Positions 1 through 64,000 of a stretch of DNA of 64,000 nt are shown piece after piece. The number at the start of each line of letters is the position of its first letter. Position 1 is the first letter of the stretch. The position numbers were made by a program, and so were the translations under genes. This DNA comes from Schmidtea polychroa. Taxonomy: Eukaryota. The DNA is taken from contig CM097885.1 in NCBI GenBank assembly GCA_044892525.1, positions 81,654,001 to 81,718,000 of the forward strand. Direction: 5' to 3'. A model generated the notes under the pieces. The model did not search any database. It was not told the origin of the DNA and was given only the letters and a program-made list of their open reading frames with translations.

Positions 1-435
1 GTTAAATAATTTTGTTTTGGTGATTTTATTAAGTAATTTTATTAATGGATACTGAAAATGAATTTGATGTCGTTGCTGCTAACAACAATGGTAAAGGAAT
101 AAGAAAGGAAACCAGAATTTAGTGTAAGCATTGCGAAGTTGGACTTTGTCTAGAGCCGTGTTTTGAAATATACCAAGCCAAGAGAAACTTTTGAATATAA
201 TGTATCAAACTATTTTTTGAAATAAATTTGATAAATTTCTACTTTAAAATATTTACTTTGCCATTTACCAAAAAAAGAAATTAAATCAAATTTGAAAAAA
301 AATATTGGTCAGAGTCAAATAAAATATTATTTGAAATAAATTTAAATAAATTTCTTTTTAAAAATATTTAGTTTAACATTTACAAACAAAAAAATACATT
401 TTTAATCAAATTTGAAAAAAACCGCGGTCAGAAGG
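1..435 (+). mobile_element. piggyBac 3' end relic (Cys-rich C-terminus of transposase plus right terminus)
   Basis: 102-194 translates to RKETRI*CKHCEVGLCLEPCFEIYQ, the piggyBac C-terminal Cys-rich motif with an internal stop. The sequence ends ...GGTCAGAAGG followed by TTAA (436-439). A ~120-bp subterminal duplication is present (about 205-313 vs 314-433). Confidence 0.7.
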
Positions 436-554
436 TTAAGTTATTACTTTAATTTACTTAAATTTACTTAATTTTTAATTATTACCTTAGTTTTACAGTG
501 GACGGCGATTTTTCAAAATATCTAACCATAAATTCATGTACTTGTAACCAAAAA

Positions 555-850
555 AAAATACTTAGGCTTTTTTAACGAGAGCAGGAATTCACGTACAAAA
601 GATTTTACAGACCTTAAAATACTTTGGTTCTTTATAACGAGAGCCTAAATCTAATACAAAAATTCCGGGACTTTAAAATACTTAGGCTTTTTTAAACGAG
701 AGCTGGATTTCGTGTATAAAATATCTTAGGACCTAAAACACCTCACTATAGTGTAATTTTGAAAATATACCCTGCATCCTACTGCCATATAGGCTTTTTA
801 ACGACAGCTGAATTTCGTGAACAAAATATCTTGGGACTTTAAAATACTTT
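555..850. repeat. Degenerate ~60-bp tandem repeat (about 4 copies)
   Basis: Recurring AAAATACTTAGGCTTTTTTAACGAGAGC...GGAC(C/T)TTAAAA units near 555, 616, 676 and 790. Confidence 0.6.
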
Positions 851-1750
851 TAAATGAGAAAAATATTTAGTTATTTCATTGAAAATTTATTTTATCCTTT
901 TTTAGTTAGAAAAAACTTAATAAAAAAAGTTTAAAATTAAATTTAAAAATTTTTTAAAAATTTCTTTTTAAACCCCTCAAAAAAAAATGCGGGGAAGTCT
1001 TCCAAAAATTATTTTCAAACCAAATATATCATGGGTCATACTTCTACTTTCCCTCTACTAAACCTCGAATAAAACAACTGTGCACTTACTTTGAGCAGCC
1101 AGACCTCATCGATCATTTTATTACACAAGAAGGTTTATGTTTCAAAATATTAAAATTAATATAAAAAATCCAATGTTTTTTATACTGTTTTAATATAAAA
1201 AACCTAAAATCTATATATCATTGAAAAGAAAAAACGAATATATATTATCCAATGTATTATCATATAAATTGAAAAATATATTCAAATTTAAAATTTTTAA
1301 GGACTTAAAAAAATTTTAAAAAATATTTCTAATATTTCTATATTTCTAAAGTAAATTAATAAAAGAATATTAGTCATTATTATTATTATTAGTCATGTCT
1401 TTGTTAATCATACACTTAATAATCAAACAATTTTTATTAAAATCAAAAACAAAATCTGGTTAATTTATTGATAATAATATTTGATTATACAAATCTCATA
1501 GAAATTTAGCATTCACATGTATCGCAATATCTTTGTTAAACATCTACGCAATTACCAATCATATTTATGCACGGGTACTTTTGTAGGGAATTTGCATAAT
1601 GGATTAATCAATAAGATCAAATCAATATTATCAAATATTATCAAATATTATCAAATCAACATTATCAATAGTTTAATCTTTCGTATCTTGTAGGGATAAG
1701 ATAATTGAAAAAAATCCCATCTTTTATTTGAATAAAATATCAATTCAATC

Positions 1751-2232
1751 CAGCGGTGGGGAACCTGCGGCTTCCCGGGGCTTCATGTGCGGCCTCCGAA
1801 GCCTTATCGAAATGAATCTTAATTTATATAAAAAACCTTGAATTTTGAGGATTTACAAATAAAAATACTCGTAACTACTGAACTGTATATATACCGTAGT
1901 GTACAAGCCTCCAGCCGAGTACACAGAACGAAATATTAAAGTCAATCATTCACACCCATAAATACAAAACGTATGTAGAAGAATAAATAAGATTATTGAG
2001 CACGCACTCATTTGTGAAATGATGACATATTTGCATCAATTTTTCGATTCAGAAATAATAAACATTTTCCAGAATATTTCGTACAGCTGCATTTTTCAAA
2101 TCTGGAGACTGATTATAAACAAAAGATTTAAAATGAAATTAATTAATGTTAAAATACTTTTTGACTGCGGCCCCGTTTGGAGGCGACAAATTTCAATGTG
2201 GCCTATGGAAATAAAAAGATTACCCATCCCTG
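1751..2232 (+). mobile_element. Non-autonomous hAT element (MITE)
   Basis: Termini CAGCGGTGGG / CCCATCCCTG; 8-bp flanks ATTCAATC and ATCCAATC (7/8 TSD match). Confidence 0.75.
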
Positions 2233-3458
2233 ATCCAATCCAATGAATATCAATTTCAACTGATATTTTGCTCTCGTTTTGAATCGGAAATGAAGTGGTC
2301 ACTTATCACTGTGTTGCCTTCACATATATCAAGCAGATTTTAAAGAGATCTCTTACAATAAACATTTTTTCCAAAGATCTGTCGAAGTAATTGTTTTAAT
2401 AATTATTTACTATTAATATTATTTAATATTATTAAATTTATAATTTTCTAAATATACTTTTAATATTTAGTTAGTAATAAAATTTAAATAACAATAAAAA
2501 ATGACACATATTTATTACATTTACCATATTCGTATTTTGTATAATAAATTATTTCAAGGAAATGGTTTTCATCCTTACTCAGTCATCCTAATCCAGGCTT
2601 GATCTGATCAAGACACTTTATAGTAGTAGATAGTAATGTACACTCCAGATCATATAGGAATCCTTGACTGTCATTAATTTTTTTGGTCGAATGAGGGGCT
2701 TATTTTATTCTAAACCCCAATAATTTTTTAAAATTTTGTTTTAATCAGTGATTACATTATATTTAAATTTTGTTTTAATTGTTGGTTACGTAACATTCAA
2801 AATTTTGTTTAATCGTTACTTACTTAATATTTTTCATTTGATTTTTATCGATGATTATGTAATATTTTAATTTTAGATTTTATCGTTGATTGCATAATAT
2901 TTTTTAAAATTGTTTAAATCGATGACGATGTTATGAACTTTAATTTTTTATAAGTCCTTCAAAGACTCAATTGATTGAAATTAAATTCTCAATTTAATGA
3001 AACTATGACGTAATCAAAGTCTTTGAAATTTCATTTTTAGTGCACTATTTTTGAATTTTCACATCATTTTAAAGAACTTAAGATAGTTTCATTCAAACAA
3101 TGTAAAGATAAAATTTATTCCTCAACATAATGATATCATTATTTATTTGAAATTCACACTCATAACACTTTAAATTTAACTTGCACAAATTTGTTACAAC
3201 CAGCGCCGTTGTTACAACCCTGCGCAGAAAATTTATTAGGGTCTCTATATGTTTTGGGAAAAAGTAATTATAGTTCAAATAAATATCATATAAAAAATTT
3301 ATTGTACACAAAAATATATTACAATATTTATATTATAAAATTATTTAATTTTTATTTGAGCAGAGTCAATAATTATATCGTCATAATTAATATCCTTTGC
3401 GATGTTATACTCAATAGATATTATGGCAAGATTGGATAATCTATCTTGTCATATAGTC

Positions 3459-3898
3459 GCAGTCAAAAAGTATTTTAACATTAATTAATTTCATTTTAAA
3501 TCTTTTGTTTATATACAGTTAGTAATTAAAACAATGTTTATAATCAGTCTCCAGATTTGAAAAATGCAGCTGTACGAAATATTCTGGAAAATTTTTATTA
3601 TTTCTGAATCGAAAAATTGATGCAAATAAGTCATCATTTCACAAATAAGTGCGTGCTCAATAATCTTATTTATTCGTCTTCTTACGTTTTGTATTTATGG
3701 GTGTGAATGATTGACTTTTATATTTCGTGCTTTGTACTCGGCGGGATGCTTGTACAATATATACAGTTCAGTAGTTACGAGTATTTTTATTTGTAAATCC
3801 TCAAAATTCAAGGTTTTTTATATAAATTAAGATTCATTTCGATAAGGCTCCGGAGGCCGCACATAAAGCTCCGGGAAGCCGCAGGTTCCCCACCCCTG
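3459..3898 (-). mobile_element. Second, inverted and truncated copy of the 1751-2232 hAT MITE
   Basis: Reverse complement of about 1751-2168; starts CAGGGGTGGGGAACCTGCGGC on the minus strand; the other terminus is missing. Confidence 0.75.
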
Positions 3899-3899
3899 C

Positions 3900-4591
3900 T
3901 TTACACCATGTTTGAAAAGTCAATTTATAAATTTATTTGTAATAACTGGCCAAGAATGAGGATCATTGTAATTTATAGTAACAGATGAGAAATTTATTTC
4001 ATTTTCATTGACTTGTATAGTTATTGTACTCTGATCTGAAGTAATACTATCACTACTAATACAGTCCGAGTCCAATTGTTGTACGACAACATCATCTTGT
4101 AAACTGGAACTGGCTTTATTAGAAGACTCTCCGACTTATGGTGTATCTTTTCTCAGCCATTTTACAAGATTTTGCGACATTAATTTATTTTCTTCAAGTT
4201 TTTGCTTCTTAATTTTTTTTTCAAAGCCTGACAATGGTTTTGACATTATTGAGTTATGGAAATGTAAAAATAAATTATTTTATTATTTATTTAAAAATAC
4301 TTTGGTTTGATAGCAAAAGATAACCGTTGTTACAGATTCATGCAAATTGCATAAATTTTAGAGTTAATTAAAAGACACAAACATTATTGTTAAATATTTA
4401 AATACTATTGTTATTCAATACAATTATTCTGTGTCTTACTGAGAATACAAATTGTCTTTTAAAATCTTGAATAGCAATTTTTGTAAAAAATATTTGTATG
4501 AATAATTCAATTAACAATTTCGTTTGAGGGCCCATTCAATCTCTGGTCCCTGTGCCAGTGCACCTGTTGCACCTGTCTAGTTACGGGACTG
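3900..4591 (-). pseudogene. 5' relic of a hAT (ZMYM1/ZBED-like) transposase gene with left terminus
   Basis: Minus strand reads MSKPLSGFEKKIKKQKLEE...*...NYNDPHSWPVITNKFIN*LFKHG (DPxxWP N-terminal motif, in-frame stops). Terminus CAGTCCCGTAACTAG at 4591; interrupted by the MITE copy at 3898. Confidence 0.5.
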
Positions 4592-4703
4592 GTTACAACT
4601 GTCTCTTCTTAACATGTATATTTATATTTATCAATGTATTATTGTAAATTTTTATGAATTTCTCAAAATATGAAAACACTATTCCTCCAAGAATTTGGAA
4701 TGT

Positions 4704-4705
<2 letters not shown>

Positions 4706-4762
<57 letters not shown>
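4706..4762. repeat. (TA)n microsatellite
   Basis: Direct inspection. Confidence 0.95.
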
Positions 4763-4766
<4 letters not shown>

Positions 4767-4806
4767 TGGATCGAATTCGAAGTGACTCACTCAAATTCTT
4801 ATAGTA

Positions 4807-7136
4807 CAGGTAGTCCTCGACTTACGACCGAGATAGGGACCCGAGCAACGGTCGTATGTTGAGTTGGTCGTAAGTCGAGTTCATATAAAAAAAATAAATA
4901 AAAAAAGAACAAAAATACAAACGGATTATTAGAAGCAAAATACAAATTCATAGTTCAGTCTTTATTTAAAATTATAATAAAAAGCCATGAATACATTTAT
5001 ATTAAATAAATTAAATTAAAATTACATGTTTACTTGTCATCGTCATCCGAACTTAACACATTAATATAATGCATTGAGTTATCTTGAACAACTGCACCTT
5101 CAGTGGCAGTTTTTAAAAAAACCTGTCTAATGTTGTTTGCACACTTTGAACTTTCATTTCGCTATAAATTGCATAATAACATGCCATATTTTCCTCAATA
5201 AGCTTATTTACTTTTGTAAATCTTTCCTCATTAGCATCCATTTCTTCCAATTTTTGTATTCCCTGATGAATTTGGTGAAAAGCTGCAGCCATTTCTTTTG
5301 CCGAAAAATTTTTTTGTGGCATTTCTTCCTCGTCTGATTTGCTTTCATCCGCAACACATTGTGCTACAAGATTCAATAAATCTTCATTCGTTAGATTATC
5401 TACATGGTATTCAATAAGTTGGTTAATATCTGCATTGTCAACATCAAGATTAAGTTGCTGACCAAGCTCTACGATCTGAGCGGTAATTTTTTCAATGTCA
5501 ATTTCGCTTTCAATTGTCGAACTAACATTCTCTTGAAGTCGCTTTGTTAGATTTTTCCATATTCCACTCATACAAGAAGGTCTGACCTCTTGCCATCCAC
5601 CTGCTGTTTTTAATTGCTTGAAGCATATTATATTTCGACCAAAATTCTGTTAGAGTGATCTCATTTTCAAGTGCTTTAATTGCTTGACTAAATGTGATTT
5701 TCAAATAGTGAGCCTTAAATGTGGCAATAGCTCCCTGATCCATTGGCTGTAAAATACTGGTGGTATTTGGGGGTAAATACATAATTTTTATGTTCGGCGA
5801 GAGATCGCCAAGATATGGTGGGTGTCCAGGTGCATTATCCAGTAATAAGAGGATTTTAAAAGCAATGCCCCGTCGATTACAATATTCTTTTACTTCAGGC
5901 GCAAATACCTTCATAAACCAGTCCTCAAAAAGTAATTGCGTCATCCAAGCATTTTTATTTGTGCGGTAATGTACTGGTAACATATTGATATCCACTCCTT
6001 TAAATGCTCTTGGTTTTCTTGATCGATGTATTACAAGAGGTTTCAATTTATACCCAGCAATATTTCCGCCCAATAAAGTTGTGATGCGATCTTTATGTGC
6101 CTTAAAACCTGGCATACGGTTTGCTTCCTTATGAATGTACGTACGATCAAGCATTTTCTTCCAATAAAGCGCGGTTTCATCAACATTAAAAATTTGTTCG
6201 TTGGTATAATTTTCTTCTTTAAGGAAATCATCGAATTTAGCTACAAAATCCTCAGCAGCTTTATTATCAGCACTGCCTGCCTCTCCAGAGATTTTTACAT
6301 TTTGTAAATTCGCTCGTTTCCTAAATTTTTGAAACCAGCCGTTACTTGCAATGAATGCCTGATCATGGCCTTCCCCTCCCTTTAATTTCAACATTTCAAA
6401 AAGACTTAGAGCTTTAGTTTTGATAATTGCGAGGCTAAGAGGAATTTGTTTTATGATCAAATCCTCTATCCAAATCACCAACAACTTTTCCATTTCATGC
6501 ATGGCCCCTTGCCTTTTTTTGGTTATAACTGTAGATTGCATACATGCTGATTCTCGAACTGCTTTTAAAATTCGATCTTTATCTTTTAAAATTGTTGAGA
6601 TTGTTGAATGGGATAGTTTAAAGGCATGCGCTATGTCTTTCACCTTTTTACCACTATCATGCTCTTTAATTAACTTATGTTTCATTTCTAAATCTATAGC
6701 ACTTCTCTTATTTTTTCTACTTCTATTATTCACAGACATTTTTGGGATAAAAAAATTATTCACTTTTAAAAAATTAAAATGGCTAACTCAATTGGGCCTT
6801 TTTTAGCCTTTAAATTTTTGATATGACAGATAAATATATGCTGTCGTTTTGTTTTTAAATTAGTTGTAGCTAAACAATTTAAAAGTGCTGAATATTTTTT
6901 AAGGCTTGCTAATTTAATTTTTTACTAATTCTAAATTTGTTTTTGTTGTTAAAAACTAAAATAGTAGGTAACTTATAAAATTAATAGTGTTTAATTAAGG
7001 AAAATTAATTGGTTTAATTTTTTAGTTCGGTTCGAAACAAAAATCAGGCCCATTGGGAAAAATAATTTTAGGAAATAATTTTGGTCGTAAGTCCGAACCG
7101 TCGTAAGTCGAGCCGTCGTAAGTCGAGGACAACCTG
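4807..7136 (-). mobile_element. Tigger/pogo-family DNA transposon, full length (2,330 bp)
   Basis: TIRs CAGGTAGTCCTCGACTTACGAC / GTCGTAAGTCGAGGACAACCTG (1 mismatch), TA on both flanks, subterminal GTCGTAAGTC repeats, internal transposase. Confidence 0.93.
5113..6739 (-). pseudogene. Tigger/pogo transposase (HTH + CENP-B HTH + DDE), one frameshift near 5610
   Basis: ASNGWFQKF, NVDETALYWK, LLLDNAPGHP, PPNTTSILQPMDQG; the reading frame continues as GWQEVRPSCMSGIWKNL in the 5113-5571 frame. First ATG at 6739. Confidence 0.88.
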
Positions 7137-8642
7137 TACTGATTAAATAATGAATTCCATAAATATTATGAATCAACAACATACATTCACATAATCATTT
7201 ATTAAATTGTTAATAATTTACCCTAAATAAGCACTAATAAGCATTTTATTATATATTGTATATGAATATCCTTTAAAATCTAATCCGAATCTTAGCTAAT
7301 GCCGTAATCTTTTCAATAGAATATATTTTTCCTTTTTTTATTTTGTTGGTCACTGCCATTTTAAATAAAAAATATTTTCCAAATTGAAATAAAATATTCA
7401 AAAGGTCAACATGAAACAACAATTGAAAATCTTTATATTAGTTGAACCACAAAATTTGTTATACAATTATCATTGCCATTATCCCATTACTTTTTTCCGT
7501 ATGTAATATTCAGAATAGGCTATGCTGGCAGATTGGGTATGAGGATCTGGTCTATGAATATATTTCATTTGTTTCTCGTTTATCTACAAATATAAGGTAT
7601 GAAATAATTAATTTAATTTTAGAATTAGCCAGCCTACCAAGTCCTGCGAATCAGAGGTTGGTGTGACCTCCCCTAGTACGTGCTTATTCAAAAACCCGAG
7701 GTCAATTTCAATTATTCATCTACTACAATGCTGAGCATGGAAGCTTGATCAAGCAAATATGTGCTAACGCCGATCATATATGAGTAACCACATAAACAAT
7801 TTGTTTACAATGATTATTCATACATTATTTGAAATTGGATGAATAAATAATTAAAAAAACATATTACATTGGTTAAGCNNNNNNNNNNNNNNNNNNNNNN
7901 NNNNNNNNNNNNNNNNNNNNNNNNNNNNNNNNNNNNNNNNNNNNNNNNNNNNNNNNNNNNNNNNNNNNNNNNNNNNNNNNNNNNNNNNNNNNNNNNNNNN
8001 NNNNNNNNNNNNNNNNNNNNNNNNNNNNNNNNNNNNNNNNNNNNCCATTATAATACTATGTTTACTATTATACAAATACATAGTAAAAATAGAGTTTCCC
8101 CGAAAAATTTAAGTTTCCATTTCAGTGATTGAAAGTCAATTATATTTGGTAAAGGTTTTTATCTTCTTCAACACAAAATATTATAATTATAAAATCTTAT
8201 AAACCTATACAAGACAGACACTAAAATGAGAATCATCGAAAGTAAAATTTTAATTAGGAATTTCAAGGTTTTGACATATTTGAGAATAATAAAATAAATA
8301 TTGTCTAAAGAAGTATAAAAAATTTAGAAATTAGAGAAATTGTAAGATAAGTAGAGGTCTTGTTGGTTGGGCAATGCTAACGAAATATAAAAAGTATTCA
8401 ACAGTTACATGATTTATACAACATTATTGCTAAACATGGGACCTCTTTACCTTAGCTATTGAAACTTAGCAAAATTCTCCAAGTAGCTAAGATTGAATTT
8501 AATGGAAACTGCATACGATTGCTTATATTATTACAAGATATTAGAAAACCACCAATGTCTCAGAAAATACCCAAAGATTCCTTGTTTTACACGGGCGTTG
8601 GGTTATTAGGAAATTTTCGGTAAATATTCCTTAGACATCATG

Positions 8643-8643
<1 letters not shown>

Positions 8644-8698
<55 letters not shown>
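8644..8698. repeat. (TA)n microsatellite
   Basis: Direct inspection. Confidence 0.95.
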
Positions 8699-8700
<2 letters not shown>

Positions 8701-10859
8701 TATACATATACAATCGCTTACTTACTTTTATAAAATATATATTTGACCACATTAACAGTTCTTTGCTTTTCTTATAGAGTTTTCGCTGTCCAAATGAATT
8801 ACCAAAATAAATAAAATACAAACATCCACAACAACCTCAGAATAAAATATACACAGAAAAACAAAAATTATGGACACAATAATTTATTTCGGTCATTTTT
8901 ATATGCAATTTAAGAATTTTCAATCGTTTTATCATATCCTACCTTTTTATAGTAGTAAAGTAGTAGAGGAGCAATTAGAGACTATGAAAGTTACAATTTA
9001 TTTAAAAAATTCCAATTTAAAACTTTTTTAGAAATTTGGAAAATAATGACAGATTTTCAGAAATTATGGAAAATGTAGACGAAAACCATTGAAAAGCAGA
9101 AGTTATAATTGGAATTATTAATTTTAAAGTTATTTTTTTTAGGTATTCATACATTGATACAAAATGATTGATCAAAGCTACAGAACGAGTAGAAAATTAC
9201 TACAATCACAACAAATCCTTTTCAAAAGTATTAGTGAATATTATGTGTATTTTTTCGAGATTTGTATTGCGTGTGTACTTGAACCGCGGAGAAAATCTGT
9301 AGAACCCAGCAGCGTCACCTTTAAAAAGAAACTGTCTCGGGATAGGTTGTAGGTTATTATCAATGAAATTACAATGATAATAAATATTAACAATAATAAT
9401 AAAATAATTTTTATTAAATTAAAAAAACCTTAGTATTTTTAGTGCTTATTCCAAGTGCTTCAATTTCGTTTAGGAAAACAATCGTCCTTGTACAGGCATT
9501 CTTGATGCAAAAAATGATTTACATATAAAGTTGATTGCAATTTTCATTTTTCTTGATTAATTTGTTTTCTTTTTAATTTTTATTCGATTTCCTAATTCTT
9601 TATAGTAATAATTTACTATAGAGAATTGAACAATATAGTTTTTTTTATTTACCAATGTACGTAGTAATAATAAAAACGACAATACGCCATAAATTTTAAT
9701 CACAATTTCATGGAAAATAATAATTATAAAAATAACAACACACTGCAGTGAACAAAAGCATTTTAAGAGACATTGAAAAATCTTTATTTAAATAAAAAAT
9801 TAATAAATCTTTGCTTTTAGAAAATAAATCATAAATAACCTGAAATTCCTAATAATAATTTTTATTACCATATAAGGGTATTTATTCACTTATACAGGAA
9901 AGATATAATTTAGTTAAAATTTTGAATTAGATGATTATTATAGAAATACATAAACAAACAACACAGTTTAATAATTAAAACCATTTATATAAAAAATTCT
10001 TTTTTATTATTTTCTCTCATCATTTCCTTGTTAATCATCTTTTCAATTTGGAATAATTCTTTGCCAGTTTTCGGTAAAACATAAAATTTTCCTTTTTTTA
10101 AAATTCAGTTTTAAAGACTAAATGTAGTAGAATGTTGTATTTTTATTGTTTTTATTAGCGTAGTAGAATGTTATATTTTTATTGTTTTTATGAGTTAAAA
10201 CAAAACATCAATTAGGTTTTTCTTATTACTATCATTTTGTTCCCGAAATGTTAGGGAAATGAAATGTTTAAAAAACTATATAGCGATAATTTACTAATCG
10301 ACTAAAAAAATTAAAAAATTAAAAAGATCTATAAAGAAAATTCTAAAGATATAATTACGGAAATTTGATATTTTGAATAATCGAAAGAATAGTTAAGAAA
10401 CAAGAAGACAGAGAAAGCAATTTCGATTCCAATTTGAAAAATTTACTGATTAAACAACAAACGATCTAGACATTCAAAGTTTAATCCAAATCCAACGAAA
10501 CAATCCTATACGCTCTTAATTGTAATCAACCAATCTCAAACCAAATATACTAAATTCTCGATTAAACAACAAACGATCTAGATATCCGAAGTCTAATCTA
10601 AGTTTAACAATGTCCCAATTAAATAAGGTCTTATAATATTTTTTGTTAGTTAAACTTTGTTGTTGTTTTATCTTTGTTTTGATATTATTATCATCCAATA
10701 CATAAGCAATACATACAGGCATCCCGACTGTCCCTCCACATATTTTTACAGGAGACGCCCTCGGGCTCTACATATCTTCTAAATATAAATTAATAAGAAA
10801 ATAGTAACCAACATATTATAGCAACTAACTATAACACTAAACAGTATTGTTTTAATCGA

Positions 10860-11380
10860 ATGCCATTTGGAATACCGGAAGCTCCAGTGACTTGGCAAAA
10901 ATTATTGAATACAGAAGAACTTACTTGCAATTGCCTACTTGGACGAATACATGAACATTACAAACATTTCAGAGTTGCTGGATTAAAAATTAATCCATCA
11001 AGATGCCAATTTTTTAAAGAAGTAAAATTTAGAAACATCATGTTGATCAAAGAAAAGAAATTGATTTGGATGGATGAATACGAGAAGGCATTTGTCGAAA
11101 AATTAATAAATGCACTTATTTTGATGTTTCCAGATTTCTCAAGGTCATTTATTTTAGATACTGGCGCTAGTTATTACCATGTTGGTTTTATTTTTTTCTC
11201 AAATTGACGATTCTGAGAAAAAAGTGTTGTTGTATATGTATCACACGCTATATCTAAACACGAAGTTGGCTACTGTATAAAAAGGAAAGAACTTCTGGCA
11301 ATTTTATGGTAAAAATTTTACACTTCGTAGTGATCACGAAGCAAAAACTTATATGATGAAAACAAGGAATACCATTAATC
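10860..11380 (+). pseudogene. Highly decayed Ty3/Gypsy pol fragment (RT/RNase H)
   Basis: MPFGIPEAPVTWQKLLN, PDFSRSFILDTGASY, then HEVGYCIKRKELLA and FTLRSDH across frameshifts. Confidence 0.7.
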
Positions 11381-11839
11381 CTCTATTTAAGACTCCCCTT
11401 GAAAGTTTTTATATTTTTTTAAGTCAAATCATTGGGATTCTAATTCTAATTTAATTATATTTGATATATGTATTTCTCAACAGAAATAATAATAATAAAT
11501 AACTCACTTTGGGAAAACATGATTATGTTCTGGGATTCTATGTTCTGGTTGGTTTATCATTCAATTGTGACGTGCCAGACTTGGAGTGATGTGGGGGTTC
11601 ATCTCTTCGAAGGGCACAAAATTGTATGCTTTGCCTGAAACGCCATTTGGACTAGGGTCTGCCATGTGTATAATACAAATTAGAAACATATGCTTACATT
11701 AATAAAAATGTTTAAACTTTAAGAATGAATGTTTGAAATGATTTTGTTTGATGTAAATTGTGAGGTTTGTTTGGGAGTGTCCATTCAACATTATAAGATT
11801 GTTATTGTGTTTATGATTGGATTTCAAATCTTGCTTAGA

Positions 11840-11926
11840 TTGTATTTAGATCTTGCTTATGAATTAAAATGTTACGGATGCAATGCCACATACATAAAAA
11901 TGATTACTCGTTATCTCCGTTCTTAA
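11840..11926 (+). pseudogene. Short Penelope-like GIY-YIG relic
   Basis: KCYGCNATYIKMITRYLRS resembles TCNGCNATYIGETSRLL at 15740. Confidence 0.45.
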
Positions 11927-12755
11927 GTTATTGACCACCGTTAGCTGAAGGAAATTATAAATGTTAGTGAAAAAAATTGTTTGCTTGTATTGACGTATTT
12001 GGAGTAGTAAATATTTATGTAAAGATGATTAATAAACGGTTGTGTATTCTTTATTTTTAGATTGTCTCTGAATCGTGTTGTATACGTCGAGTTCTTGATC
12101 ACTGTCGACCGAAGAAATTGATTATTATTAGTGAACACAATGAGGGATTAAAGAGTAGTGTTTTGGTTTTTTAATATTATAGATGTTATTTTTCCTTGTA
12201 AACAGGTGTATATTATTGTAGCTATTATTATGTTACAATTGAATTTGACAATAAATATTAGCTTGTTGAGTTTTGTTATTTAATAAAGAATACACGGAGT
12301 CAGATTGTGAATTATTTTTCTACTGAAATAATTTTTATTTTCTACTGAAATAAAAATAATATATACTTTAAGAATTCTATATGCACTTTTTAAAAGCAAT
12401 GTTAGGCCTCTTGAAATAAATATATTTAATCAAATTAACGAAGAATTTGTTTCTGGCTCAACCTTTTCTTGGATGTGGCACTAATCCGTATAATAGTCAT
12501 TAAGGAGTATGAGTGTTACCAGATAGATAGTGGAATAAAGGATTCCGCGGAGACATAGGAAAATTGAATGCATTCCGGGATACTTGTTTGTTTCATCAAA
12601 TAGGATTAAGAGAAAATATTCATTATATTTTGATTGGAAAATTCTTAAAGTCCTATCTGGAATTGTTCATTCACATTCAGTATTACAATGCCGATTGGAG
12701 TAAATCTATTTCTAGAACTAATTTGATATCCTATTTCTATTATACTCTTAGTTTA

Positions 12756-12869
12756 ATGGCAACATTTAGCATTTCTGTGATAACTTTCATCATTTTCCTA
12801 CATTCAGTCGTCAATTTGATCTCTGCTGATCCCAATGAATACGGTTATGGACCCCATTTAATGAGTGAA
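12756..12869 (+). CDS. Candidate first coding exon of a secreted host protein (signal peptide)
   Basis: Acceptor CTCTTAG at 12751, then ATG and MATFSISVITFIIFLHSVVNLISA-DPNEYGYGPHLMSE, then a phase-0 donor GTGAGT at 12870. Confidence 0.5.
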
Positions 12870-13924
12870 GTGAGTTTCTTTCCTTGACACTTTCCTTGGG
12901 AAAATATACATTTCATTTCCTTTTCCGGATTAAAATTATATTTATTCCCAATTCATTTTATGAATAACCGGTCAAAAATGTAATTGCAATTTGCTTCATG
13001 TTTCAAAATAATAAAAATTAAAATATTATTTAAAATTTTTTTAAAATTTTGTTTTCAAAGTTTTATTTCCAAATCTTTTAAATCTTTATATGATTATCAT
13101 ATTATTTCCTTTATCCTAATTTGTTTTCAGACTACTGAAATAAATAAATAAAAGAATGTTATCGGTAATTACTAAACAAATAAAAAAAGAAAAATAAAAA
13201 ATAGAAAATATATCAATGATGGAATAGATAAAAAATGTTAGTGTGATAGTAACTCACAGCGATATAATTATTAGATATTTATGGATTCTTGGCGGCAGCA
13301 TAATGTAAATATTAAATATAAAATAGTAAATAATATAGAGTGAACAAAATTAGCATTAAAAATGTTTTTCATTAAATTTCCAGCAAAGGATATTTATATT
13401 TAATATTTTAATTTGTAATAATAATTTGTCAAATTATAAATTTTTATCATCTGGGAATAGGGTCACGGTCATGTTGAAATAACGGAAAATAAAATCTACC
13501 ACAAATTTCGGATAAATTGCTCATACTTAATTTACCCTAAAGGTTTTTGGAAAAATTTAAATTGCATGAAACATTTACTAAGAATTCTTTAAATAAAAAG
13601 CAAACAGATTTTATTGTAATTATATTCTAATGGAAAAACTCGTGTCATTTTCTCATATAATTTTTTNNNNNNNNNNNNNNNNNNNNNNNNNNNNNNNNNN
13701 NNNNNNNNNNNNNNNNNNNNNNNNNNNNNNNNNNNNNNNNNNNNNNNNNNNNNNNNNNNNNNNNNNNNNNNNNNNNNNNNNNNNNNNNNNNNNNNNNNNN
13801 NNNNNNNNNNNNNNNNNNNNNNNNNNNNNNNNNNNNNNNNNNNNNNNNNNNNNNNNNNNNNNNNNNNNNNNNNNNNNNNNNNNNNNNNNNNNNNNNNNNN
13901 NNNNNNNNNNNNNNNNNNNNNNNN

Positions 13925-14047
13925 TAAGCCTTTTGCTGCAAATAATGTATTTAATGAAAGAATTTTCGACTATAAGATAGTCCTTGTCAATCTATCTTAT
14001 AGTCGAAAATTCTTTCATTAAATACATTATTTGCAGCAAAAGGCTTA
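13925..14047. repeat. Perfect inverted repeat, 56-bp arms, 11-nt spacer
   Basis: 13925-13980 is the exact reverse complement of 13992-14047; related to 16056-16160; lies between two N gaps. Confidence 0.85.
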
Positions 14048-15112
14048 AATTATCATTTTATTGTTTTAAATAATAAATGCTGCNNNNNNNNNNNNNNNNN
14101 NNNNNNNNNNNNNNNNNNNNNNNNNNNNNNNNNNNNNNNNNNNNNNNNNNNNNNNNNNNNNNNNNNNNNNNNNNNNNNNNNNNNNNNNNNNNNNNNNNNN
14201 NNNNNNNNNNNNNNNNNNNNNNNNNNNNNNNNNNNNNNNNNNNNNNNNNNNNNNNNNNNNNNNNNNNNNNCTATTAAATCAATATTAAAACACTTATAAT
14301 AAAAAGATTTAGTAGGCGAAAATGGCCAAAGGAAAGAAATTACTAATTCAAATTGGAAGAGATTAATATTTTTGTTAATTAAAAAGAAAATTAAATACAA
14401 CTATTAATTTACAGTTGGAAATATTTATAAACGTGTTTTTGTTTGATTTAATTAAGTTAATTTATTGAAAATTTAAATGAAAATATTTTAAAAATTTTGA
14501 TTTTAATATTCAGTTTAAAATATATTTTAATTTTGAGGATTGCCAGCACAAAATTTTTAAATTGTTTTCTATAATTTTCAATTTTTCGATAAGCTTCCAA
14601 CGAATAATATTTGAAGTTATATTTGTAAGCCTATCAACACTTTCATGTACAAATGATATCGCGTACATTTATTTGCCATAATTATTTTTCCATAAGTTCT
14701 TTTCATATATTTTAATATTGATAATGCAGATTTCATCGCTTTTATTGCCAAGAGATGCCGCTCATGTCCTGTTGTCACGTTATAATTGTTAACTTCTAGA
14801 AGTCATGTTCTGCTTTATGAATAAATATTTTTCCCAATAGACTTCTTATTCACGTATGTACAGTTTAAAATAAAATATTAGGATTATTAAAATCCAAAAG
14901 AGGTGTAATTAAATGAGGCATAGTTTTGACTAGTATTAAACTTATGGCAATGCCGAACCTCATGAAATAAAATTTATATGGGAAAAATAAATGTTCTTGA
15001 CTGAGAAGTTTTGCAATATTTATCATATAGTTAATATTTGGTACATCACATGTTTATCTGTTTTAGTATATGCTATGGAAGCATTTTTAAATCAGAGAAA
15101 ATGAGTGATGAC

Positions 15113-15171
<59 letters not shown>

Positions 15172-15187
15172 TAATAATAATAATAAT
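15113..15187. repeat. (TAA)n microsatellite
   Basis: Direct inspection. Confidence 0.95.
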
Positions 15188-15220
15188 TACTTAAATAAAC
15201 ACGGAAAAGACTATTAATAA

Positions 15221-16458
15221 AAATCGCCATCTTTTTCATTATATATTTCGATAGCATTATTATCATCATCAGGTTACCTACATTCACTAGGGATGAATAA
15301 CTATAAAATATTGATAATTTATAAACAAATTATTAAATCTATAAAATTTATAAATTATAAATAACAATTTTAAATAATTATTTTCAAAAATCATTGCTAA
15401 CAAACAATTATTTTAAAAATTCTTTAAACAAATATTATTTTAATTATTTTTTTAATTATTTAACATAACTATTATTCAATATACATTAACATATACATCA
15501 ACAACGAGATCCGAACACCATCCAATATTAGTATTGATACTAGCAAACAAGATAAGTCAAAATATACGTTGGTATTGCCGTATTCGGAAGGATATAAAAA
15601 TTTCAAAACGAAAGATAGGTAAACAGCTGGGTAAAGTTAATTATAAAATTGTTTCAAAATCGTGCAAAATACGTAGTATGTTTGTTAGTAAATCTCAAAC
15701 ACCAGTTGGATTGTGTTCGGATCTCGTTTATCAATTCACATGTAATGGGTGTAATGCCACATACATTGGAGAGACATCCCGTCTTCTCTGTACTCGAGTG
15801 CAAGAACATTGTCGACCGAAGGGAGTGTCCAATAATTAAGGATCATAATAAATTTTGTGTGAGAGAATTACGAATGTCGGATTTTAAAATCTTATCAAAA
15901 AATTTTCATAATTGTTTTGAGCGTGTGATATGTGAAGCATTATTGATAAGAACTTTTAATCCTAAAATCAATGTGCAGGATGCAGTGAATACGTGTGTGT
16001 TGAATGTTTTTAATTAAATTTTTGTATGTTGATGTATAAATAATAATAAAACAATAAAATGATAATTTAAGCCTTTTGCTGCAAATAATGTATTTAATGA
16101 AAAACTTTTCGACTATATGATAGTCATTGTCAATCTCCATTTTAAATAATAAATGCTGCTACCAAGAAATCATCACTTTATATTGTATAATAGTTATGTT
16201 CAATAATTAAAAAAATAATTAAAACAATATTTGTTTAAAGAATTTTTAAAAGTGAAAAATAATTGTTTGTTGGAAATGATTTTTGAAAATAATTATTTAA
16301 AATTGTTATTTATAATTTAAAAATTTTATAGATTTAATAAATTGTTTATAAATTATCAATATGTTATAGTTACTCATCCCCAGTGAATGTAGCTAACCTG
16401 ATGATGATAATAATGCTATCGAAATTTATAGTGAAAAAGATGTACAAATTGCGATTTT
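15221..16458 (+). mobile_element. 5'-truncated Penelope-like element with ~250-bp inverted flanking repeats
   Basis: 15221-15471 is the approximate reverse complement of 16191-16458, flanking a GIY-YIG fragment. Confidence 0.7.
15534..16017 (+). pseudogene. Penelope-type GIY-YIG endonuclease C-terminus (frameshifted)
   Basis: LVYQFTCNGCNATYIGETSRLLCTRVQEH, then DFKILS...ERVICEALLIRTFNPKINVQ in a second frame. Confidence 0.82.
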
Positions 16459-19355
16459 TAATAATACTAATAATAATAATGCTAGGTATTAATCTTATAT
16501 CAATTTTATATTAATTGTCATTTTATAAAGCCTTCAAAAATTAGAGAAAAATATACTAGCCGTGTGATTGCATTGTTTTAATTTTATTCTTTTGAAGATT
16601 CACAGGAAGTCCGACCAAAGGGGTGATTCGTGTTGATACATAGGCTGACCATTTTGTATTGTTCAAGTTTATTAAAACAGCGATTCAATTGAAAATATAA
16701 ATAATTTCCTCTTTAAAGAATCTCGCAGATGTCACGCATTGTAGATTTATATATAAAGTTGAAAAAGATTGGTGAGACTGAAATAAATCGGGGTTCTTCA
16801 TTTAAAGTTTAAGACTTTTCCCTACTGCCCTTTTATTGTAAAAATTTGGTATTTAATTTGGAATTAATATTTAATGTAAAAGTTTTGTTAAAATAATCCA
16901 CTGCCAACTATATTTGAACAGGGATTGAGTTTGTGTTTAATTAAACTAATTAATTAATAATATGCTTCATTAATTTTTTTCTGGTAAATTGATTCTCAAA
17001 ATCAAATAATTCTCTATTTTCAAATTTTTTCAAATTTTTTAAACTCAGTTTATTTTAATTTTCAACATTTTTAAATTTTAATAAATTTGTTACGCAATTT
17101 NNNNNNNNNNNNNNNNNNNNNNNNNNNNNNNNNNNNNNNNNNNNNNNNNNNNNNNNNNNNNNNNNNNNNNNNNNNNNNNNNNNNNNNNNNNNNNNNNNNN
17201 NNNNNNNNNNNNNNNNNNNNNNNNNNNNNNNNNNNNNNNNNNNNNNNNNNNNNNNNNNNNNNNNNNNNNNNNNNNNNNNNNNNNNNNNNNNNNNTAAATC
17301 CAAACGCTCCAAAATTGTCATTAACTCTTTATAAAATGAGTTGTTGACAATAGATTCAATGTTAAAAATACTTTTTGTGGCGACAAAAATCCCCGTTTTT
17401 ACCCAATCAAATTCGTGCCGCAATTTATAAAAACTATCGATTTTTCTCTACTATATTTTGTGATAATTTATCACAACTTTTCATTCCTAATAAATAATAG
17501 ACATTTAAAAAAAGAAAAAATTGTGTAATTGTTTTAAAAAATACATTTATCACTTTTTAAAAAAATAATAAAAATCAACCATAAAAAACATGGTTTTTGA
17601 AGCTATCTATATTTCAATCTCTTAATTTCAACATATTGTAGATATAATTACGTTATTTCTTTAATCCAAAGTTATTGAATATATAGGAATTTATATTGAA
17701 ATAAGGAAATAACACTAGATTTGACATATCAATATTTTTAAAATTAACCCACTTTCCGTAATCGGATCGATCTGAAATTTTCATAGTATGTTGAGTTCTT
17801 GACAACGAATTTACATGCGAAATTTCAGCTCAATCCGACTACGGTTAATTTAGTCAAGTAGGTTAATTTGACCTCACAAGATTTGTGCGAAGTTTGAGAG
17901 AGTAAAATATAGATAATTTTCGAACAATTATCATAAAATGAAAATCTTTTAGAAAATAATTAAAAATAATAAATTAATTAAAATCATGTATGATTGATAT
18001 TTTNNNNNNNNNNNNNNNNNNNNNNNNNNNNNNNNNNNNNNNNNNNNNNNNNNNNNNNNNNNNNNNNNNNNNNNNNNNNNNNNNNNNNNNNNNNNNNNNN
18101 NNNNNNNNNNNNNNNNNNNNNNNNNNNNNNNNNNNNNNNNNNNNNNNNNNNNNTGGATGTCTTGATGTCAATTATATCGACTTGTCAAAGATTGCGTATT
18201 TATTAATACATGATTATTTGACATGAAACATTGTACAAACTTTACAATAACTTTTAATTTTATTCGACAATATAACATTTTTATTGAAATATTATCTGAA
18301 ATTAATATCTAATTTAATCATACATTTATTTTCAAACATTACACTCATTGAAATATTAAAAACTATTTTCATTAAATTTAATTTCTTGATTCAAAATTCT
18401 GTCTAATAACTTGCATTTTTAATCGATAGTATGATATTTTTATTGCAATATTTTCTGAAAATTGATTTTTCTATATCGAATGATGTCATCAAAGCATAAC
18501 AATGTCACTGACAGATTACTGAAAATCTAAAAAAAAACAAAAGGCTGATAAAATTTTATGAGGTTATTGCAAATAATTACGATAGCTTTTAGTATAATTT
18601 TTGATTTTAGGATTAATAAATATAATAATTATACTCTCAGAATTTGAAATCATTTTTTCTAACAACTGGAAAATGATAAAAATAGAAATCTGAGAAAACA
18701 TTTCGACGTATTTGTCTTTATTGTTAAACTTCGTGACAAATGAGAAAACAAATTTGCAAATTCATCATGATTCGTTTAAGTTGTTTCTTGCGAAGATTAA
18801 TATTTATCTCAACATTTATCGGCCTTCGGATGTAATTTCTTTTGTCGACGAGAAACAGTCATAAAATTTGGGAAATGTCATGCTTTATATTTTTTGTTTA
18901 ACTCATCCATTTTTGTAACTAATGGTCAGTTTCTGTTAATACGGAAGGGCTAAAACTATTTTATATTCAAAAAGTCATATTAAAAATGAAACATTAATTT
19001 ACACAAGTCAGAAACATGGAGGCTATTCATAGATCGAAGGACATATGTTTACAGTTTATATTTGAAGAAAATGTTAAATAACACTTGATTAAGGCANNNN
19101 NNNNNNNNNNNNNNNNNNNNNNNNNNNNNNNNNNNNNNNNNNNNNNNNNNNNNNNNNNNNNNNNNNNNNNNNNNNNNNNNNNNNNNNNNNNNNNNNNNNN
19201 NNNNNNNNNNNNNNNNNNNNNNNNNNNNNNNNNNNNNNNNNNNAAATTATGATATTTCCAAAGTTTTTAATTTATAATTTAAAAATGTTTTGTATTTAAT
19301 GCTTTTTGTTATTTCCCAATATGAAAACCCCTGTGGATATTAATGACTGCCCTTA

Positions 19356-19868
19356 AGTAGGTAGAAGTGTGCCACCGATGCTTAATTGTGAGCTCACAAC
19401 AATATGGGTCATCCAAAAGCGATGACTCATCATCCATTATAAATTTGTTCTTTCAGAACAAAGTCCATGAGTCATAGCATTCGTCATAAGAAGGTGAGGG
19501 TCATTGAGACAAAAACAATATTCTCAAGTCAAAAATAATTTTTTTTAAATGATCGCAATCGTATATTATCTATTTGGCTTCTTTTTTCAAAACGGGTATT
19601 TGATGATAAATTTTCAAAATATTTTAAAACAGCCATAATTCCTGGAAAATTTAAAAACTTTTAATAGTGGTAGGGAGGGGATTCTTTGTCTAAAAGCATA
19701 GAAAAATGTTTGAATGTTTTCTAAAATTTTGGCTGTTTTAAAATACTTAGAAAATTTAATTAAAAATGATTTACTCAATGACCTTGACCTACTTATGACT
19801 AATACTATGACTCATTGGGGAAATTGAAGTCATGATGAATCATCACAGGCTCACTTCTACCTACTCCC
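19356..19868. mobile_element. Degenerate MITE with long imperfect TIRs (superfamily uncertain)
   Basis: AGTAGGTAGAAGTG at 19356 is inverted at about 19852-19865; 19467-19508 is inverted at about 19774-19817. Confidence 0.45.
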
Positions 19869-21649
19869 TTATATGTTTTATTATAAAAACCTTTGTTTGT
19901 GTCATTCTAAGTTTAGTTTATTTTTCATATTCTTATTTATTCTACTAATTTTGTATTTGTTTACTATATATGAAAATCAAACTACACCAAAGTGCAAAAA
20001 TTATGGTCAACAAAGACAAATAATATAGGTAGATAGTTATATTTTTTATTAAATTTACATTTTTCAAAAGTTTTAAAAATAAATTTAATCTTTTATGTTA
20101 GTAATATTTTTTTTAATTAAAATTTCGTATTTATCATTTCAGGTCATTTAGGATATATTTTCTGAAAGCAGTCAGATTAATTAAATTATTATTTAAATAC
20201 ATTGTGGAAGCTAATATAAAAAATGAATATATATAAAATTAAAGTCTTTTCAATTACAAATAATTTCATGAAATTTTTATATATAAATATTTTTTATATA
20301 AGTCTCTGAGTATCAAAACATAATTAACTTTACACTAAATATTTGACTAATAAATTACGTTTTTCGATACTTTCCTATATTTCGCATAATTTCCAGCAAT
20401 TTATCATCATTTCCAAAATTTCTAAATGTTTTTGTAATAAATGATAATTTACATTTCTCACCTTTGCTTCTCTAATATTCGTGAAAAGTTGGAATGTGAT
20501 AAAACGCTAGAAAACCATCAAATAGAATATTTTTAATTATTAAGAAATTCAAATGATCGCTGTCCATAATATTTGTTGGTCTGTGAGTGTTTTTATTATA
20601 GAGTTGTTGTGTGTAGTGTATGAGTGTTTGTATTTTATTTTTCTCACCAAAATTGTTTTTCAGCTTTTTATAGTGCCTGCAATTTATACCAACGCCCTTA
20701 ATAGTTGTCCTTATTTTAAATAAGCTTGTTTATTTTTTCCATATATAAATTAGCACTTGCCATACTTTTGATCTTGCACAACACGCTGTTTATACATAAA
20801 TTCGATAGATACCGACTGAATATTTCATTTAACCTGCCATTTACGTAATACCTCTTTTCCAAATATAAAAAAATTTTGCAGTGGAATCAACTGAGAGAAT
20901 AACATAATTTTAATAAACCTTACTTATAAAGATTTCATAATTACATAAATATGTCAATAAAGGAAATATTCCCAATTGCTACAACGAATATTAAAACGGA
21001 AACTTGCGAAGACTTTACCGTCATTTACGGAAGGATGCATGATTGGCGTTGTGACGTATGATGCTTATAATTTATTACAATATTTACCGTAAAAACTATT
21101 TTGAATTAGATAATTAATTAAATTATTAATTAACAAAAATTCTGGACCATTTATTCACATCCGTCAGTTCATAAATTCCCATTCATTAAAATAATTATTA
21201 ATGTTTCAATTGTTTGAAAATTGAAAATATAAATAAAACATTTATCAATTGTCCAATGAAAATGCGACTGGAAAAGCGTAAAAATAATCCCGATTAATTT
21301 GGAAATTAATTACCGATTCTTCCCAACAGTTGGGAGATTCGATGGGAACATTGTCGAGGGGAGAGTCAACTGTGAACAAATTTCATCAATAGCAATAGAA
21401 AATTAACACAATCACTGAAAAAATTCCCAAAAAAGTTAATAAAAATTATAATTAATATTTATTCTATTTTGTAGTGGATTATATTAGAAATTACCCACTC
21501 TTGTCAATTGTTTGGTGGTTATGAATGAGTTCTATGACAAGAGGGGAAATATTTTTCAAATTTTTTTAGATGAATAGCTTTTGTTTTAATTGATAATAAA
21601 AGTTAAATTAAATTAAATTAAATTTCTAATAATTTTCTTGCTATTTCAG

Positions 21650-21748
21650 ACACAGAATAAGAGAAATGCATTCCTTTACAACAAGGAACTCATCAGTAGT
21701 TTATGGAGGCTGGAACAAATTTACAAACAATTTAAAAAAGTCGGCTAA
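21650..21748 (+). CDS. Candidate terminal exon (phase 0): TQNKRNAFLYNKELISSLWRLEQIYKQFKKVG*
   Basis: Strong acceptor TTTTCTTGCTATTTCAG ending at 21649; open to TAA in phase 0; KR dibasic site and terminal Gly. Confidence 0.35.
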   Translation, partial: TQNKRNAFLYNKELISSLWRLEQIYKQFKKVG

Positions 21749-22360
21749 ATTTAGTTGCTTAAATTTGCAAAATATAAATTTGTTGATATTTGTCGTTCTT
21801 CNNNNNNNNNNNNNNNNNNNNNNNNNNNNNNNNNNNNNNNNNNNNNNNNNNNNNNNNNNNNNNNNNNNNNNNNNNNNNNNNNNNNNNNNNNNNNNNNNNN
21901 NNNNNNNNNNNNNNNNNNNNNNNNNNNNNNNNNNNNNNNNNNNNNNNNNNNNNNNNNNNNNNNNNNNNNNNNNNNNNNNNNNNNNNNNNNNNNNNNNNNN
22001 NNNNNNNNNNNNNNNNNNNNNNNNNNNNNNNNNNNAAGAATGGAAAATTAAATGATTAATTAATAAAATTGAAAATTTTCAACTTTTAATTTTTAAATAA
22101 AGATTTATGTTTTCTAAATAGAGATATTTTCTAAAGGAAAATTATTCCTATTATACTACAGAGATTATATCATAAATTAATTAATTGTTTTGATCAAACA
22201 TGACAAAAGAAAACTTTTTATCTCGAATGTAGAGTTAATTAATTCAGTTTATTTATGTCATTTTATCATTTGATGGCATTGAGAACTTGATTCTTTGATA
22301 GAGTCAAAAAATTCCCTACTTCTGCCAAATTGTTTATATATTTTTAATGTAATATAAATC

Positions 22361-22361
<1 letters not shown>

Positions 22362-22402
<41 letters not shown>
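22362..22402. repeat. (AAT)n microsatellite
   Basis: Direct inspection. Confidence 0.95.
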
Positions 22403-22424
<22 letters not shown>

Positions 22425-22590
22425 TGGAAGTAATTAAATAGAATTAGTATTTAATTTCCACATTTAAGTAGATTTAAATAATACAATAAAAGTAGATAAT
22501 AAAATTATAAATTAAAATAATAAATTAAATATATTTAAGAATGATTGAAAATTAAAATATAAAATATTTATTGAATGCTTGTGTACGAAT

Positions 22591-23257
22591 CAGTGGCGGA
22601 TTTAGATTTTGATGCATGGGGGGTGAGGAAAATTTTCAGGGGGCGCCACAAATTATGAAGATGGTACTACTTATTTTCGCGAGTATTGAGTGAATACTAA
22701 TATTGTTAAAAAGCATTATATTCAGTAAATTTATTCTAGTAAATTTATTGATGTAACAAACATACAAGTTTATTTATTATTTAAATTGCTTCCTGCGTGA
22801 TTTCATTGAAGCAAAACGATTTATAGTCGATTCAAAGTCAATGTTCTCAGCCAGTTCGCGTTCTATTGAAATTAATGCTAATCCAGACAGACGTTCGTTT
22901 GTCATTGTTGATCGCAAATAATTTTTCTTTCAGCAGTAGCAGATGTAACAGGAATGGTCAAGTATATTTTATAGAGAATTGCCAAATTGGGAAGTCCTGG
23001 CGCCATCTGTTTTTCAACCAAGAAAGGCAGCACCTCTTTAAGTTGTAGTTCACAAGATAGTAATTGGCATATTGATGCATACACGTATTTGAAAGTATCA
23101 TATTCTAGGATTGCTTCTTCAATATTAATACCGGTTTTGTAAATGTCTCATAAATTTTGAAAAGATTCTTTATTTTCTTCTGATATTTGTGATGGATCAA
23201 GACAGGAGAATAAAGCAACAGTGTTATGAAAATCATTAAAACGTTCATCTAGTTGCG
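22591..23257 (-). mobile_element. hAT 3' end relic (ZMYM1-like transposase dimerisation domain plus terminus)
   Basis: Minus strand reads LDTLVTQLDERF...LPNLAILYKIYLTIPVTSATAER...ERLSGLALISIERE...RFASMKSRRKQFK*; terminus CAGTGGCGGATTTAG at 22591. Confidence 0.8.
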
Positions 23258-23319
23258 TTACAAGTGTATCCAAGACAGTGAAATACGTTTAACATTTAAA
23301 GTGTGTAGTTGGATTATCA

Positions 23320-26300
23320 ATGAACGTGTCACATAGCGGACATATAAGTAGGAATTGTCCAGATAAAAAAGTGCCAAAATGTTTTGGTTGTGGGAAAGAA
23401 GGTCATATAAGAAGGTTATATCAAGAAATACGGTGTAAAAAATGCAACAGAAATGGTCAAAGATCTGAAGAATGTTATACAAAGTCGAGTTACTAGAAAA
23501 AAATAGAAAAACAAAGACCAAAAGGAAACAGATACAGCCGGATTAATGGAATCGAAGAAGAAGAGAAAATGGAATTGTGCGTAGAGACAAATGAAGATAG
23601 TTTTAGTAGGACGTACCCAAACAACAGGGCTCCACCAGTAGAGGAGTTGGTTGGAGCCATATACTAACAGAAAAGTGGATGTAATATCCTCAAGGGGTAG
23701 AAAAGTGGGAGAATGTAGGAAGGGTAAGTGAGAAAGTATACAGGTCCCTAAGGAGAGAAAAGTTTGAAGAGGAAGTGGAAAGAATTGGAACAATTGAAAC
23801 GGGGCAGGAGGTAGAAATTGTGTATAACAAGCTACAGTTAAGACCCAGTGTAACAGTAATGATGAATGGGGAAATTTTCGACTGTTTATTAGACACCGGA
23901 GCACGAATAAACGTAATGAGTGTGAACTGTTTTAACAAGTTATGAGGATAACAATTGATGAGAAGCGAAGATAAGGTACGGTGTGCAAACGAAAGTACGA
24001 TAGAGACAATTGGAAGAACAAAGGTTAAAGTAACTATCGGAGATATTTCTAAGGAAGTTAGATTCATTGTGCTTGCGAAAGTGACACCAGAGGTGATTGG
24101 AGGAGTAGAATTACAAGAAGCATTTGGATATAGGCTGGTAAAAAAGAAAGATATCGAATCTAGTGAAAGAGACAAGAACTATATTTGTAACATTGAAGCA
24201 AAATTCGGCAGACAAATAAAGGATGGAGAAAAATTGAAGCGAGTGTTGGAAAATCTAAAGATTAATGAGGATAGCAAATTAAAGGAAATAATAACGAACA
24301 GTGAAAACGTGTTTATGGCTGATAAATGGGATGTGGGTCGAACGCATTTAGTAAAACTTAAGATAATTACAAGAGGTGAACCGATAAACATAAAACTATA
24401 TCGTCAACCATTGAATTTGGAAACAAAAATTGAAGAAGCAATACAAAATTTGTACGAAAATGGGATTATACGGAAATGCAAATCCCCATGGAACACGCCG
24501 TTAATCTGCGTATGGAAAAAGGGAAAAAGATATTAGGCTATGCTTGGATTTTAGACAGATGAATGCAGTAAAAGAGAGGCAGGCATTCCCAATGCCAAAC
24601 ATAGACGAGATGTCAGATTTGTTAGGATGGTCCGTTTATTTTAGCTCAATCGATCTTGGTAATGCATATTACCAAATTGGAGTTAGACGAAGAAGCGCAA
24701 GAGAAAACAGCTTCAACAAGGAAAGGACAATACTGTTTCAATAGAATGTCGTTCGGAATTGCTGCAGCACCAGATACGTTCCAGGAAATGATGACAAAGG
24801 TAATAGGCAAAATAAATGGAGCAATGGTGTATTTGGATGACATTCTGATTTATTCGAATAGTAAATAAAAACATTATACAATACTCAGTGAAGTATTAAA
24901 AGCGATCGATGATGCAGGACTAAAAATTAACCCACAAAAGTGTCAAATAATACAGAAAGAAATCAGATTCTTAGGGCACATAATCAGCAAAGAAGGAGTA
25001 CAGACCGATCCTTCTAAGATTCATGCTATACAAAACTTTTGGAAGAAAAGTTGCGTAAAGAAACTTCGAAGCTTTTTAGGCATTTGCAATTATTATAGAA
25101 GATTCATTAGTGAGTATGCAAAGAAAGCAAGGATTTTAGAACAATTATGTAGTGGTCCGAGTAACAAAAGACTGGAATGGACTGATGGAACGAATAACGT
25201 ATTCGAGGGATTGAAGTTTGCACTCAAAACGCCACCGATCCTATGCTTTCCGGATCTGAGAAAGGAGTTCATTTTAGATACTGATGCCAGTTTTGATATC
25301 ATTGGAGCAGTGCTTTCACAAAAAGATAAAGATGGAAAGTAACTGCGTATGGATCACACTCGATGACGAGCCATGAAAAAGGATATTACATTACAAGGAA
25401 AGAACTATTGGCGGTATACTATTTTTGTATTCATTTTAAGCACTATCTCTACAGAAGGAGATTCACGCTAAGGACAGACCACAAGGCAATCAAGTTTATG
25501 ATGACAACCAAGAAGCCAATTACTTCACAATTCCAAACCTGGATCAATTATTTAAGCAGTTTGGATATAATCGTTGAATATAGAAAGAGTGTTAATCACC
25601 AAAATGCAGACATGGTGTCCAGAACTAAATGTGACACGTGTGTTCAATGTCAAATGGCTCACGAAGAAGCCAAGAAAGGAAAGATAAAAACTAGATTACT
25701 AGACTCGATCAGAGAAGAAGGTAGAAGCACCAATCAACAAATAAATTTGGAAGAAGAATTGCGAAAGAAAACAATGATATCTGCAAGAAACCATAAAGGA
25801 AATACATACACTATTGTGTCATGCTGGAGTCGAGAAGATAGCTGACTATATGAAAGAAGGATATATTGGGAAAAATCTGTGGAGTCAGATTCAGGAAACT
25901 ATTCGAAGTTGTGAGACTTGTCAGAAAACCAAGGCTATATAACAATTACAAAGAAGAAACCAGTAAAAAACTAGAATCAACCGAAATGTTCGGAATTATA
26001 TTCGTGGATATATGTGGACCAATGCAAGAAACAAAAGGACGTAAGAAGTATATATTGCGTATAATAGACCAGTATAGTAAGTATCAAGTCTTGACAGCTA
26101 TAACAAGACAAGACGAGGAAACAATAAAGAAAACGATTTTAGAAAAATGGATTTTAAGAATTGGGTGCCCAAAGGAGATAATAGTTGATTGTGGGAAGGC
26201 GTTTGAATCAGGAATGTTGAGAGAATTCACAAAGAAACTTGATATTAAGTTAAGTTTTTCGAGTCTATATCATCAGCATAAAAATGGACAGATAGAAAGG

Positions 26301-26969
26301 CAATTCAGGACAATACGAGAGCTGATAAATGCTACTTTACGAGACAGAAAGAAGACGAATTGGGCAGAGATACTACCAGAAGTCGAATTTACATTAAATG
26401 CAACCAAACACAAAACGACAGGAAAAAGCCCGGCAGAGATAGTTTTTGGAAAAAGGATTAGCAGGGGAAAATGGTACGGGTCAAAGGAAAAACTGGTAAA
26501 GGAAGAACAAGAAGAACAAACAAGAAGGAAATTCAATATAGGAGAAGAGGTGTTAGTAAAATTAGAAACACACAACAAAAGCCAGAACAGATATGAGGCA
26601 CTATATAAAGTAATCGAGAAAGTGCATGACAGACGATATATCTTAATTAACAAGAATGGTAAAAGGATTGAAAGAAACGTGTAAAAACTTAAAAAATTTC
26701 TTAAGGAGGGGATATAGGAAGTTGATAGATTTTTAAAGATTTAATTAGAAATTTTGTTAAATTTAAAAAATATTTTTATTAAAAAAATATTTTAAAAAGA
26801 AGACTGAAATTGAGCATTTTTAAAAAATATTTTTATCGAAAAATATTTTAAAAGGAAAATTGAAATTTGTTTAAATAACAAAAAAATAAGGAAGACAAGT
26901 ATTTGAGTGTAAAATTTATTGAATAAAATTTATGGAATTATTTAGTGATTTGGAACCAGCTGTTAATAT
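23320..26969 (+). mobile_element. Decayed Ty3/Gypsy LTR retrotransposon (5'-truncated; 3' LTR runs into N gap)
   Basis: Gag knuckles (CFGCGKEGHIR), protease LLDTGA (~23885), RT SPWNTP/DLGNAYYQI/YLDD, RNase H, integrase DICGP/DCG/NGQIER. Many stops and frameshifts. PPT AAGGAGGGGGA at 26703-26713. Confidence 0.9.
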
Positions 26970-28390
26970 NNNNNNNNNNNNNNNNNNNNNNNNNNNNNNN
27001 NNNNNNNNNNNNNNNNNNNNNNNNNNNNNNNNNNNNNNNNNNNNNNNNNNNNNNNNNNNNNNNNNNNNNNNNNNNNNNNNNNNNNNNNNNNNNNNNNNNN
27101 NNNNNNNNNNNNNNNNNNNNNNNNNNNNNNNNNNNNNNNNNNNNNNNNNNNNNNNNNNNNNNNNNNNNNNNNNNNNNNNNNNNNNNNNNNNNNNNNNNNN
27201 NNNNNNNNNNNNNNNNNNNNNNNNNNNNNNNNNNNNNNNNNNNNNNNNNNNNNNNNNNNNNNNNNNNNNNNNNNNNNNNNNNNNNNNNNNNNNNNNNNNN
27301 NNNNNNNNNNNNNNNNNNNNNNNNNNNNNNNNNNNNNNNNNNNNNNNNNNNNNNNNNNNNNNNNNNNNNNNNNNNNNNNNNNNNNNNNNNNNNNNNNNNN
27401 NNNNNNNNNNNNNNNNNNNNNNNNNNNNNNNNNNNNNNNNNNNNNNNNNNNNNNNNNNNNNNNNNNNNNNNNNNNNNNNNNNNNNNNNNNNNNNNNNNNN
27501 NNNNNNNNNNNNNNNNNNNNNNNNNNNNNNNNNNNNNNNNNNNNNNNNNNNNNNNNNNNNNNNNNNNNNNNNNNNNNNNNNNNNNNNNNNNNNNNNNNNN
27601 NNNNNNNNNNNNNNNNNNNNNNNNNNNNNNNNNNNNNNNNNNNNNNNNNNNNNNNNNNNNNNNNNNNNNNNNNNNNNNNNNNNNNNNNNNNNNNNNNNNN
27701 NNNNNNNNNNNNNNNNNNNNNNNNNNNNNNNNNNNNNNNNNNNNNNNNNNNNNNNNNNNNNNNNNNNNNNNNNNNNNNNNNNNNNNNNNNNNNNNNNNNN
27801 NNNNNNNNNNNNNNNNNNNNNNNNNNNNNNNNNNNNNNNNNNNNNNNNNNNNNNNNNNNNNNAACCGGTCATAGTAGCCATAAAAACGGATGTTTTGATT
27901 AATTTATCTTTCGATCTATTTTAATGTACTTAATTAAATTTTTTCATAAAGTATTTTACTACAATCTTGATTTTTATCGGACTTTTTTGTAATAATATTT
28001 TTACTTGATAAGGATAAAGTTGAAAAATCAAAATTTCAATATGCAATGAAATTATATTTACTTTTATGGTCTTTTAACATGCACAGTAAAAATATAATAA
28101 TTAATAAATACAGGAATATTTGTAATCATATTAGTGGGGGGTATCAAATGTGATTGTAGCTCGGATGAGAATTTCTCACGGTAGGAAATCTGAAACGTGA
28201 AAATATTTAGAGAGTGCAAAAATGTCGATACTTAATTTTAATTATTTTTATTAAAAATTAATAACTAATATCAATTATTCATATATTTTCTAATTAATGT
28301 GGTTCCTGTTTCGCTATCAAAGAATAACGACTACACGACAACGCAGAAGTCACCCTATTCAGTGGACAACATAGGCTACTTTCATAAGAG

Positions 28391-29144
28391 CAGGGTTTTT
28401 TCAAACCTTTTCAGCGCTGGAACACTTGCCAAATCCGAAAATTTTGGCAGAACACTTAGCTTATTTTTTAAGTTGGGTAATTCATAATAGTTTAAATAAA
28501 AATAAAAAATGTTATTAAAAGCAATATCAGTGAATCATGAAAAAGCAATCCCATCTACCACATCGCTTTCATGCGCACAGGATGAGAGATAGTCGTTCTC
28601 CCTCATTAAAAAATATTGGCACTTGTTAAAGGCTTTTATTGCTGTACCAACTTCTAGGTACTAAAAATCTTCGCCTGCTCTTGACATCATAAAACTTAAT
28701 GAAGTTTAACTGTCGCTCGTCTTTCATTATGAAGTAGAATATGTTCAATTTAGATAGATATAAGCATAACGCACGTGTCCGTAATAAACCCTATATTTTT
28801 TCTCGGGTAGGCATTGCGCCGCGGAACACCTAGCATCACCTCACGGCACACCAGTTGCAGGGCTCTGAACTAGTGGACGCAGAACCCTGCGTTGCGGAGG
28901 CCCACCAGCTATAGGGGGCCCAAAATTATTACTAAAATAATATTTACAATCATTTTCTGAAACTTTTTTCCCGCAGTTATATTTGCCTACAAACATAAAA
29001 CTATCATTGAATAGCGGCTGCTGTGAATAACTATGTATTAAACTTTAACCGAAAAATTTAAGTGGAAATATTTTACATTGCGCGGGGGGCCCAAATATTG
29101 AAGCTCCGCCACTGGCTCTGCGGAACATAGTTTGGGAAACCATG
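28391..29144. mobile_element. hAT (Charlie-like) non-autonomous element containing a piece of another hAT end
   Basis: Termini CAGGGTTTTT / GGAAACCATG with a perfect 8-bp TSD CATAAGAG (28383-28390 and 29145-29152); internal end GCTCCGCCACTG at 29114. Confidence 0.8.
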
Positions 29145-31920
29145 CATAAGAGACTCCTGATCTGAGAAAAATAACGCAAATGTAACGGAATATTTAATCC
29201 ACGTAAATAATAGAACTCTGAGGGGTAGTATATAGAAAGGATATTTTAAAATGATTTTTAGAGCTTTGCAATACAAATACAATATATGTGAATAAGATGT
29301 AGACGTTTTGAAACTCGGAATCAAGCCGCTTTGTAAGATCGAAAATTTCCTGGAAGTTGATTCGTTTCATATTCTGTTTAATCAGAACTAAGCTCATATT
29401 ATAAGAGACGAGGATTAGGTCGGGTATAATTATGGATGGAATTATGCTACAGATTAGTTGTTATAATAATTGAAAATGAATTAATCTAAACAAAAAAATG
29501 CAATGTATAAAGTTACGGTATTTATTAAGAAAATTGTGTACAATGCGCTGTGTTGCATAAAATGCAAAAGTAGGGAAAACTGAAAAATTTAAATAGAGAG
29601 TAAAATTAATTAAAATCAAAAATCAATATTTTGCAGGGGAAAGATGTGAGTGAGTAGTAAATAAAATGTTAAAGACGAATATATTAATTAAAAATTGTTG
29701 AGTATCCAAATAAAGTTAATACAAAAAATAAAAACTAATTAACTAATAAATTAATTATTCAAATTTTTTTGGTAATCCCATTTGCGGTGGGTGCAGTGGG
29801 GGTCTATCAGGTTGATGTTCCGTTGTGGATAATTAGATTTTTCTAGAGCTTGGGGATCACTGTTAGGAGAGATCACATTATTCAAATAAATAATTACATG
29901 ATTTTAGGGAACCGTTTGAAAGATAATCGGTTAATTAAGAGCAATAATTAAGGTTTCAAATTAATGGTATAATGGTATAAATGGTATAAAAGAAGAGGCA
30001 ACAATAGACCGAACGGAGAAAAATATCGGAAGCCCATAAAAGTTAGAGAAACTATAGGAAACCCAGAGGAATTATAGAAGCATCAGACAAGAAATTATTG
30101 CTTTGCTTAAAACATTTACCTATCGAAGTGTCATCCAATAAGTTTATCTTTCATTTTTCAATTTAAATAATTAAAGAATATTTTTTATAAATACAATTCC
30201 AATTGAAAAGAAATCAGAGGTAAAAATCGAAAATAGTTATTACAATAAATAAAATATTTTACACCAAGGACCTCAATGGGTCTCGGTTTGCTAAATAGTG
30301 CTCAAGTCGATTACCTGCCATGGCGCCACTCCTTTGTTTCATGGATAATCAAGGCGTTTTTTATTTCACATGGGAGCTGGTAGAAATTGAACTTACTTTG
30401 AAAGATAAACTGAAAAAAAATGAAGAAAAATGTATTCCATAAATTTACAAGTCAATTTCATGAATTAAATTATATGATTATCCTAATTGAACTGATTCAA
30501 TTTAATATTAAGCCTGATTTTGTTTCCTATAAATCAGAGGCCCCCTTTTCTCAATTTCATCAATTCCACCCTATCATATCATCATTTATGTAAATTGAAT
30601 TTATTCCCTCTAATGATTAGGAAATAATTTTTCAATAATAGCATAAGATTTTATGTTNNNNNNNNNNNNNNNNNNNNNNNNNNNNNNNNNNNNNNNNNNN
30701 NNNNNNNNNNNNNNNNNNNNNNNNNNNNNNNNNNNNNNNNNNNNNNNNNNNNNNNNNNNNNNNNNNNNNNNNNNNNNNNNNNNNNNNNNNNNNNNNNNNN
30801 NNNNNNNNNNNNNNNNNNNNNNNNNNNNNNNNNNNNNNNNNNNNNNNNNNNNNNNNNNNNNNNNNNNNNNNNNNNNNNNNNNNNNNNNNNNNNNNNNNNN
30901 NNNNNNNNNNNNNNNNNNNNNNNNNNNNNNNNNNNNNNNNNNNNNNNNNNNNNNNNNNNNNNNNNNNNNNNNNNNNNNNNNNNNNNNNNNNNNNNNNNNN
31001 NNNNNNNNNNNNNNNNNNNNNNNNNNNNNNNNNNNNNNNNNNNNNNNNNNNNNNNNNNNNNNNNNNNNNNNNNNNNNNNNNNNNNNNNNNNNNNNNNNNN
31101 NNNNNNNNNNNNNNNNNNNNNNNNNNNNNNNNNNNNNNNNNNNNNNNAATGAATAGATATAATCACAAATAATAATCAATAAATATTAATAATCAATAGT
31201 ACACCACAATAATGTCACAAACCACAATCAATAAAGATCAGATCAAAATCAATTGTAACTATTGTCAATTTGAAACATGTGGCATATAAGATCAATGACC
31301 CTGTTGCTGTAACCCCATTCGTTGTCATACCTAAAAACAAAATGTAATTAAATTATTGATTATTTGAATTTAAACGCTGATTTTATTAGGCTCAAGGACA
31401 AACTGAGCACTATTGGACTCTGTAACAGCAATTGGAATATTATTAGAATTCTTCGTTCACAAACTCAATAATATATAAATATTAAATTTTTTTAATTAAT
31501 TTTAATAATTATAAATTTGAATAATAATTTCAAATGGTGAATTTTTTAAATTAAATGTTAACATAAATGTTCTTAATATTCTTAAAAAATACTTTTATAA
31601 AGAGAATAACGCAAAAATACAAAAGATTTAACGTAAACTTTTACTTATAATTTGTCAGTAATATAAGCACTAGCTACGCGTTTCTGTAACACAATCAACC
31701 AATCAGCTCTGAATCACATATTAGCTTTATCATACAAATTTTATGTAGTGAAATCTATGGTAAAAAAAGGATTTTCATAAAAATTTAGATTTAGATTTGT
31801 GTTATTTAAGTTTGTACAACGCGGTTTTAAGAAATCGGTTCGCTTTGGTAAACAACTGATGGTTGAATATTAATATACGATTTGTGTAATGTTTACATTC
31901 AAAATTTTTATGTATTTTAA

Positions 31921-32153
31921 CCCTTTCAACACTGAATTTTATTTCTTCAGAAAATGATTAATTTTTAGTGTTCTGTTTTTTTTGTTATAGGAAATGGAAT
32001 AAAAATGCGACTGACAATAATATATATATTTTTTATTTTAGGAGTTTTCAGCTGGGATAACATAGATCCCAGTAGTATGTTATGGTAGGGATATTTTTAT
32101 CCCAGCAGTAAACATTGTTTGGGATATAAAATATCCCAGGAGTGTTGTAAGGG
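31921..32153. mobile_element. piggyBac MITE (233 bp)
   Basis: TTAA-CCCTTTCAACACT ... AGTGTTGTAAGGG-TTAA; three internal GGGATA..ATCCC palindromes. Confidence 0.85.
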
Positions 32154-33068
32154 TTAACAAAATTTTAGATTTATAAGAAATTACAAATTTTTGGAATTTC
32201 TGACTTCTTTACTTCACAATAAAAATATTGCTTTAAAGATCTTTAGCATATTGGACTTATAAGATCATAGTTAAGATTTTCAAAGTTCTCATTTATGGTA
32301 TGCAAAAGAAAAACTATATAATTTTCATATTTTCTCAGTTGGCAACAGGGTCATGTCGAAATTAGCGACCGTTTTGTTTTAATGCTTTGACATTTGGTGA
32401 AAATGCATTACAAGTTACAGATGTGTTGTTTTTGATATTTTAGTAAGAATTATCATGTATTTTTCAATTGTTTTACTAAGGCTGTATCCAGTCTGTTCTA
32501 ATCTTTGTTTCTTTCTCATTATTGGATTCGATTCGGTTAAACAAAAGCAATAATTAACTATTACTTTTGTTGGGCTAAAACGTGGAGTTTCGAAAACTGG
32601 AGCGAATAGAAAAGTAATCCTTGAAAAATAAATGAAATAAGATAAAAATATAAAGTACCATAGAAATCTCACTAGTAAATAGGAAGGAACAATAAAATAA
32701 CAATAAAAGAATAAGAATAAGTAAACAAACTAAATAAAATCCAATAAACCCCTTGAGATTTAGAAATAAAGCGATTTAGGACCCAGCAGATGAAATAGAA
32801 TAAAATAAGTAAAAAAGTGACAACAAATAAAAGAGAAATTTAAGAAATAAATAAAAAAAAATAAAACTATCTTTAAGTCTAATTAAAACAAGAAATTATA
32901 CTACCATAAAGTAGCAATAAATCCACAGGAAAAATAGGAGAAAAATAGTAAAAACAAGAAAATAAATAAAATAATAATAAGAGATAAGTCAGGTCATCAA
33001 AAATTTAAAATACGATGATAAAAACATAAAAATAATAATAAATAGTAAAAATACAAGCAGGTAGCGTC

Positions 33069-33094
33069 CTGATTGGACGAAAAATACTATATAT
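33069..33094 (+). promoter_or_regulatory. Candidate LTR promoter: inverted CCAAT box plus TATA-like box
   Basis: CTGATTGG (reverse complement CCAATCAG) at 33069-33076 and TATATAT at 33088-33094, directly after a ~480-bp A-rich tract. Confidence 0.35.
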
Positions 33095-35453
33095 GTAACG
33101 TGAAAAATTAGACGACAACCACTTTTAATTTTTCACGATTACAGGTAAAATTTTAGAAAAACTTAAGAACCACTTTTAATTTTTCACGATTACAGAGCAT
33201 AGACTTCAGATATTTCACCGAATTCAGGACTAGAATCGCAAACGCTAATTCGAGAGATTTTCAGAATTTACCTTCAATTAATTTGAAACCAGTTTAAACT
33301 CGATTTCGTTCCAGTTTTTGAAACTATCGGTAGGCCGATTGATTTATATGTATTAGTTAATTTATTAGTGATGAAAGACAAAACTCATTTCGTAAAATAA
33401 ATTTATTGAAATACAAATGGCCTTTTCTTCATGGTGCCGGCGACTGTACCATCTGAGAGCTCCCAGTATGATGTGGATGAGTTGGAAATGTACCACGGCA
33501 GAGAACACAACAGTGGGAAGGTTGGCCCTCATAAGAAATCCCGAAGATGCTGAAAATGAGAATGTGATATTTGCAGAGAAGGATATTTATCATGTGAGAA
33601 ATCTACCAAGGTTATGATGAGGCTGCGGTTGTGTGGAATGAATAACATCATACTTGGAGTCCAAATGATAGGGTCGCCGGGTGAGCTTTATTGATCCATT
33701 TATTTTTACTGATTCATTTGCTACTATTTGATTCATTCATTCATTTTATTATTCATAAATTGTATATTAAATGTTGATTTTGTGAAAGACGAGTCAAACG
33801 GTCCCTCACGACGATGCAAGAACGGCGGCAGAGATGATTGCCTTCTTGGGTGGGTCATGAGGGGTGAGGAGACTCCGCAGGTGGAATACTGTTGGGAGTA
33901 GAATTTCTCACATCGAGCGCGATCTGATAGAGGATCTTTCGTTTTCTTTTATGAAGTCACGCTGAAGTTCCAGAATAAATAATGTAAATTTCCAAAGTCG
34001 GAGACAATTTTTCGGATTGAGATCAGTAGTTCGTTGTTGTTAGGAAAATTTGCTTTTCCGTCGAATATTGAAGGATGTCTGAGTAGGGATGGGCGATGAA
34101 TTGTTAGAGTTTTCACTGGAAGAGCTGCTAAGCCCTTAAAAATTGAACCCCGAGAGGTACATTGCAGGGACATTAGCGAGTAAACCCATTCATTTACTAA
34201 TTTAGACTTTAGCTTGACATTGAATATCTGATAAAGTTTGGTTTGACGTTGACAGCGGCTCGTCTAAAAGGGGAAAGTAAACAAATTTTTTGATAAAGAA
34301 ATAAATCACTTGCCGTGAGTCCGAGTGAAGATATCAATAGCGATAGGAGAATCATTAGTTGCCCATGGCCAGATAAGTTTCCGAGGGGGAAAATCGGCTG
34401 ATAATTTGATAAAGTCATCGAACGAGTTGATTTAGAAGGCGGCAGTCGATCGAGTGTATTGAGTGGTCTTATCGTGAGTCGACCTAATATCGAAAATCCA
34501 GAAAACAGAATAATTTTTATCTACTGAATCCGCAAGTCACCCACACAATCGAATTTCTTGAGTTTTGGACACACCAACTGAGTACCCGTCTCAACTAGAG
34601 CATCTCTCTACAACTCTACCTCTATTAATCGCTCGCCCACATGTACACATGCATCACACTCAGATTAGGTCACAGTGCACCTGTGGATATCATCATTACC
34701 TAATCATAGGGAGAGAGTCGTAAACTTGTATCTGCTAGTGGACCACTGGATTGCGTCAGAGAACATGGCGATGCGACGAGAAATTTTTTGTGTCAGTGTG
34801 CAAGTCGCTAGTTAAATGCACCAACATGCATCGTAACGAACCCGTCGATAGTTGAGGGTACAGATAGACAATCAAATGAACACATAACTGCGCCCGATTT
34901 AAGCGTCACTATGACGATGTTTATGACGTTAAATTGAAATAACTAATTTGTAATCCATGATAAAAATTTTAAGCGAGGGTATTATGATTTTCTTACAAAC
35001 CCGAGGGGTCTACATACAAGACGGGGTGTCCCGGTAATTGCCGATTTTCCGTTCATCATATAGCCCGCGTAGAATCTAACGACGTAGCAGCAAAATGAGT
35101 AAAATATAATTGTTAAAATGTAATAACGATAATTAAGATAATAGCGTTCATAGTAACGAAGTAACAGTCATGCAGTAGTTGAAGATAGTCAAACCCAAAA
35201 AGTATACCTAAAAGCTAGCATAATGAATTGTTTTCACGAATCCCGTTTTCTTCTCATAAAGTAGTAATGATTACATGGGTTAGTTTGGATGTTTGAGATT
35301 GCATGAAGGTGAATGTTTGCCAACGGGGTAGATTGGTAGGCCACTCTCGGATAACTTGGTCGAGGAGATCTTAAATTTCGTTTTCCGAAAATATGAATAA
35401 CACCCCAGTGAATTTTTTTTTCTATTTTTAATAAAAATTCCTTAACGATTTAG

Positions 35454-36218
35454 ATGAATACCTCAGCCAGTTCCGGGAAAACCCTCAGACCTTGCTTTTC
35501 CTGTGCTGATAAAAATGCCGATATCGCACAGCTCCACTTGTACATCGGGGAATTGAAGAAGAGAATTGACCTCTATGAGGGAACGTGGTTCTCCCCACCA
35601 CAAATGAAGGAGGAGAAGAGCAAGATTCTGCGTTTGGAGCACTGCCGTGACAGTCTCCTGGAAGAAAGCAGGTGCCAGAGGCTAACCATAAAGGCCCAAT
35701 CAGAGGCACTGCACAAGGTGTATTCCGAATCAGAACTAGCGAAGCGAGTTCGCGAGTACCCGATACAAGATGGGACTAACGTGTTCCCAATACACCACAA
35801 ATTAGCTGAAACCTCATCAATATCCAGTTGTAAAGGGCATGGCCCACAAATGCCGCCAATTCCCGCCCCAGTTCTTTCGGGCGATCGACCTATTGCTGGC
35901 GGTTCATCGGACCCTATCTTGGCTCCAGTACTCGTGCCACACCTCCTTCAGTCCCCAGCAGAAGCTGCACTCCCCCATCGAAAGCGTAAGCGGCTGACGC
36001 GTTCTGAAAAAAATCAGAAGCGTAGAAATGCCATGGCCGCGCTCGAAGCATCGTTATCTGTGGCCAAAGCAACTATCAAGGAAATTACAGTTACCCATTC
36101 CATTCCTACAAAGGAAGTATTCCGGGTAGTTCCGGCCGGCAGTATCAAATTCCTCGAAGATCGCCGGTTGCCCGTTGACATCGACGAGATGCTCGCAGAA
36201 GGAGGAGCATTCTCGTAG
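35454..36218 (+). CDS. LTR-encoded 254-aa protein of unknown function (CxxC, coiled coil, Pro-rich, basic NLS-like)
   Basis: ATG-initiated, GC-richer than its flanks; PCFSC, RKRKRLTRSEKNQKRR; acceptor-like CTTAACGATTTAG directly before the ATG. Confidence 0.7.
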   Translation: MNTSASSGKTLRPCFSCADKNADIAQLHLYIGELKKRIDLYEGTWFSPPQMKEEKSKILRLEHCRDSLLEESRCQRLTIKAQSEALHKVYSESELAKRVREYPIQDGTNVFPIHHKLAETSSISSCKGHGPQMPPIPAPVLSGDRPIAGGSSDPILAPVLVPHLLQSPAEAALPHRKRKRLTRSEKNQKRRNAMAALEASLSVAKATIKEITVTHSIPTKEVFRVVPAGSIKFLEDRRLPVDIDEMLAEGGAFS

Positions 36219-36760
36219 CCAATTCTCTCTCGGGTCTCGATTCCCCTGCTATTACGAACGAACTTGAAGAAGCGACGTTATCTCGTGACTAATCCTTAAT
36301 GTTTTGCACTTGTTTAAACAATGCTGAATGTAATTTGATGTTCCGTTCTAATATAACTGTTCGATTTTCTTTGATTGTGTAAATTGTATGTATGATTTGC
36401 TACGGTTGAATTGCATGAGAGAAGGATCACGAAAATATAGTAGAAACTTAAATGTCGTACCTTTTGGACCAGGGTCGGACCGAATGATGCGTAAAGAATG
36501 GGTAAGACCTTCTATGGCACCGTAGAACCCGAACCGAGAAAGGGTTAGGAGTAGTCCTAAGGCAGGGGCTCACCTGCTAACTCTTTCCAACCCGTGTGAG
36601 CAGTACCAACGTGGAACATCACCACGGGCTCATATGTGGGAATATGCGAATGATCATTTGGAGTGCGTGAGGGAAGGATCTGAGTAGAATAATGACACCT
36701 GATGTGTATGATAATCATGCCTATATATTTTCTTTCCCCCACATACGCCAACATGATTTT

Positions 36761-36778
36761 TGGGGGCTCAGCCGGGAT
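36761..36778 (+). promoter_or_regulatory. Primer-binding site, tRNA-Pro type
   Basis: TGGGGGCTCAGCCGGGAT matches the canonical tRNA-Pro PBS TGGGGGCTCGTCCGGGAT at 16/18; it lies 7 nt after the LTR end. Confidence 0.88.
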
Positions 36779-37230
36779 GAATTCGATTTGTTGATTACCC
36801 ATTATTGTGTTATGATGTGTTAGATTAACAATTTAATTAATTATGATTAAAAATGGAATCGGGACTGAAACGAATCGATATCGTAATACAATAGAATGAT
36901 GATACGAACTGAAAATAGAGCATGTATGAATAAAGATGAACCTAAATGAGTATGAATGTATATGATAGAGTATGATGAGAGAAGGAAACGGGAATTAGTT
37001 ACTTTGTTTAATTTTAATTTATTAAATTAAAAAGGGGAGACAAAAGAAAGTAATGACAATAAAATTAAAAGATTAAAGTCAAAAATACGACGGGGATTGT
37101 TAAAAAGACTAAATAAAATACGAAAGCTAGAAACAATAACAAATAAAAGAGAAACGAATATTAAATACAACGTAATAATATTATTGCTAATACTAGTAAG
37201 AACAAATAATAACAACACATTCATTTAGAT

Positions 37231-37710
37231 ATGTCAGACGCTAGACAACATCTACAACAGCTAAGCCGGTTCGTCGAAATAGAAAATGATTCAATAAAAA
37301 CATTAAGGGAAAAACTGAAACAAATAGAACTGCTAGAACAACAAAGCCACAACGCACCGCTGATATCCAAACAAAACTTTCTAACCGACAGATTAGGATC
37401 AACAAATACCGATACCGACTTGTCGATTCATTACCAATGGTTTCAGCAACGTCTCGACGACCCAGCGCTGAACATCGAATATGTGAGGATACGCGAACGA
37501 GTCAAAACTCTGTCTCAGCGGATACGAACATCAATAGTAGAGAAAGCAGCGGCCTTGAGAACTTGTAACATTTGCAAGATGCGACCTGTCAAAATTCTGA
37601 TTCTACCTTGTGGGCACCTTAGCCATTGTGACGAATGCGCCGCCAGTTTAATCCGGTGTTCTATGTGCACATGTGTAATAAAAGAGAAGCACACAATCTA
37701 CTTCAGTTAG
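37231..37710 (+). CDS. Coiled-coil protein with C-terminal IAP-type C3HC4 RING (putative E3 ligase), 159 aa
   Basis: CNICKMRPVKILILPCGHLSHCDECAASLIRCSMCTCVIKEKHTIYFS at the extreme C-terminus; no BIR visible. Confidence 0.85.
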   Translation: MSDARQHLQQLSRFVEIENDSIKTLREKLKQIELLEQQSHNAPLISKQNFLTDRLGSTNTDTDLSIHYQWFQQRLDDPALNIEYVRIRERVKTLSQRIRTSIVEKAAALRTCNICKMRPVKILILPCGHLSHCDECAASLIRCSMCTCVIKEKHTIYFS

Positions 37711-38292
37711 GTACGTGATCGTCGCTCGGTGAGAGAAATTGGATGGTGGAACAATTAAACTAAAATATTTTAATTTTTTTTGATTTGATTCATTAATATT
37801 TTAATAATGGTATCATATATCATATGTAGCATGGACTGAATAATCAATAAATCATTTTTGTGTGTTTATTTCATTTTGCGAAGCTATAATTTGATCTGTT
37901 GTATCATAATTTTCACCATGAAGAAAGGGTATTTTAAAATTTAAATCGAGTACATAAAGTGGAGCTAGTCCCAACATAAGATTAAAGGGGGAATAAACCG
38001 AGCCACCTTCGGGAGGTACGATAATTGAAAAACCGTTCGGGAGGGGATAACCGATCACCCCGAGTAAGAGATGTAAGGCGAGGTACCATCGCGAATATTG
38101 AAAAGTTTCTGCGGTATGGCTGATCACCATACCAATGCAGAAATGGATCAATGCGATCGTTTTGCGTTTTAAGCAAGGGGGGAAAGGGGAAACCTTCCAA
38201 AGCGGTACAGATTAAGTCGACAAATAAAAGTAAAAATAGGAAGATGACAGTATAGAATAAAGACAAAAAGGAACGGAAGCATGCAGAGTTTA

Positions 38293-38812
38293 GAGATATT
38301 AAGGCCGAGCTGTTGAAAAGTCCAGCCGGTCAGGAAAAATTAAAACTGAGCTGTGAAAAGTCCAGCCAGTCGGAGATATTAAGGCCGAGCTGTTGAAAAG
38401 TCCAGCCGGTCAGGAAAAATTAAAACTGAGCTGTGAAAAGTCCAGCCAGTCGGAGATATTAAGGCCGAGCTGTTGAAAAGTCCAGCCGGTCAGGAAAAAT
38501 TAAAACTGAGCTGTGAAAAGTCCAGCCAGTCGGAGATATTAAGGCCGAGCTGTTGAAAAGTCCAGCCGGTCAGGAAAAATTAAAACTGAGCTGTGAAAAG
38601 TCCAGCCAGTCGGAGATATTAAGGCCGAGCTGTTGAAAAGTCCAGCCGGTCAGGAAAAATTAAAACTGAGCTGTGAAAAGTCCAGCCAGTTCGGAGATGA
38701 AGAAGATTGAGCTGTTGAATAGTGCCAGCCAGTCGTAAGATCGAGTTGTTGAATAGTCCAACCGGTCAGGAGAAGAAGATTGAGCTGTTGAAAAGTGCCA
38801 GCCAGTCGTAAA
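38293..38812. repeat. Tandem array: 5 perfect 80-bp units (each a dimer of ~40-bp subunits) plus degenerate subunits
   Basis: Units start at 38293, 38373, 38453, 38533 and 38613; shared core GAGCTGT(T)GAAAAGTCCAGCC(G/A)GTC. Confidence 0.95.
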
Positions 38813-39475
38813 GGCCTAAAGTAATAGTGAGATAGCATTCAAGCTACAAGTTGATAACATTTAAATTACTAGTGAGATGGAATATTAAAGCTAGCTAGAA
38901 GCAAAGTGAGTTTGAAATATGGTATTTGAATTTAGAAAGGATTAAACGAGCTCGTGAGAAGTAATAATGAAATTTTTTTCAGTGGGAAAGAGAAACGGAA
39001 AAGGAAAATGAATTAAAGAGATAATGAAAATAAAGAATAAGTGATGAGTAAAAGAGGAAGGTGATTAATTAATTAAAAAAGGGATCCCAGACAAGTAGAC
39101 AAAGTTCTACAGAATTTTTTTTGGTTTAAACCGGTTAAACGAATTTTGTTTTGGTTACAGAGTAGAACCAAATAAGGGGAAACAGAGATGAAAGATTAAG
39201 TAAAATAGCGGAACCGCGTAAAAGGATTAAGAAAATATGGGGGGTAATAAGCAGTAACTGACAACGACCTATCGATATTATAAATGCTAACTATAGATAA
39301 TTTATACGACTATATAGATAATTGTTACCACCCCAAATAGATAATTTAAAATCGACGAAAAATATGGGTTGATGGGAAATTATATTCCGCGAAGAAGCGT
39401 ATGAGGGGAAATGAAGAGAAGTATAACAGAGGCCCTAAAACGGTGTCTGTGCTTGAATGTGGCAAAAAGGAATGA

Positions 39476-42400
39476 TTGATTCGTGTAAGCAAAGGCAACA
39501 CGATATCATATTTTCATTGTAGACATCCATCCAACCAAGTCAATTCAGAACCAGCTCAAGAGGAATCCAGAGAATATACAAACAACCCAGGAAAAGCAAT
39601 TCAGAACCCGCACAAAGGAAGACAATATCAAAACCGAACTCGACCAATTCAGCAGACGCTAACCGTAGAAAATCCACGTGAAAAGACAGAAAAGAGTAAA
39701 AGGAAAATCACGGATAAACCCAACCTTAGATCTTCAAGTAAGCCAGGAGACGTATTATTTTCAGGAGACGAATTAGATCAACTCAAAAGAGGACGATCAT
39801 TTAGGCAGCAGAGAGGAATATCACAAGGAGCAAAAAGACCCCACAAAACACCGATATACGATCAAGAAAACCCCACAGCCGGACATACGCCCAGCCGATC
39901 TAGAAGTAGAGAAAGTCTATCCGATATAACCAACAACCTAACCGGGTCAACAGAAGAATTATCCGTCCATAGCTTAGCTACATCGCTGGAAAATTTAAAA
40001 GAAATAATAGAGTTTCAAGAACCAATTAAGATGAATGTGGTAAAAACTGACGAGTATAAGGAAAAATTTAGAGGCGAACCATTCAACGGGAATGCGAACA
40101 AGTTGGCAACGTTCATAACCAACTTTGAAGTCTATATCGATGTGTGTGGATGGACACCCGAAGCAATTAGTAAACGAATGCCTCTGTTTTTGTGCGATAG
40201 CGCACTCGAAGTATATCTGGAAGCAAAAGAAAGAAATACGAAATTAGACAATTGGGAAAACATCAAAACATTTTTGAGAAAAACATTCGGAGCCAGCAAA
40301 CCAATAAATCAAGCGTTAGGTGAACTGGCAAGTAGAAAACAAAGAGCAAACGAGTCAATTACGTTATACGCAAGTGAATTGCGAAGATTGGCAAAGAAGG
40401 CCATGAACGGAAACTTGCCGGAGGAAAATTTAATTGGTTACTTCATAGAAGGACTACGCCGAGAAGAGGTAAGGGCCTCGGTGGGATGTCAAATGTGTAA
40501 AACACTAGAAGAAGCCATAGATTGGGCCACAAGATGCGAACTACACCTCCCAGCACAAATGAACGTCATGCAAGAGGAGGGAAGAATCGCAACAGCAACG
40601 GTGAAAACGGAAAATGGGGATAACAATAATCATGAACCCAAGATGAATCAGTTTATACCAGGAGCACATCAAATTTTCAAACCACCACAAGGACGATCAA
40701 ACGGGAATAACAGTGAACGCAACAACTCGAACAATGGGAACAACTTTAATAATCGACGAAATATGAACGATAACAAACAATGCCGAACATGCGGTAAACC
40801 AGGACATTGGGATAGAGATTGTTACCGAAACGCAAATTGCAATAGGTGTGGACGACGAGGACACACGGAAAATATATGCCAATCGAGAGGATGTTTTAAC
40901 TGCGGGCAACCAGGTCATATCTCAAGAGACTGTCGAGAAAGGAGCCAACAGCAACGACCACCACAGCGAAATAATAACTATGCACCAAATCCGCAACGAC
41001 AAAGTAATCCTAGTGAGGGAAAGCAAATGAATGTGATGCAAGAAATTTCACAAATGAAGCAGATGATGCAACAAATGATGAGACCGAGACAAGAGCAAGT
41101 ACCACAACCAACCCAGAATATACGCATGATGAGAAGCACCGAGAATCTTAACAATTATGAAGTGCAACAACATGCACAAGAATGGCAAAGACTACAAGCT
41201 GAAGAAGAAAGGATAAAAAGAGAGCGAATTCAGCAGCGACAAGAACAACCACTACGAATAAATATGATGAGGATGGTAAAGGAGATAAAGGAGCAATATT
41301 GTTACAATTACGGTAAAAATCCAAGAGTTGTACCTATGAGCGAACCAGAGAAACCGAAAGAAACAATTACAGCAGCAAAAAAGGAAAATTCAACAACACC
41401 ACTAAAAGGAAATCAGAGAATTCAGAAAATATTTTGGAAAAAGATAAAAGATAAAATCGAAAGAGAAAATGAGCAAACAAAAACAGAAGCAGAAGCAGAA
41501 AATAACGAAAATGAAAAACAGATTAATCATCTAAAGCATAATATGATACGAGAATTAGACTCAGAGGAGCTAACGATACTCGAGAACAACAAGTTAAAGA
41601 AAGTACCAAGAATGAGAAATTTACGAATTAATATGATGAGGACAACAAAGAAGGTGTTGTCAACAGATGACGATGAGGATTATGTGAGTAGCCTTGGTGG
41701 AGAAATGTTACAGTTAAATGAAAATATCGACCAACTAAGAGAAAAGATCGGAGCAGAGGAAGATGAAAGAGAAAGCGACGTGACAAGCGAAAGCGAAGAC
41801 GAGAATATCGAAATGAAATTGAGAAAAGAAAGAGAAGAAGCGATAAAACAAGTAAAGGAAATACTTCCAGTAGTGGTAAGAAACCAGGAATTCATTGACT
41901 TCATACCATACCGACGCTTCATACAAAAGATAATGAAACTAGAAAGAAACGAAAAAGACCTAATACCAAACGAGGAAAAAGCGATAATAAAGAAGTATAT
42001 GGAAAAAATGAAACAAGCGGAGACAACACGCTATGTAATAAAAATCGGAACGAGTAAAGGACTCGAGAGAATATGGATAAAAAATGCAGTCACAGACGAG
42101 CTTTTTGATTGGATAAGAGAACATTTGGGCAGCTCGAGAAAGAAAGAATACCTGTATCAATATCAAGGAGAACAAATCAAACCAGACATGCACCTAATAG
42201 ATGCATTGATCTGGCCAGGAGAAACTCAAATATTGAAATTGTATAAAGAGAAACAACCAGCAAATATTCACGAATGGGCTAAAGACGCCAAGGCCGAATA
42301 CGATTTTAACATCAAGCTGAAGCTGGAACAAATAAAACAATGCACCTTGCGACGAAATCTAGATAAATTAATCAAACAAATTCAAGAACAAGTCGAAGAT

Positions 42401-45400
42401 AACTGGGATTTACTCATAGCAAGACGAACTCCAGACATGCATGAGCTAATGAGCCGATTACGAGATACAGAATTGCTCAGGATGAGCGATTGGAGAACCA
42501 TAAATTTGATCCACAAATATGGCAGGTTGAAAGAAACGCAACCGCAGAAATTAGAAATAACCATATGGTTACCAAACGAGGAGAAACGACGAATAAAGAT
42601 GAGTAATCAGAGTACGGTAGATGACTTAGTAACCAAGATAAACCAAGAGATAACGGAAAAAGTACGAAGCGAGAGTAGCGACGGGATGATAGATGACGTA
42701 GTCATGATGTACGATAAAATAATATTACGGGCCGAAGACGACACCTCGCTAAGCGAAATGGGAATGTGGGATAATCATCAAATCATCAGAATATTGCCCA
42801 TGGACGAATTCCGAACAAGAGATATAACATACCAGAAAGAAATACGAGACAGGATGAAAACGCTATATCAAAAATCAGTAGAAATAATTGAAATTCATCA
42901 ACAGTGGTTAAAAGAAAAAGAGCTTCAAGGAAAAATAAAGAAACTAAGTGTGAGATCCTGCAGACGAACCCCATGGGAAAGGACGTGGAATGCGGAAAAC
43001 AAAGAATGGAAAATCAGGAAAGGGATTTTCGTGGAAACAGACATTGGTGAGATAGAAAGTGAATCAGAAGAAGAGGAAGATGAACCTCCAAAATACGAAG
43101 AGGACGAAATAGAATCGACATCGGACGACGGAAGCGAAACGGATGTTACATCAGAAAGTGAAACGGAAACCAGACATATTCATGCGATGAAAAAGAAAGA
43201 ACGCGAATATGCCGATATGGATAGCGAAGAAGCGATGGAAGCTCGAGAACGAGAAGAGAAGGAAAGATATAAACAATTAGGTGATATCTTAGCAACGGGA
43301 ACAAAAAATCAAAAACGTCAAGTAATAGCATTGGCTAACATCATCCTAAAGACATCAGAGAATATCCACAATCTAAGAGAAATGGCGAAAGCGATTGAGG
43401 AATACAGACAATATAACGAATGGTACCCAGAACAGCTAGAACAAATTATTAGGAAATGGAGAAACCAAGAATGGGCACAAGATACCCAGGAAAGGTATCG
43501 TATCCGAGTCAAGTATCCCGACAAAAGCATTGAGGATACAGAAGTACATCCAACAACAAAGATCAGAGAGTTAAAAAAGAAATTAGCATACGAAACTCCG
43601 TTTCACCTACAACTATTCGGAAAATCGTTGGATGATAATGCAGATGTCGGAATAACACCCATGAGATTGGGGGAGATCAATGTATTGACAATGGCAGAAA
43701 CATTGGGAAAACCGATTAAAAGGAAGAACAAATCCAGTAAACCTACGAAAGGTAGCTTGAGTACACCAAGCCCTAACAAAGTGGCAAGTAAAACGAATGA
43801 AACCGAGGAAATCGAGGAAATTATATTGGAAGACAGCGATGAAGGAGCTGGAGAAAGATCACCAATTCTGGTAAGATGGCCGACAGGAGCCGAAATATGG
43901 ACAACAAGCCAACCGTCAACTAGCTATCAGCAGCCAAATAAGCTGAGTATCGAGGAGATTATCGATAATACAACAGAAACCGAAACCGACGAACAATTCC
44001 AACGACAGAAAGGACCAACGAAAGCAACACCAGAAGGTCAAACGGACAAAATAATAGACGAATGGAACGAATGGCTAAGAAATAACGATAGCTCATTGCC
44101 AAGAACGGATAACGAGAGAAACCCGAATTATGAAAATACAAGGGAAGCCGGAACAATGATGGAAAAACGGGCAAAAGGGAGACCCAAGAAGCAAGGAGAA
44201 AAACCGGAATTTAAAACTAGAGAACAACTGAAACAAGAACAAGGACAAGTCAGATTAGAGAAACTGGATAAAATAGTGTGGGATCTAAAAGAGGCCCAGC
44301 CAACTATCGAAAGAGGCGAAAAATGGATACGAGAGCTAGTAAAAGATATGCTAATAATAACGAACCCACAATTGCGACGGTTATGGCAACGAAAAGTAGC
44401 AAGCGTAGACGCCAGACAACTATGGAATACAATATCCGGAATAATTCCGAAATTAATCAAAGAGAAGACAAAAACCACTAAAACCGATTGGGAAGAGACA
44501 AGAAGAGTAATTGAACAATTAACTTTAAACGCAAACGACGACGAACATCATTTAGTAGTATTAACGTATCTAATGTACAATTTGATGGGATTAGCAGCAA
44601 GGAAAATACCTAACAAACAATTCGCAAATCATGTAGAAATGACCGTCACAATCATTGAAAATACAATCGAACCACATATCATCCGCGCCGGTGGGTGGAA
44701 AAGACTCATACAAGCGCCACGAAAAAACGAGCAAGAGAGATCAATGCAAATTCGGTTGAAGAAGTTACTACATGAGCTAGAATGGGAATTGCCATTGAAA
44801 GACCCAGCCAGCAGAAAAGCGTCGATTAATTCACTAATGATGACCATGATGATATGGATGCTCTGCACCAGTGGAGCCGCGGGATTTACTATTTACGACT
44901 GTGACAATTCGATAATAGGAGAAAGATACTCCCTGAGAGATATAGAGGAATGTAGACAGGCGTCTCCGAATAAATTAGATATAGTAAAGAAGAAAGTCTC
45001 CTATCACGTATACCAAGAATCAGATTTCATTAGAACGCAAGCTAGAGAATGCGTAGTATCAAAGAAAGTGTTGGCATATTACTGTGGACAATACTCATAT
45101 TCAACCCTTATATTACCGGGATTAGATAAAGAAATAGTACCTATACAACGGGAAGACTGTAAAGAGCTTTTTAGAACCGGAGCAATGAGAATCAGGGATG
45201 GAGTAACAATACACGGACAAAGCGGAATGATCAAGACAGAAAGTATCTATGTCGCTGGACGAGTAAAATCAACTGATGGATCATGTAACGGAGGCACATA
45301 TACGATCCGAGGAGAGGTGATATCGGGAGTAGTAGTAATTGAGTCCTACACAGTGGAGTTGAAGGAATACGAAGCACAATTCGACGCGAACAACTATCAA

Positions 45401-48400
45401 ATGAAAACCAACCCAGCATGCAGAGCTACGGAAAACGTGTGTAGAACGGGAATTTCGACTATAATATATGAAGCTAACACCCAAAAATGCCGACTCCAAT
45501 TGTTAAAAAGTGCTCTATTCAATGAAGTAAAAGGAGAAATTTACGAAAACGAGGATGACGATGAAGAGAATGGAAACGTAAGGATGCGAAATGGGAAACC
45601 AGTTCCGCCATCCCCCAAAGAAAAGAGACTCACAACCCAAAAAACACCAACGGCATTAATTACAGATGACCCAGATATCGGCATGAGATTCATTAGAGAA
45701 AAAGAGACCACCAAATGTGACAGCATAGTATACCGGACGAACTACGCAGGTATCTACATGTCCAGGCAAGTAATAGACCGAGCAGTGGGAAAGGTAGCAA
45801 CAGAGGACGTAAAATTGTACCTGTACGCCAATAACAAAATGGACTTTTTATTTCACCGAGGACAAACGACAATGCAAAAAGTGTATTACGATCTTATACA
45901 AAATGACTGTTCATTGAATAAAGAGATACTAAAAACAAAATTAGCCATCGCAATAACACACCCAGATAACACAATGCCATCACTCCCGTTACCGGATGGA
46001 CATTTTGGTAGAATGGTGGGAGAGGTAATGTATACATATGCATGTACCAAGACATTTGCGCGACTGCCAAGAAAGCCCACAATTCCACCAGGGAAATGTG
46101 CAAACGAGTTAGAAATTAGTTACAAAGGGCGAAACAGATTCGTTCAACCCGTCACTCGAATAATGAACCCAATTGGATTTTACCCGAACACCTTTAACTG
46201 TTCAAATGCATACGGACCGTTATATGAAAAACCCGATGGGAAATGGATAATGTTACCGGTAAAAACCGAAGTACAAGAACCTAAAAAGTTTGGACTAATA
46301 GAACTCGCAACAGAACAAGATTTCAAACCAATTGATGTGTCAAAAGCAGGTATGTACTCACCGGAGGATTTAGAAACGGCACGATTAAACGTATTATTCC
46401 CAGCAAGACGGGAATCCATTCTATCGAATATGGTTACCATAACTGGGGGAACGAATTTCCAGTCAGGCCCCAATTACGAACTATTATTGTCACCTGATCA
46501 TTTTCAACAAGCCACGTCAAACATGATGAAAGCAATGTGGGGAAGATTTCTAGTGTTCGGTCAAATGATGGCAGGAATATTGGGAATCATCTTAATTATT
46601 CAGATCGTCAGAGTAATATTAACTCAAATGTTAGCGTGTTTTGATATCTATAAGAGAGAAAAGAAGGTAAATTGGAAATTAATAGTAGGCTTTCTACCAT
46701 TTTTGGCGAAAACAATGGTGTTGCACGGTCATTCTAAAGACATACACAGAATAAAACGATTGATCAAAATACTGACAAAAATAAAAGGAACTGACGAGGA
46801 AGTCGGTAGACGATTTCGGAAAACGATGTATGATGAAGCAACAAGGACGCAACTGAAAAAGAACAAACCAAAATTCTTAGACAGATTTAGGAATCGATCA
46901 AACAGCAGCGATAGTGATGATGACGACAACGGGAATGACAAATACCCATATCCAAGTAGAAACCCGAATGAAAAGCCAATAGAAACAGCACCATATTGGG
47001 AGAAAGAAAAAACAAATACCTGGATAGCCAACGGAAGTTACATACCACCAGATATCGTTGGACAACAAACAGCTTTGACCATGACACAAAATATGTATCC
47101 ACAGTTACCAAGTCAACCAGGAATGAACTATATGCCGACCCGAAGAACGAAAAGTGTAGACCAAGCGGACGACGTAAGAACGATAGCAGTGATGAGTTCA
47201 CCAGGAGGTGCGGCAGTAACAGTCATGATCCAAATCAACGGGAAAGAGACAAGCGCCATGATAGATACCGGAGCAAACGTATCAGCAATAGCAATAAACC
47301 AAATACCCAGTAAATGTTGGAAGGATATCGAACAAACAACTATCCATATTATTGCATGCAGTAAAGAAACCGTAGACGTAGTAGGAAGATGGTGGACTAC
47401 GTTACGATATCAGGATAACGAAATTGAAACGTATCTAGCGGTGATACCCAAACTGAGTGAACCATGTATAATCGGAACGGATTTAATGCCGGAATTATTT
47501 AAGGAAGTAGTAATCGATTTAACAACAATGTGTCTAAAAGACAAAATGGGTAGAATATGCAAGATGAACGCAATAATTAGATGTCCGGAGAAAATAATTG
47601 TACCCGCAAAATCACAGATGATATGTCAAATAAAAGTGGATGCAGGAATGGAAGGAGAAGTCATTTTTGAGCCAAGCAAATCATTCGAAAAACGACGAGA
47701 ATTACCATTAGCAAGAGAAATAATAACAATAAATGAAGACGGGGAAATACCAATTAACATCACAAATTTCGAGGAAGAAGACAAGATCATATATGAAAAT
47801 GAAAGATTGGGTAGATTGACACCCATGATAGACATCGAATTACCAAAAATCACCAACGAAACAACGAAAGCGGACGAATTATGGATAATTGATAGCACCT
47901 TGCTAACGGAAAAAGAAAAGGAGAGACTTCAACAATTATTGATAGAATATAAAGATATATTCGCAATTTCGGATTTAGATTTGGGAGCATGCGATGTTAC
48001 ATTACACGCAATACCATTAATAGACGAAACTCCAATCGCACTACGCCCATACAAACTAGCAGAGAAGCAAAAAGAGATAGCCGAAGCCGAAGTACAAAAA
48101 ATGCTAGATGCACAAGTGATCGAACCAAGTTGTTCGCCATGGCAATTTCCAGTAGTCATGGTGAAGAAAAAAGACGGTACTCAGAGATTCTGTATCGATT
48201 ATCGGAAATTAAATGCAGTAACAAAAAGAGACACATACCCGTTACCAGACATCAATGAGATGTTACTTATGTTACAGGGGGCCGCATATTTTACATCTTT
48301 AGATCTGAAAAGCGGATATTGGCAGATCAAAGTCAAGGAGGAAGACAAAGAGAAAACAGCATTCACATTGGGCCGAGATCTATACCAATTCAGGAAAATG

Positions 48401-51400
48401 CCGTTCGGACTGACCAATGCCCCAGCATCATTCCAGAGATGTATGAATTTTGTCACACACGGGATCAAGCAGTGTATGGTATATATTGATGATTTATTAA
48501 TATATTCAGCAACATTCGAACAACATTTGGAAGATATCAGAAATGTGTTCGTTCGATTACGACAATGGAAACTGAAACTTAAACCATCCAAATGTGATTG
48601 GGCAAAAGAAAAAGTTACGTTCTTAGGACACATAGTGTCAGCAAAAGGCAAAGAACCAGATCCAAGAAACCTAGAAAAAATAAAAACATGTCCAGCACCA
48701 AAAACTGTCACCCAAGTTCAAGAATTTCTCGGATTATGCGGATATTATCGAAAATTCATCAAAAACTATGCAGGTATTGCGAAACCAATACAGGAATTAG
48801 TGAAAAAGGATATTTCATTTATTTGGGGTGCAGAACAACAAAAAGCGTTTGAGACATTGCGAGATAAATTAATTGAAGCCCCAATACTAGTACATCCTGA
48901 TTTCAAGAAACCGTTCCTATTAGCAACAGATGCAAGTGGATATGCAGCCGGAGCAATATTAGGACAACTGGATGAAGAAGGAAAAGAAAGAGTAATTGGA
49001 TACTACAGTAGAACGTTTAAAAAGCACGAGAAAAACTATTCCGTAACCGAGAGAGAAGCGTTAGCAATCATACAAGCAATTAAACATTTTCGATATTTGT
49101 TATGGGGACACGAAATATGTATCACCACGGATCATCAACCATTAGTATGGCTTGGTCAACACAAAGAAGCTTCAAGTAGATTGATGCGATGGGCAATGCA
49201 GTTACAAGAATATTCACCGTTCATAAAATTCAAAGCGGGAAGAGCGAATGCCAATGCGGATTGTATGTCCAGATTTATCTTTCCAGATTTAGTAGATCAC
49301 GAAATGCAACGAATATGTCTGATGGTAGCAGAAGATTTAGATTTTTGCCAATTACGGAAAGACCAACAAGAGGATACAGAGTTGAAGCAAATCATTGAAT
49401 ATGTGAAAACAGGGAAAGCAGAGGTATATGAGAAAGATCAAAAATTGAAGGAGCACATGGATAAACAACGACATCGATATATTATCGAGAAAGATTGGTT
49501 ATTGATAATGGATGGCGAGAAAAGACTGATGTGCATTCCCGAGAATAGACGTAAAGATCTACTAACACAATACCATGACGGAAGACTCGGAGGACATATG
49601 TCATCTAAAAAGACGTTGGCACGAATGAAACAAAAATATTTTTGGCCTACATTGACCGAGGATGTAACGGAATGGGTGAAAAATTGCATAACTTGCGCAA
49701 CCAGAAAAAACACGGGAACAAAATGGAAGGCACCATTAAAGCCAATGCCAGTGCCAGCAGAACCGATGACAATGATATCAATGGACGTAGTCGGTCCACT
49801 ACCAGAATCAGATAGAGGAAATATATATATATTAGTAATCACAGATTATTTGACAAAATTCCCCGAAGCATTCGCAATGGCAGATCAGAAAGCAAGAACA
49901 ATCGCAAAAATATTAGTAGAGGAAATATGTTGTCGATATGGAACGCCGAAACAAATACTGACGGATCAAGGAACGAATTTCATGAGCGAAATAATGAGCG
50001 AAGTCACCAACTACTTCAAGATCGCAAAATTAAGAACATCACCGTACCATCCACAAACTAATGGTATGACAGAAAGATTCAATGGAACACTGATTCAAAT
50101 GTTATCAAATTATGTCGATCGTCATCAACGAGACTGGGATGAATATATAAAATTATGCCTCATGGCTTACAGAATGTCGATTCACGCGTCCACAAAGATG
50201 AGTCCGTTCAAGTTGATGTACGGCAGAGAATGCAATATGCCAATGGATTTAGAATATCAGCCACCGATATCACAGTACATGGAAATAGACGATTATGTAA
50301 CCAAGTTCAAGGAAAGAATGCAGGAAATCTGGGAAACCGCAGGATTGAATATAAAATTTTATCAAGAAAGTTACAAAGAGTTACATGATAGAAAGAAAAA
50401 CGTCAAACAGCATACGTTTCAAACAGGCGATTGGGTGATGATTGAAACACCAGAATTAATTCCAGGAACCACCAAAAAATTACAACGAAACGGTAAAGGG
50501 CCGTATGAGATTCTATTCGTCGGAGAAACTAATGTAAGAGTACGATTAGTGAACAACCCTTTTACAAGGCCAATATATGTAAATGTTGCACGATGTAAGC
50601 CAATTCCGAAAACCGCCACCAGTCAGCCAGAAGGACGTACACTAACGACAAGATCACAAACGTATAGAATAAACATGTTACAGCAAATAAACGAACCAAC
50701 AGGTAATCGATTAGGGTTACAACCATCAGAAGCCGAGAAAATCATAAGGGAAGTAAAAGTTAAAATGCCCGGATGGGCAGAAGACAGATTAGATTTTGAG
50801 ATATTGGGAGGTCTGCTAACAATGATCGAAAATTATGCAAACCGAGAAAGAACACACCCATTGCTCAGGGTAGTTAAAAGTCAATGGCCTATATTATTCA
50901 CGATCACAGACCACTACGGAGACACACCCCTGCACAAGCTTTTAAAGGTGGGTAGTAACGAACAGATATTAGAAACAATTGAAGCATTTCGCGATTGTAA
51001 CATTTCGACAGATCAAGAAAACAACCAAGGTTACACTCCACTAATGATAGCAGCCAATCGGGATAAAGCTAAAGATATTATCATCGCATTACTCGAAACT
51101 GGGTCAAAGATAACCACACAAGATCACAACCAGAAAAATGCATTACATCATGCAATCGAAGGGAAAAGTACGGAAGCCTTCATAATCTTAGTAGATCTAA
51201 TATCATACGAGGATAATAGAGAAATAGGAAACATGTATGACGGGCTATTAACTGCAATCAAAGAGAAACTAACAACAATTACTGGAATACTAATTGCATG
51301 GAGGAACCCGATAAAAAACGACTATATGGTAGATATAAACGAAACATTTACCAAAGGAGAAAACACCTTGATGAGAGAAGCGATGAGAGGACATCACCTA

Positions 51401-53911
51401 TTCGAAATTCCAAATCAACTACTACAACGTGACATAAAATTCTCAAATCACAAAGACGAACAACTAATCAGAAAACGAATTACCAACTTCGAAAAAGCTA
51501 TATCTCAATTTACCGATAAAGTACAAGTAAAATTTTGGGACACCGTGAGTGTTTTACATATGATGGAAACTATGAACAACATTCGAGAAAACTACCTAAG
51601 TATTATTCAAGTTCTAACGGCAGAGGAACGCATTAACAGTTCGAACAAGAAAAAGATAAAAATGAAGAAAGTAAAAGCAAGAGAGTCTGAGGAACAAGTC
51701 GATCAACCAATAACCGACATAGCAACAACAAGTAAACCAAAGATAATAAACTCCGACCAAGAGATAGTAGTACGTAAGGCTAAAGAAGTATTCTTTGAAG
51801 AAATGCAAGATCTATCCGATGAAGCGATACTGGCAAAAATAACCAAAACAGTACACACCTACGCAAGAGATCAGACCACAAATCTAGACATAGGAAAAAT
51901 AAAAACATTTATACCACTAGCATTCACCTTACCAACAAAAGACTCAAGAACACCATTACAACAAGCCATTTTAGCAGCAAAAGAAAACAGAGCAATAACC
52001 ATCATAAGAATCCTTAGAGACTTCGGAGAAGAATCTAATGCAAAAAATGAACAAGGGGAAACAGCAATGATGTATGCAGCCATAACAAATATACACCCAA
52101 AAACATTACATATACTACATCAATCAGGTTCGAGACTTGACGAAATATCAAACGAAGGAAATTCCACCATGGATTGGGCAACAATACAACCAAACTTGGA
52201 AATGATTAGATTCATTTGTAAAAATGCTACAAGAACTGAGGTAGAAAATATCTGTAAAAACACGTCACAGTTCCAATGGAACACGATACGGATGAACTTA
52301 GAAGCCATGAAGTTGCTGCTAACATGGAGAATACCACAAAGCAATAAATATGCAATAAATATAAATGAGTTCTACGAAAACGGAGAAAATGCTATGGTTA
52401 AAAATACACTAACGAAAGGAGGAACTCCGAAAATCATAATGATCGTATTAAACAGGGAAGATCTCAAATTCACGCAGAATCTACACGAACAAAAGCGAAT
52501 CGGGAAACATCGTCGGATACAATTAAGAGAATTAGTGAAAGAATGGAATAGAAAGAGACATGTAGCAACAGGCAGAAAGGAGTTCGAACCCGAAGCAAAA
52601 TTAGCAAGAAACAGAGTGCTAACGGCATACCGCAGATTGTTGAATGAGATAAATGTCGAGGACGACATTTTAAACGATAGAGGGGGAGATAAAGACGATA
52701 AAGACGATAAAGACGACGATAATAATGAAAAAGGTCGAAACGGGAATAAAGAGAAAGAGAAATCAGAGGAGAATAATCAAGAAAATAACGACGCGAGCAG
52801 GAAAAAAGAGGAAAATAACCCGAGAAACCGAAGGAAGCAAGAAGAAAAGACGAATAGTGGAAAACAGAGGGTATGCCTACTTTTTACCAACAAAGAAATG
52901 GAGACAAATATGATGATAATGATACTCGTACTAACAATGGTGGAAATGATAACAGCCCAGGGAGGAATGAGAACGATAAAAGAAGCCAAAGAAACGGAAA
53001 ACAAGGACAACAAAGAGGAAGAACTAAAACAAGAAAAGAAAAAACAAGTACAAGAGCAGCAATGGGATCTAAAAGAAGAATGGGATTTAAAAGAAAGGTG
53101 TATATTAGGAAGATGTATGTCTAGAGCTTATCAGAGACTAGTGTTAAAAAATGAAGATGCAGAACCAATAACGGAAGTAAGAATACAAGAAGCATACCGA
53201 AATCGAGAAGGGAAGAGAATAACGAAAGTCAAAGGGAAGGAGGTACACCTGGGAAAAGGAGGTGAGGTAGTGATAACGCAACTCCAGCCAAGAAAAGAAC
53301 ACAAAGTCTGCATCGCAAGATTAAGACCGGGTGAAGACTGTCTACAATATGTAATACAGCAACAACCTCCAAAAGAATACACAATATGCATCTGGAGAAA
53401 AGATACAGCGAGAGAATGTCGACGATACCCTGGGAAAAGAGGGAAGAAAAGAAAAATCGATGATGAAAAAGATGAGCAAGGAAAACGCAAGAAAAACAGT
53501 GAGAAACATCAAGACAATTATGTATCCGAGGAGGAGATGGAGAAAATACAAAAAATGGCAAAGGAAGGTATGAACGAGGAAATAGCAAGAATACGAGGAA
53601 TGATGAAAGGAAATGGCAAAGACGGTAATCTAAAAAGCACAGAAACAATATCAACAATAACGAGCAAGGAAAAAGCGGAAATTATAAGCATAAAACAGAT
53701 GATGTGGATCAGCGGCATAATAATAACAGGGGCCTTTTTAATCATAACGGGGGGGACAATAAAAATAATCAAAGATAGACGGCATCACGGAGAACTAGAA
53801 ATGGCCAGAATAAGAAATTTTCAACATCGTGTAAAACGACCAAGTAATATCAAGCAGGAACAGTGGGTGGAGGCCTGGAATGCTCAGCGCCCTCCAAGCT
53901 CACGTATATAG
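39476..53911 (+). CDS. gag-env-pol: 4,811-codon Gag-accessory-Env-Pol-ankyrin-membrane polyprotein (first in-frame ATG at 40031; 39476 is TTG)
   Basis: Stop-free frame with CCHC knuckles, DTG protease, YIDD RT, RNase H, HHCC+DDE integrase and the extra domains listed separately. Confidence 0.95.
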   Translation: MIRVSKGNTISYFHCRHPSNQVNSEPAQEESREYTNNPGKAIQNPHKGRQYQNRTRPIQQTLTVENPREKTEKSKRKITDKPNLRSSSKPGDVLFSGDELDQLKRGRSFRQQRGISQGAKRPHKTPIYDQENPTAGHTPSRSRSRESLSDITNNLTGSTEELSVHSLATSLENLKEIIEFQEPIKMNVVKTDEYKEKFRGEPFNGNANKLATFITNFEVYIDVCGWTPEAISKRMPLFLCDSALEVYLEAKERNTKLDNWENIKTFLRKTFGASKPINQALGELASRKQRANESITLYASELRRLAKKAMNGNLPEENLIGYFIEGLRREEVRASVGCQMCKTLEEAIDWATRCELHLPAQMNVMQEEGRIATATVKTENGDNNNHEPKMNQFIPGAHQIFKPPQGRSNGNNSERNNSNNGNNFNNRRNMNDNKQCRTCGKPGHWDRDCYRNANCNRCGRRGHTENICQSRGCFNCGQPGHISRDCRERSQQQRPPQRNNNYAPNPQRQSNPSEGKQMNVMQEISQMKQMMQQMMRPRQEQVPQPTQNIRMMRSTENLNNYEVQQHAQEWQRLQAEEERIKRERIQQRQEQPLRINMMRMVKEIKEQYCYNYGKNPRVVPMSEPEKPKETITAAKKENSTTPLKGNQRIQKIFWKKIKDKIERENEQTKTEAEAENNENEKQINHLKHNMIRELDSEELTILENNKLKKVPRMRNLRINMMRTTKKVLSTDDDEDYVSSLGGEMLQLNENIDQLREKIGAEEDERESDVTSESEDENIEMKLRKEREEAIKQVKEILPVVVRNQEFIDFIPYRRFIQKIMKLERNEKDLIPNEEKAIIKKYMEKMKQAETTRYVIKIGTSKGLERIWIKNAVTDELFDWIREHLGSSRKKEYLYQYQGEQIKPDMHLIDALIWPGETQILKLYKEKQPANIHEWAKDAKAEYDFNIKLKLEQIKQCTLRRNLDKLIKQIQEQVEDNWDLLIARRTPDMHELMSRLRDTELLRMSDWRTINLIHKYGRLKETQPQKLEITIWLPNEEKRRIKMSNQSTVDDLVTKINQEITEKVRSESSDGMIDDVVMMYDKIILRAEDDTSLSEMGMWDNHQIIRILPMDEFRTRDITYQKEIRDRMKTLYQKSVEIIEIHQQWLKEKELQGKIKKLSVRSCRRTPWERTWNAENKEWKIRKGIFVETDIGEIESESEEEEDEPPKYEEDEIESTSDDGSETDVTSESETETRHIHAMKKKEREYADMDSEEAMEAREREEKERYKQLGDILATGTKNQKRQVIALANIILKTSENIHNLREMAKAIEEYRQYNEWYPEQLEQIIRKWRNQEWAQDTQERYRIRVKYPDKSIEDTEVHPTTKIRELKKKLAYETPFHLQLFGKSLDDNADVGITPMRLGEINVLTMAETLGKPIKRKNKSSKPTKGSLSTPSPNKVASKTNETEEIEEIILEDSDEGAGERSPILVRWPTGAEIWTTSQPSTSYQQPNKLSIEEIIDNTTETETDEQFQRQKGPTKATPEGQTDKIIDEWNEWLRNNDSSLPRTDNERNPNYENTREAGTMMEKRAKGRPKKQGEKPEFKTREQLKQEQGQVRLEKLDKIVWDLKEAQPTIERGEKWIRELVKDMLIITNPQLRRLWQRKVASVDARQLWNTISGIIPKLIKEKTKTTKTDWEETRRVIEQLTLNANDDEHHLVVLTYLMYNLMGLAARKIPNKQFANHVEMTVTIIENTIEPHIIRAGGWKRLIQAPRKNEQERSMQIRLKKLLHELEWELPLKDPASRKASINSLMMTMMIWMLCTSGAAGFTIYDCDNSIIGERYSLRDIEECRQASPNKLDIVKKKVSYHVYQESDFIRTQARECVVSKKVLAYYCGQYSYSTLILPGLDKEIVPIQREDCKELFRTGAMRIRDGVTIHGQSGMIKTESIYVAGRVKSTDGSCNGGTYTIRGEVISGVVVIESYTVELKEYEAQFDANNYQMKTNPACRATENVCRTGISTIIYEANTQKCRLQLLKSALFNEVKGEIYENEDDDEENGNVRMRNGKPVPPSPKEKRLTTQKTPTALITDDPDIGMRFIREKETTKCDSIVYRTNYAGIYMSRQVIDRAVGKVATEDVKLYLYANNKMDFLFHRGQTTMQKVYYDLIQNDCSLNKEILKTKLAIAITHPDNTMPSLPLPDGHFGRMVGEVMYTYACTKTFARLPRKPTIPPGKCANELEISYKGRNRFVQPVTRIMNPIGFYPNTFNCSNAYGPLYEKPDGKWIMLPVKTEVQEPKKFGLIELATEQDFKPIDVSKAGMYSPEDLETARLNVLFPARRESILSNMVTITGGTNFQSGPNYELLLSPDHFQQATSNMMKAMWGRFLVFGQMMAGILGIILIIQIVRVILTQMLACFDIYKREKKVNWKLIVGFLPFLAKTMVLHGHSKDIHRIKRLIKILTKIKGTDEEVGRRFRKTMYDEATRTQLKKNKPKFLDRFRNRSNSSDSDDDDNGNDKYPYPSRNPNEKPIETAPYWEKEKTNTWIANGSYIPPDIVGQQTALTMTQNMYPQLPSQPGMNYMPTRRTKSVDQADDVRTIAVMSSPGGAAVTVMIQINGKETSAMIDTGANVSAIAINQIPSKCWKDIEQTTIHIIACSKETVDVVGRWWTTLRYQDNEIETYLAVIPKLSEPCIIGTDLMPELFKEVVIDLTTMCLKDKMGRICKMNAIIRCPEKIIVPAKSQMICQIKVDAGMEGEVIFEPSKSFEKRRELPLAREIITINEDGEIPINITNFEEEDKIIYENERLGRLTPMIDIELPKITNETTKADELWIIDSTLLTEKEKERLQQLLIEYKDIFAISDLDLGACDVTLHAIPLIDETPIALRPYKLAEKQKEIAEAEVQKMLDAQVIEPSCSPWQFPVVMVKKKDGTQRFCIDYRKLNAVTKRDTYPLPDINEMLLMLQGAAYFTSLDLKSGYWQIKVKEEDKEKTAFTLGRDLYQFRKMPFGLTNAPASFQRCMNFVTHGIKQCMVYIDDLLIYSATFEQHLEDIRNVFVRLRQWKLKLKPSKCDWAKEKVTFLGHIVSAKGKEPDPRNLEKIKTCPAPKTVTQVQEFLGLCGYYRKFIKNYAGIAKPIQELVKKDISFIWGAEQQKAFETLRDKLIEAPILVHPDFKKPFLLATDASGYAAGAILGQLDEEGKERVIGYYSRTFKKHEKNYSVTEREALAIIQAIKHFRYLLWGHEICITTDHQPLVWLGQHKEASSRLMRWAMQLQEYSPFIKFKAGRANANADCMSRFIFPDLVDHEMQRICLMVAEDLDFCQLRKDQQEDTELKQIIEYVKTGKAEVYEKDQKLKEHMDKQRHRYIIEKDWLLIMDGEKRLMCIPENRRKDLLTQYHDGRLGGHMSSKKTLARMKQKYFWPTLTEDVTEWVKNCITCATRKNTGTKWKAPLKPMPVPAEPMTMISMDVVGPLPESDRGNIYILVITDYLTKFPEAFAMADQKARTIAKILVEEICCRYGTPKQILTDQGTNFMSEIMSEVTNYFKIAKLRTSPYHPQTNGMTERFNGTLIQMLSNYVDRHQRDWDEYIKLCLMAYRMSIHASTKMSPFKLMYGRECNMPMDLEYQPPISQYMEIDDYVTKFKERMQEIWETAGLNIKFYQESYKELHDRKKNVKQHTFQTGDWVMIETPELIPGTTKKLQRNGKGPYEILFVGETNVRVRLVNNPFTRPIYVNVARCKPIPKTATSQPEGRTLTTRSQTYRINMLQQINEPTGNRLGLQPSEAEKIIREVKVKMPGWAEDRLDFEILGGLLTMIENYANRERTHPLLRVVKSQWPILFTITDHYGDTPLHKLLKVGSNEQILETIEAFRDCNISTDQENNQGYTPLMIAANRDKAKDIIIALLETGSKITTQDHNQKNALHHAIEGKSTEAFIILVDLISYEDNREIGNMYDGLLTAIKEKLTTITGILIAWRNPIKNDYMVDINETFTKGENTLMREAMRGHHLFEIPNQLLQRDIKFSNHKDEQLIRKRITNFEKAISQFTDKVQVKFWDTVSVLHMMETMNNIRENYLSIIQVLTAEERINSSNKKKIKMKKVKARESEEQVDQPITDIATTSKPKIINSDQEIVVRKAKEVFFEEMQDLSDEAILAKITKTVHTYARDQTTNLDIGKIKTFIPLAFTLPTKDSRTPLQQAILAAKENRAITIIRILRDFGEESNAKNEQGETAMMYAAITNIHPKTLHILHQSGSRLDEISNEGNSTMDWATIQPNLEMIRFICKNATRTEVENICKNTSQFQWNTIRMNLEAMKLLLTWRIPQSNKYAININEFYENGENAMVKNTLTKGGTPKIIMIVLNREDLKFTQNLHEQKRIGKHRRIQLRELVKEWNRKRHVATGRKEFEPEAKLARNRVLTAYRRLLNEINVEDDILNDRGGDKDDKDDKDDDNNEKGRNGNKEKEKSEENNQENNDASRKKEENNPRNRRKQEEKTNSGKQRVCLLFTNKEMETNMMIMILVLTMVEMITAQGGMRTIKEAKETENKDNKEEELKQEKKKQVQEQQWDLKEEWDLKERCILGRCMSRAYQRLVLKNEDAEPITEVRIQEAYRNREGKRITKVKGKEVHLGKGGEVVITQLQPRKEHKVCIARLRPGEDCLQYVIQQQPPKEYTICIWRKDTARECRRYPGKRGKKRKIDDEKDEQGKRKKNSEKHQDNYVSEEEMEKIQKMAKEGMNEEIARIRGMMKGNGKDGNLKSTETISTITSKEKAEIISIKQMMWISGIIITGAFLIITGGTIKIIKDRRHHGELEMARIRNFQHRVKRPSNIKQEQWVEAWNAQRPPSSRI
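40031..40933 (+). other. gag: Polyprotein domain: Gag capsid-like region plus three CCHC zinc knuckles
   Basis: EPFNGNANKLATFITNFE...FIEGLRREEV; CRTCGKPGHWDRDC, CNRCGRRGHTENIC, CFNCGQPGHISRDC (40781-40933). Confidence 0.92.
42032..43695 (+). other. Polyprotein domains: three ubiquitin-like (beta-grasp) modules and a partial CARD-like segment
   Basis: UBL-like segments at about 42032-42250, 42548-42800 (STVDDLVTKI...EDDTSLSEMG) and 43495-43695 (TTKIRELKKKL...LQLFGKSLDD); CARD-like segment at 42347-42523. Confidence 0.55.
44260..44715 (+). other. Polyprotein domain: Bcl-2-like fold
   Basis: TRRVIEQL...HLVVLTYL...TIIENTIEPHIIRAGGWKRL aligns by eye in spacing with Bcl-xL FEQVVNEL...RIVAFFSF...TYLNDHLEPWIQENGGWDTF; the NWGR motif is absent. 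Confidence 0.7.
44821..46740 (+). other. env: Polyprotein domain: envelope glycoprotein, chuvirus-G / class III-like (signal peptide, Cys-rich ectodomain, TM)
   Basis: Signal SLMMTMMIWMLCTSGAAG, mature start FTIYDC...YSL..IEEC at 44885, many Cys, TM WGRFLVFGQMMAGILGIILIIQIVRVIL at about 46540-46622. Confidence 0.78.
47190..47530 (+). other. Polyprotein domain: retropepsin aspartic protease
   Basis: AMIDTGANVS (DTG at 47264-47272) and IIGTDL; followed by a dUTPase-like beta segment without clear catalytic motifs (about 47575-47830). Confidence 0.92.
47950..49270 (+). other. Polyprotein domains: reverse transcriptase and RNase H
   Basis: SPWQFPVV, RFCIDYRKLN, LDLKSGYWQI, MPFGLTNAP, YIDD (48482-48493); TDASGYAAGAIL, YSVTEREALA, TDHQPL. 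Confidence 0.97.
49550..50620 (+). other. Polyprotein domain: integrase (HHCC, DDE, GPY/F)
   Basis: YHD..GGH...CITC; SMDVVGP; TDQG; NGMTERFNG; GKGPYEI. Confidence 0.96.
50906..52410 (+). other. Polyprotein domains: two ankyrin-repeat clusters
   Basis: YGDTPLH, QGYTPLMIAA, KNALHHAI (about 50906-51390); SRTPLQQAI, QGETAMMYAA, EGNSTMDWA (about 51935-52410). Confidence 0.85.
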
Positions 53912-54079
53912 AAAGGATTATGACTGTATATAGATTGTAAAAAGTAAGTAGGAATTATTTATTTATATAACAGTATTCTATATTTTTATATAAGCGCGGT
54001 ATCAATAGTATATAATGATGGGGATAATTAATATGAAAATAAAATTAGATAAGGATTGAAAAGTATATATAAATTAAGA

Positions 54080-54439
54080 ATGGAGCGAATAGGCGAGGAA
54101 GTAAACCACAGTACAACAACCGAGGAGATGTGGAAACAACAATGTGCAATGTTAACTCAAGTGATTTCGAATTTACAAGAACAAGGACTCGCTGTACAAA
54201 GAAGCTTAGTCGAAAGTTTAAATAAAGGCTTCAATTATGTAAGAATAATCGAAGACCAACGAATGAAAATAGAACAAATGCAGCGAGAGATAGACCGAAT
54301 ATCACGATACAGCCAGGTGCAAGAAGAGGAGTTAATAAGAATCGCGGAAGAGATGGAGCGAGAGGAGATAGAAGACTGGTCAGAATGGTTAACCAACAGG
54401 GAAGAGGGCGGACAAGAGGCCGACTCTTCCAGCCAATAA
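54080..54439 (+). CDS. Accessory coiled-coil ORF (~119 aa from ATG 54080), function unknown
   Basis: Glu/Gln/Arg-rich helical sequence with the element's A-rich codon style; the listed start at 54056 is TTG. Confidence 0.55.
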   Translation: MERIGEEVNHSTTTEEMWKQQCAMLTQVISNLQEQGLAVQRSLVESLNKGFNYVRIIEDQRMKIEQMQREIDRISRYSQVQEEELIRIAEEMEREEIEDWSEWLTNREEGGQEADSSSQ

Positions 54440-54528
54440 ATATAACCTAAAATAGCAATGTAAATAAATGTAAATAAAAATACGAAACTGTACCGGTAAC
54501 GAATATATGTATATATATAATTATAGAA

Positions 54529-55917
54529 ATGGATAAGCGACAACGAGAAGAATTCAGAGAAATTGTTGAACAAATTAGAAAGTCCACCACAATTCGAATA
54601 CACAACCATGTAACGTGTGGAATATGCAAGAGCTTATTAAGAGAACCTCACCAAACCAGATGTGGATGCAGAATGTGCAGAGAATGTGTAGAGGAGATAA
54701 TAAAGAAGGGACCACAATGGTGCCCAGTATGCAAAGAAACAATGATAACAAGTTTGGGAGATACAAACGAAGATAAAGCAGCTGTAAAAGATATGTTGAA
54801 TGCAAACCTAGGATGTAAAAACACCCCATGTAATTGGCGAGGAGTGATATGGGAAGTGAGGCAACATACGGAGCAATGTGAGTATAAAATCAGTCAATGC
54901 AAACGTTGCCAAGAAGAGATTAAAGTCAATGAAGAAGCAGAACATCAAAGTCGATGCGAAGAAAGAATAGAGAAATGCGAGTATTGCGGAGAAAACGACA
55001 CCTGGAAGAAACTAATCAGTCAACATCACAACATACAAGAGGAGAAAGTGTGCGCAGAATTCAGAGGAGAATGCCCCAACAAATGCGATAAACCCGGAGT
55101 AATAAAACTCGCTCAACATCTAAAAGAGTGTGAAAGAAAAAAGATAACGTGTGTGCTAGGAAAATGGGGATGTCCGAAACAATTACACCGAGGAGAATTA
55201 CCCCAACACCTAGCAGAAAACGTATCAACACACGCGGAAATATGGTCAACGGTTGTACAGGAAAACGAAAGGAAAACCGAAAACTTAGAAAGAGAAATAG
55301 TCTCGCTAAAAGCGTTGGTAAAAGAACTATTGGAAGAAAAGGAAGCATTTGAAGAGGCGAGAACAAGTACAAAGATACAGACAGATCTAGTAGAAACTAG
55401 CAACATTATGGTGAAAGAATTACATCAAAAAGTAAGCGAATTAAACCTCAACGAATTAATACCAACGGCTCCGTACATATGGAAAATAACGGGAATAAAA
55501 GAGAAGATGCAGAGAGCGAGAAATGGAAAGGATACAACATTACTAAGTCCAGCATTCTACTCATGGAAAAACGGGTATAAAATGAAAATGAAAGCATACC
55601 CCAATGGGGATGGAAGTGCATACGGAACGCATTTCTCAGTATTCTTCTTGATGTGCAAAGGGCCATACGACGAGTTAATAGAATGGCCATTCAAAGCAAA
55701 AATAGACCTTGCAATGATGAACTATCAAAGTATACACGAACAGAGTTTCCATACAGCGGGAAACCTCGTATGTTACCAAAGGCCCTTGGAAGAAGAAGGA
55801 CCAGCAACTGGAGCACCAAATTTCATCCTACAGCGGAAAGTAGAAGACATGACGAGAAACGACACTATATACATAAAAATAGCGGTGAGGCGTGATGGGA
55901 AGAGTAGGACTGAGTAG
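54529..55917 (+). CDS. TRAF: Intronless full-length TRAF-family protein (RING, TRAF zinc fingers, coiled coil, MATH), 462 aa
   Basis: CGICKSLLREPHQTRCGCRMCRECV...CPVC; CKNTPCNWRG; YIWKI, SPAFYS..NGYKM..KAYPNGDG...HFSVFF, WPF. Confidence 0.93.
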   Translation: MDKRQREEFREIVEQIRKSTTIRIHNHVTCGICKSLLREPHQTRCGCRMCRECVEEIIKKGPQWCPVCKETMITSLGDTNEDKAAVKDMLNANLGCKNTPCNWRGVIWEVRQHTEQCEYKISQCKRCQEEIKVNEEAEHQSRCEERIEKCEYCGENDTWKKLISQHHNIQEEKVCAEFRGECPNKCDKPGVIKLAQHLKECERKKITCVLGKWGCPKQLHRGELPQHLAENVSTHAEIWSTVVQENERKTENLEREIVSLKALVKELLEEKEAFEEARTSTKIQTDLVETSNIMVKELHQKVSELNLNELIPTAPYIWKITGIKEKMQRARNGKDTTLLSPAFYSWKNGYKMKMKAYPNGDGSAYGTHFSVFFLMCKGPYDELIEWPFKAKIDLAMMNYQSIHEQSFHTAGNLVCYQRPLEEEGPATGAPNFILQRKVEDMTRNDTIYIKIAVRRDGKSRTE

Positions 55918-56135
55918 GGAGACGAATAATTTTGTATATACTAATTGTAAATATCGGCGTATATATCCAGTAAAATATTATATAGTAGTGTAGAAAATTC
56001 CCCCAAATCTACCAAAGGTAAACTTAAGCGAAAAATTCCTAAAACAACTCCTATAACGAATTATAAAAATAAATAAATAATAAACCAGATATAAGCGTAC
56101 AACGTTAAGTTAATGATATCGTTATTTAGACAAGG

Positions 56136-57173
56136 ATGACACAAGAAGGAACTGAAGCCCCAAACCACGAAACCAAAGTCAATAAAATCCATAAGGGAAA
56201 ATGGGTCAAAGTAATGTTACAATTGACGAACCAGACCCACAACCATCTCGAAGAGGCCAGGGAATACGAGAATAACAAATATCAGTGGTTAATAAACAAT
56301 TTAAGAGCCGAAGCAGAAGCATGCAAAAGAGCCTCTAAGTGGGCATCATTGGAAAACACTCGCCAAGAAGCACACAGCCACTATTTAAAACAGTTAGTGC
56401 AGGAAGCACGGAAACGATTGACGGACGAAAACACAAAACGAGAAGCAGAAAAACAAAAGGAAGGAAGGAAAATGAATCACCTATTGGCAGAAGCCCGAAA
56501 CTGGAAGCGGCAGAACAAAGAGATGAAAAAAGAAATGAAAGAATTGCCTATGAGATTAGAATACGAAAGCGAACAAGGCAAATGGGAGGAAAATCTGGTC
56601 ATAAGAGAAGAACTGAAACGGCTCAGAAAGATTGCGGCCCGAAGCCAAACATGGCAGACCAAAGCCATGGAATTTGAAAGACATCTAGCCATGAAAATCT
56701 CCATAAGGGAGCACGAGAATGCCGCAATGGAAGAACTGATACTTCAACAGTCAGGACGACTCGTGGAACTAGTAAATAAGGTCGCAGAACTAGAACGAGA
56801 TGTCAACGGATACCAAGGAGCTCTGGAGCAGAGAAATATGGTACTGGCGGGGAAAAACAAAAAGTTAGAAAACGAAAGGAAAATGTATAACGAAAATCTT
56901 AAAAATCTGGAGATAGAGATCAAGAAATGGGAAAACGGCGAAAAAGCGGAAGAGCTAGAAAAACAGATAGAGGTAAGAGACGATGAAACCAGGTATCTAA
57001 CATACCTGTTGGACGAGGAACTTAACGTGTCAAGAGCACTAAGAGACGAAGTGCAAGAACTTAGAGCGCAGATTCCCCGGTACTACATCCCATTTGATCC
57101 CATCGCACTCCAATTACAAACGTTAGTAGAAAGCGATGAGGGATATGTAGGCCAGGAAGAGACCTTTGTATAA
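56136..57173 (+). CDS. Accessory long coiled-coil protein, 345 aa, function unknown
   Basis: Long ATG ORF, E/K/R/L-rich heptads, bounded by AT-rich spacers. Confidence 0.75.
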   Translation: MTQEGTEAPNHETKVNKIHKGKWVKVMLQLTNQTHNHLEEAREYENNKYQWLINNLRAEAEACKRASKWASLENTRQEAHSHYLKQLVQEARKRLTDENTKREAEKQKEGRKMNHLLAEARNWKRQNKEMKKEMKELPMRLEYESEQGKWEENLVIREELKRLRKIAARSQTWQTKAMEFERHLAMKISIREHENAAMEELILQQSGRLVELVNKVAELERDVNGYQGALEQRNMVLAGKNKKLENERKMYNENLKNLEIEIKKWENGEKAEELEKQIEVRDDETRYLTYLLDEELNVSRALRDEVQELRAQIPRYYIPFDPIALQLQTLVESDEGYVGQEETFV

Positions 57174-57347
57174 AGATAAAAGGAAAGATAAAAAATATAA
57201 AAATCGGGACCTGTATCTCAACCAAAAAAATTAATGGTACAGTAAAAGTATGAAAGGGACTGTAACCCTGATTATAAAATAACATATAAATGTATAAGTA
57301 TAAGCCGCACTGTAGCGCAATTATTAATTATGTATATATTATAGAAA

Positions 57348-58049
57348 ATGAACACTGAAAACGGACAACCCAGCATAACATCTATAATCGAGTTAGAAGA
57401 GGGAGAAATTGAAGTTGATGAAGTGGAGAGGAAGAAAACTATCAAGGAAGAATTACAAGAAGAGAGACAGGAAAACGAAAGATTAGTTGAAAGGTGGAGA
57501 GATAATCGAAAAATGATTAAAGTATTGAAAAGAGAATATATCTTGTTAGAAGGAGTAAAGAAAGAGGTAGAGGAAGAAAACGAATGGCTTCACGAGCAAA
57601 GAAAGCGAGGGAGAAATTGGGAAAAGATTGCGGAAGAATTATGGCAGGAGAGGGCCAGTCGAAAGGCCGACGAAGTGATTAGTGACTATTGGAAAACCGA
57701 GGCACGGAAACACCAAGAAAGCCTGAAAGAGTTACAACTCCAACTACACCAAAAACAGAAAGAATGTGAGATAATGAGACGAATGAACAACAAATACCAG
57801 GAAATAGACAACGAAGAAGACGGGGAAAGGGAAAATGATTTCCTACAGATAATGAACCATAGAAACCTCGAAAGAGCAACACAAGAAATAAAAGCACTAA
57901 AAGAAAAAATAATAACCCTAAGGCAACAGTTAGACGAAAGAGACAAACAATTAAAAGTGCTACCCGAATTGAGAAAACGAGTAATAAAAGCAGAAACGAG
58001 AGTGATGAGAACATCCGAGAAAACCCGTAAAAAGAAAACCCGGCAATAA
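57348..58049 (+). CDS. Accessory coiled-coil protein, 233 aa, function unknown
   Basis: ATG ORF, E/K/R-rich, basic C-terminus RKKKTRQ. Confidence 0.72.
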   Translation: MNTENGQPSITSIIELEEGEIEVDEVERKKTIKEELQEERQENERLVERWRDNRKMIKVLKREYILLEGVKKEVEEENEWLHEQRKRGRNWEKIAEELWQERASRKADEVISDYWKTEARKHQESLKELQLQLHQKQKECEIMRRMNNKYQEIDNEEDGERENDFLQIMNHRNLERATQEIKALKEKIITLRQQLDERDKQLKVLPELRKRVIKAETRVMRTSEKTRKKKTRQ

Positions 58050-58104
58050 TTAAAGATGAATGATCAATGTAAATAATTGTAAATAAAAATTTTCGTATAG
58101 TAGT

Positions 58105-58740
58105 ATGTGGTTCGGAGCAACCTTGGTGACAATAATGATGATAGCGATAAACGGGAGACCCATGTGGCAGCCAATCCCAACATTCTGGGAGAATCCCGAG
58201 AAACAGCAAAACCCTTTAACCAAACTAAAAAGCGAGAGAAAGCTCCCCAACAACATCCCGAAACAATGCTGGAACAAAGTCGTCTGGAAAAAACTTCAAA
58301 TGCAACTCCACCTACAAACCCAAAAAATCGAACAGCTCGAAATTCTCTTACAAGAACAAACCACCCAACAATCCTTGAAGGAAATCATCATGAAGAAGGA
58401 AGTAAAAGAAAGCCAAGTCTTACTCTATACTACCATCAGTGAAACCCTTATCATCTGCGCACTAGTCATCTGGAAAGCGTATGATATTCATCGAACATGG
58501 AGAAGAAACCAGTCACTATCCGAAAAACACGAAAGAAAGAACCTACGATCGAAAAATAAACATAAACGAGCAGTACATTTTCAACAACCAAACCCACCCG
58601 ACCAAATGCAACAAAATCTATCCCCTGACCAAATGCCTGTTACAATCCAGCTCCCCACGATAACAACTTCGACCAGCCATCCGACCCAGAACTCAACCAA
58701 CCAAGACAGTAATAACATTCCGAACCTTGAGATCATGTGA
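58105..58740 (+). CDS. Accessory putative membrane protein, 211 aa
   Basis: N-terminal hydrophobic MWFGATLVTIMMIAING, internal TM-like ISETLIICALVIWKAY, P/Q/T-rich tail. Confidence 0.62.
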   Translation: MWFGATLVTIMMIAINGRPMWQPIPTFWENPEKQQNPLTKLKSERKLPNNIPKQCWNKVVWKKLQMQLHLQTQKIEQLEILLQEQTTQQSLKEIIMKKEVKESQVLLYTTISETLIICALVIWKAYDIHRTWRRNQSLSEKHERKNLRSKNKHKRAVHFQQPNPPDQMQQNLSPDQMPVTIQLPTITTSTSHPTQNSTNQDSNNIPNLEIM

Positions 58741-58931
58741 CATCGACTATTCATAAACTTTGTGTGTATAAATCCGGTCACCTAAAGTGGCCACTGCTTG
58801 CTTATATTTGTCCTTTGATCTGTTTAATTAAAGTATTATTTAGTTATTTTAATTTTATGTTTGTGTGAATGTTGACCGTGAAATTAGTTGTTATGCCGAA
58901 AAAGGTATGAGTTAAACGTATGATATTATGT

Positions 58932-58970
58932 GAATTGCGGGGCGCAATTTTAACGGGCCCCGGAGTGATT
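58932..58970 (+). promoter_or_regulatory. Atypical plus-strand priming region (hairpin plus interrupted purine tract)
   Basis: AATTGCG-GGG-CGCAATT hairpin, then TTAACGGGCCCCGGAGTGATT immediately before the 3' LTR; no clean polypurine run. Confidence 0.4.
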
Positions 58971-61900
58971 TGTTGGGCTAAAACGTGGAGTTTCGAAAAC
59001 TGGAGCGAATAGAAAAGTAATCCTTGAAAAATAAATGAAATAAGATAAAAATATAAAGTACCATAGAAATCTCACTAGTAAATAGGAAGGAACAATAAAA
59101 TAACAATAAAAGAATAAGAATAAGTAAACAAACTAAATAAAATCCAATAAACCCCTTGAGATTTAGAAATAAAGCGATTTAGGACCCAGCAGATGAAATA
59201 GAATAAAATAAGTAAAAAAGTGACAACAAATAAAAGAGAAATTTAAGAAATAAATAAAAAAAAATAAAACTATCTTTAAGTCTAATTAAAACAAGAAATT
59301 ATATTACCATAAAGTAGCAATAAATCCACAGGAAAAATAGGAGAAAAATAGTAAAAACAAGAAAATAAATAAAATAATAATAAGAGATAAGTCAGGTCAT
59401 CAAAAATTTAAAATACGATGATAAAAACATAAAAATAATAATAAATAGTAAAAATACAAGCAGGTAGCGTCCTGATTGGACGAAAAATACTATATATGTA
59501 ACGTGAAAAATTAGACGACAACCACTTTTAATTTTTCACGATTACAGGTAAAATTTTAGAAAAACTTAAGAACCACTTTTAATTTTTCACGATTACAGAG
59601 CATAGACTTCAGATATTTCACCGAATTCAGGACTAGAATCGCAAACGCTAATTCGAGAGATTTTCAGAATTTACCTTCAATTAATTTGAAACCAGTTTAA
59701 ACTCGATTTCGTTCCAGTTTTTGAAACTATCGGTAGGCCGATTGATTTATATGTATTAGTTAATTTATTAGTGATGAAAGACAAAACTCATTTCGTAAAA
59801 TAAATTTATTGAAATACAAATGGCCTTTTCTTCATGGTGCCGGCGACTGTACCATCTGAGAGCTCCCAGTATGATGTGGATGAGTTGGAAATGTACCACG
59901 GCAGAGAACACAACAGTGGGAAGGTTGGCCCTCATAAGAAATCCCGAAGATGCTGAAAATGAGAATGTGATATTTGCAGAGAAGGATATTTATCATGTGA
60001 GAAATCTACCAAGGTTATGATGAGGCTGCGGTTGTGTGGAATGAATAACATCATACTTGGAGTCCAAATGATAGGGTCGCCGGGTGAGCTTTATTGATCC
60101 ATTTATTTTTACTGATTCATTTGCTACTATTTGATTCATTCATTCATTTTATTATTCATAAATTGTATATTAAATGTTGATTTTGTGAAAGACGAGTCAA
60201 ACGGTCCCTCACGACGATGCAAGAACGGCGGCAGAGATGATTGCCTTCTTGGGTGGGTCATGAGGGGTGAGGAGACTCCGCAGGTGGAATACTGTTGGGA
60301 GTAGAATTTCTCACATCGAGCGCGATCTGATAGAGGATCTTTCGTTTTCTTTTATGAAGTCACGCTGAAGTTCCAGAATAAATAATGTAAATTTCCAAAG
60401 TCGGAGACAATTTTTCGGATTGAGATCAGTAGTTCGTTGTTGTTAGGAAAATTTGCTTTTCCGTCGAATATTGAAGGATGTCTGAGTAGGGATGGGCGAT
60501 GAATTGTTAGAGTTTTCACTGGAAGAGCTGCTAAGCCCTTAAAAATTGAACCCCGAGAGGTACATTGCAGGGACATTAGCGAGTAAACCCATTCATTTAC
60601 TAATTTAGACTTTAGCTTGACATTGAATATCTGATAAAGTTTGGTTTGACGTTGACAGCGGCTCGTCTAAAAGGGGAAAGTAAACAAATTTTTTGATAAA
60701 GAAATAAATCACTTGCCGTGAGTCCGAGTGAAGATATCAATAGCGATAGGAGAATCATTAGTTGCCCATGGCCAGATAAGTTTCCGAGGGGGAAAATCGG
60801 CTGATAATTTGATAAAGTCATCGAACGAGTTGATTTAGAAGGCGGCAGTCGATCGAGTGTATTGAGTGGTCTTATCGTGAGTCGACCTAATATCGAAAAT
60901 CCAGAAAACAGAATAATTTTTATCTACTGAATCCGCAAGTCACCCACACAATCGAATTTCTTGAGTTTTGGACACACCAACTGAGTACCCGTCTCAACTA
61001 GAGCATCTCTCTACAACTCTACCTCTATTAATCGCTCGCCCACATGTACACATGCATCACACTCAGATTAGGTCACAGTGCACCTGTGGATATCATCATT
61101 ACCTAATCATAGGGAGAGAGTCGTAAACTTGTATCTGCTAGTGGACCACTGGATTGCGTCAGAGAACATGGCGATGCGACGAGAAATTTTTTGTGTCAGT
61201 GTGCAAGTCGCTAGTTAAATGCACCAACATGCATCGTAACGAACCCGTCGATAGTTGAGGGTACAGATAGACAATCAAATGAACACATAACTGCGCCCGA
61301 TTTAAGCGTCACTATGACGATGTTTATGACGTTAAATTGAAATAACTAATTTGTAATCCATGATAAAAATTTTAAGCGAGGGTATTATGATTTTCTTACA
61401 AACCCGAGGGGTCTACATACAAGACGGGGTGTCCCGGTAATTGCCGATTTTCCGTTCATCATATAGCCCGCGTAGAATCTAACGACGTAGCAGCAAAATG
61501 AGTAAAATATAATTGTTAAAATGTAATAACGATAATTAAGATAATAGCGTTCATAGTAACGAAGTAACAGTCATGCAGTAGTTGAAGATAGTCAAACCCA
61601 AAAAGTATACCTAAAAGCTAGCATAATGAATTGTTTTCACGAATCCCGTTTTCTTCTCATAAAGTAGTAATGATTACATGGGTTAGTTTGGATGTTTGAG
61701 ATTGCATGAAGGTGAATGTTTGCCAACGGGGTAGATTGGTAGGCCACTCTCGGATAACTTGGTCGAGGAGATCTTAAATTTCGTTTTCCGAAAATATGAA
61801 TAACACCCCAGTGAATTTTTTTTTCTATTTTTAATAAAAATTCCTTAACGATTTAGATGAATACCTCAGCCAGTTCCGGGAAAACCCTCAGACCTTGCTT

Positions 61901-63156
61901 TTCCTGTGCTGATAAAAATGCCGATATCGCACAGCTCCACTTGTACATCGGGGAATTGAAGAAGAGAATTGACCTCTATGAGGGAACGTGGTTCTCCCCA
62001 CCACAAATGAAGGAGGAGAAGAGCAAGATTCTGCGTTTGGAGCACTGCCGTGACAGTCTCCTGGAAGAAAGCAGGTGCCAGAGGCTAACCATAAAGGCCC
62101 AATCAGAGGCACTGCACAAGGTGTATTCCGAATCAGAACTAGCGAAGCGAGTTCGCGAGTACCCGATACAAGATGGGACTAACGTGTTCCCAATACACCA
62201 CAAATTAGCTGAAACCTCATCAATATCCAGTTGTAAAGGGCATGGCCCACAAATGCCGCCAATTCCCGCCCCAGTTCTTTCGGGCGATCGACCTATTGCT
62301 GGCGGTTCATCGGACCCTATCTTGGCTCCAGTACTCGTGCCACACCTCCTTCAGTCCCCAGCAGAAGCTGCACTCCCCCATCGAAAGCGTAAGCGGCTGA
62401 CGCGTTCTGAAAAAAATCAGAAGCGTAGAAATGCCATGGCCGCGCTCGAAGCATCGTTATCTGTGGCCAAAGCAACTATCAAGGAAATTACAGTTACCCA
62501 TTCCATTCCTACAAAGGAAGTATTCCGGGTAGTTCCGGCCGGCAGTATCAAATTCCTCGAAGATCGCCGGTTGCCCGTTGACATCGACGAGATGCTCGCA
62601 GAAGGAGGAGCATTCTCGTAGCCAATTCTCTCTCGGGTCTCGATTCCCCTGCTATTACGAACGAACTTGAAGAAGCGACGTTATCTCGTGACTAATCCTT
62701 AATGTTTTGCACTTGTTTAAACAATGCTGAATGTAATTTGATGTTCCGTTCTAATATAACTGTTCGATTTTCTTTGATTGTGTAAATTGTATGTATGATT
62801 TGCTACGGTTGAATTGCATGAGAGAAGGATCACGAAAATATAGTAGAAACTTAAATGTCGTACCTTTTGGACCAGGGTCGGACCGAATGATGCGTAAAGA
62901 ATGGGTAAGACCTTCTATGGCACCGTAGAACCCGAACCGAGAAAGGGTTAGGAGTAGTCCTAAGGCAGGGGCTCACCTGCTAACTCTTTCCAACCCGTGT
63001 GAGCAGTACCAACGTGGAACATCACCACGGGCTCATATGTGGGAATATGCGAATGATCATTTGGAGTGCGTGAGGGAAGGATCTGAGTAGAATAATGACA
63101 CCTGATGTGTATGATAATCATGCCTATATATTTTCTTTCCCCCACATACGCCAACA
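58971..63156 (+). repeat. 3' LTR (4,186 bp)
   Basis: Direct repeat of 32568-36753; followed by the TSD CTTT. Confidence 0.96.
61857..62621 (+). CDS. Second copy of the LTR-encoded 254-aa ORF
   Basis: Translation identical to 35454-36218. Confidence 0.68.
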   Translation: MNTSASSGKTLRPCFSCADKNADIAQLHLYIGELKKRIDLYEGTWFSPPQMKEEKSKILRLEHCRDSLLEESRCQRLTIKAQSEALHKVYSESELAKRVREYPIQDGTNVFPIHHKLAETSSISSCKGHGPQMPPIPAPVLSGDRPIAGGSSDPILAPVLVPHLLQSPAEAALPHRKRKRLTRSEKNQKRRNAMAALEASLSVAKATIKEITVTHSIPTKEVFRVVPAGSIKFLEDRRLPVDIDEMLAEGGAFS

Positions 63157-63653
63157 CTTTAAATGAATTCTAATCAGCCAAACGTCATTAAAACAAAATA
63201 GAAAAGAAATTACTAATTCAAACAAATAGAAGTTTACTAAGAAATTGTGTCACTTGTATATCGTTTGAAGCGTGAAAGTGAATTCAGTGAATTATTTGTT
63301 TGACAGTTGAAAATGAGAACTTAATTTAATTAATTTTTAATTATTTGAATTACAACTTCTTCTTTAATTAAAATGCAATTATTTTGATCATTTAAATAAA
63401 TTGTAAAAAACGTCTTGCAATGTGGGCAAAGTTCAAAATGATAATGGAGACTGCGGGAAAATAATCAAAAAGGTCAGATGTTGTCAAACATTACGTCATG
63501 AAGGCTCCGTGGGAGTTCTCTCAGTTTTTGGAGTGGGTCATAAACATGTAGCGCCTTAAATTGAAATATTTATAATTTTGAATCAGCTGTTATGATGATC
63601 CGTAATTCTGAGTTTTTATCTAAGTTAATGATAAATTTATTAATATTATATAC

Positions 63654-64000
63654 CAGGGATGGCGAACCTTTTTTTGACTGCGTGCCAATAAAAATAATTT
63701 TTATAAAATGAAAATACATGCGTTATGAAAAATTACATATACATTGATTTCTATAATTTCTTTACATAATTTTCAATGAGATTTTTGTTGTTGAATAGTT
63801 TTCGATAATTTACCAATATCCGGATGATAGTTTGACAATTTTAATGAAATACAAGCCTCGCCACATTCGTCGGTAAGTCTATTTCGTAAATCAGAATTTA
63901 TGTTATTCATTATTGAAAATAAGCTTTCACAGCTATATGTTGATGAAAATATTGTAAGAATAGCTAAAGATAATTTCTTCATCGCATTAAATGTCTCTGG
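63654..64000 (-). mobile_element. hAT (Charlie/SPIN, GTF2IRD2-like) 3' end, runs off the window
   Basis: Terminus CAGGGATGGCGAACC at 63654; ORF 63773-63982 reads FSSTYSCESLFSIMN...RNRLTD...QQQKSH*. Confidence 0.85.

Follow-up and report, generated by a model that had tools for sequence, protein, structure and literature searches.

The 64,000-bp stretch of Schmidtea polychroa DNA analysed here (contig CM097885.1, positions 81,654,001 to 81,718,000; referred to as the window) contains an LTR retroelement of 30.6 kb, which raises the question of whether such an element is still intact, to which known group it belongs, and whether it may be a virus. The question has a wider bearing, as Burro elements make up a large share of a regeneration model's genome, and Burro1 is reported to protect stem cells via its BIR-RING protein (PMC13465017). 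We consider it probable that the element is an intact, very recently inserted Ty3/Gypsy element, likely a sister of Burro1 that carries no BIR gene, likely enveloped and resembling complex retroviruses, whose copying is predicted to be primed by tRNA-Pro.

Structure and age of the element

The element occupies positions 32568-63156 of the plus strand (30,589 bp), the strand on which its LTRs, primer-binding site, tandem repeat and genes are all read. The 5′ LTR (32568-36753) and the 3′ LTR (58971-63156), each of 4,186 bp and bounded by TG...CA, enclose an internal part of 22,217 bp (36754-58970), and the insertion is flanked by target-site duplications CTTT (32564-32567 and 63157-63160). Alignment of the two LTRs revealed 1 mismatch in 4,186 positions and no gaps. 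The primer-binding site (36761-36778), placed 7 nt 3′ of the LTR, is identical in 18 of 18 bases to the 3′ end of a host tRNA-Pro(TGG) gene followed by CCA, and reverse transcription would thus be primed by this tRNA. A reading made from the sequence alone had proposed a very young insertion with LTRs free of net indels, TG/CA ends, a 4-bp duplication and a primer-binding site, all of which these comparisons confirmed. The TG...CA LTRs, the tRNA primer site, the short duplication and the PR-RT-RNase H-IN order with its catalytic motifs are traits of Ty3/Gypsy elements. No purine-rich polypurine tract was found before the 3′ LTR; its place is taken in subfamilies A (that of the window), B and C by a conserved GC-rich motif, while family D has a normal tract. 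An 80-bp tandem repeat (5.5 copies plus a degenerate tail) is located at 38293-38811, and the flanks of the element have a G+C content of 20-28%.

The possibility that the element is a chimera was ruled out, because its 3′ flank is single-copy (the sole match was the flank itself) and because each of the nine other copies inspected at its two ends shows a 4-bp duplication of its own and agrees in the order of the terminal genes. Exact LTR-primer junctions number 66 in the window's subfamily and 611 when the closest sister is included, and open frames of at least 4,700 codons were present in 73 of the 150 RT matches scored. Six other copies of the subfamily, chosen among the best RT matches and so biased towards young ones, showed 0, 0, 3, 0, 1 and 1 mismatches between their paired LTRs. 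Assembly software may collapse or polish large repeat families, and the near-identity of the LTRs might accordingly stem from polishing or from gene conversion, in which case the copy would be older than it appears, or the assembly a mosaic. This is highly improbable, since every copy carries an LTR variant of its own, the LTRs of five of the six copies differing from that of the window at 78-197 positions against 0-3 within a pair, and since each copy has its own duplication, the flank is unique and all eight genes are open.

Relationship to the Burro elements

As described in a review (PMC6431247), Burro1 exceeds 30 kb and has LTRs, an ORF of about 5,000 aa (printed as 4,873 aa for ORF1), a Gag with three CCHC knuckles, ubiquitin-like and BCL2-like regions, an env placed in frame between gag and pol, upstream of the protease, the PR-RT-RH-IN order, ankyrin repeats, RING and TRAF cargo, and accessory ORFs. 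The same features are found in the element, the ubiquitin-like and BCL2-like regions as weak matches. Its total length is above 30 kb and its internal part below 25 kb (30,589 and 22,217 bp); its polyprotein of 4,626-4,811 aa contains three CCHC knuckles (about 4,900-5,100 aa and 2-3 knuckles in the clade); env lies in frame between the putative BCL2-like region and the protease; and ankyrin and MATH/TRAF cargo is present. It differs from Burro1/GYPSM1, as described there, in having neither a MATH_TRAF_C domain within ORF1 nor a BIR (B-IAP) gene, and it is not Burro1 in the form described. It may well correspond to Burro-2, -3 or -4 (Grohme et al. 2018), which are reported in that review to share the Burro1 motifs and a BCL2-like region and belong to the same size class. 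The Dugesia tigrina Burro-like element of the same account likewise has an ORF1 without MATH and a MATH domain in an accessory ORF; however, its TRAF/MATH ORF is located upstream and its ORF1 has 5,140 aa, whereas here the former is downstream and the latter has 4,626-4,811.

The same genome harbours a sister family (C) with a MATH domain inside ORF1 (absent from ORF1 of the element), a BIR-RING ORF of 392/393 aa and the same gene order. Its usual frame comprises 4,791 codons, which differs from the 4,873 aa printed for Burro1. The element and family C form one clade (100/100, in a tree of unnamed rows only) and share 89.6% identity in RT-RNase H, with 65% from env to the ankyrin repeats and 35-41% in the front half. 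Judged from its architecture and from this sister family, the element likely belongs to the Burro clade and stands beside Burro1 as a sister without BIR. Subfamilies A and B share 98% identity in RT, which raised the possibility of recombination between them; this is not needed, because their ORF1 DNA is only 79-82% identical throughout.

The element proved to be less novel than first proposed: its kind and size, the Gag-env-Pol frame, the ankyrin and TRAF cargo and even the provirus hypothesis are already described for Burro (PMC6431247). What is added here is the class III fold of the envelope and the selection acting on it, a second predicted membrane protein, a map of putative splice acceptors and a candidate extension of Gag. 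The window's family is as young as Burro1 and, counted together with its closest sister, has more exact primer junctions (611 versus 366), yet carries no BIR gene; it provides a natural comparison for asking whether a BIR-linked benefit is needed for success.

The ORF1 polyprotein and its envelope

The single stop-free frame of 14.4 kb noted in the initial reading is indeed present (39476-53911, 4,811 codons from stop to stop), and encodes 4,626 aa from its first ATG (40031-53911). This ATG is preceded by a putative acceptor-like site (ending near 39521) and an ATG-free stretch (together 39506-40030). No ATG occurs in any frame over the 514-775 nt before ORF1 in eight of eight copies from four families, and the final ~105 codons of this region are open and conserved. 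These observations suggest that Gag likely has an AUG-less N-terminal extension, for which an ACG near 39710 is a candidate start.

The predicted products of ORF1 are, in order, (i) the Gag capsid region with three CCHC knuckles (40181-40933; PF03732, PF00098), (ii) up to three ubiquitin-like units and a BCL2-like domain (42038-44710; weak matches with limits set by eye), (iii) the envelope (44825-46621), (iv) protease (DTGA), RT (YIDD), RNase H and integrase (47222-50230), (v) ankyrin repeats (50918-52180; PF12796, E 9e-16) and (vi) a predicted second membrane protein (52898-53911). The ubiquitin and Bcl-2 matches in Pfam are below the cut-off (E 0.084 and 0.031), those of the same domains in family D are stronger (6e-5 and 0.013), and a PDB sequence search with aa 524-1600 gave no match. 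Burro elements are described with a dUTPase-like domain between PR and RT; here a 145-aa spacer occupies that place, in which Pfam detected no dUTPase. In comparison with subfamily B, dN/dS was 0.009-0.11 in 18 of 19 ORF1 segments, RNase H being saturated.

The envelope consists of a signal-like segment, a class III fusion ectodomain and a transmembrane anchor (PF24664, E 6e-72). Its structure was predicted with a pLDDT of 90, and a fold search returned herpes gB as the top solved matches (E 3e-13) and chuvirus glycoproteins as the top viral models (E 1e-37, TM 0.68); by this model it is a class III fusion protein of the chuvirus G/herpes gB type. The Burro1 env was likened in the review (PMC6431247) to gypsy Env and mononegavirus glycoproteins, whereas the fold found here is class III. 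The envelope is under strong purifying selection. Together with the catalytic motifs, the primer match and the intact fold of the envelope, this bears out the earlier proposal of an intact element with virus-like gene content.

The second membrane protein is predicted to comprise a hydrophobic signal-like segment, a Cys-bearing beta-rich domain, a transmembrane segment and a tail. The model of its ectodomain in the window reached a pLDDT of 45; this ectodomain had no Atlas match and no homolog, and Pfam found no FN3 domain in any of 7 rows. ORF1 may be made as one polyprotein threaded through the membrane, with Gag left in the cytosol, env led into the ER by an internal signal, Pol and the ankyrins returned to the cytosol past the env anchor, and the second surface protein at the end, to be cut by signal peptidase and the element's own protease. 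This topology is a model only, because the hydrophobicity of the env signal is moderate (1.28) and a second hydrophobic stretch (1.41) follows the anchor.

The envelope would be used to bud from cells or to fuse between them. Alternatively, the element could be a purely intracellular retrotransposon whose env serves within the cell, as a membrane anchor for Gag and Pol or in budding into the ER, and which never enters other cells. Such a role is somewhat unlikely. It would fit the single N-glycosylation sequon of env and the production of env, Gag and Pol at 1:1:1 in one frame, so that env must fold and thread for Pol to be released, a need that alone could give purifying selection. Against it, constraint extends over the whole 550-aa ectodomain (dN/dS 0.048 versus subfamily B), 13 of the 14 env cysteines, each kept in at least 90% of 121 rows, are shared with free viral-type glycoproteins, and env is retained across families whose RT-RNase H is only 51-57% identical. 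Whether Burro is a virus becomes a testable question, given an intact class III envelope, a predicted second membrane protein and the map of putative acceptors.

Other LTR elements also carry envelope genes. Errantiviruses (gypsy of Drosophila) have a separate, spliced env ORF of the baculovirus F type. They share with the element a Ty3/Gypsy pol and an envelope gene, but in the element env has a class III fold and shares one frame with Gag on its 5′ side and the protease on its 3′ side. Mosquito BEL/Pao elements are reported to have captured a chuvirus-type glycoprotein as well (PMC7642597), but belong to another superfamily and have far fewer genes.

Accessory genes and their expression

Seven accessory ORFs (254, 159, 119, 462, 345, 233 and 211 aa), all on the plus strand, were found, the same number as in the first reading. 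The 254-aa ORF (35454-36218; second copy at 61857-62621) lies within the LTR, belongs to no Pfam family and has counterparts in the LTRs of subfamily B (36-38%) as well as C; a TAG immediately precedes its ATG. The leader ORF of 159 aa (37231-37710), with homologs in B and C, encodes a coiled coil and an IAP-type RING finger (PF13920, E 3e-8) and no BIR domain. Downstream of ORF1 are (i) a helical 119-aa ORF (54080-54439; 65-67% to its homologs in B, 31% in C), (ii) a full-length TRAF-like gene of 462 aa (54529-55917) with RING, zinc fingers, coiled coil and MATH, matching TRAF3/TRAF2 structures (E 3e-28 to 7e-28), (iii) two ORFs of 345 aa (56136-57173) and 233 aa (57348-58049), both likely coiled coils, and (iv) a 211-aa ORF (58105-58740) with one hydrophobic segment, the fastest-evolving gene. 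Compared with subfamily B, dN/dS was 0.086 for TRAF, 0.034 for the 345-aa ORF, 0.051 for the 119-aa ORF and, in a poor alignment, 0.51 for the 211-aa ORF; the other three were saturated. The TRAF, RING, BCL2-like and ubiquitin-like cargo may interfere with the death and immune signalling of the host. On the minus strand of the element, ORFs of 92-144 aa were disregarded as likely shadows of plus-strand genes.

In subfamily A, 5 of 7 accessory ORFs have an acceptor-like YAG no more than 3 nt from their first ATG, as do 4 of 7 in B and 6 of 8 in C (15/22 in total), against a background of about 10% at other ATGs (71/602, 44/474 and 66/642, respectively); the rule was framed after seeing A, and the three are kin. 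The enrichment is weaker in wider windows (B, 4/7 within 6 nt, P 0.026), and a stricter initial rule (P 1e-11), fitted to A, was replaced by this neutral one. A stop-codon artefact as the whole cause was rejected, because numerous sites lie out of frame or read CAG and the spacing differs among homologs. The pattern suggests that the seven accessory genes are likely made by splicing in the style of complex retroviruses, and that they and ORF1 would be read from mRNAs in which a short leader from the LTR is joined to an acceptor just before each start. In the window these candidate acceptors end at about 35453, 37228, 39521, 54526, 56129, 57344 and 58100-58103. Among the matches listed from four contig sets over 43200-59300, a range outside which the LTR and leader lie, there were no GT..AG joints or loose ends at the acceptors; two of the sets were only guessed to be RNA. 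The literature consulted yielded nothing on splicing in Burro, on initiation at a non-AUG codon or on another membrane protein besides env, although the text and supplements of Grohme 2018 and Lee 2026 may already contain transcript structures and a family map.

Spliced-leader trans-splicing occurs in flatworms, and the accessory genes could instead be released by it in an operon-like manner, or by internal promoters; acceptor-like sites with no established donor would agree with this. We regard it as unlikely, since the distance from AG to ATG varies from 0 to 6 nt among homologous genes, so that the genes have no constant frame relative to a leader AUG, and since candidate donor-like sites, none of them established, are found at comparable positions in the A, B and C LTRs, ~3.6-3.75 kb upstream of the primer site.

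A bolder extension of the likely cis-spliced organisation, which we put forward as rather doubtful, is that the Burro clade is a live lineage of enveloped flatworm viruses which spreads between cells and into stem cells, having independently reached a complex-retrovirus organisation: a flavivirus-like threaded Gag-Env-Pol, a class III fusogen, a further attachment protein of FN3-like type, a Gag that starts at a non-AUG codon and seven accessory genes expressed by splicing. Complex retroviruses (foamy viruses, HIV) have several accessory genes 3′ of pol and one LTR-internal ORF. The element resembles them, by analogy only, in its 3′ accessory genes, LTR ORF, likely splicing and ubiquitin/death-pathway cargo, but it has a Gypsy-type RT, a genome three times larger and a single polyprotein.

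Anatomy and age of the element

The element occupies positions 32568-63156 of the window on the plus strand (30,589 bp) and is bounded by two LTRs of 4,186 bp each, with TG...CA ends and CTTT on both flanks, the 3′ flank being single-copy. Its primer site (36761-36778) pairs with the host tRNA-Pro(TGG) at 18 of 18 bases. The polyprotein frame, ORF1, extends for 4,811 codons without a stop (4,626 aa counted from the first ATG) and contains, according to Pfam and in this order, (i) Gag, (ii) CCHC knuckles, (iii) a Monjiviricetes-type fusion glycoprotein (E 6e-72), (iv) protease, RT, RNase H and integrase, and (v) ankyrins. Weak BCL2-like and ubiquitin-like matches lie between Gag and env, and a short motif is repeated close to the domain borders. 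Seven accessory ORFs share the strand of ORF1; the LTR and the leader hold one each, and five lie downstream of ORF1. The leader ORF encodes a RING domain, and a 462-aa ORF encodes RING, a TRAF zinc finger and MATH (Pfam), the solved structures nearest to its product being TRAF3 and TRAF2. The anatomy claimed in the sequence-only reading (4,186-bp LTRs, 4-bp TSD, PBS, giant ORF, seven accessory ORFs) is present in full.

No purine tract was found upstream of the 3′ LTR (58930-58970), where a GC-rich motif is conserved in the window element's own subfamily (A), its closest sister (B) and a sister family (C); plus-strand priming of such elements may therefore be unusual.

All 150 scored genome matches to the RT share 98-100% protein sequence identity, and 73 of them are located within frames of at least 4,700 codons. 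The matching elements fall into subfamilies A and B, whose ORF1s are 88-90% identical and whose LTRs are not alignable as DNA. The genome contains 66 exact LTR-primer junctions and 291 exact LTR ends of subfamily A, and 611 junctions of A and B jointly. Pairwise comparison revealed a single substitution between the 5′ and 3′ LTRs of the window element, and the earlier view of the insertion as very young is supported. Nine other copies (six A and three B), selected from the best RT matches and examined at both ends, all carry 4-bp duplications, and the two LTRs of each differ by 0-3 substitutions; since each has its own duplication and near-identical LTRs, the family is young and is not an assembly artefact.

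Several loci deserve separate mention. The internal genes of one copy (L028-L029; G000:C2:91.38 Mb), whose own LTRs differ by one base, are 96-99% identical to those of the window element, whereas identity between the LTRs is just 68-86% over the portions that align; this mismatch suggests LTR exchange or fast LTR evolution. Three LTR ends spaced 26,393 bp and five primer junctions spaced approximately 13.55 kb, at G000:C1:72.65-72.70 Mb and 77.27-77.32 Mb, represent tandem element arrays. Genes for the primer tRNA, tRNA-Pro(TGG), form a long tandem array with a period of 475 bp at G000:C1:130.90 Mb (L056).

Envelope and a predicted second membrane protein

The fold of the env ectodomain was predicted with a pLDDT of 90 (alignment with 120 relatives). 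The solved structures among the matches listed were herpesvirus gB throughout (best E 3e-13, TM 0.44), and the best viral models were chuvirus-type glycoproteins (E 1e-37, TM 0.68). On this structural model, env has a class III fusion fold. The dN/dS of the env ectodomain between A and B is 0.048, a constraint equal in strength to that of neighbouring segments, which supports a working env protein; infection is a separate matter. The element may be infectious, as had been suggested; the bolder reading of a live enveloped complex virus appears rather unlikely.

At its C-terminus, ORF1 has a Cys-bearing beta-rich domain between two hydrophobic segments, the second of which is followed by a tail. 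The plan is repeated in B and C, in three distant relatives and in family D, which is smaller and also carries env. The C-terminal ectodomain of family D showed an Atlas resemblance to FN3 (0.93, a score that the tool itself grades as weak). Four tests of the window element's own domain (fold prediction, Atlas, homolog search and Pfam FN3) gave nothing firm. As a guess, this predicted second membrane protein could serve in attachment.

Putative expression signals

The presence of eight ORFs in one transcription unit requires some means of reading each of them. Among the accessory ORFs, 5 of 7 in A, 4 of 7 in B and 6 of 8 in C have a YAG no more than 3 nt before their first ATG, compared with a background of about 10% of other ATGs; the remaining ORFs include AAG sites and sites as far as 11 nt away. 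Upstream of ORF1, subfamilies A and B and family C have an acceptor-like site and, after it, an ATG-free stretch of 500-660 nt; in D, 775 nt are free of ATG. It is probable, judging from these sequences, that the accessory ORFs and ORF1 are read through splicing from the LTR leader.

The final ~105 codons of the ATG-free stretch are open, with changes mostly at third positions (18/14/32 by codon position for A vs B; 9/8/27 for two C copies), and carry an LRS motif similar to the one with which two relatives begin. All seven A and B copies retain an ACG near 39710, with no clear counterpart in C. This stretch is a likely Gag extension that would start at a non-AUG codon. A segment of approximately 80 nt (39710-39790) that precedes the first ATG of ORF1 is nearly invariant between A and B, although more than half of the synonymous sites elsewhere differ; it may hold a signal acting at the RNA level that overlaps the candidate ACG start and a second acceptor-like site.

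Relation to Burro and other families

Burro1/GYPSM1, a published giant planarian element, exceeds 30 kb; its ORF1 (4,873 aa) contains Gag, three knuckles, MATH, ubiquitin-like and BCL2-like domains, an in-frame env, Pol and ankyrins, the element also carries BIR, and Burro elements have been proposed as proviruses (PMC6431247). Family C, reached through a BIR search, has the gene order of the window element plus MATH within ORF1 and a 392-aa BIR-RING ORF; it has 366 LTR-primer junctions. Its content agrees with Burro1, but its exact length does not (usual frame of 4,791 codons). A, B and C form a single clade in a midpoint-rooted tree of unnamed rows (support 100/100), and the window element, set against the published description of Burro1, is a likely Burro-clade member; its host is presumably a dugesiid planarian. 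By that description it lacks two Burro1 features (MATH in ORF1 and BIR), and it may correspond to Burro-2, -3 or -4.

The element is real, very young and of a known, remarkable kind; its novelty had been rated too high, since an architecture, size and provirus idea of this sort were already described for Burro (PMC6431247). What is new here is the absence of BIR from a thriving sister family, a predicted class III env fold under selection, the predicted second membrane protein and the mapping of sites that probably act as splice acceptors.

Family D (L041-L042 and L045-L046; G000:C1:110.16 Mb and C3:85.55 Mb) has a 3,334-codon frame encoding Gag, ubiquitin-like, BCL2-like, env, Pol and a C-terminal signal-ectodomain-TM protein, an RT-RNase H 51% identical, an LTR of ~1 kb and a normal purine tract; no accessory ORF of at least 110 aa was found in it. 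Four distant relatives with env in the polyprotein (P0001-P0003 and P0005) contain a second protease-like stretch 3′ of integrase, at the position of the window element's ankyrins.

Elsewhere in the window, a broken DNA-transposase gene, presumably Tigger/pogo-like, is located at 5113-6787 (minus strand), and a decayed, ordinary Gypsy pol lies in several pieces at 23952-26684 (plus strand).

Follow-up and report, generated by a model that had tools for sequence, protein, structure and literature searches.

An intact, recent Burro-type Ty3/gypsy element of Schmidtea polychroa with a 4811-codon Gag-Env-Pol frame and a probable alternating membrane topology

The locus studied here raises the question of whether a reading frame that holds an envelope gene between gag and pol is one genuine coding unit and, if so, how a single product could supply both cytosolic enzymes and surface proteins. 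In the window, that is, the whole analysed stretch of 64,000 nucleotides of Schmidtea polychroa DNA, positions 39476-53911 (+ strand, as for all features below) form one stop-free frame of 4811 codons that runs, in order, through Gag, a region with ubiquitin-like (Ubl) and Bcl-2-like matches, a signal sequence, Env, a transmembrane segment (TM), protease (PR), reverse transcriptase (RT), RNase H (RH), integrase (IN), ankyrin repeats (ANK), a second signal, a second ectodomain, and a second TM. Pfam places retrotrans_gag at aa 236-329, CCHC knuckles behind it (best at aa 471-487), RVP at aa 2583-2674, RT at aa 2896-3054, RH at aa 3117-3246, IN at aa 3354-3544, and ankyrin matches at aa 3833-3907 and 4174-4214, so that the original prediction of one frame leading from Gag and an accessory part through Env and Pol to a second module is borne out. 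We consider it probable that this frame belongs to an intact, recent Burro-type Ty3/gypsy element whose single Gag-Env-Pol product likely crosses the ER membrane four times and is processed by the element-encoded protease together with host signal peptidase to give capsid, accessory and fusion proteins, free enzymes, and a second surface protein.

The frame sits in an LTR element of 30.6 kb (32568-63156) that also contains further ORFs. Its 5' LTR (32568-36753; 4186 nt, TG...CA, with a 6-nt terminal inverted repeat) and its 3' LTR (58971-63156) differ by a single mismatch over 4186 nt, and a 4-nt target-site duplication (32564-32567 and 63157-63160) flanks the element; because the LTRs differ at only this one position, the insertion is recent, and the element is intact and very young. 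A primer-binding site (36761-36778) that would pair with host tRNA-Pro(TGG) at its 3' end starts 7 nt past the 5' LTR and is also present in two diverged copies, while the 39 nt read upstream of the 3' LTR hold no clear purine run as a polypurine tract. Two TG...CA LTRs with a target-site duplication, PR-RT-RH-IN with their catalytic motifs, and a tRNA primer site fit a Ty3/gypsy (Metaviridae) element. The leader, 2956 nt long with 53 AUGs, includes a tandem array of an 80-nt unit (38293-38811). Around the giant frame lie seven accessory ORFs, all of which have open counterparts in a copy of the most distant subfamily. An LTR-internal ORF of 254 codons (35454-36218, again at 61857-62621) matches no Pfam family and is still open in a diverged subfamily, where its identity is just 40-42%. 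Upstream, a 159-aa ORF (37231-37710) that remains open in diverged copies at 41-43% identity ends in a C3HC4 RING (zf-C3HC4_3, E 3e-8), which is presumably an IAP-like tail. Downstream, a TRAF-like protein (54529-55917) combines RING, zf-TRAF, coiled coil, and MATH (E 3e-25) and is open and 68-69% identical in diverged copies (dN 0.18, dS 2.4). Three charged or coiled ORFs of 119, 345, and 233 aa (within 54080-58740) and a predicted type I membrane protein of 211 aa (58105-58740) are matched by open frames in two diverged copies, with 23-24% identity for the 211-aa protein.

A genome search with Env, in which the best 75 of 2825 candidates were scored, returned 75 of 75 at 99-100% identity, and 39 of these best matches sit in frames of 4724-4817 codons (one has a stop listed inside the match). 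This sharing of long frames among the best copies argues that the open frame is not due to chance, and the occurrence of multiple long-frame copies genome-wide rules out an assembly artefact as its source. For comparison, 10 copies were fetched, selected to have long open frames and to span a range of divergence, with dN/dS values printed for four of them. Against the most distant subfamily, dS reaches about 1.1-2.2 (synonymous saturation), the whole frame is still open, and dN/dS for RT is 0.012/1.11. One copy of this subfamily carries LTRs of 4062 nt that are 100% identical which, together with the near-identical LTRs of the focal element, indicates that at least two subfamilies inserted very recently. 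Two further families of the same genome, B and C, have frames of 3334 and 3565 codons with the same order and with Ubl and Bcl-2-like matches.

Within the giant frame, Gag (40031-40945) comprises a capsid domain and three CCHC zinc knuckles. The accessory region that follows (40946-44830) has coiled and acidic stretches, weak ubiquitin-like units (ubiquitin E 0.012; PI3K_rbd E 0.005), and a weak Bcl-2-like domain (aa 1691-1741, E 0.095 and E 0.02); matches of all three types recur in the sister families. Pol (47192-50674) consists of PR (DTGA), a spacer, RT (YIDD), RNase H, and an integrase with GPY, and is followed by the ankyrin-repeat region (50675-52675), which a protease-type site at aa 3732-3735 divides from the integrase.

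The Env ectodomain (44885-46543) matches Pfam Monjiviricetes_fusion at E 7e-72, and its best viral matches are glycoproteins of chu-like viruses (E 8e-40). A model built from a 118-row alignment (mean pLDDT 88) was searched with Foldseek against the PDB, where every listed match is herpesvirus gB (best E 1.7e-13, TM score about 0.4). A profile search of PDB sequences likewise gave gB in 32 of 32 matches, individually weak (best E 0.046), and the full gB-type cysteine framework is present. Because Pfam, model, Foldseek, and viral matches agree, the region 44885-46540 is indeed a viral glycoprotein, as had been proposed, of class III (chuvirus G/herpes gB fold). Env carries a single N-glycosylation sequon, and no furin site was found in it. 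As judged from substitution rates, it is under strong purifying selection (ectodomain dN/dS 0.064/1.30 and 0.009/0.28, a ratio of about 0.03-0.05), and these low values, along with a frame that is open at dS of about 1.1-2.2, indicate that Env is maintained by selection. Among 1030 representatives of Env matches at E up to 0.001, the top matches are polyproteins with Env upstream of the protease; stand-alone proteins of about 650 aa come after them. In a FastTree phylogeny of 128 Env regions, 21 polyprotein-embedded Envs lie on one side of a branch with SH 99, which may reflect a single origin of such Envs, in a set of rows picked by likeness to the focal Env and with no clade test. The Bel/Pao-type P0111 (DUF5641, then glycoprotein) groups among the stand-alone glycoproteins, apart from the Gag-Env-Pol branch. 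A scan of JGI metagenomes yielded 499 pattern matches, with 0 confirmed.

Although the original prediction did not recognise this architecture from other LTR elements, it has already been published (PMC6431247 and PMC13524379). The planarian Burro elements were described in 2019 with env in frame between gag and pol (PMC6431247). By that account, Burro/GYPSM1 elements of dugesiid planarians exceed 30 kb and have one ORF of about 4,800-5,100 aa, three CCHC knuckles in Gag, Ubl and Bcl-2-like motifs, ankyrin repeats, an env with mononegavirus glycoprotein matches between Bcl-2 and PR, and MATH/TRAF and RING cargo (PMC6431247). Of this cargo, ankyrin, MATH, and RING are strong in the focal element, and Ubl and Bcl-2 are weak. 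The differences are that MATH/TRAF is a separate downstream ORF here, whereas it lies inside ORF1 in S. mediterranea and upstream in D. tigrina (PMC6431247); that neither BIR nor dUTPase was detected by Pfam, in the focal element and in its PR-RT spacer of ~150 aa (dUTPase-like in Burro), respectively, the Burro paper having used HHpred; and that PMC6431247, as far as its Burro section goes, likens env to gypsy, baculovirus, and paramyxovirus fusion proteins, whereas the Env found here is gB-like and of class III. That section mentions no second membrane protein, topology, cleavage sites, or ACG start (PMC6431247). A second study describes gB-type GAG-ENV-POL Ty3/gypsy elements, "ancient errantiviruses," in Platyhelminthes, Nematoda, and Bryozoa (PMC13524379, citing Sacco 2022), which share with the focal element the gene order, an env of HSV/gB type, and a Ty3/gypsy Pol; here, too, a gB-type ectodomain lies between signal and TM in a multicopy, intact element. 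Among the published sequences compared, Smed_errantivirus_5 comes closest to the focal Env, sharing about 75 of 128 residues by eye (~59%). Between family B Env and Smed_errantivirus_2, about 5 of 251 residues differ by eye, a likeness that suggests a Schmidtea-like planarian as host, and family C Env is close to Smed_errantivirus_1. At about 59% Env identity to its nearest listed relative, the focal element represents a further family, outside the six S. mediterranea families listed there (PMC13524379); it is thus a new family of an already described layout. PMC13524379 speaks of three ORFs and lists no LTR or primer-binding site for the Smed elements, and nowhere does its main text use the words "polyprotein," "fused," "single ORF," "ankyrin," or "Burro." Anakin, too, is an LTR element, and its chuvirus-type glycoprotein falls into this Pfam family, but it belongs to Bel/Pao and not to Ty3/gypsy (PMC7642597). 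Canonical Drosophila errantiviruses, defined by a separate 3' env ORF for an F-type, baculovirus-related fusion protein, differ from the focal element, in which env is upstream of pol and gB-type. In the literature searched, we found neither the second membrane protein nor the cleavage map nor the ACG start described; Grohme 2018, Jurka 2007, and Sacco 2022 may bear on the point.

How a single chain could place these parts on the proper sides of a membrane depends on its hydrophobic segments. Four lie where they had been predicted, at aa 1788, 2364, 4479, and 4747, and a fifth, at aa 2398-2416, conserved and marginally hydrophobic, had been missed. Signal 1 (44831-44884) is internal, with a protease-type site (aa 1784-1787) and a cluster of basic residues ahead of it. 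By pattern, 17 of 21 rows show such a signal-like h-region immediately ahead of where mature Env starts, and P0004 has one as well; of the remaining rows, two are N-terminally cut and one is unclear. Behind the ectodomain, positions 46544-46723 encode the Env TM (aa ~2357-2383), followed by a helix-kink-helix that is conserved (aa 2398-2416). In every row listed, TM1 has the score of a membrane helix, and aa 2398-2416 score +1 to +5 on the same scale; the latter segment is best read, from the model, as a predicted membrane-associated element on the cytosolic side and is unlikely to be a true TM. The overall topology is predicted from home-made hydrophobicity scales, and the proposal that Gag, Pol, and ANK are cytosolic and both ectodomains lumenal is the best reading of it, because the alternation of signals and TMs is conserved in relatives with Env identities of 29-42%. 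It also agrees with the need of Pol to sit in the cytosol in order to work. In flaviviruses, the capsid is freed from an internal signal by the viral protease, the lumenal glycoproteins are released by signal peptidase, the enzymes stay cytosolic, and the E protein has a class II fold. The label "flavivirus-like" therefore holds for the topology and fails for the fold, which is class III here; the likeness is an analogy of strategy and not a claim of homology, and the focal element differs further in reverse transcription and integration.

The last part of the frame (52910-53911) is likely, by its hydrophobicity and its conservation among copies, a second surface protein at the polyprotein end. 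This predicted type I membrane protein has a signal 2 (aa 4479-4495), a charged ectodomain with a six-cysteine, beta-rich core (aa 4528-4655), TM2 (aa 4741-4766), and a 45-aa tail ending in S-x-I, which we take to be a PDZ-ligand pattern; this ending is retained in 10 of 10 copies, and S/T-x-hydrophobic occurs in three of the seven relatives with a clear TM. When the genome was searched with this C-terminal module, the best 121 of 642 candidates that were scored proved 84-100% identical. A second signal follows the integrase in 10 of the 11 relatives in which the integrase is complete, P0004 being the exception, and a clear TM follows it in 7 of those 10; in the sister families B and C this signal was read by eye, and P0002 and P0003 are near relatives, not independent cases. 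The ectodomain diverges more than Env in all 10 copies. Positive selection was rejected for it, as core dN/dS is below 1 in the four copies printed, and the stalk exceeds 1 in just two close copies, where 0-1 synonymous changes underlie the value. Relatives differ in the content of the slot: P0006 has an Ig domain (E 1.5e-5), and family B has an FN3-like one (Atlas score 0.90, 10 of 10 best matches in the FN3 clan), which we take as a lead only. The model of the focal ectodomain is all-beta at low confidence (pLDDT 57.5), with an FN3-like motif by eye; it gave no Foldseek match at E 0.001, and its best VIA fold-search score, Z 7.1, was to assorted beta-sandwiches, a common score. A chromodomain, suggested by a weak PDB row (E 0.47), and a designed-TPR match of the sister-family alignment, made up of four 8-bit pieces, were both rejected.

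Turning to expression, position 39476 is a stop-to-stop boundary, and frame conservation among copies begins at about codon 79 (nt 39710, ACG), ahead of the first AUG at codon 186 (nt 40031). The intervening stretch (39710-40030; dN 0.17, dS 0.75) is a likely N-terminal extension. In all 10 copies the ACG is flanked by A at -3 and G at +4, and the LRS motif behind it resembles the AUG-started N-termini of the relatives P0002, P0003, and P0046. The control for this is weak, since 12 of 58 conserved ACG codons show the same invariance among the 10 copies, each of which also retains an AUG at codon 185 or 186. A start at a non-AUG codon, with ACG 39710 as the candidate, appears likely; with 53 AUGs in the leader, the mRNA may be a processed one. 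For cleavage, the strict motif [IM]N[VMA]/[MVIL] (cut at the slash) occurs 8 times where 0.93 would be expected (500 shuffles gave 5 at most), and the broad motif [IMV][NHCA]x/hydrophobic has 18 against 6.1 expected, with none in either ectodomain. Such sites fall at the start and end of PR, at RH/IN and IN/ANK, and just ahead of both signals, the one ahead of signal 2 being retained in only 6 of 10 copies. Since the motif was picked after inspecting the sequence and does not transfer cleanly to relatives, we offer the cleavage map as a reasoned inference. Translation would begin in the cytosol, possibly at ACG 39710, until signal 1, acting as an internal signal anchor, sends Env to the lumen and is cleaved before F-T-I-Y-D-C. 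TM1 would then halt transfer, so that PR-RT-RH-IN-ANK are made on the cytosolic tail of Env, and signal 2 and TM2 would repeat the insertion for the second protein. Gag and Pol would initially share a membrane with Env, which could favour assembly there and bring PR domains together. PR would cut at the broad motif, including just ahead of both signals, and free the cytosolic parts; by the position of these sites, we infer that the Gag-side proteins would be cut from signal 1 by the element protease. The membrane tethering of Pol in the original prediction accordingly likely holds for the precursor only, because a protease-type site lies at the PR N-terminus.

An alternative to such a single precursor is that the frame is real and its proteins come mostly from spliced, trans-spliced, or internally started RNAs, or from regulated termination, in non-equimolar amounts and with the full polyprotein a minor product. 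Plain scanning of a genomic RNA past 53 leader AUGs is indeed unlikely, particles need Gag in far higher amount than Pol, and the single-ORF LTR elements copia and Tf1 offer a precedent, using subgenomic RNA or selective decay. In one contig of DNA type, 489 nt bounded by GT..AG (50379-50869) are missing, which in DNA is no proof of splicing. In contigs of a run guessed as RNA, all 30 bins are covered, mostly at 90-99% identity, and no joint across env occurs among the matches listed, although contigs cannot show splicing, strand, or level. Against this alternative, signal 1 is a hydrophobic stretch inside the frame for which no conserved start of its own was seen, and the frame is continuous through every junction in families at 29-42% Env identity, which separate mRNAs would not need; we regard the alternative as unlikely. 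Less likely still is that the C-terminal module is cytosolic or inert cargo and that Env alone crosses the membrane. Such a reading would suit an ectodomain that lacks sequons, in which 37% of the residues are charged and a basic cluster occurs, and a weak signal 2 with an acidic context and one Glu in its core. It would also suit the lack of any Pfam family, PDB-sequence match, usable Atlas match, homologue among 203 candidates, or profile match to the sister-family ectodomain (hhalign probability 0.1%), as well as P0004, which has no C-terminal module, and the family C copy examined, which has no TM2. It does not sit well with the conserved post-integrase position of the signal, with a TM2 at dN 0 against dS 0.62, with a core dN/dS of 0.083/0.77 (ratio about 0.11), with five core cysteines that all 10 copies retain and a sixth that 6 of them have, or with the extracellular-type domains that relatives carry in the same slot.

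Env and the second protein could well act inside the animal, in cell-to-cell spread or in anchoring assembly at the ER membrane, and not on free infectious particles, so that the element would be a retrotransposon confined to the cell or the organism and still equipped with a fusogen; we give this possibility real weight without favouring it. No planarian virus-like particles of such an element were found in the literature by title or abstract, the conserved S-x-I tail would suit such a role, and BURRO1 RNA appears in differentiated tissue upon PIWI loss (PMC8532177). On the other hand, Env retains its full gB-type cysteine framework, and the near-identity of family B to Smed_errantivirus_2, set beside the distance of the focal family from its nearest listed relative, would fit host-to-host transfer, as far as the available sequences go. 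More tentatively, we speculate that one polyprotein may encode a two-glycoprotein entry system, with a class III fusogen and a fast-evolving, exchangeable, receptor-like protein behind the integrase (FN3-like, Ig, or another beta-sandwich, with stalk, TM, and PDZ-type tail) for attachment or cell-junction targeting, in a herpesvirus-like split between gB and a partner; the element protease would free both signal anchors in flavivirus style, and translation would start at a non-AUG codon. Were the second protein an attachment factor, this retroelement would divide fusion and attachment between two proteins, an arrangement of which we found no description.

The focal element extends the described Gag-Env-Pol layout by a family that is very young and fully intact, whose LTRs, primer site, and cargo genes are mapped, and whose Env proves to be of class III and, by its substitution pattern, under strong purifying selection. 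It makes testable how Gag and Pol are balanced in a single-ORF enveloped retroelement, whether planarian Burro elements form infectious particles, and what role the second protein has. Most worth following are the slot for a second surface protein, conserved in position and variable in content, and the processing scheme that may release it.

Copies of the element elsewhere in the searched genome (G000) occur in part as pairs lying about 26.4 kb apart, which corresponds to the LTR-to-LTR distance; the pairs are G000:C1:72655758 with 72682151 and C2:107337400 with 107363812. This spacing is as expected either for tandem elements with one common LTR or for a duplication in the assembly. Inside single fetched copies (L027 to L046), dS is very uneven from one part of the frame to another, with values such as 0.01 in RT against 0.27 in TM1, and this pattern suggests recombination between subfamilies.

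The LTR itself contains a 254-codon ORF (window 35454-36218 and 61857-62621), which is open at 40 to 42% identity in the diverged subfamily, whose LTR gives no blastn match. A clear polypurine tract was not found 5′ of the 3′ LTR (window 58930-58970), and the stretch just before this LTR is GC rich. The primer tRNA-Pro(TGG) has 1,555 pattern matches across the genome, and its gene at locus L047 lies within a huge tandem array with a 475-nt period that runs from G000:C1:130901009 on.

Besides this element, the window carries a pogo/Tigger-like DDE_1 transposase with CENP-B/Tc5 HTH domains on the minus strand (5522-6787); the degraded remains of a different retroelement, including an integrase core (23416-26684); and long inverted-repeat pairs, 95 to 97% complementary (1751-3898 and 13925-16442), that are probably nonautonomous DNA transposons.

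Several relatives (P0002 to P0005, P0032, and P0033) have two to three aspartic-protease-like domains, one of which sits between integrase and the second predicted signal sequence, the slot held by ankyrin repeats in the window. In P0143, Ig domains are fused N-terminally to a chuvirus-type glycoprotein. A separate 211-aa ORF (58105-58740), with a signal, a short ectodomain, and a TM segment, reads as a predicted third type I membrane protein of the element; it is the quickest-evolving ORF, only 23 to 24% identical to its counterpart in the diverged subfamily.

The element also carries a complete TRAF-like gene (54529-55917) and a RING gene (37231-37710), accompanied by Bcl-2-like, Ubl, and ankyrin domains, and this whole cargo set is still open in the diverged subfamily. 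Its composition suggests that the element interferes with death and immune signaling in its host.

Follow-up and report, generated by a model that had tools for sequence, protein, structure and literature searches.

A predicted class III envelope domain embedded in the Gag-Env-Pol polyprotein of a young Burro-type Gypsy element of Schmidtea polychroa

We analysed a 64,000-nucleotide stretch of Schmidtea polychroa DNA (hereafter the window) and found a chuvirus-like envelope (Env) region within the polyprotein of a giant LTR retrotransposon. This region is, in our judgement quite probably, the env domain of a young Burro-type Gypsy element, carried in frame and with a predicted class III fold, which likely serves for budding through, and fusion with, membranes during the element's own replication. 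From its sequence and its structural model, the domain is predicted to be a class III fusogen that most resembles the chuvirus-type G. The element and its parts are as follows.

32568..63156, forward strand: whole Burro-type Ty3/Gypsy LTR element, 30,589 bp
32568..36753, forward strand: 5' LTR, 4,186 bp, with TG...CA ends
37213..37710, forward strand: accessory RING-finger ORF in the leader (zf-C3HC4_3, E 3.2e-8)
39476..53911, forward strand: single 4,811-aa ORF (stop to stop), Gag-Env-Pol
40181..40936, forward strand: Gag (Retrotrans_gag, E 1.9e-10; CCHC knuckles, E 2.1e-10, three by eye)
44546..44698, forward strand: weak Bcl-2-like stretch (Pfam E 0.028-0.095, below the cut-off)
44834..44884, forward strand: predicted internal signal peptide of Env, from a hydrophobic stretch conserved in relatives
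44885..46534, forward strand: class III ectodomain of 550 aa, resembling chuvirus G and herpes gB, with 14 conserved Cys
46535..46651, forward strand: membrane-proximal and transmembrane segment (hydropathy maximum 2.53)
46667..46723, forward strand: second, weaker hydrophobic segment (maximum 1.41)
47222..50053, forward strand: Pol, with aspartic protease (47222-47497), RT (48161-48637), RNase H (48899-49213), and integrase zinc finger and core (49535-50053)
50972..52117, forward strand: two ankyrin-repeat blocks behind the integrase
52898..53908, forward strand: predicted second membrane protein at the ORF end (signal-like stretch at 52898, TM at 53681)
54478..55917, forward strand: accessory TRAF-like ORF (RING, zf-TRAF, and MATH, E 2.5e-25)
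58971..63156, forward strand: 3' LTR

A 4-bp target-site duplication, CTTT, flanks the element (32564-32567 and 63157-63160), and the two LTRs differ by one mismatch in 4,186 bases. A 254-aa ORF inside the 5' LTR (35454-36218) gave no Pfam match. The PR-RT-RH-IN order, Ty3-type RT/RNase H, H2C2 integrase, TG..CA LTRs, and short target-site duplication assign the element to Ty3/Gypsy (Metaviridae). Among solved structures, its RT-RNase H was closest to yeast Ty3 (E 3.7e-94). The Gypsy setting proposed in the first-pass annotation was thus confirmed by Pfam domains and by RT-RNase H. Peptidase_A17 and DUF1759 are Pfam domains specific to BEL elements. They were absent from the 18 families matched, Ty3-type domains being present instead, and BEL/Pao membership was rejected on the Pfam matches and the Ty3-like RT-RNase H. 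The length (>30 kb), long LTRs, and single ORF of approximately 4,800 aa correspond to Burro, as do the in-frame env between a Bcl-2-like domain and the protease and the ankyrin, MATH/TRAF, and RING cargo.

The polyprotein contains, in order, Gag, a ubiquitin-like (Ubl-like) region, the Bcl-2-like stretch, Env, PR, RT, RNase H, IN, ankyrin repeats, and the second membrane protein. The ubiquitin match, like that to Bcl-2, was below the Pfam cut-off; a Bcl-2-like match was found at the equivalent place in one relative, P0005 (E 0.00096), and the stretch had a pN/pS of 0.039 among copies. For the second membrane protein, neither a Pfam family above the cut-off nor a usable Atlas match was obtained. 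Env corresponds to residues 1787 to about 2420 and lacks a separate start or stop. A stand-alone env ORF was therefore rejected: the glycoprotein does lie in a Gypsy element, as first annotated, but it is embedded in the Gag-Pol polyprotein, which the annotation had missed, rather than encoded by a separate gene at 44821..46740. No joint into env was present among 15 of 29 joints in contigs from four runs (of which three were presumed, by guess, to be RNA; the contigs diverge from the present copy by about 2-10%), which speaks neither for nor against splicing or expression. A protease-site-like motif matched 16 times, several times at domain borders and once just before the Env signal. Its count exceeded that in 500 of 500 shuffles, but it was set aside as evidence because the pattern had been derived from the same sequence.

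The sequence motifs on which the chuvirus-like class III assignment had originally been based were all present. F-T-I-YDC begins at 44885 and is closely followed by YSLRDIEEC; the 550-aa ectodomain carries a single sequon, NCS (46196-46204), and the membrane-proximal motif, WGRFLVFGQMMAGILGIILI, starts at 46538. Each of the 14 ectodomain Cys was kept in at least 112 of the 121 aligned homologues with a residue at that position, and 10 were kept in all such homologues. In all 12 relatives examined, the hydrophobic stretch regarded as the putative signal precedes (Y/F)DC; in the present Env this stretch was below the 19-residue hydropathy threshold of 1.4. The second hydrophobic segment is likewise found in relatives, as well as in two named G proteins of chuviruses. 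No furin-type R-x-K/R-R site was found in the ectodomain. The region matched the PF24664 profile, whose cut-off is 27 bits, at 250.7 bits (E 2.8e-74), in agreement with the family named in the first-pass annotation.

The AlphaFold model of Env (pLDDT 90.6, pTM 0.70), which includes a helix at residues 312-359, likewise had viral fusogens as its best matches. Its top BFVD matches were G proteins of chu-like viruses (E 6e-37). All 35 PDB matches listed by Foldseek were herpes gB (best E 1.6e-13), as were all 50 listed by VIA, the best with Z 10.8 and an rmsd of 7.0 Å over 400 residues; this Z is not decisive alone, the chain being long and partly helical. The whole-chain TM-score to gB was modest, about 0.41. 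By sequence alone, gB reached only E 0.014, and phmmer against PDB sequences yielded chance matches only. A candidate fusion loop, GQYSY (45086-45100), was placed by strand position only, between model strands 49-68 and 74-78; the second expected loop position has polar residues.

We next consider selection on Env among genomic copies. All 78 scored env matches were 99-100% identical, giving at least 78 near-identical env copies in the genome; a stop interrupts env in 3 of the 78, and many copies have shorter open frames. When copies were ranked by integrase, near-identical env was found at the expected distance in 38 of 40. In 10 copies chosen on integrase, the ectodomain showed 73 synonymous and 3 amino-acid-changing variants (pN/pS 0.011), and in 29 copies chosen on downstream DNA, 62 and 4, respectively (pN/pS 0.018). 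These two sets replace an earlier count of 122 synonymous and 0 nonsynonymous variants, which was dropped as biased because its copies had been ranked by Env protein identity. Variants common to at least two copies included no residue change in either set. The pN/pS was 0.041 for RT-RNase H and 0.14-0.23 for spacers of the same ORF; the constraint on env was not significantly tighter than that on RT-RNase H plus IN (Fisher p 0.065). It follows from this purifying selection that the folded domain is important in cis, which does not demonstrate membrane fusion. Given a pN/pS of 0.011 among young copies, the spread of the element itself likely depends on Env.

A possible mechanism is as follows. 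The polyprotein would be synthesized on the ER, where the internal signal (44834-44884) would start translocation and signal peptidase would release the Env N-terminus at F1804. The ectodomain would then fold with disulfides in the lumen and form a trimer as in gB. The TM would halt transfer, leaving PR-RT-IN cytosolic and tethered to the Env tail until the element protease cuts, and the Gag precursor would be held at the membrane by the signal remnant. Capsid, envelope, and enzymes could in this way be gathered at one membrane without frameshift or splicing. The analysis itself shows the sequence and layout, the match in family and fold, the copy number, and the purifying selection; topology, processing, trimer, fusion, and any cell-to-cell spread are what we infer for Env. 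If the second hydrophobic segment crosses the membrane, it could place the protease in the lumen and break this simple topology. More tentatively, the element may be a currently replicating enveloped planarian retrovirus with a flavivirus-like plan, in which host signal peptidase and the element's protease cut one ER-threaded polyprotein into membrane-anchored Gag, a class III fusogen, Pol tethered to Env, and a further surface protein for attachment, and which spreads between cells, for instance into stem cells or the germ line; we regard this as possible and somewhat less probable than its opposite. If true, the scarcity of amino-acid change in young-copy Env would be the genomic signature of an infection step.

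The first-pass annotation had proposed an independent envelope capture in a Gypsy lineage. Among named viruses, chuviruses are indeed closest to the present Env, both by sequence (Tacheng tick virus 4, E 4e-34) and by predicted structure, and the Pol non-monophyly of GAG-ENV-POL elements described in PMC13524379 leaves several captures or rearrangements possible for the group. Word-index homology searches with the single protein or the alignment gave no matches, and a full HMMER search succeeded; the 14 best-scoring long matches all contained PF24664, and 10 had a retroviral protease in the same ORF. Env was 22-29% identical to stand-alone G proteins, versus 29-47% to Envs of other such elements. 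In a midpoint-rooted tree with 94 stand-alone proteins, including just two named chuvirus G proteins, the 14 polyprotein-embedded Envs formed one clade (SH-like 0.993) outside these two, and the present Env did not nest among the named chuviruses. The Env of a second element family from this genome is 37% identical, and pairwise identities of env and RT co-varied (rho 0.72; six elements, pairs not independent), with only partial agreement between the Env and RT trees of the six. The low identity to stand-alone G, the single clade, the second family, and the co-variation suggest that any capture was old and shared. Hence a separate, lineage-specific capture of chuvirus G by the present Gypsy lineage appears improbable, and Env, judged from these comparisons, is inherited within a lineage of such elements rather than newly captured by the present one.

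Concerning what Env does, it may be kept for an intracellular job only, such as anchoring and orienting the polyprotein at the ER or budding at internal membranes of the same cell, with the element immobile between cells. Because Env is embedded in the polyprotein, its folding is tied to the supply of Pol, and selection could remove misfolding variants even if there were no infection step; the selection data are equally compatible with infection or without it. Env also has only one N-glycan site, where two chuvirus G proteins have 3 and 5. However, constraint as tight as that on RT across 550 residues (3 changing versus 73 silent variants), together with retention of all 14 Cys, is more than a simple anchor would require, and we consider such a restricted role unlikely. 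Still far less credible is a host-domesticated or non-functional viral remnant that is passively carried. The three env stops and the many shorter frames fit such a remnant, and Burro1 has been reported to benefit its host via another domain (PMC13465017, citing Lee et al. 2026). Against it, the copies are dispersed, young, and near-identical; the silent-only variation is common to several of them and so arose in replicating lineages, and a pN/pS of about 0.01-0.02 in mobile copies largely refutes it. We favor an Env that works in the element's own replication.

Both the capture and the gag-env-pol layout have been published before (PMC6431247, PMC13524379), which also leaves the idea of an independent capture unsupported; added here is strong purifying selection on Env among young copies. 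How gB-type Envs work in Gypsy elements is stated as unknown in PMC13524379. Since the family is young and abundant, its planarian host is likely tractable, and Env selection is as strong as that on RT, it offers a favorable system for asking whether a class III Env serves cell-to-cell spread.

Burro, or GYPSM1, comprises giant Gypsy elements of Schmidtea mediterranea (PMC6431247, citing Jurka 2007 and Grohme 2018), and its in-frame env with mononegavirus glycoprotein matches was published in 2019 (PMC6431247). As described there, Burro shares with the present element a size of >30 kb, LTRs, an ORF1 of approximately 4,800 aa, Gag with three CCHC knuckles, Ubl, Bcl-2-like, env between Bcl-2 and protease, Pol, ankyrin repeats, and MATH/TRAF and RING cargo. 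MATH/TRAF is in a separate downstream ORF here, whereas it is in ORF1 in Burro1 and upstream in the Dugesia/Girardia tigrina element (PMC6431247). Unlike in Burro as described there, BIR was not found by Pfam in the ORFs scanned here, and PMC6431247 tied the Burro env by HHpred to the gypsy F-type Env, whereas the fold predicted here is class III. The premise that errantivirus env is only baculovirus F-like, held in the first-pass annotation, is outdated, because in Gypsy elements gB-type env is reported to be no less common than the F-type (PMC13524379). The GAG-ENV-POL order is known from flatworms, nematodes, and bryozoans, with six Schmidtea elements listed (PMC13524379). Such HSV/gB-type errantiviruses of Platyhelminthes resemble the present element in their Gypsy Pol, gB-type Env before Pol, and multiple near-identical copies. 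Domain I-II of Smed_errantivirus_5 was about 58% identical to the present Env (106 identities in 182 gap-free positions, by visual count), and the present family is distinct, being 42% divergent from this nearest family listed in PMC13524379. Smed_errantivirus_5 is listed there as single-copy, in contrast to the copy number found here, and a within-family selection test, given here, is absent from the available portion of PMC13524379.

Jingchuvirales G shares the N-terminal (Y/F)DC after the signal, the Cys pattern, the W..F..(F/L)G membrane-proximal motif, the second hydrophobic segment, and a similar predicted fold (highest TM-score 0.69, with Wenling crustacean virus 14). It differs in its low sequence identity (22-29%) and in coming from its own gene, whereas the present Env, with its one sequon, is internal to a retroelement polyprotein. 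Herpesvirus gB, in its post-fusion form, was the best solved-structure match but is about 11% identical, and it requires gH/gL and a receptor-binding protein (PMC13524379). Anakin elements, the chuvirus-G-bearing BEL/Pao elements of mosquitoes (PMC10084718, PMC13524379), are likewise LTR elements with a chuvirus-like class III glycoprotein, but they have a BEL/Pao Pol in place of the Gypsy Pol found here and differ in host and gene order.

The feature at 44821-46740 contains every motif named in the first-pass annotation: FTIYDC at 44885 with SL...C downstream, a Cys-rich ectodomain (550 residues, 14 Cys) whose only sequon is NCS, and a membrane-proximal W..F..FG..MAG..GI..I segment at 46538. 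In an alignment of 126 sequences, every ectodomain Cys was conserved in at least 112 of the 121 rows having a residue there. Pfam assigned this domain (Env) to PF24664, Monjiviricetes_fusion (250.7 bits, E 2.8e-74). The AlphaFold2 model of Env (pLDDT 90.6, pTM 0.70) best matched a chu-like virus G in BFVD (E 6e-37, TM up to 0.69), followed by xinmo-, nyami- and rhabdo-like G; the best PDB match was herpes gB (E 1.6e-13, TM 0.41), which gave Z 10.8 and rmsd 7.0 Å over 400 residues in a second structural comparison. The ESM Atlas matches listed were of class III families only, weak evidence given their low recognition value. No cellular protein was among the structural matches listed, so the alternative that Env best resembles a cellular protein was not borne out. 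The PF24664, chu-like G and gB matches thus agreed with the proposed chuvirus-like class III glycoprotein.

A HMMER search of 1.84 billion representatives returned 976 proteins at E ≤ 0.001, the top matches having 29-47% identity to Env. PF24664 was found in all 14 long top homologues scanned, together with a retroviral protease on the same chain in 10 and RT as well in five. Stand-alone homologues of ~650 aa ranked next (22-29% identity). Names were checked for 30 of the 150 matches listed: two clusters bore the names of chuvirus glycoproteins (Tacheng tick virus 4; Chuviridae sp./Yichun mivirus), a further two were insect genomic proteins, and all but one of the others were unnamed or 'hypothetical'. 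That one, P0006, has the domains of a Gypsy Env-Pol polyprotein, yet its record assigns it, as a hypothetical protein, to a metagenome bin of Flavobacteriaceae; its source is likely animal DNA in a bacterial bin.

Env is enclosed by a polyprotein ORF in a long LTR element with the following features.

32568-63156, + strand: LTR element, 30,589 bp, ends TG...CA, target-site duplication CTTT
36761-36778: presumed resemblance to a tRNA-Pro primer-binding site, seven bases past the 5' LTR
37213-37710: accessory ORF, RING protein (Pfam)
39476-53911, + strand: uninterrupted polyprotein ORF, 4,811 codons
44834-44884: hydrophobic stretch before FTIYDC
46535-46651: Env TM
52898-53908: C-terminal part of the polyprotein, predicted as a second type I membrane protein (signal-like stretch, ~240-aa ectodomain, FN3-like by eye, TM, short tail)
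54478-55917: separate, complete TRAF-like ORF (RING, TRAF zinc fingers, coiled coil, MATH)
56130-57173 and 57345-58049: two coiled-coil-like ORFs
58087-58740: accessory ORF directly 5' of the 3' LTR (by eye, signal-like N-terminus, coiled-coil-like middle, TM-like segment)

The two LTRs (4,186 bp each) differ by a single base; no clear polypurine tract was seen upstream of the 3' LTR. The Pfam domain order in the ORF is Gag, CCHC knuckles, a Bcl-2-like stretch (a weak match), PF24664, aspartic protease, RT, RNase H, integrase and ankyrin repeats. Of the solved structures, that of yeast Ty3 came closest to its RT-RNase H (E 3.7e-94), so the element is a Gypsy element, as had been proposed. At 38213-38811, in the part of the leader that separates the RING ORF from the polyprotein, there is a tandem array of about six copies of an 80-bp unit, and also a repeat with 73-bp spacing.

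The further proposal of an independent capture was not supported. We built a FastTree tree of 111 sequences: the window Env, one copy from a second family of the same genome, 12 other Envs embedded in polyproteins, and the 97 HMMER matches of 600-780 aa within ranks 21-150, fragments and longer proteins being excluded. With midpoint rooting, the 14 embedded Envs formed a single clade (SH-like 0.993) adjoined by three unnamed stand-alone proteins, and two named chuviruses sat within the other 94. This tree names neither donor nor direction, since it is midpoint-rooted and most leaves are unnamed. The second family (L022-L051) carries an Env 37% identical to that of the window at 30/30 loci; it is more decayed, its longest open frames reaching about 3,300 aa. 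Among six elements having both domains, env and RT identities co-varied (rho 0.72), and the small env and RT trees disagreed on the place of the window element. The single clade, the second-family Env and the co-variation speak against independent capture; Env is therefore old in this element's lineage.

In the genome, we scored 78 of 2,767 candidate env copies. All 78 were 99-100% identical across the whole ectodomain; three had a stop within it, and 38 lay in an open frame of at least 4,700 aa (hand count). Of the 40 best integrase matches, 38 had a near-identical env at the expected distance; of the exceptions, one reached the contig end first and the other had an env without its 5' portion. 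Two pairs of env copies (G000:C1:72655755 and 72682148; G000:C2:107337484 and 107363896) are spaced by 26.4 kb, which equals an LTR and the internal region together, and are likely tandem elements sharing an LTR. In L052-L081 and L084-L093, divergence from the window copy shifts abruptly between regions of one copy, a pattern suggestive of recombination among copies; L061, for example, has 11 differences in env and zero in PR-RT.

Selection was examined by counting distinct codon variants against the window in ten copies from the lower end of the integrase-match list.

Codon variants in ten integrase-chosen copies (silent / changing; pN/pS)
Env ectodomain: 73 / 3; 0.011
Env TM: 17 / 0
RT-RNase H: 51 / 8; 0.041
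Integrase: 44 / 5; 0.027
Gag CA: 29 / 6; 0.056
Bcl-2-like stretch: 28 / 4; 0.039
Spacers and Ubl region: 0.14-0.23

A partly overlapping set was chosen by the DNA that follows env; of its 30 loci, 29 were used, the window itself among them, and one was left out because it did not align. This set gave 62 silent and 4 changing variants in the ectodomain (pN/pS 0.018); counts in both sets were not tree-based. All env variants common to at least two copies were silent (51 in the ten-copy set, 45 in the 29-locus set). Env was not significantly more constrained than Pol (p 0.065). If the frame merely had to stay open for Pol, selection would remove stops and frameshifts alone; the purging of missense variants means that the replicating element needs a folded Env domain.

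How Env is released can be modelled on membrane-protein biogenesis and on flavivirus and alphavirus polyproteins, from which we infer the signal, cleavage and topology steps. A hydrophobic stretch precedes the (Y/F)DC motif in 12/12 relatives, and a weaker hydrophobic segment follows the Env TM, as in chuvirus G. The stretch at 44834-44884 would act as an internal signal, Env would be released by signal peptidase, transfer would be stopped by the TM, and the weaker segment would remain on the cytosolic face. PR would then make two cuts, one freeing Pol from the tail of Env and the other separating Gag from what remains of the signal. A short hydrophobic-N/C/H/R-hydrophobic motif, drawn post hoc, occurs at 16 sites (39965-52871), several at domain borders; these are candidate cleavage sites for the element's protease. 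Another signal-like stretch, with its own TM, lies at the ORF end and would yield a further surface protein, a candidate attachment protein, for which Pfam and Atlas searches gave no usable match. The ORF at 58087-58740, in which Pfam found no family above cut-off, perhaps encodes a third membrane protein. The main alternative to release of particles from the cell is an intracellular role for Env.

The Env feature is real, correctly classed and part of an already published system. The sense of novelty in the first-pass annotation is explained by PMC10084718, in which no clear Gypsy capture was found; that absence is superseded. What the present analysis adds is the selection count on Env: no within-family env selection test was found in a literature search that did not cover the 2026 Dev Cell Burro1 paper and supplements. 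According to the available text of PMC13524379, gB-type env is as widespread in Gypsy elements as F-type env, chuvirus-like glycoproteins occur in 114 arthropod Gypsy elements, and flatworm GAG-ENV-POL elements include six from S. mediterranea. Similarity to published planarian elements suggests that the host is a planarian. One such element in that source, Smed_errantivirus_5, shares 58% of Env residues with the window (106 identities in 182 gap-free positions, by eye count).
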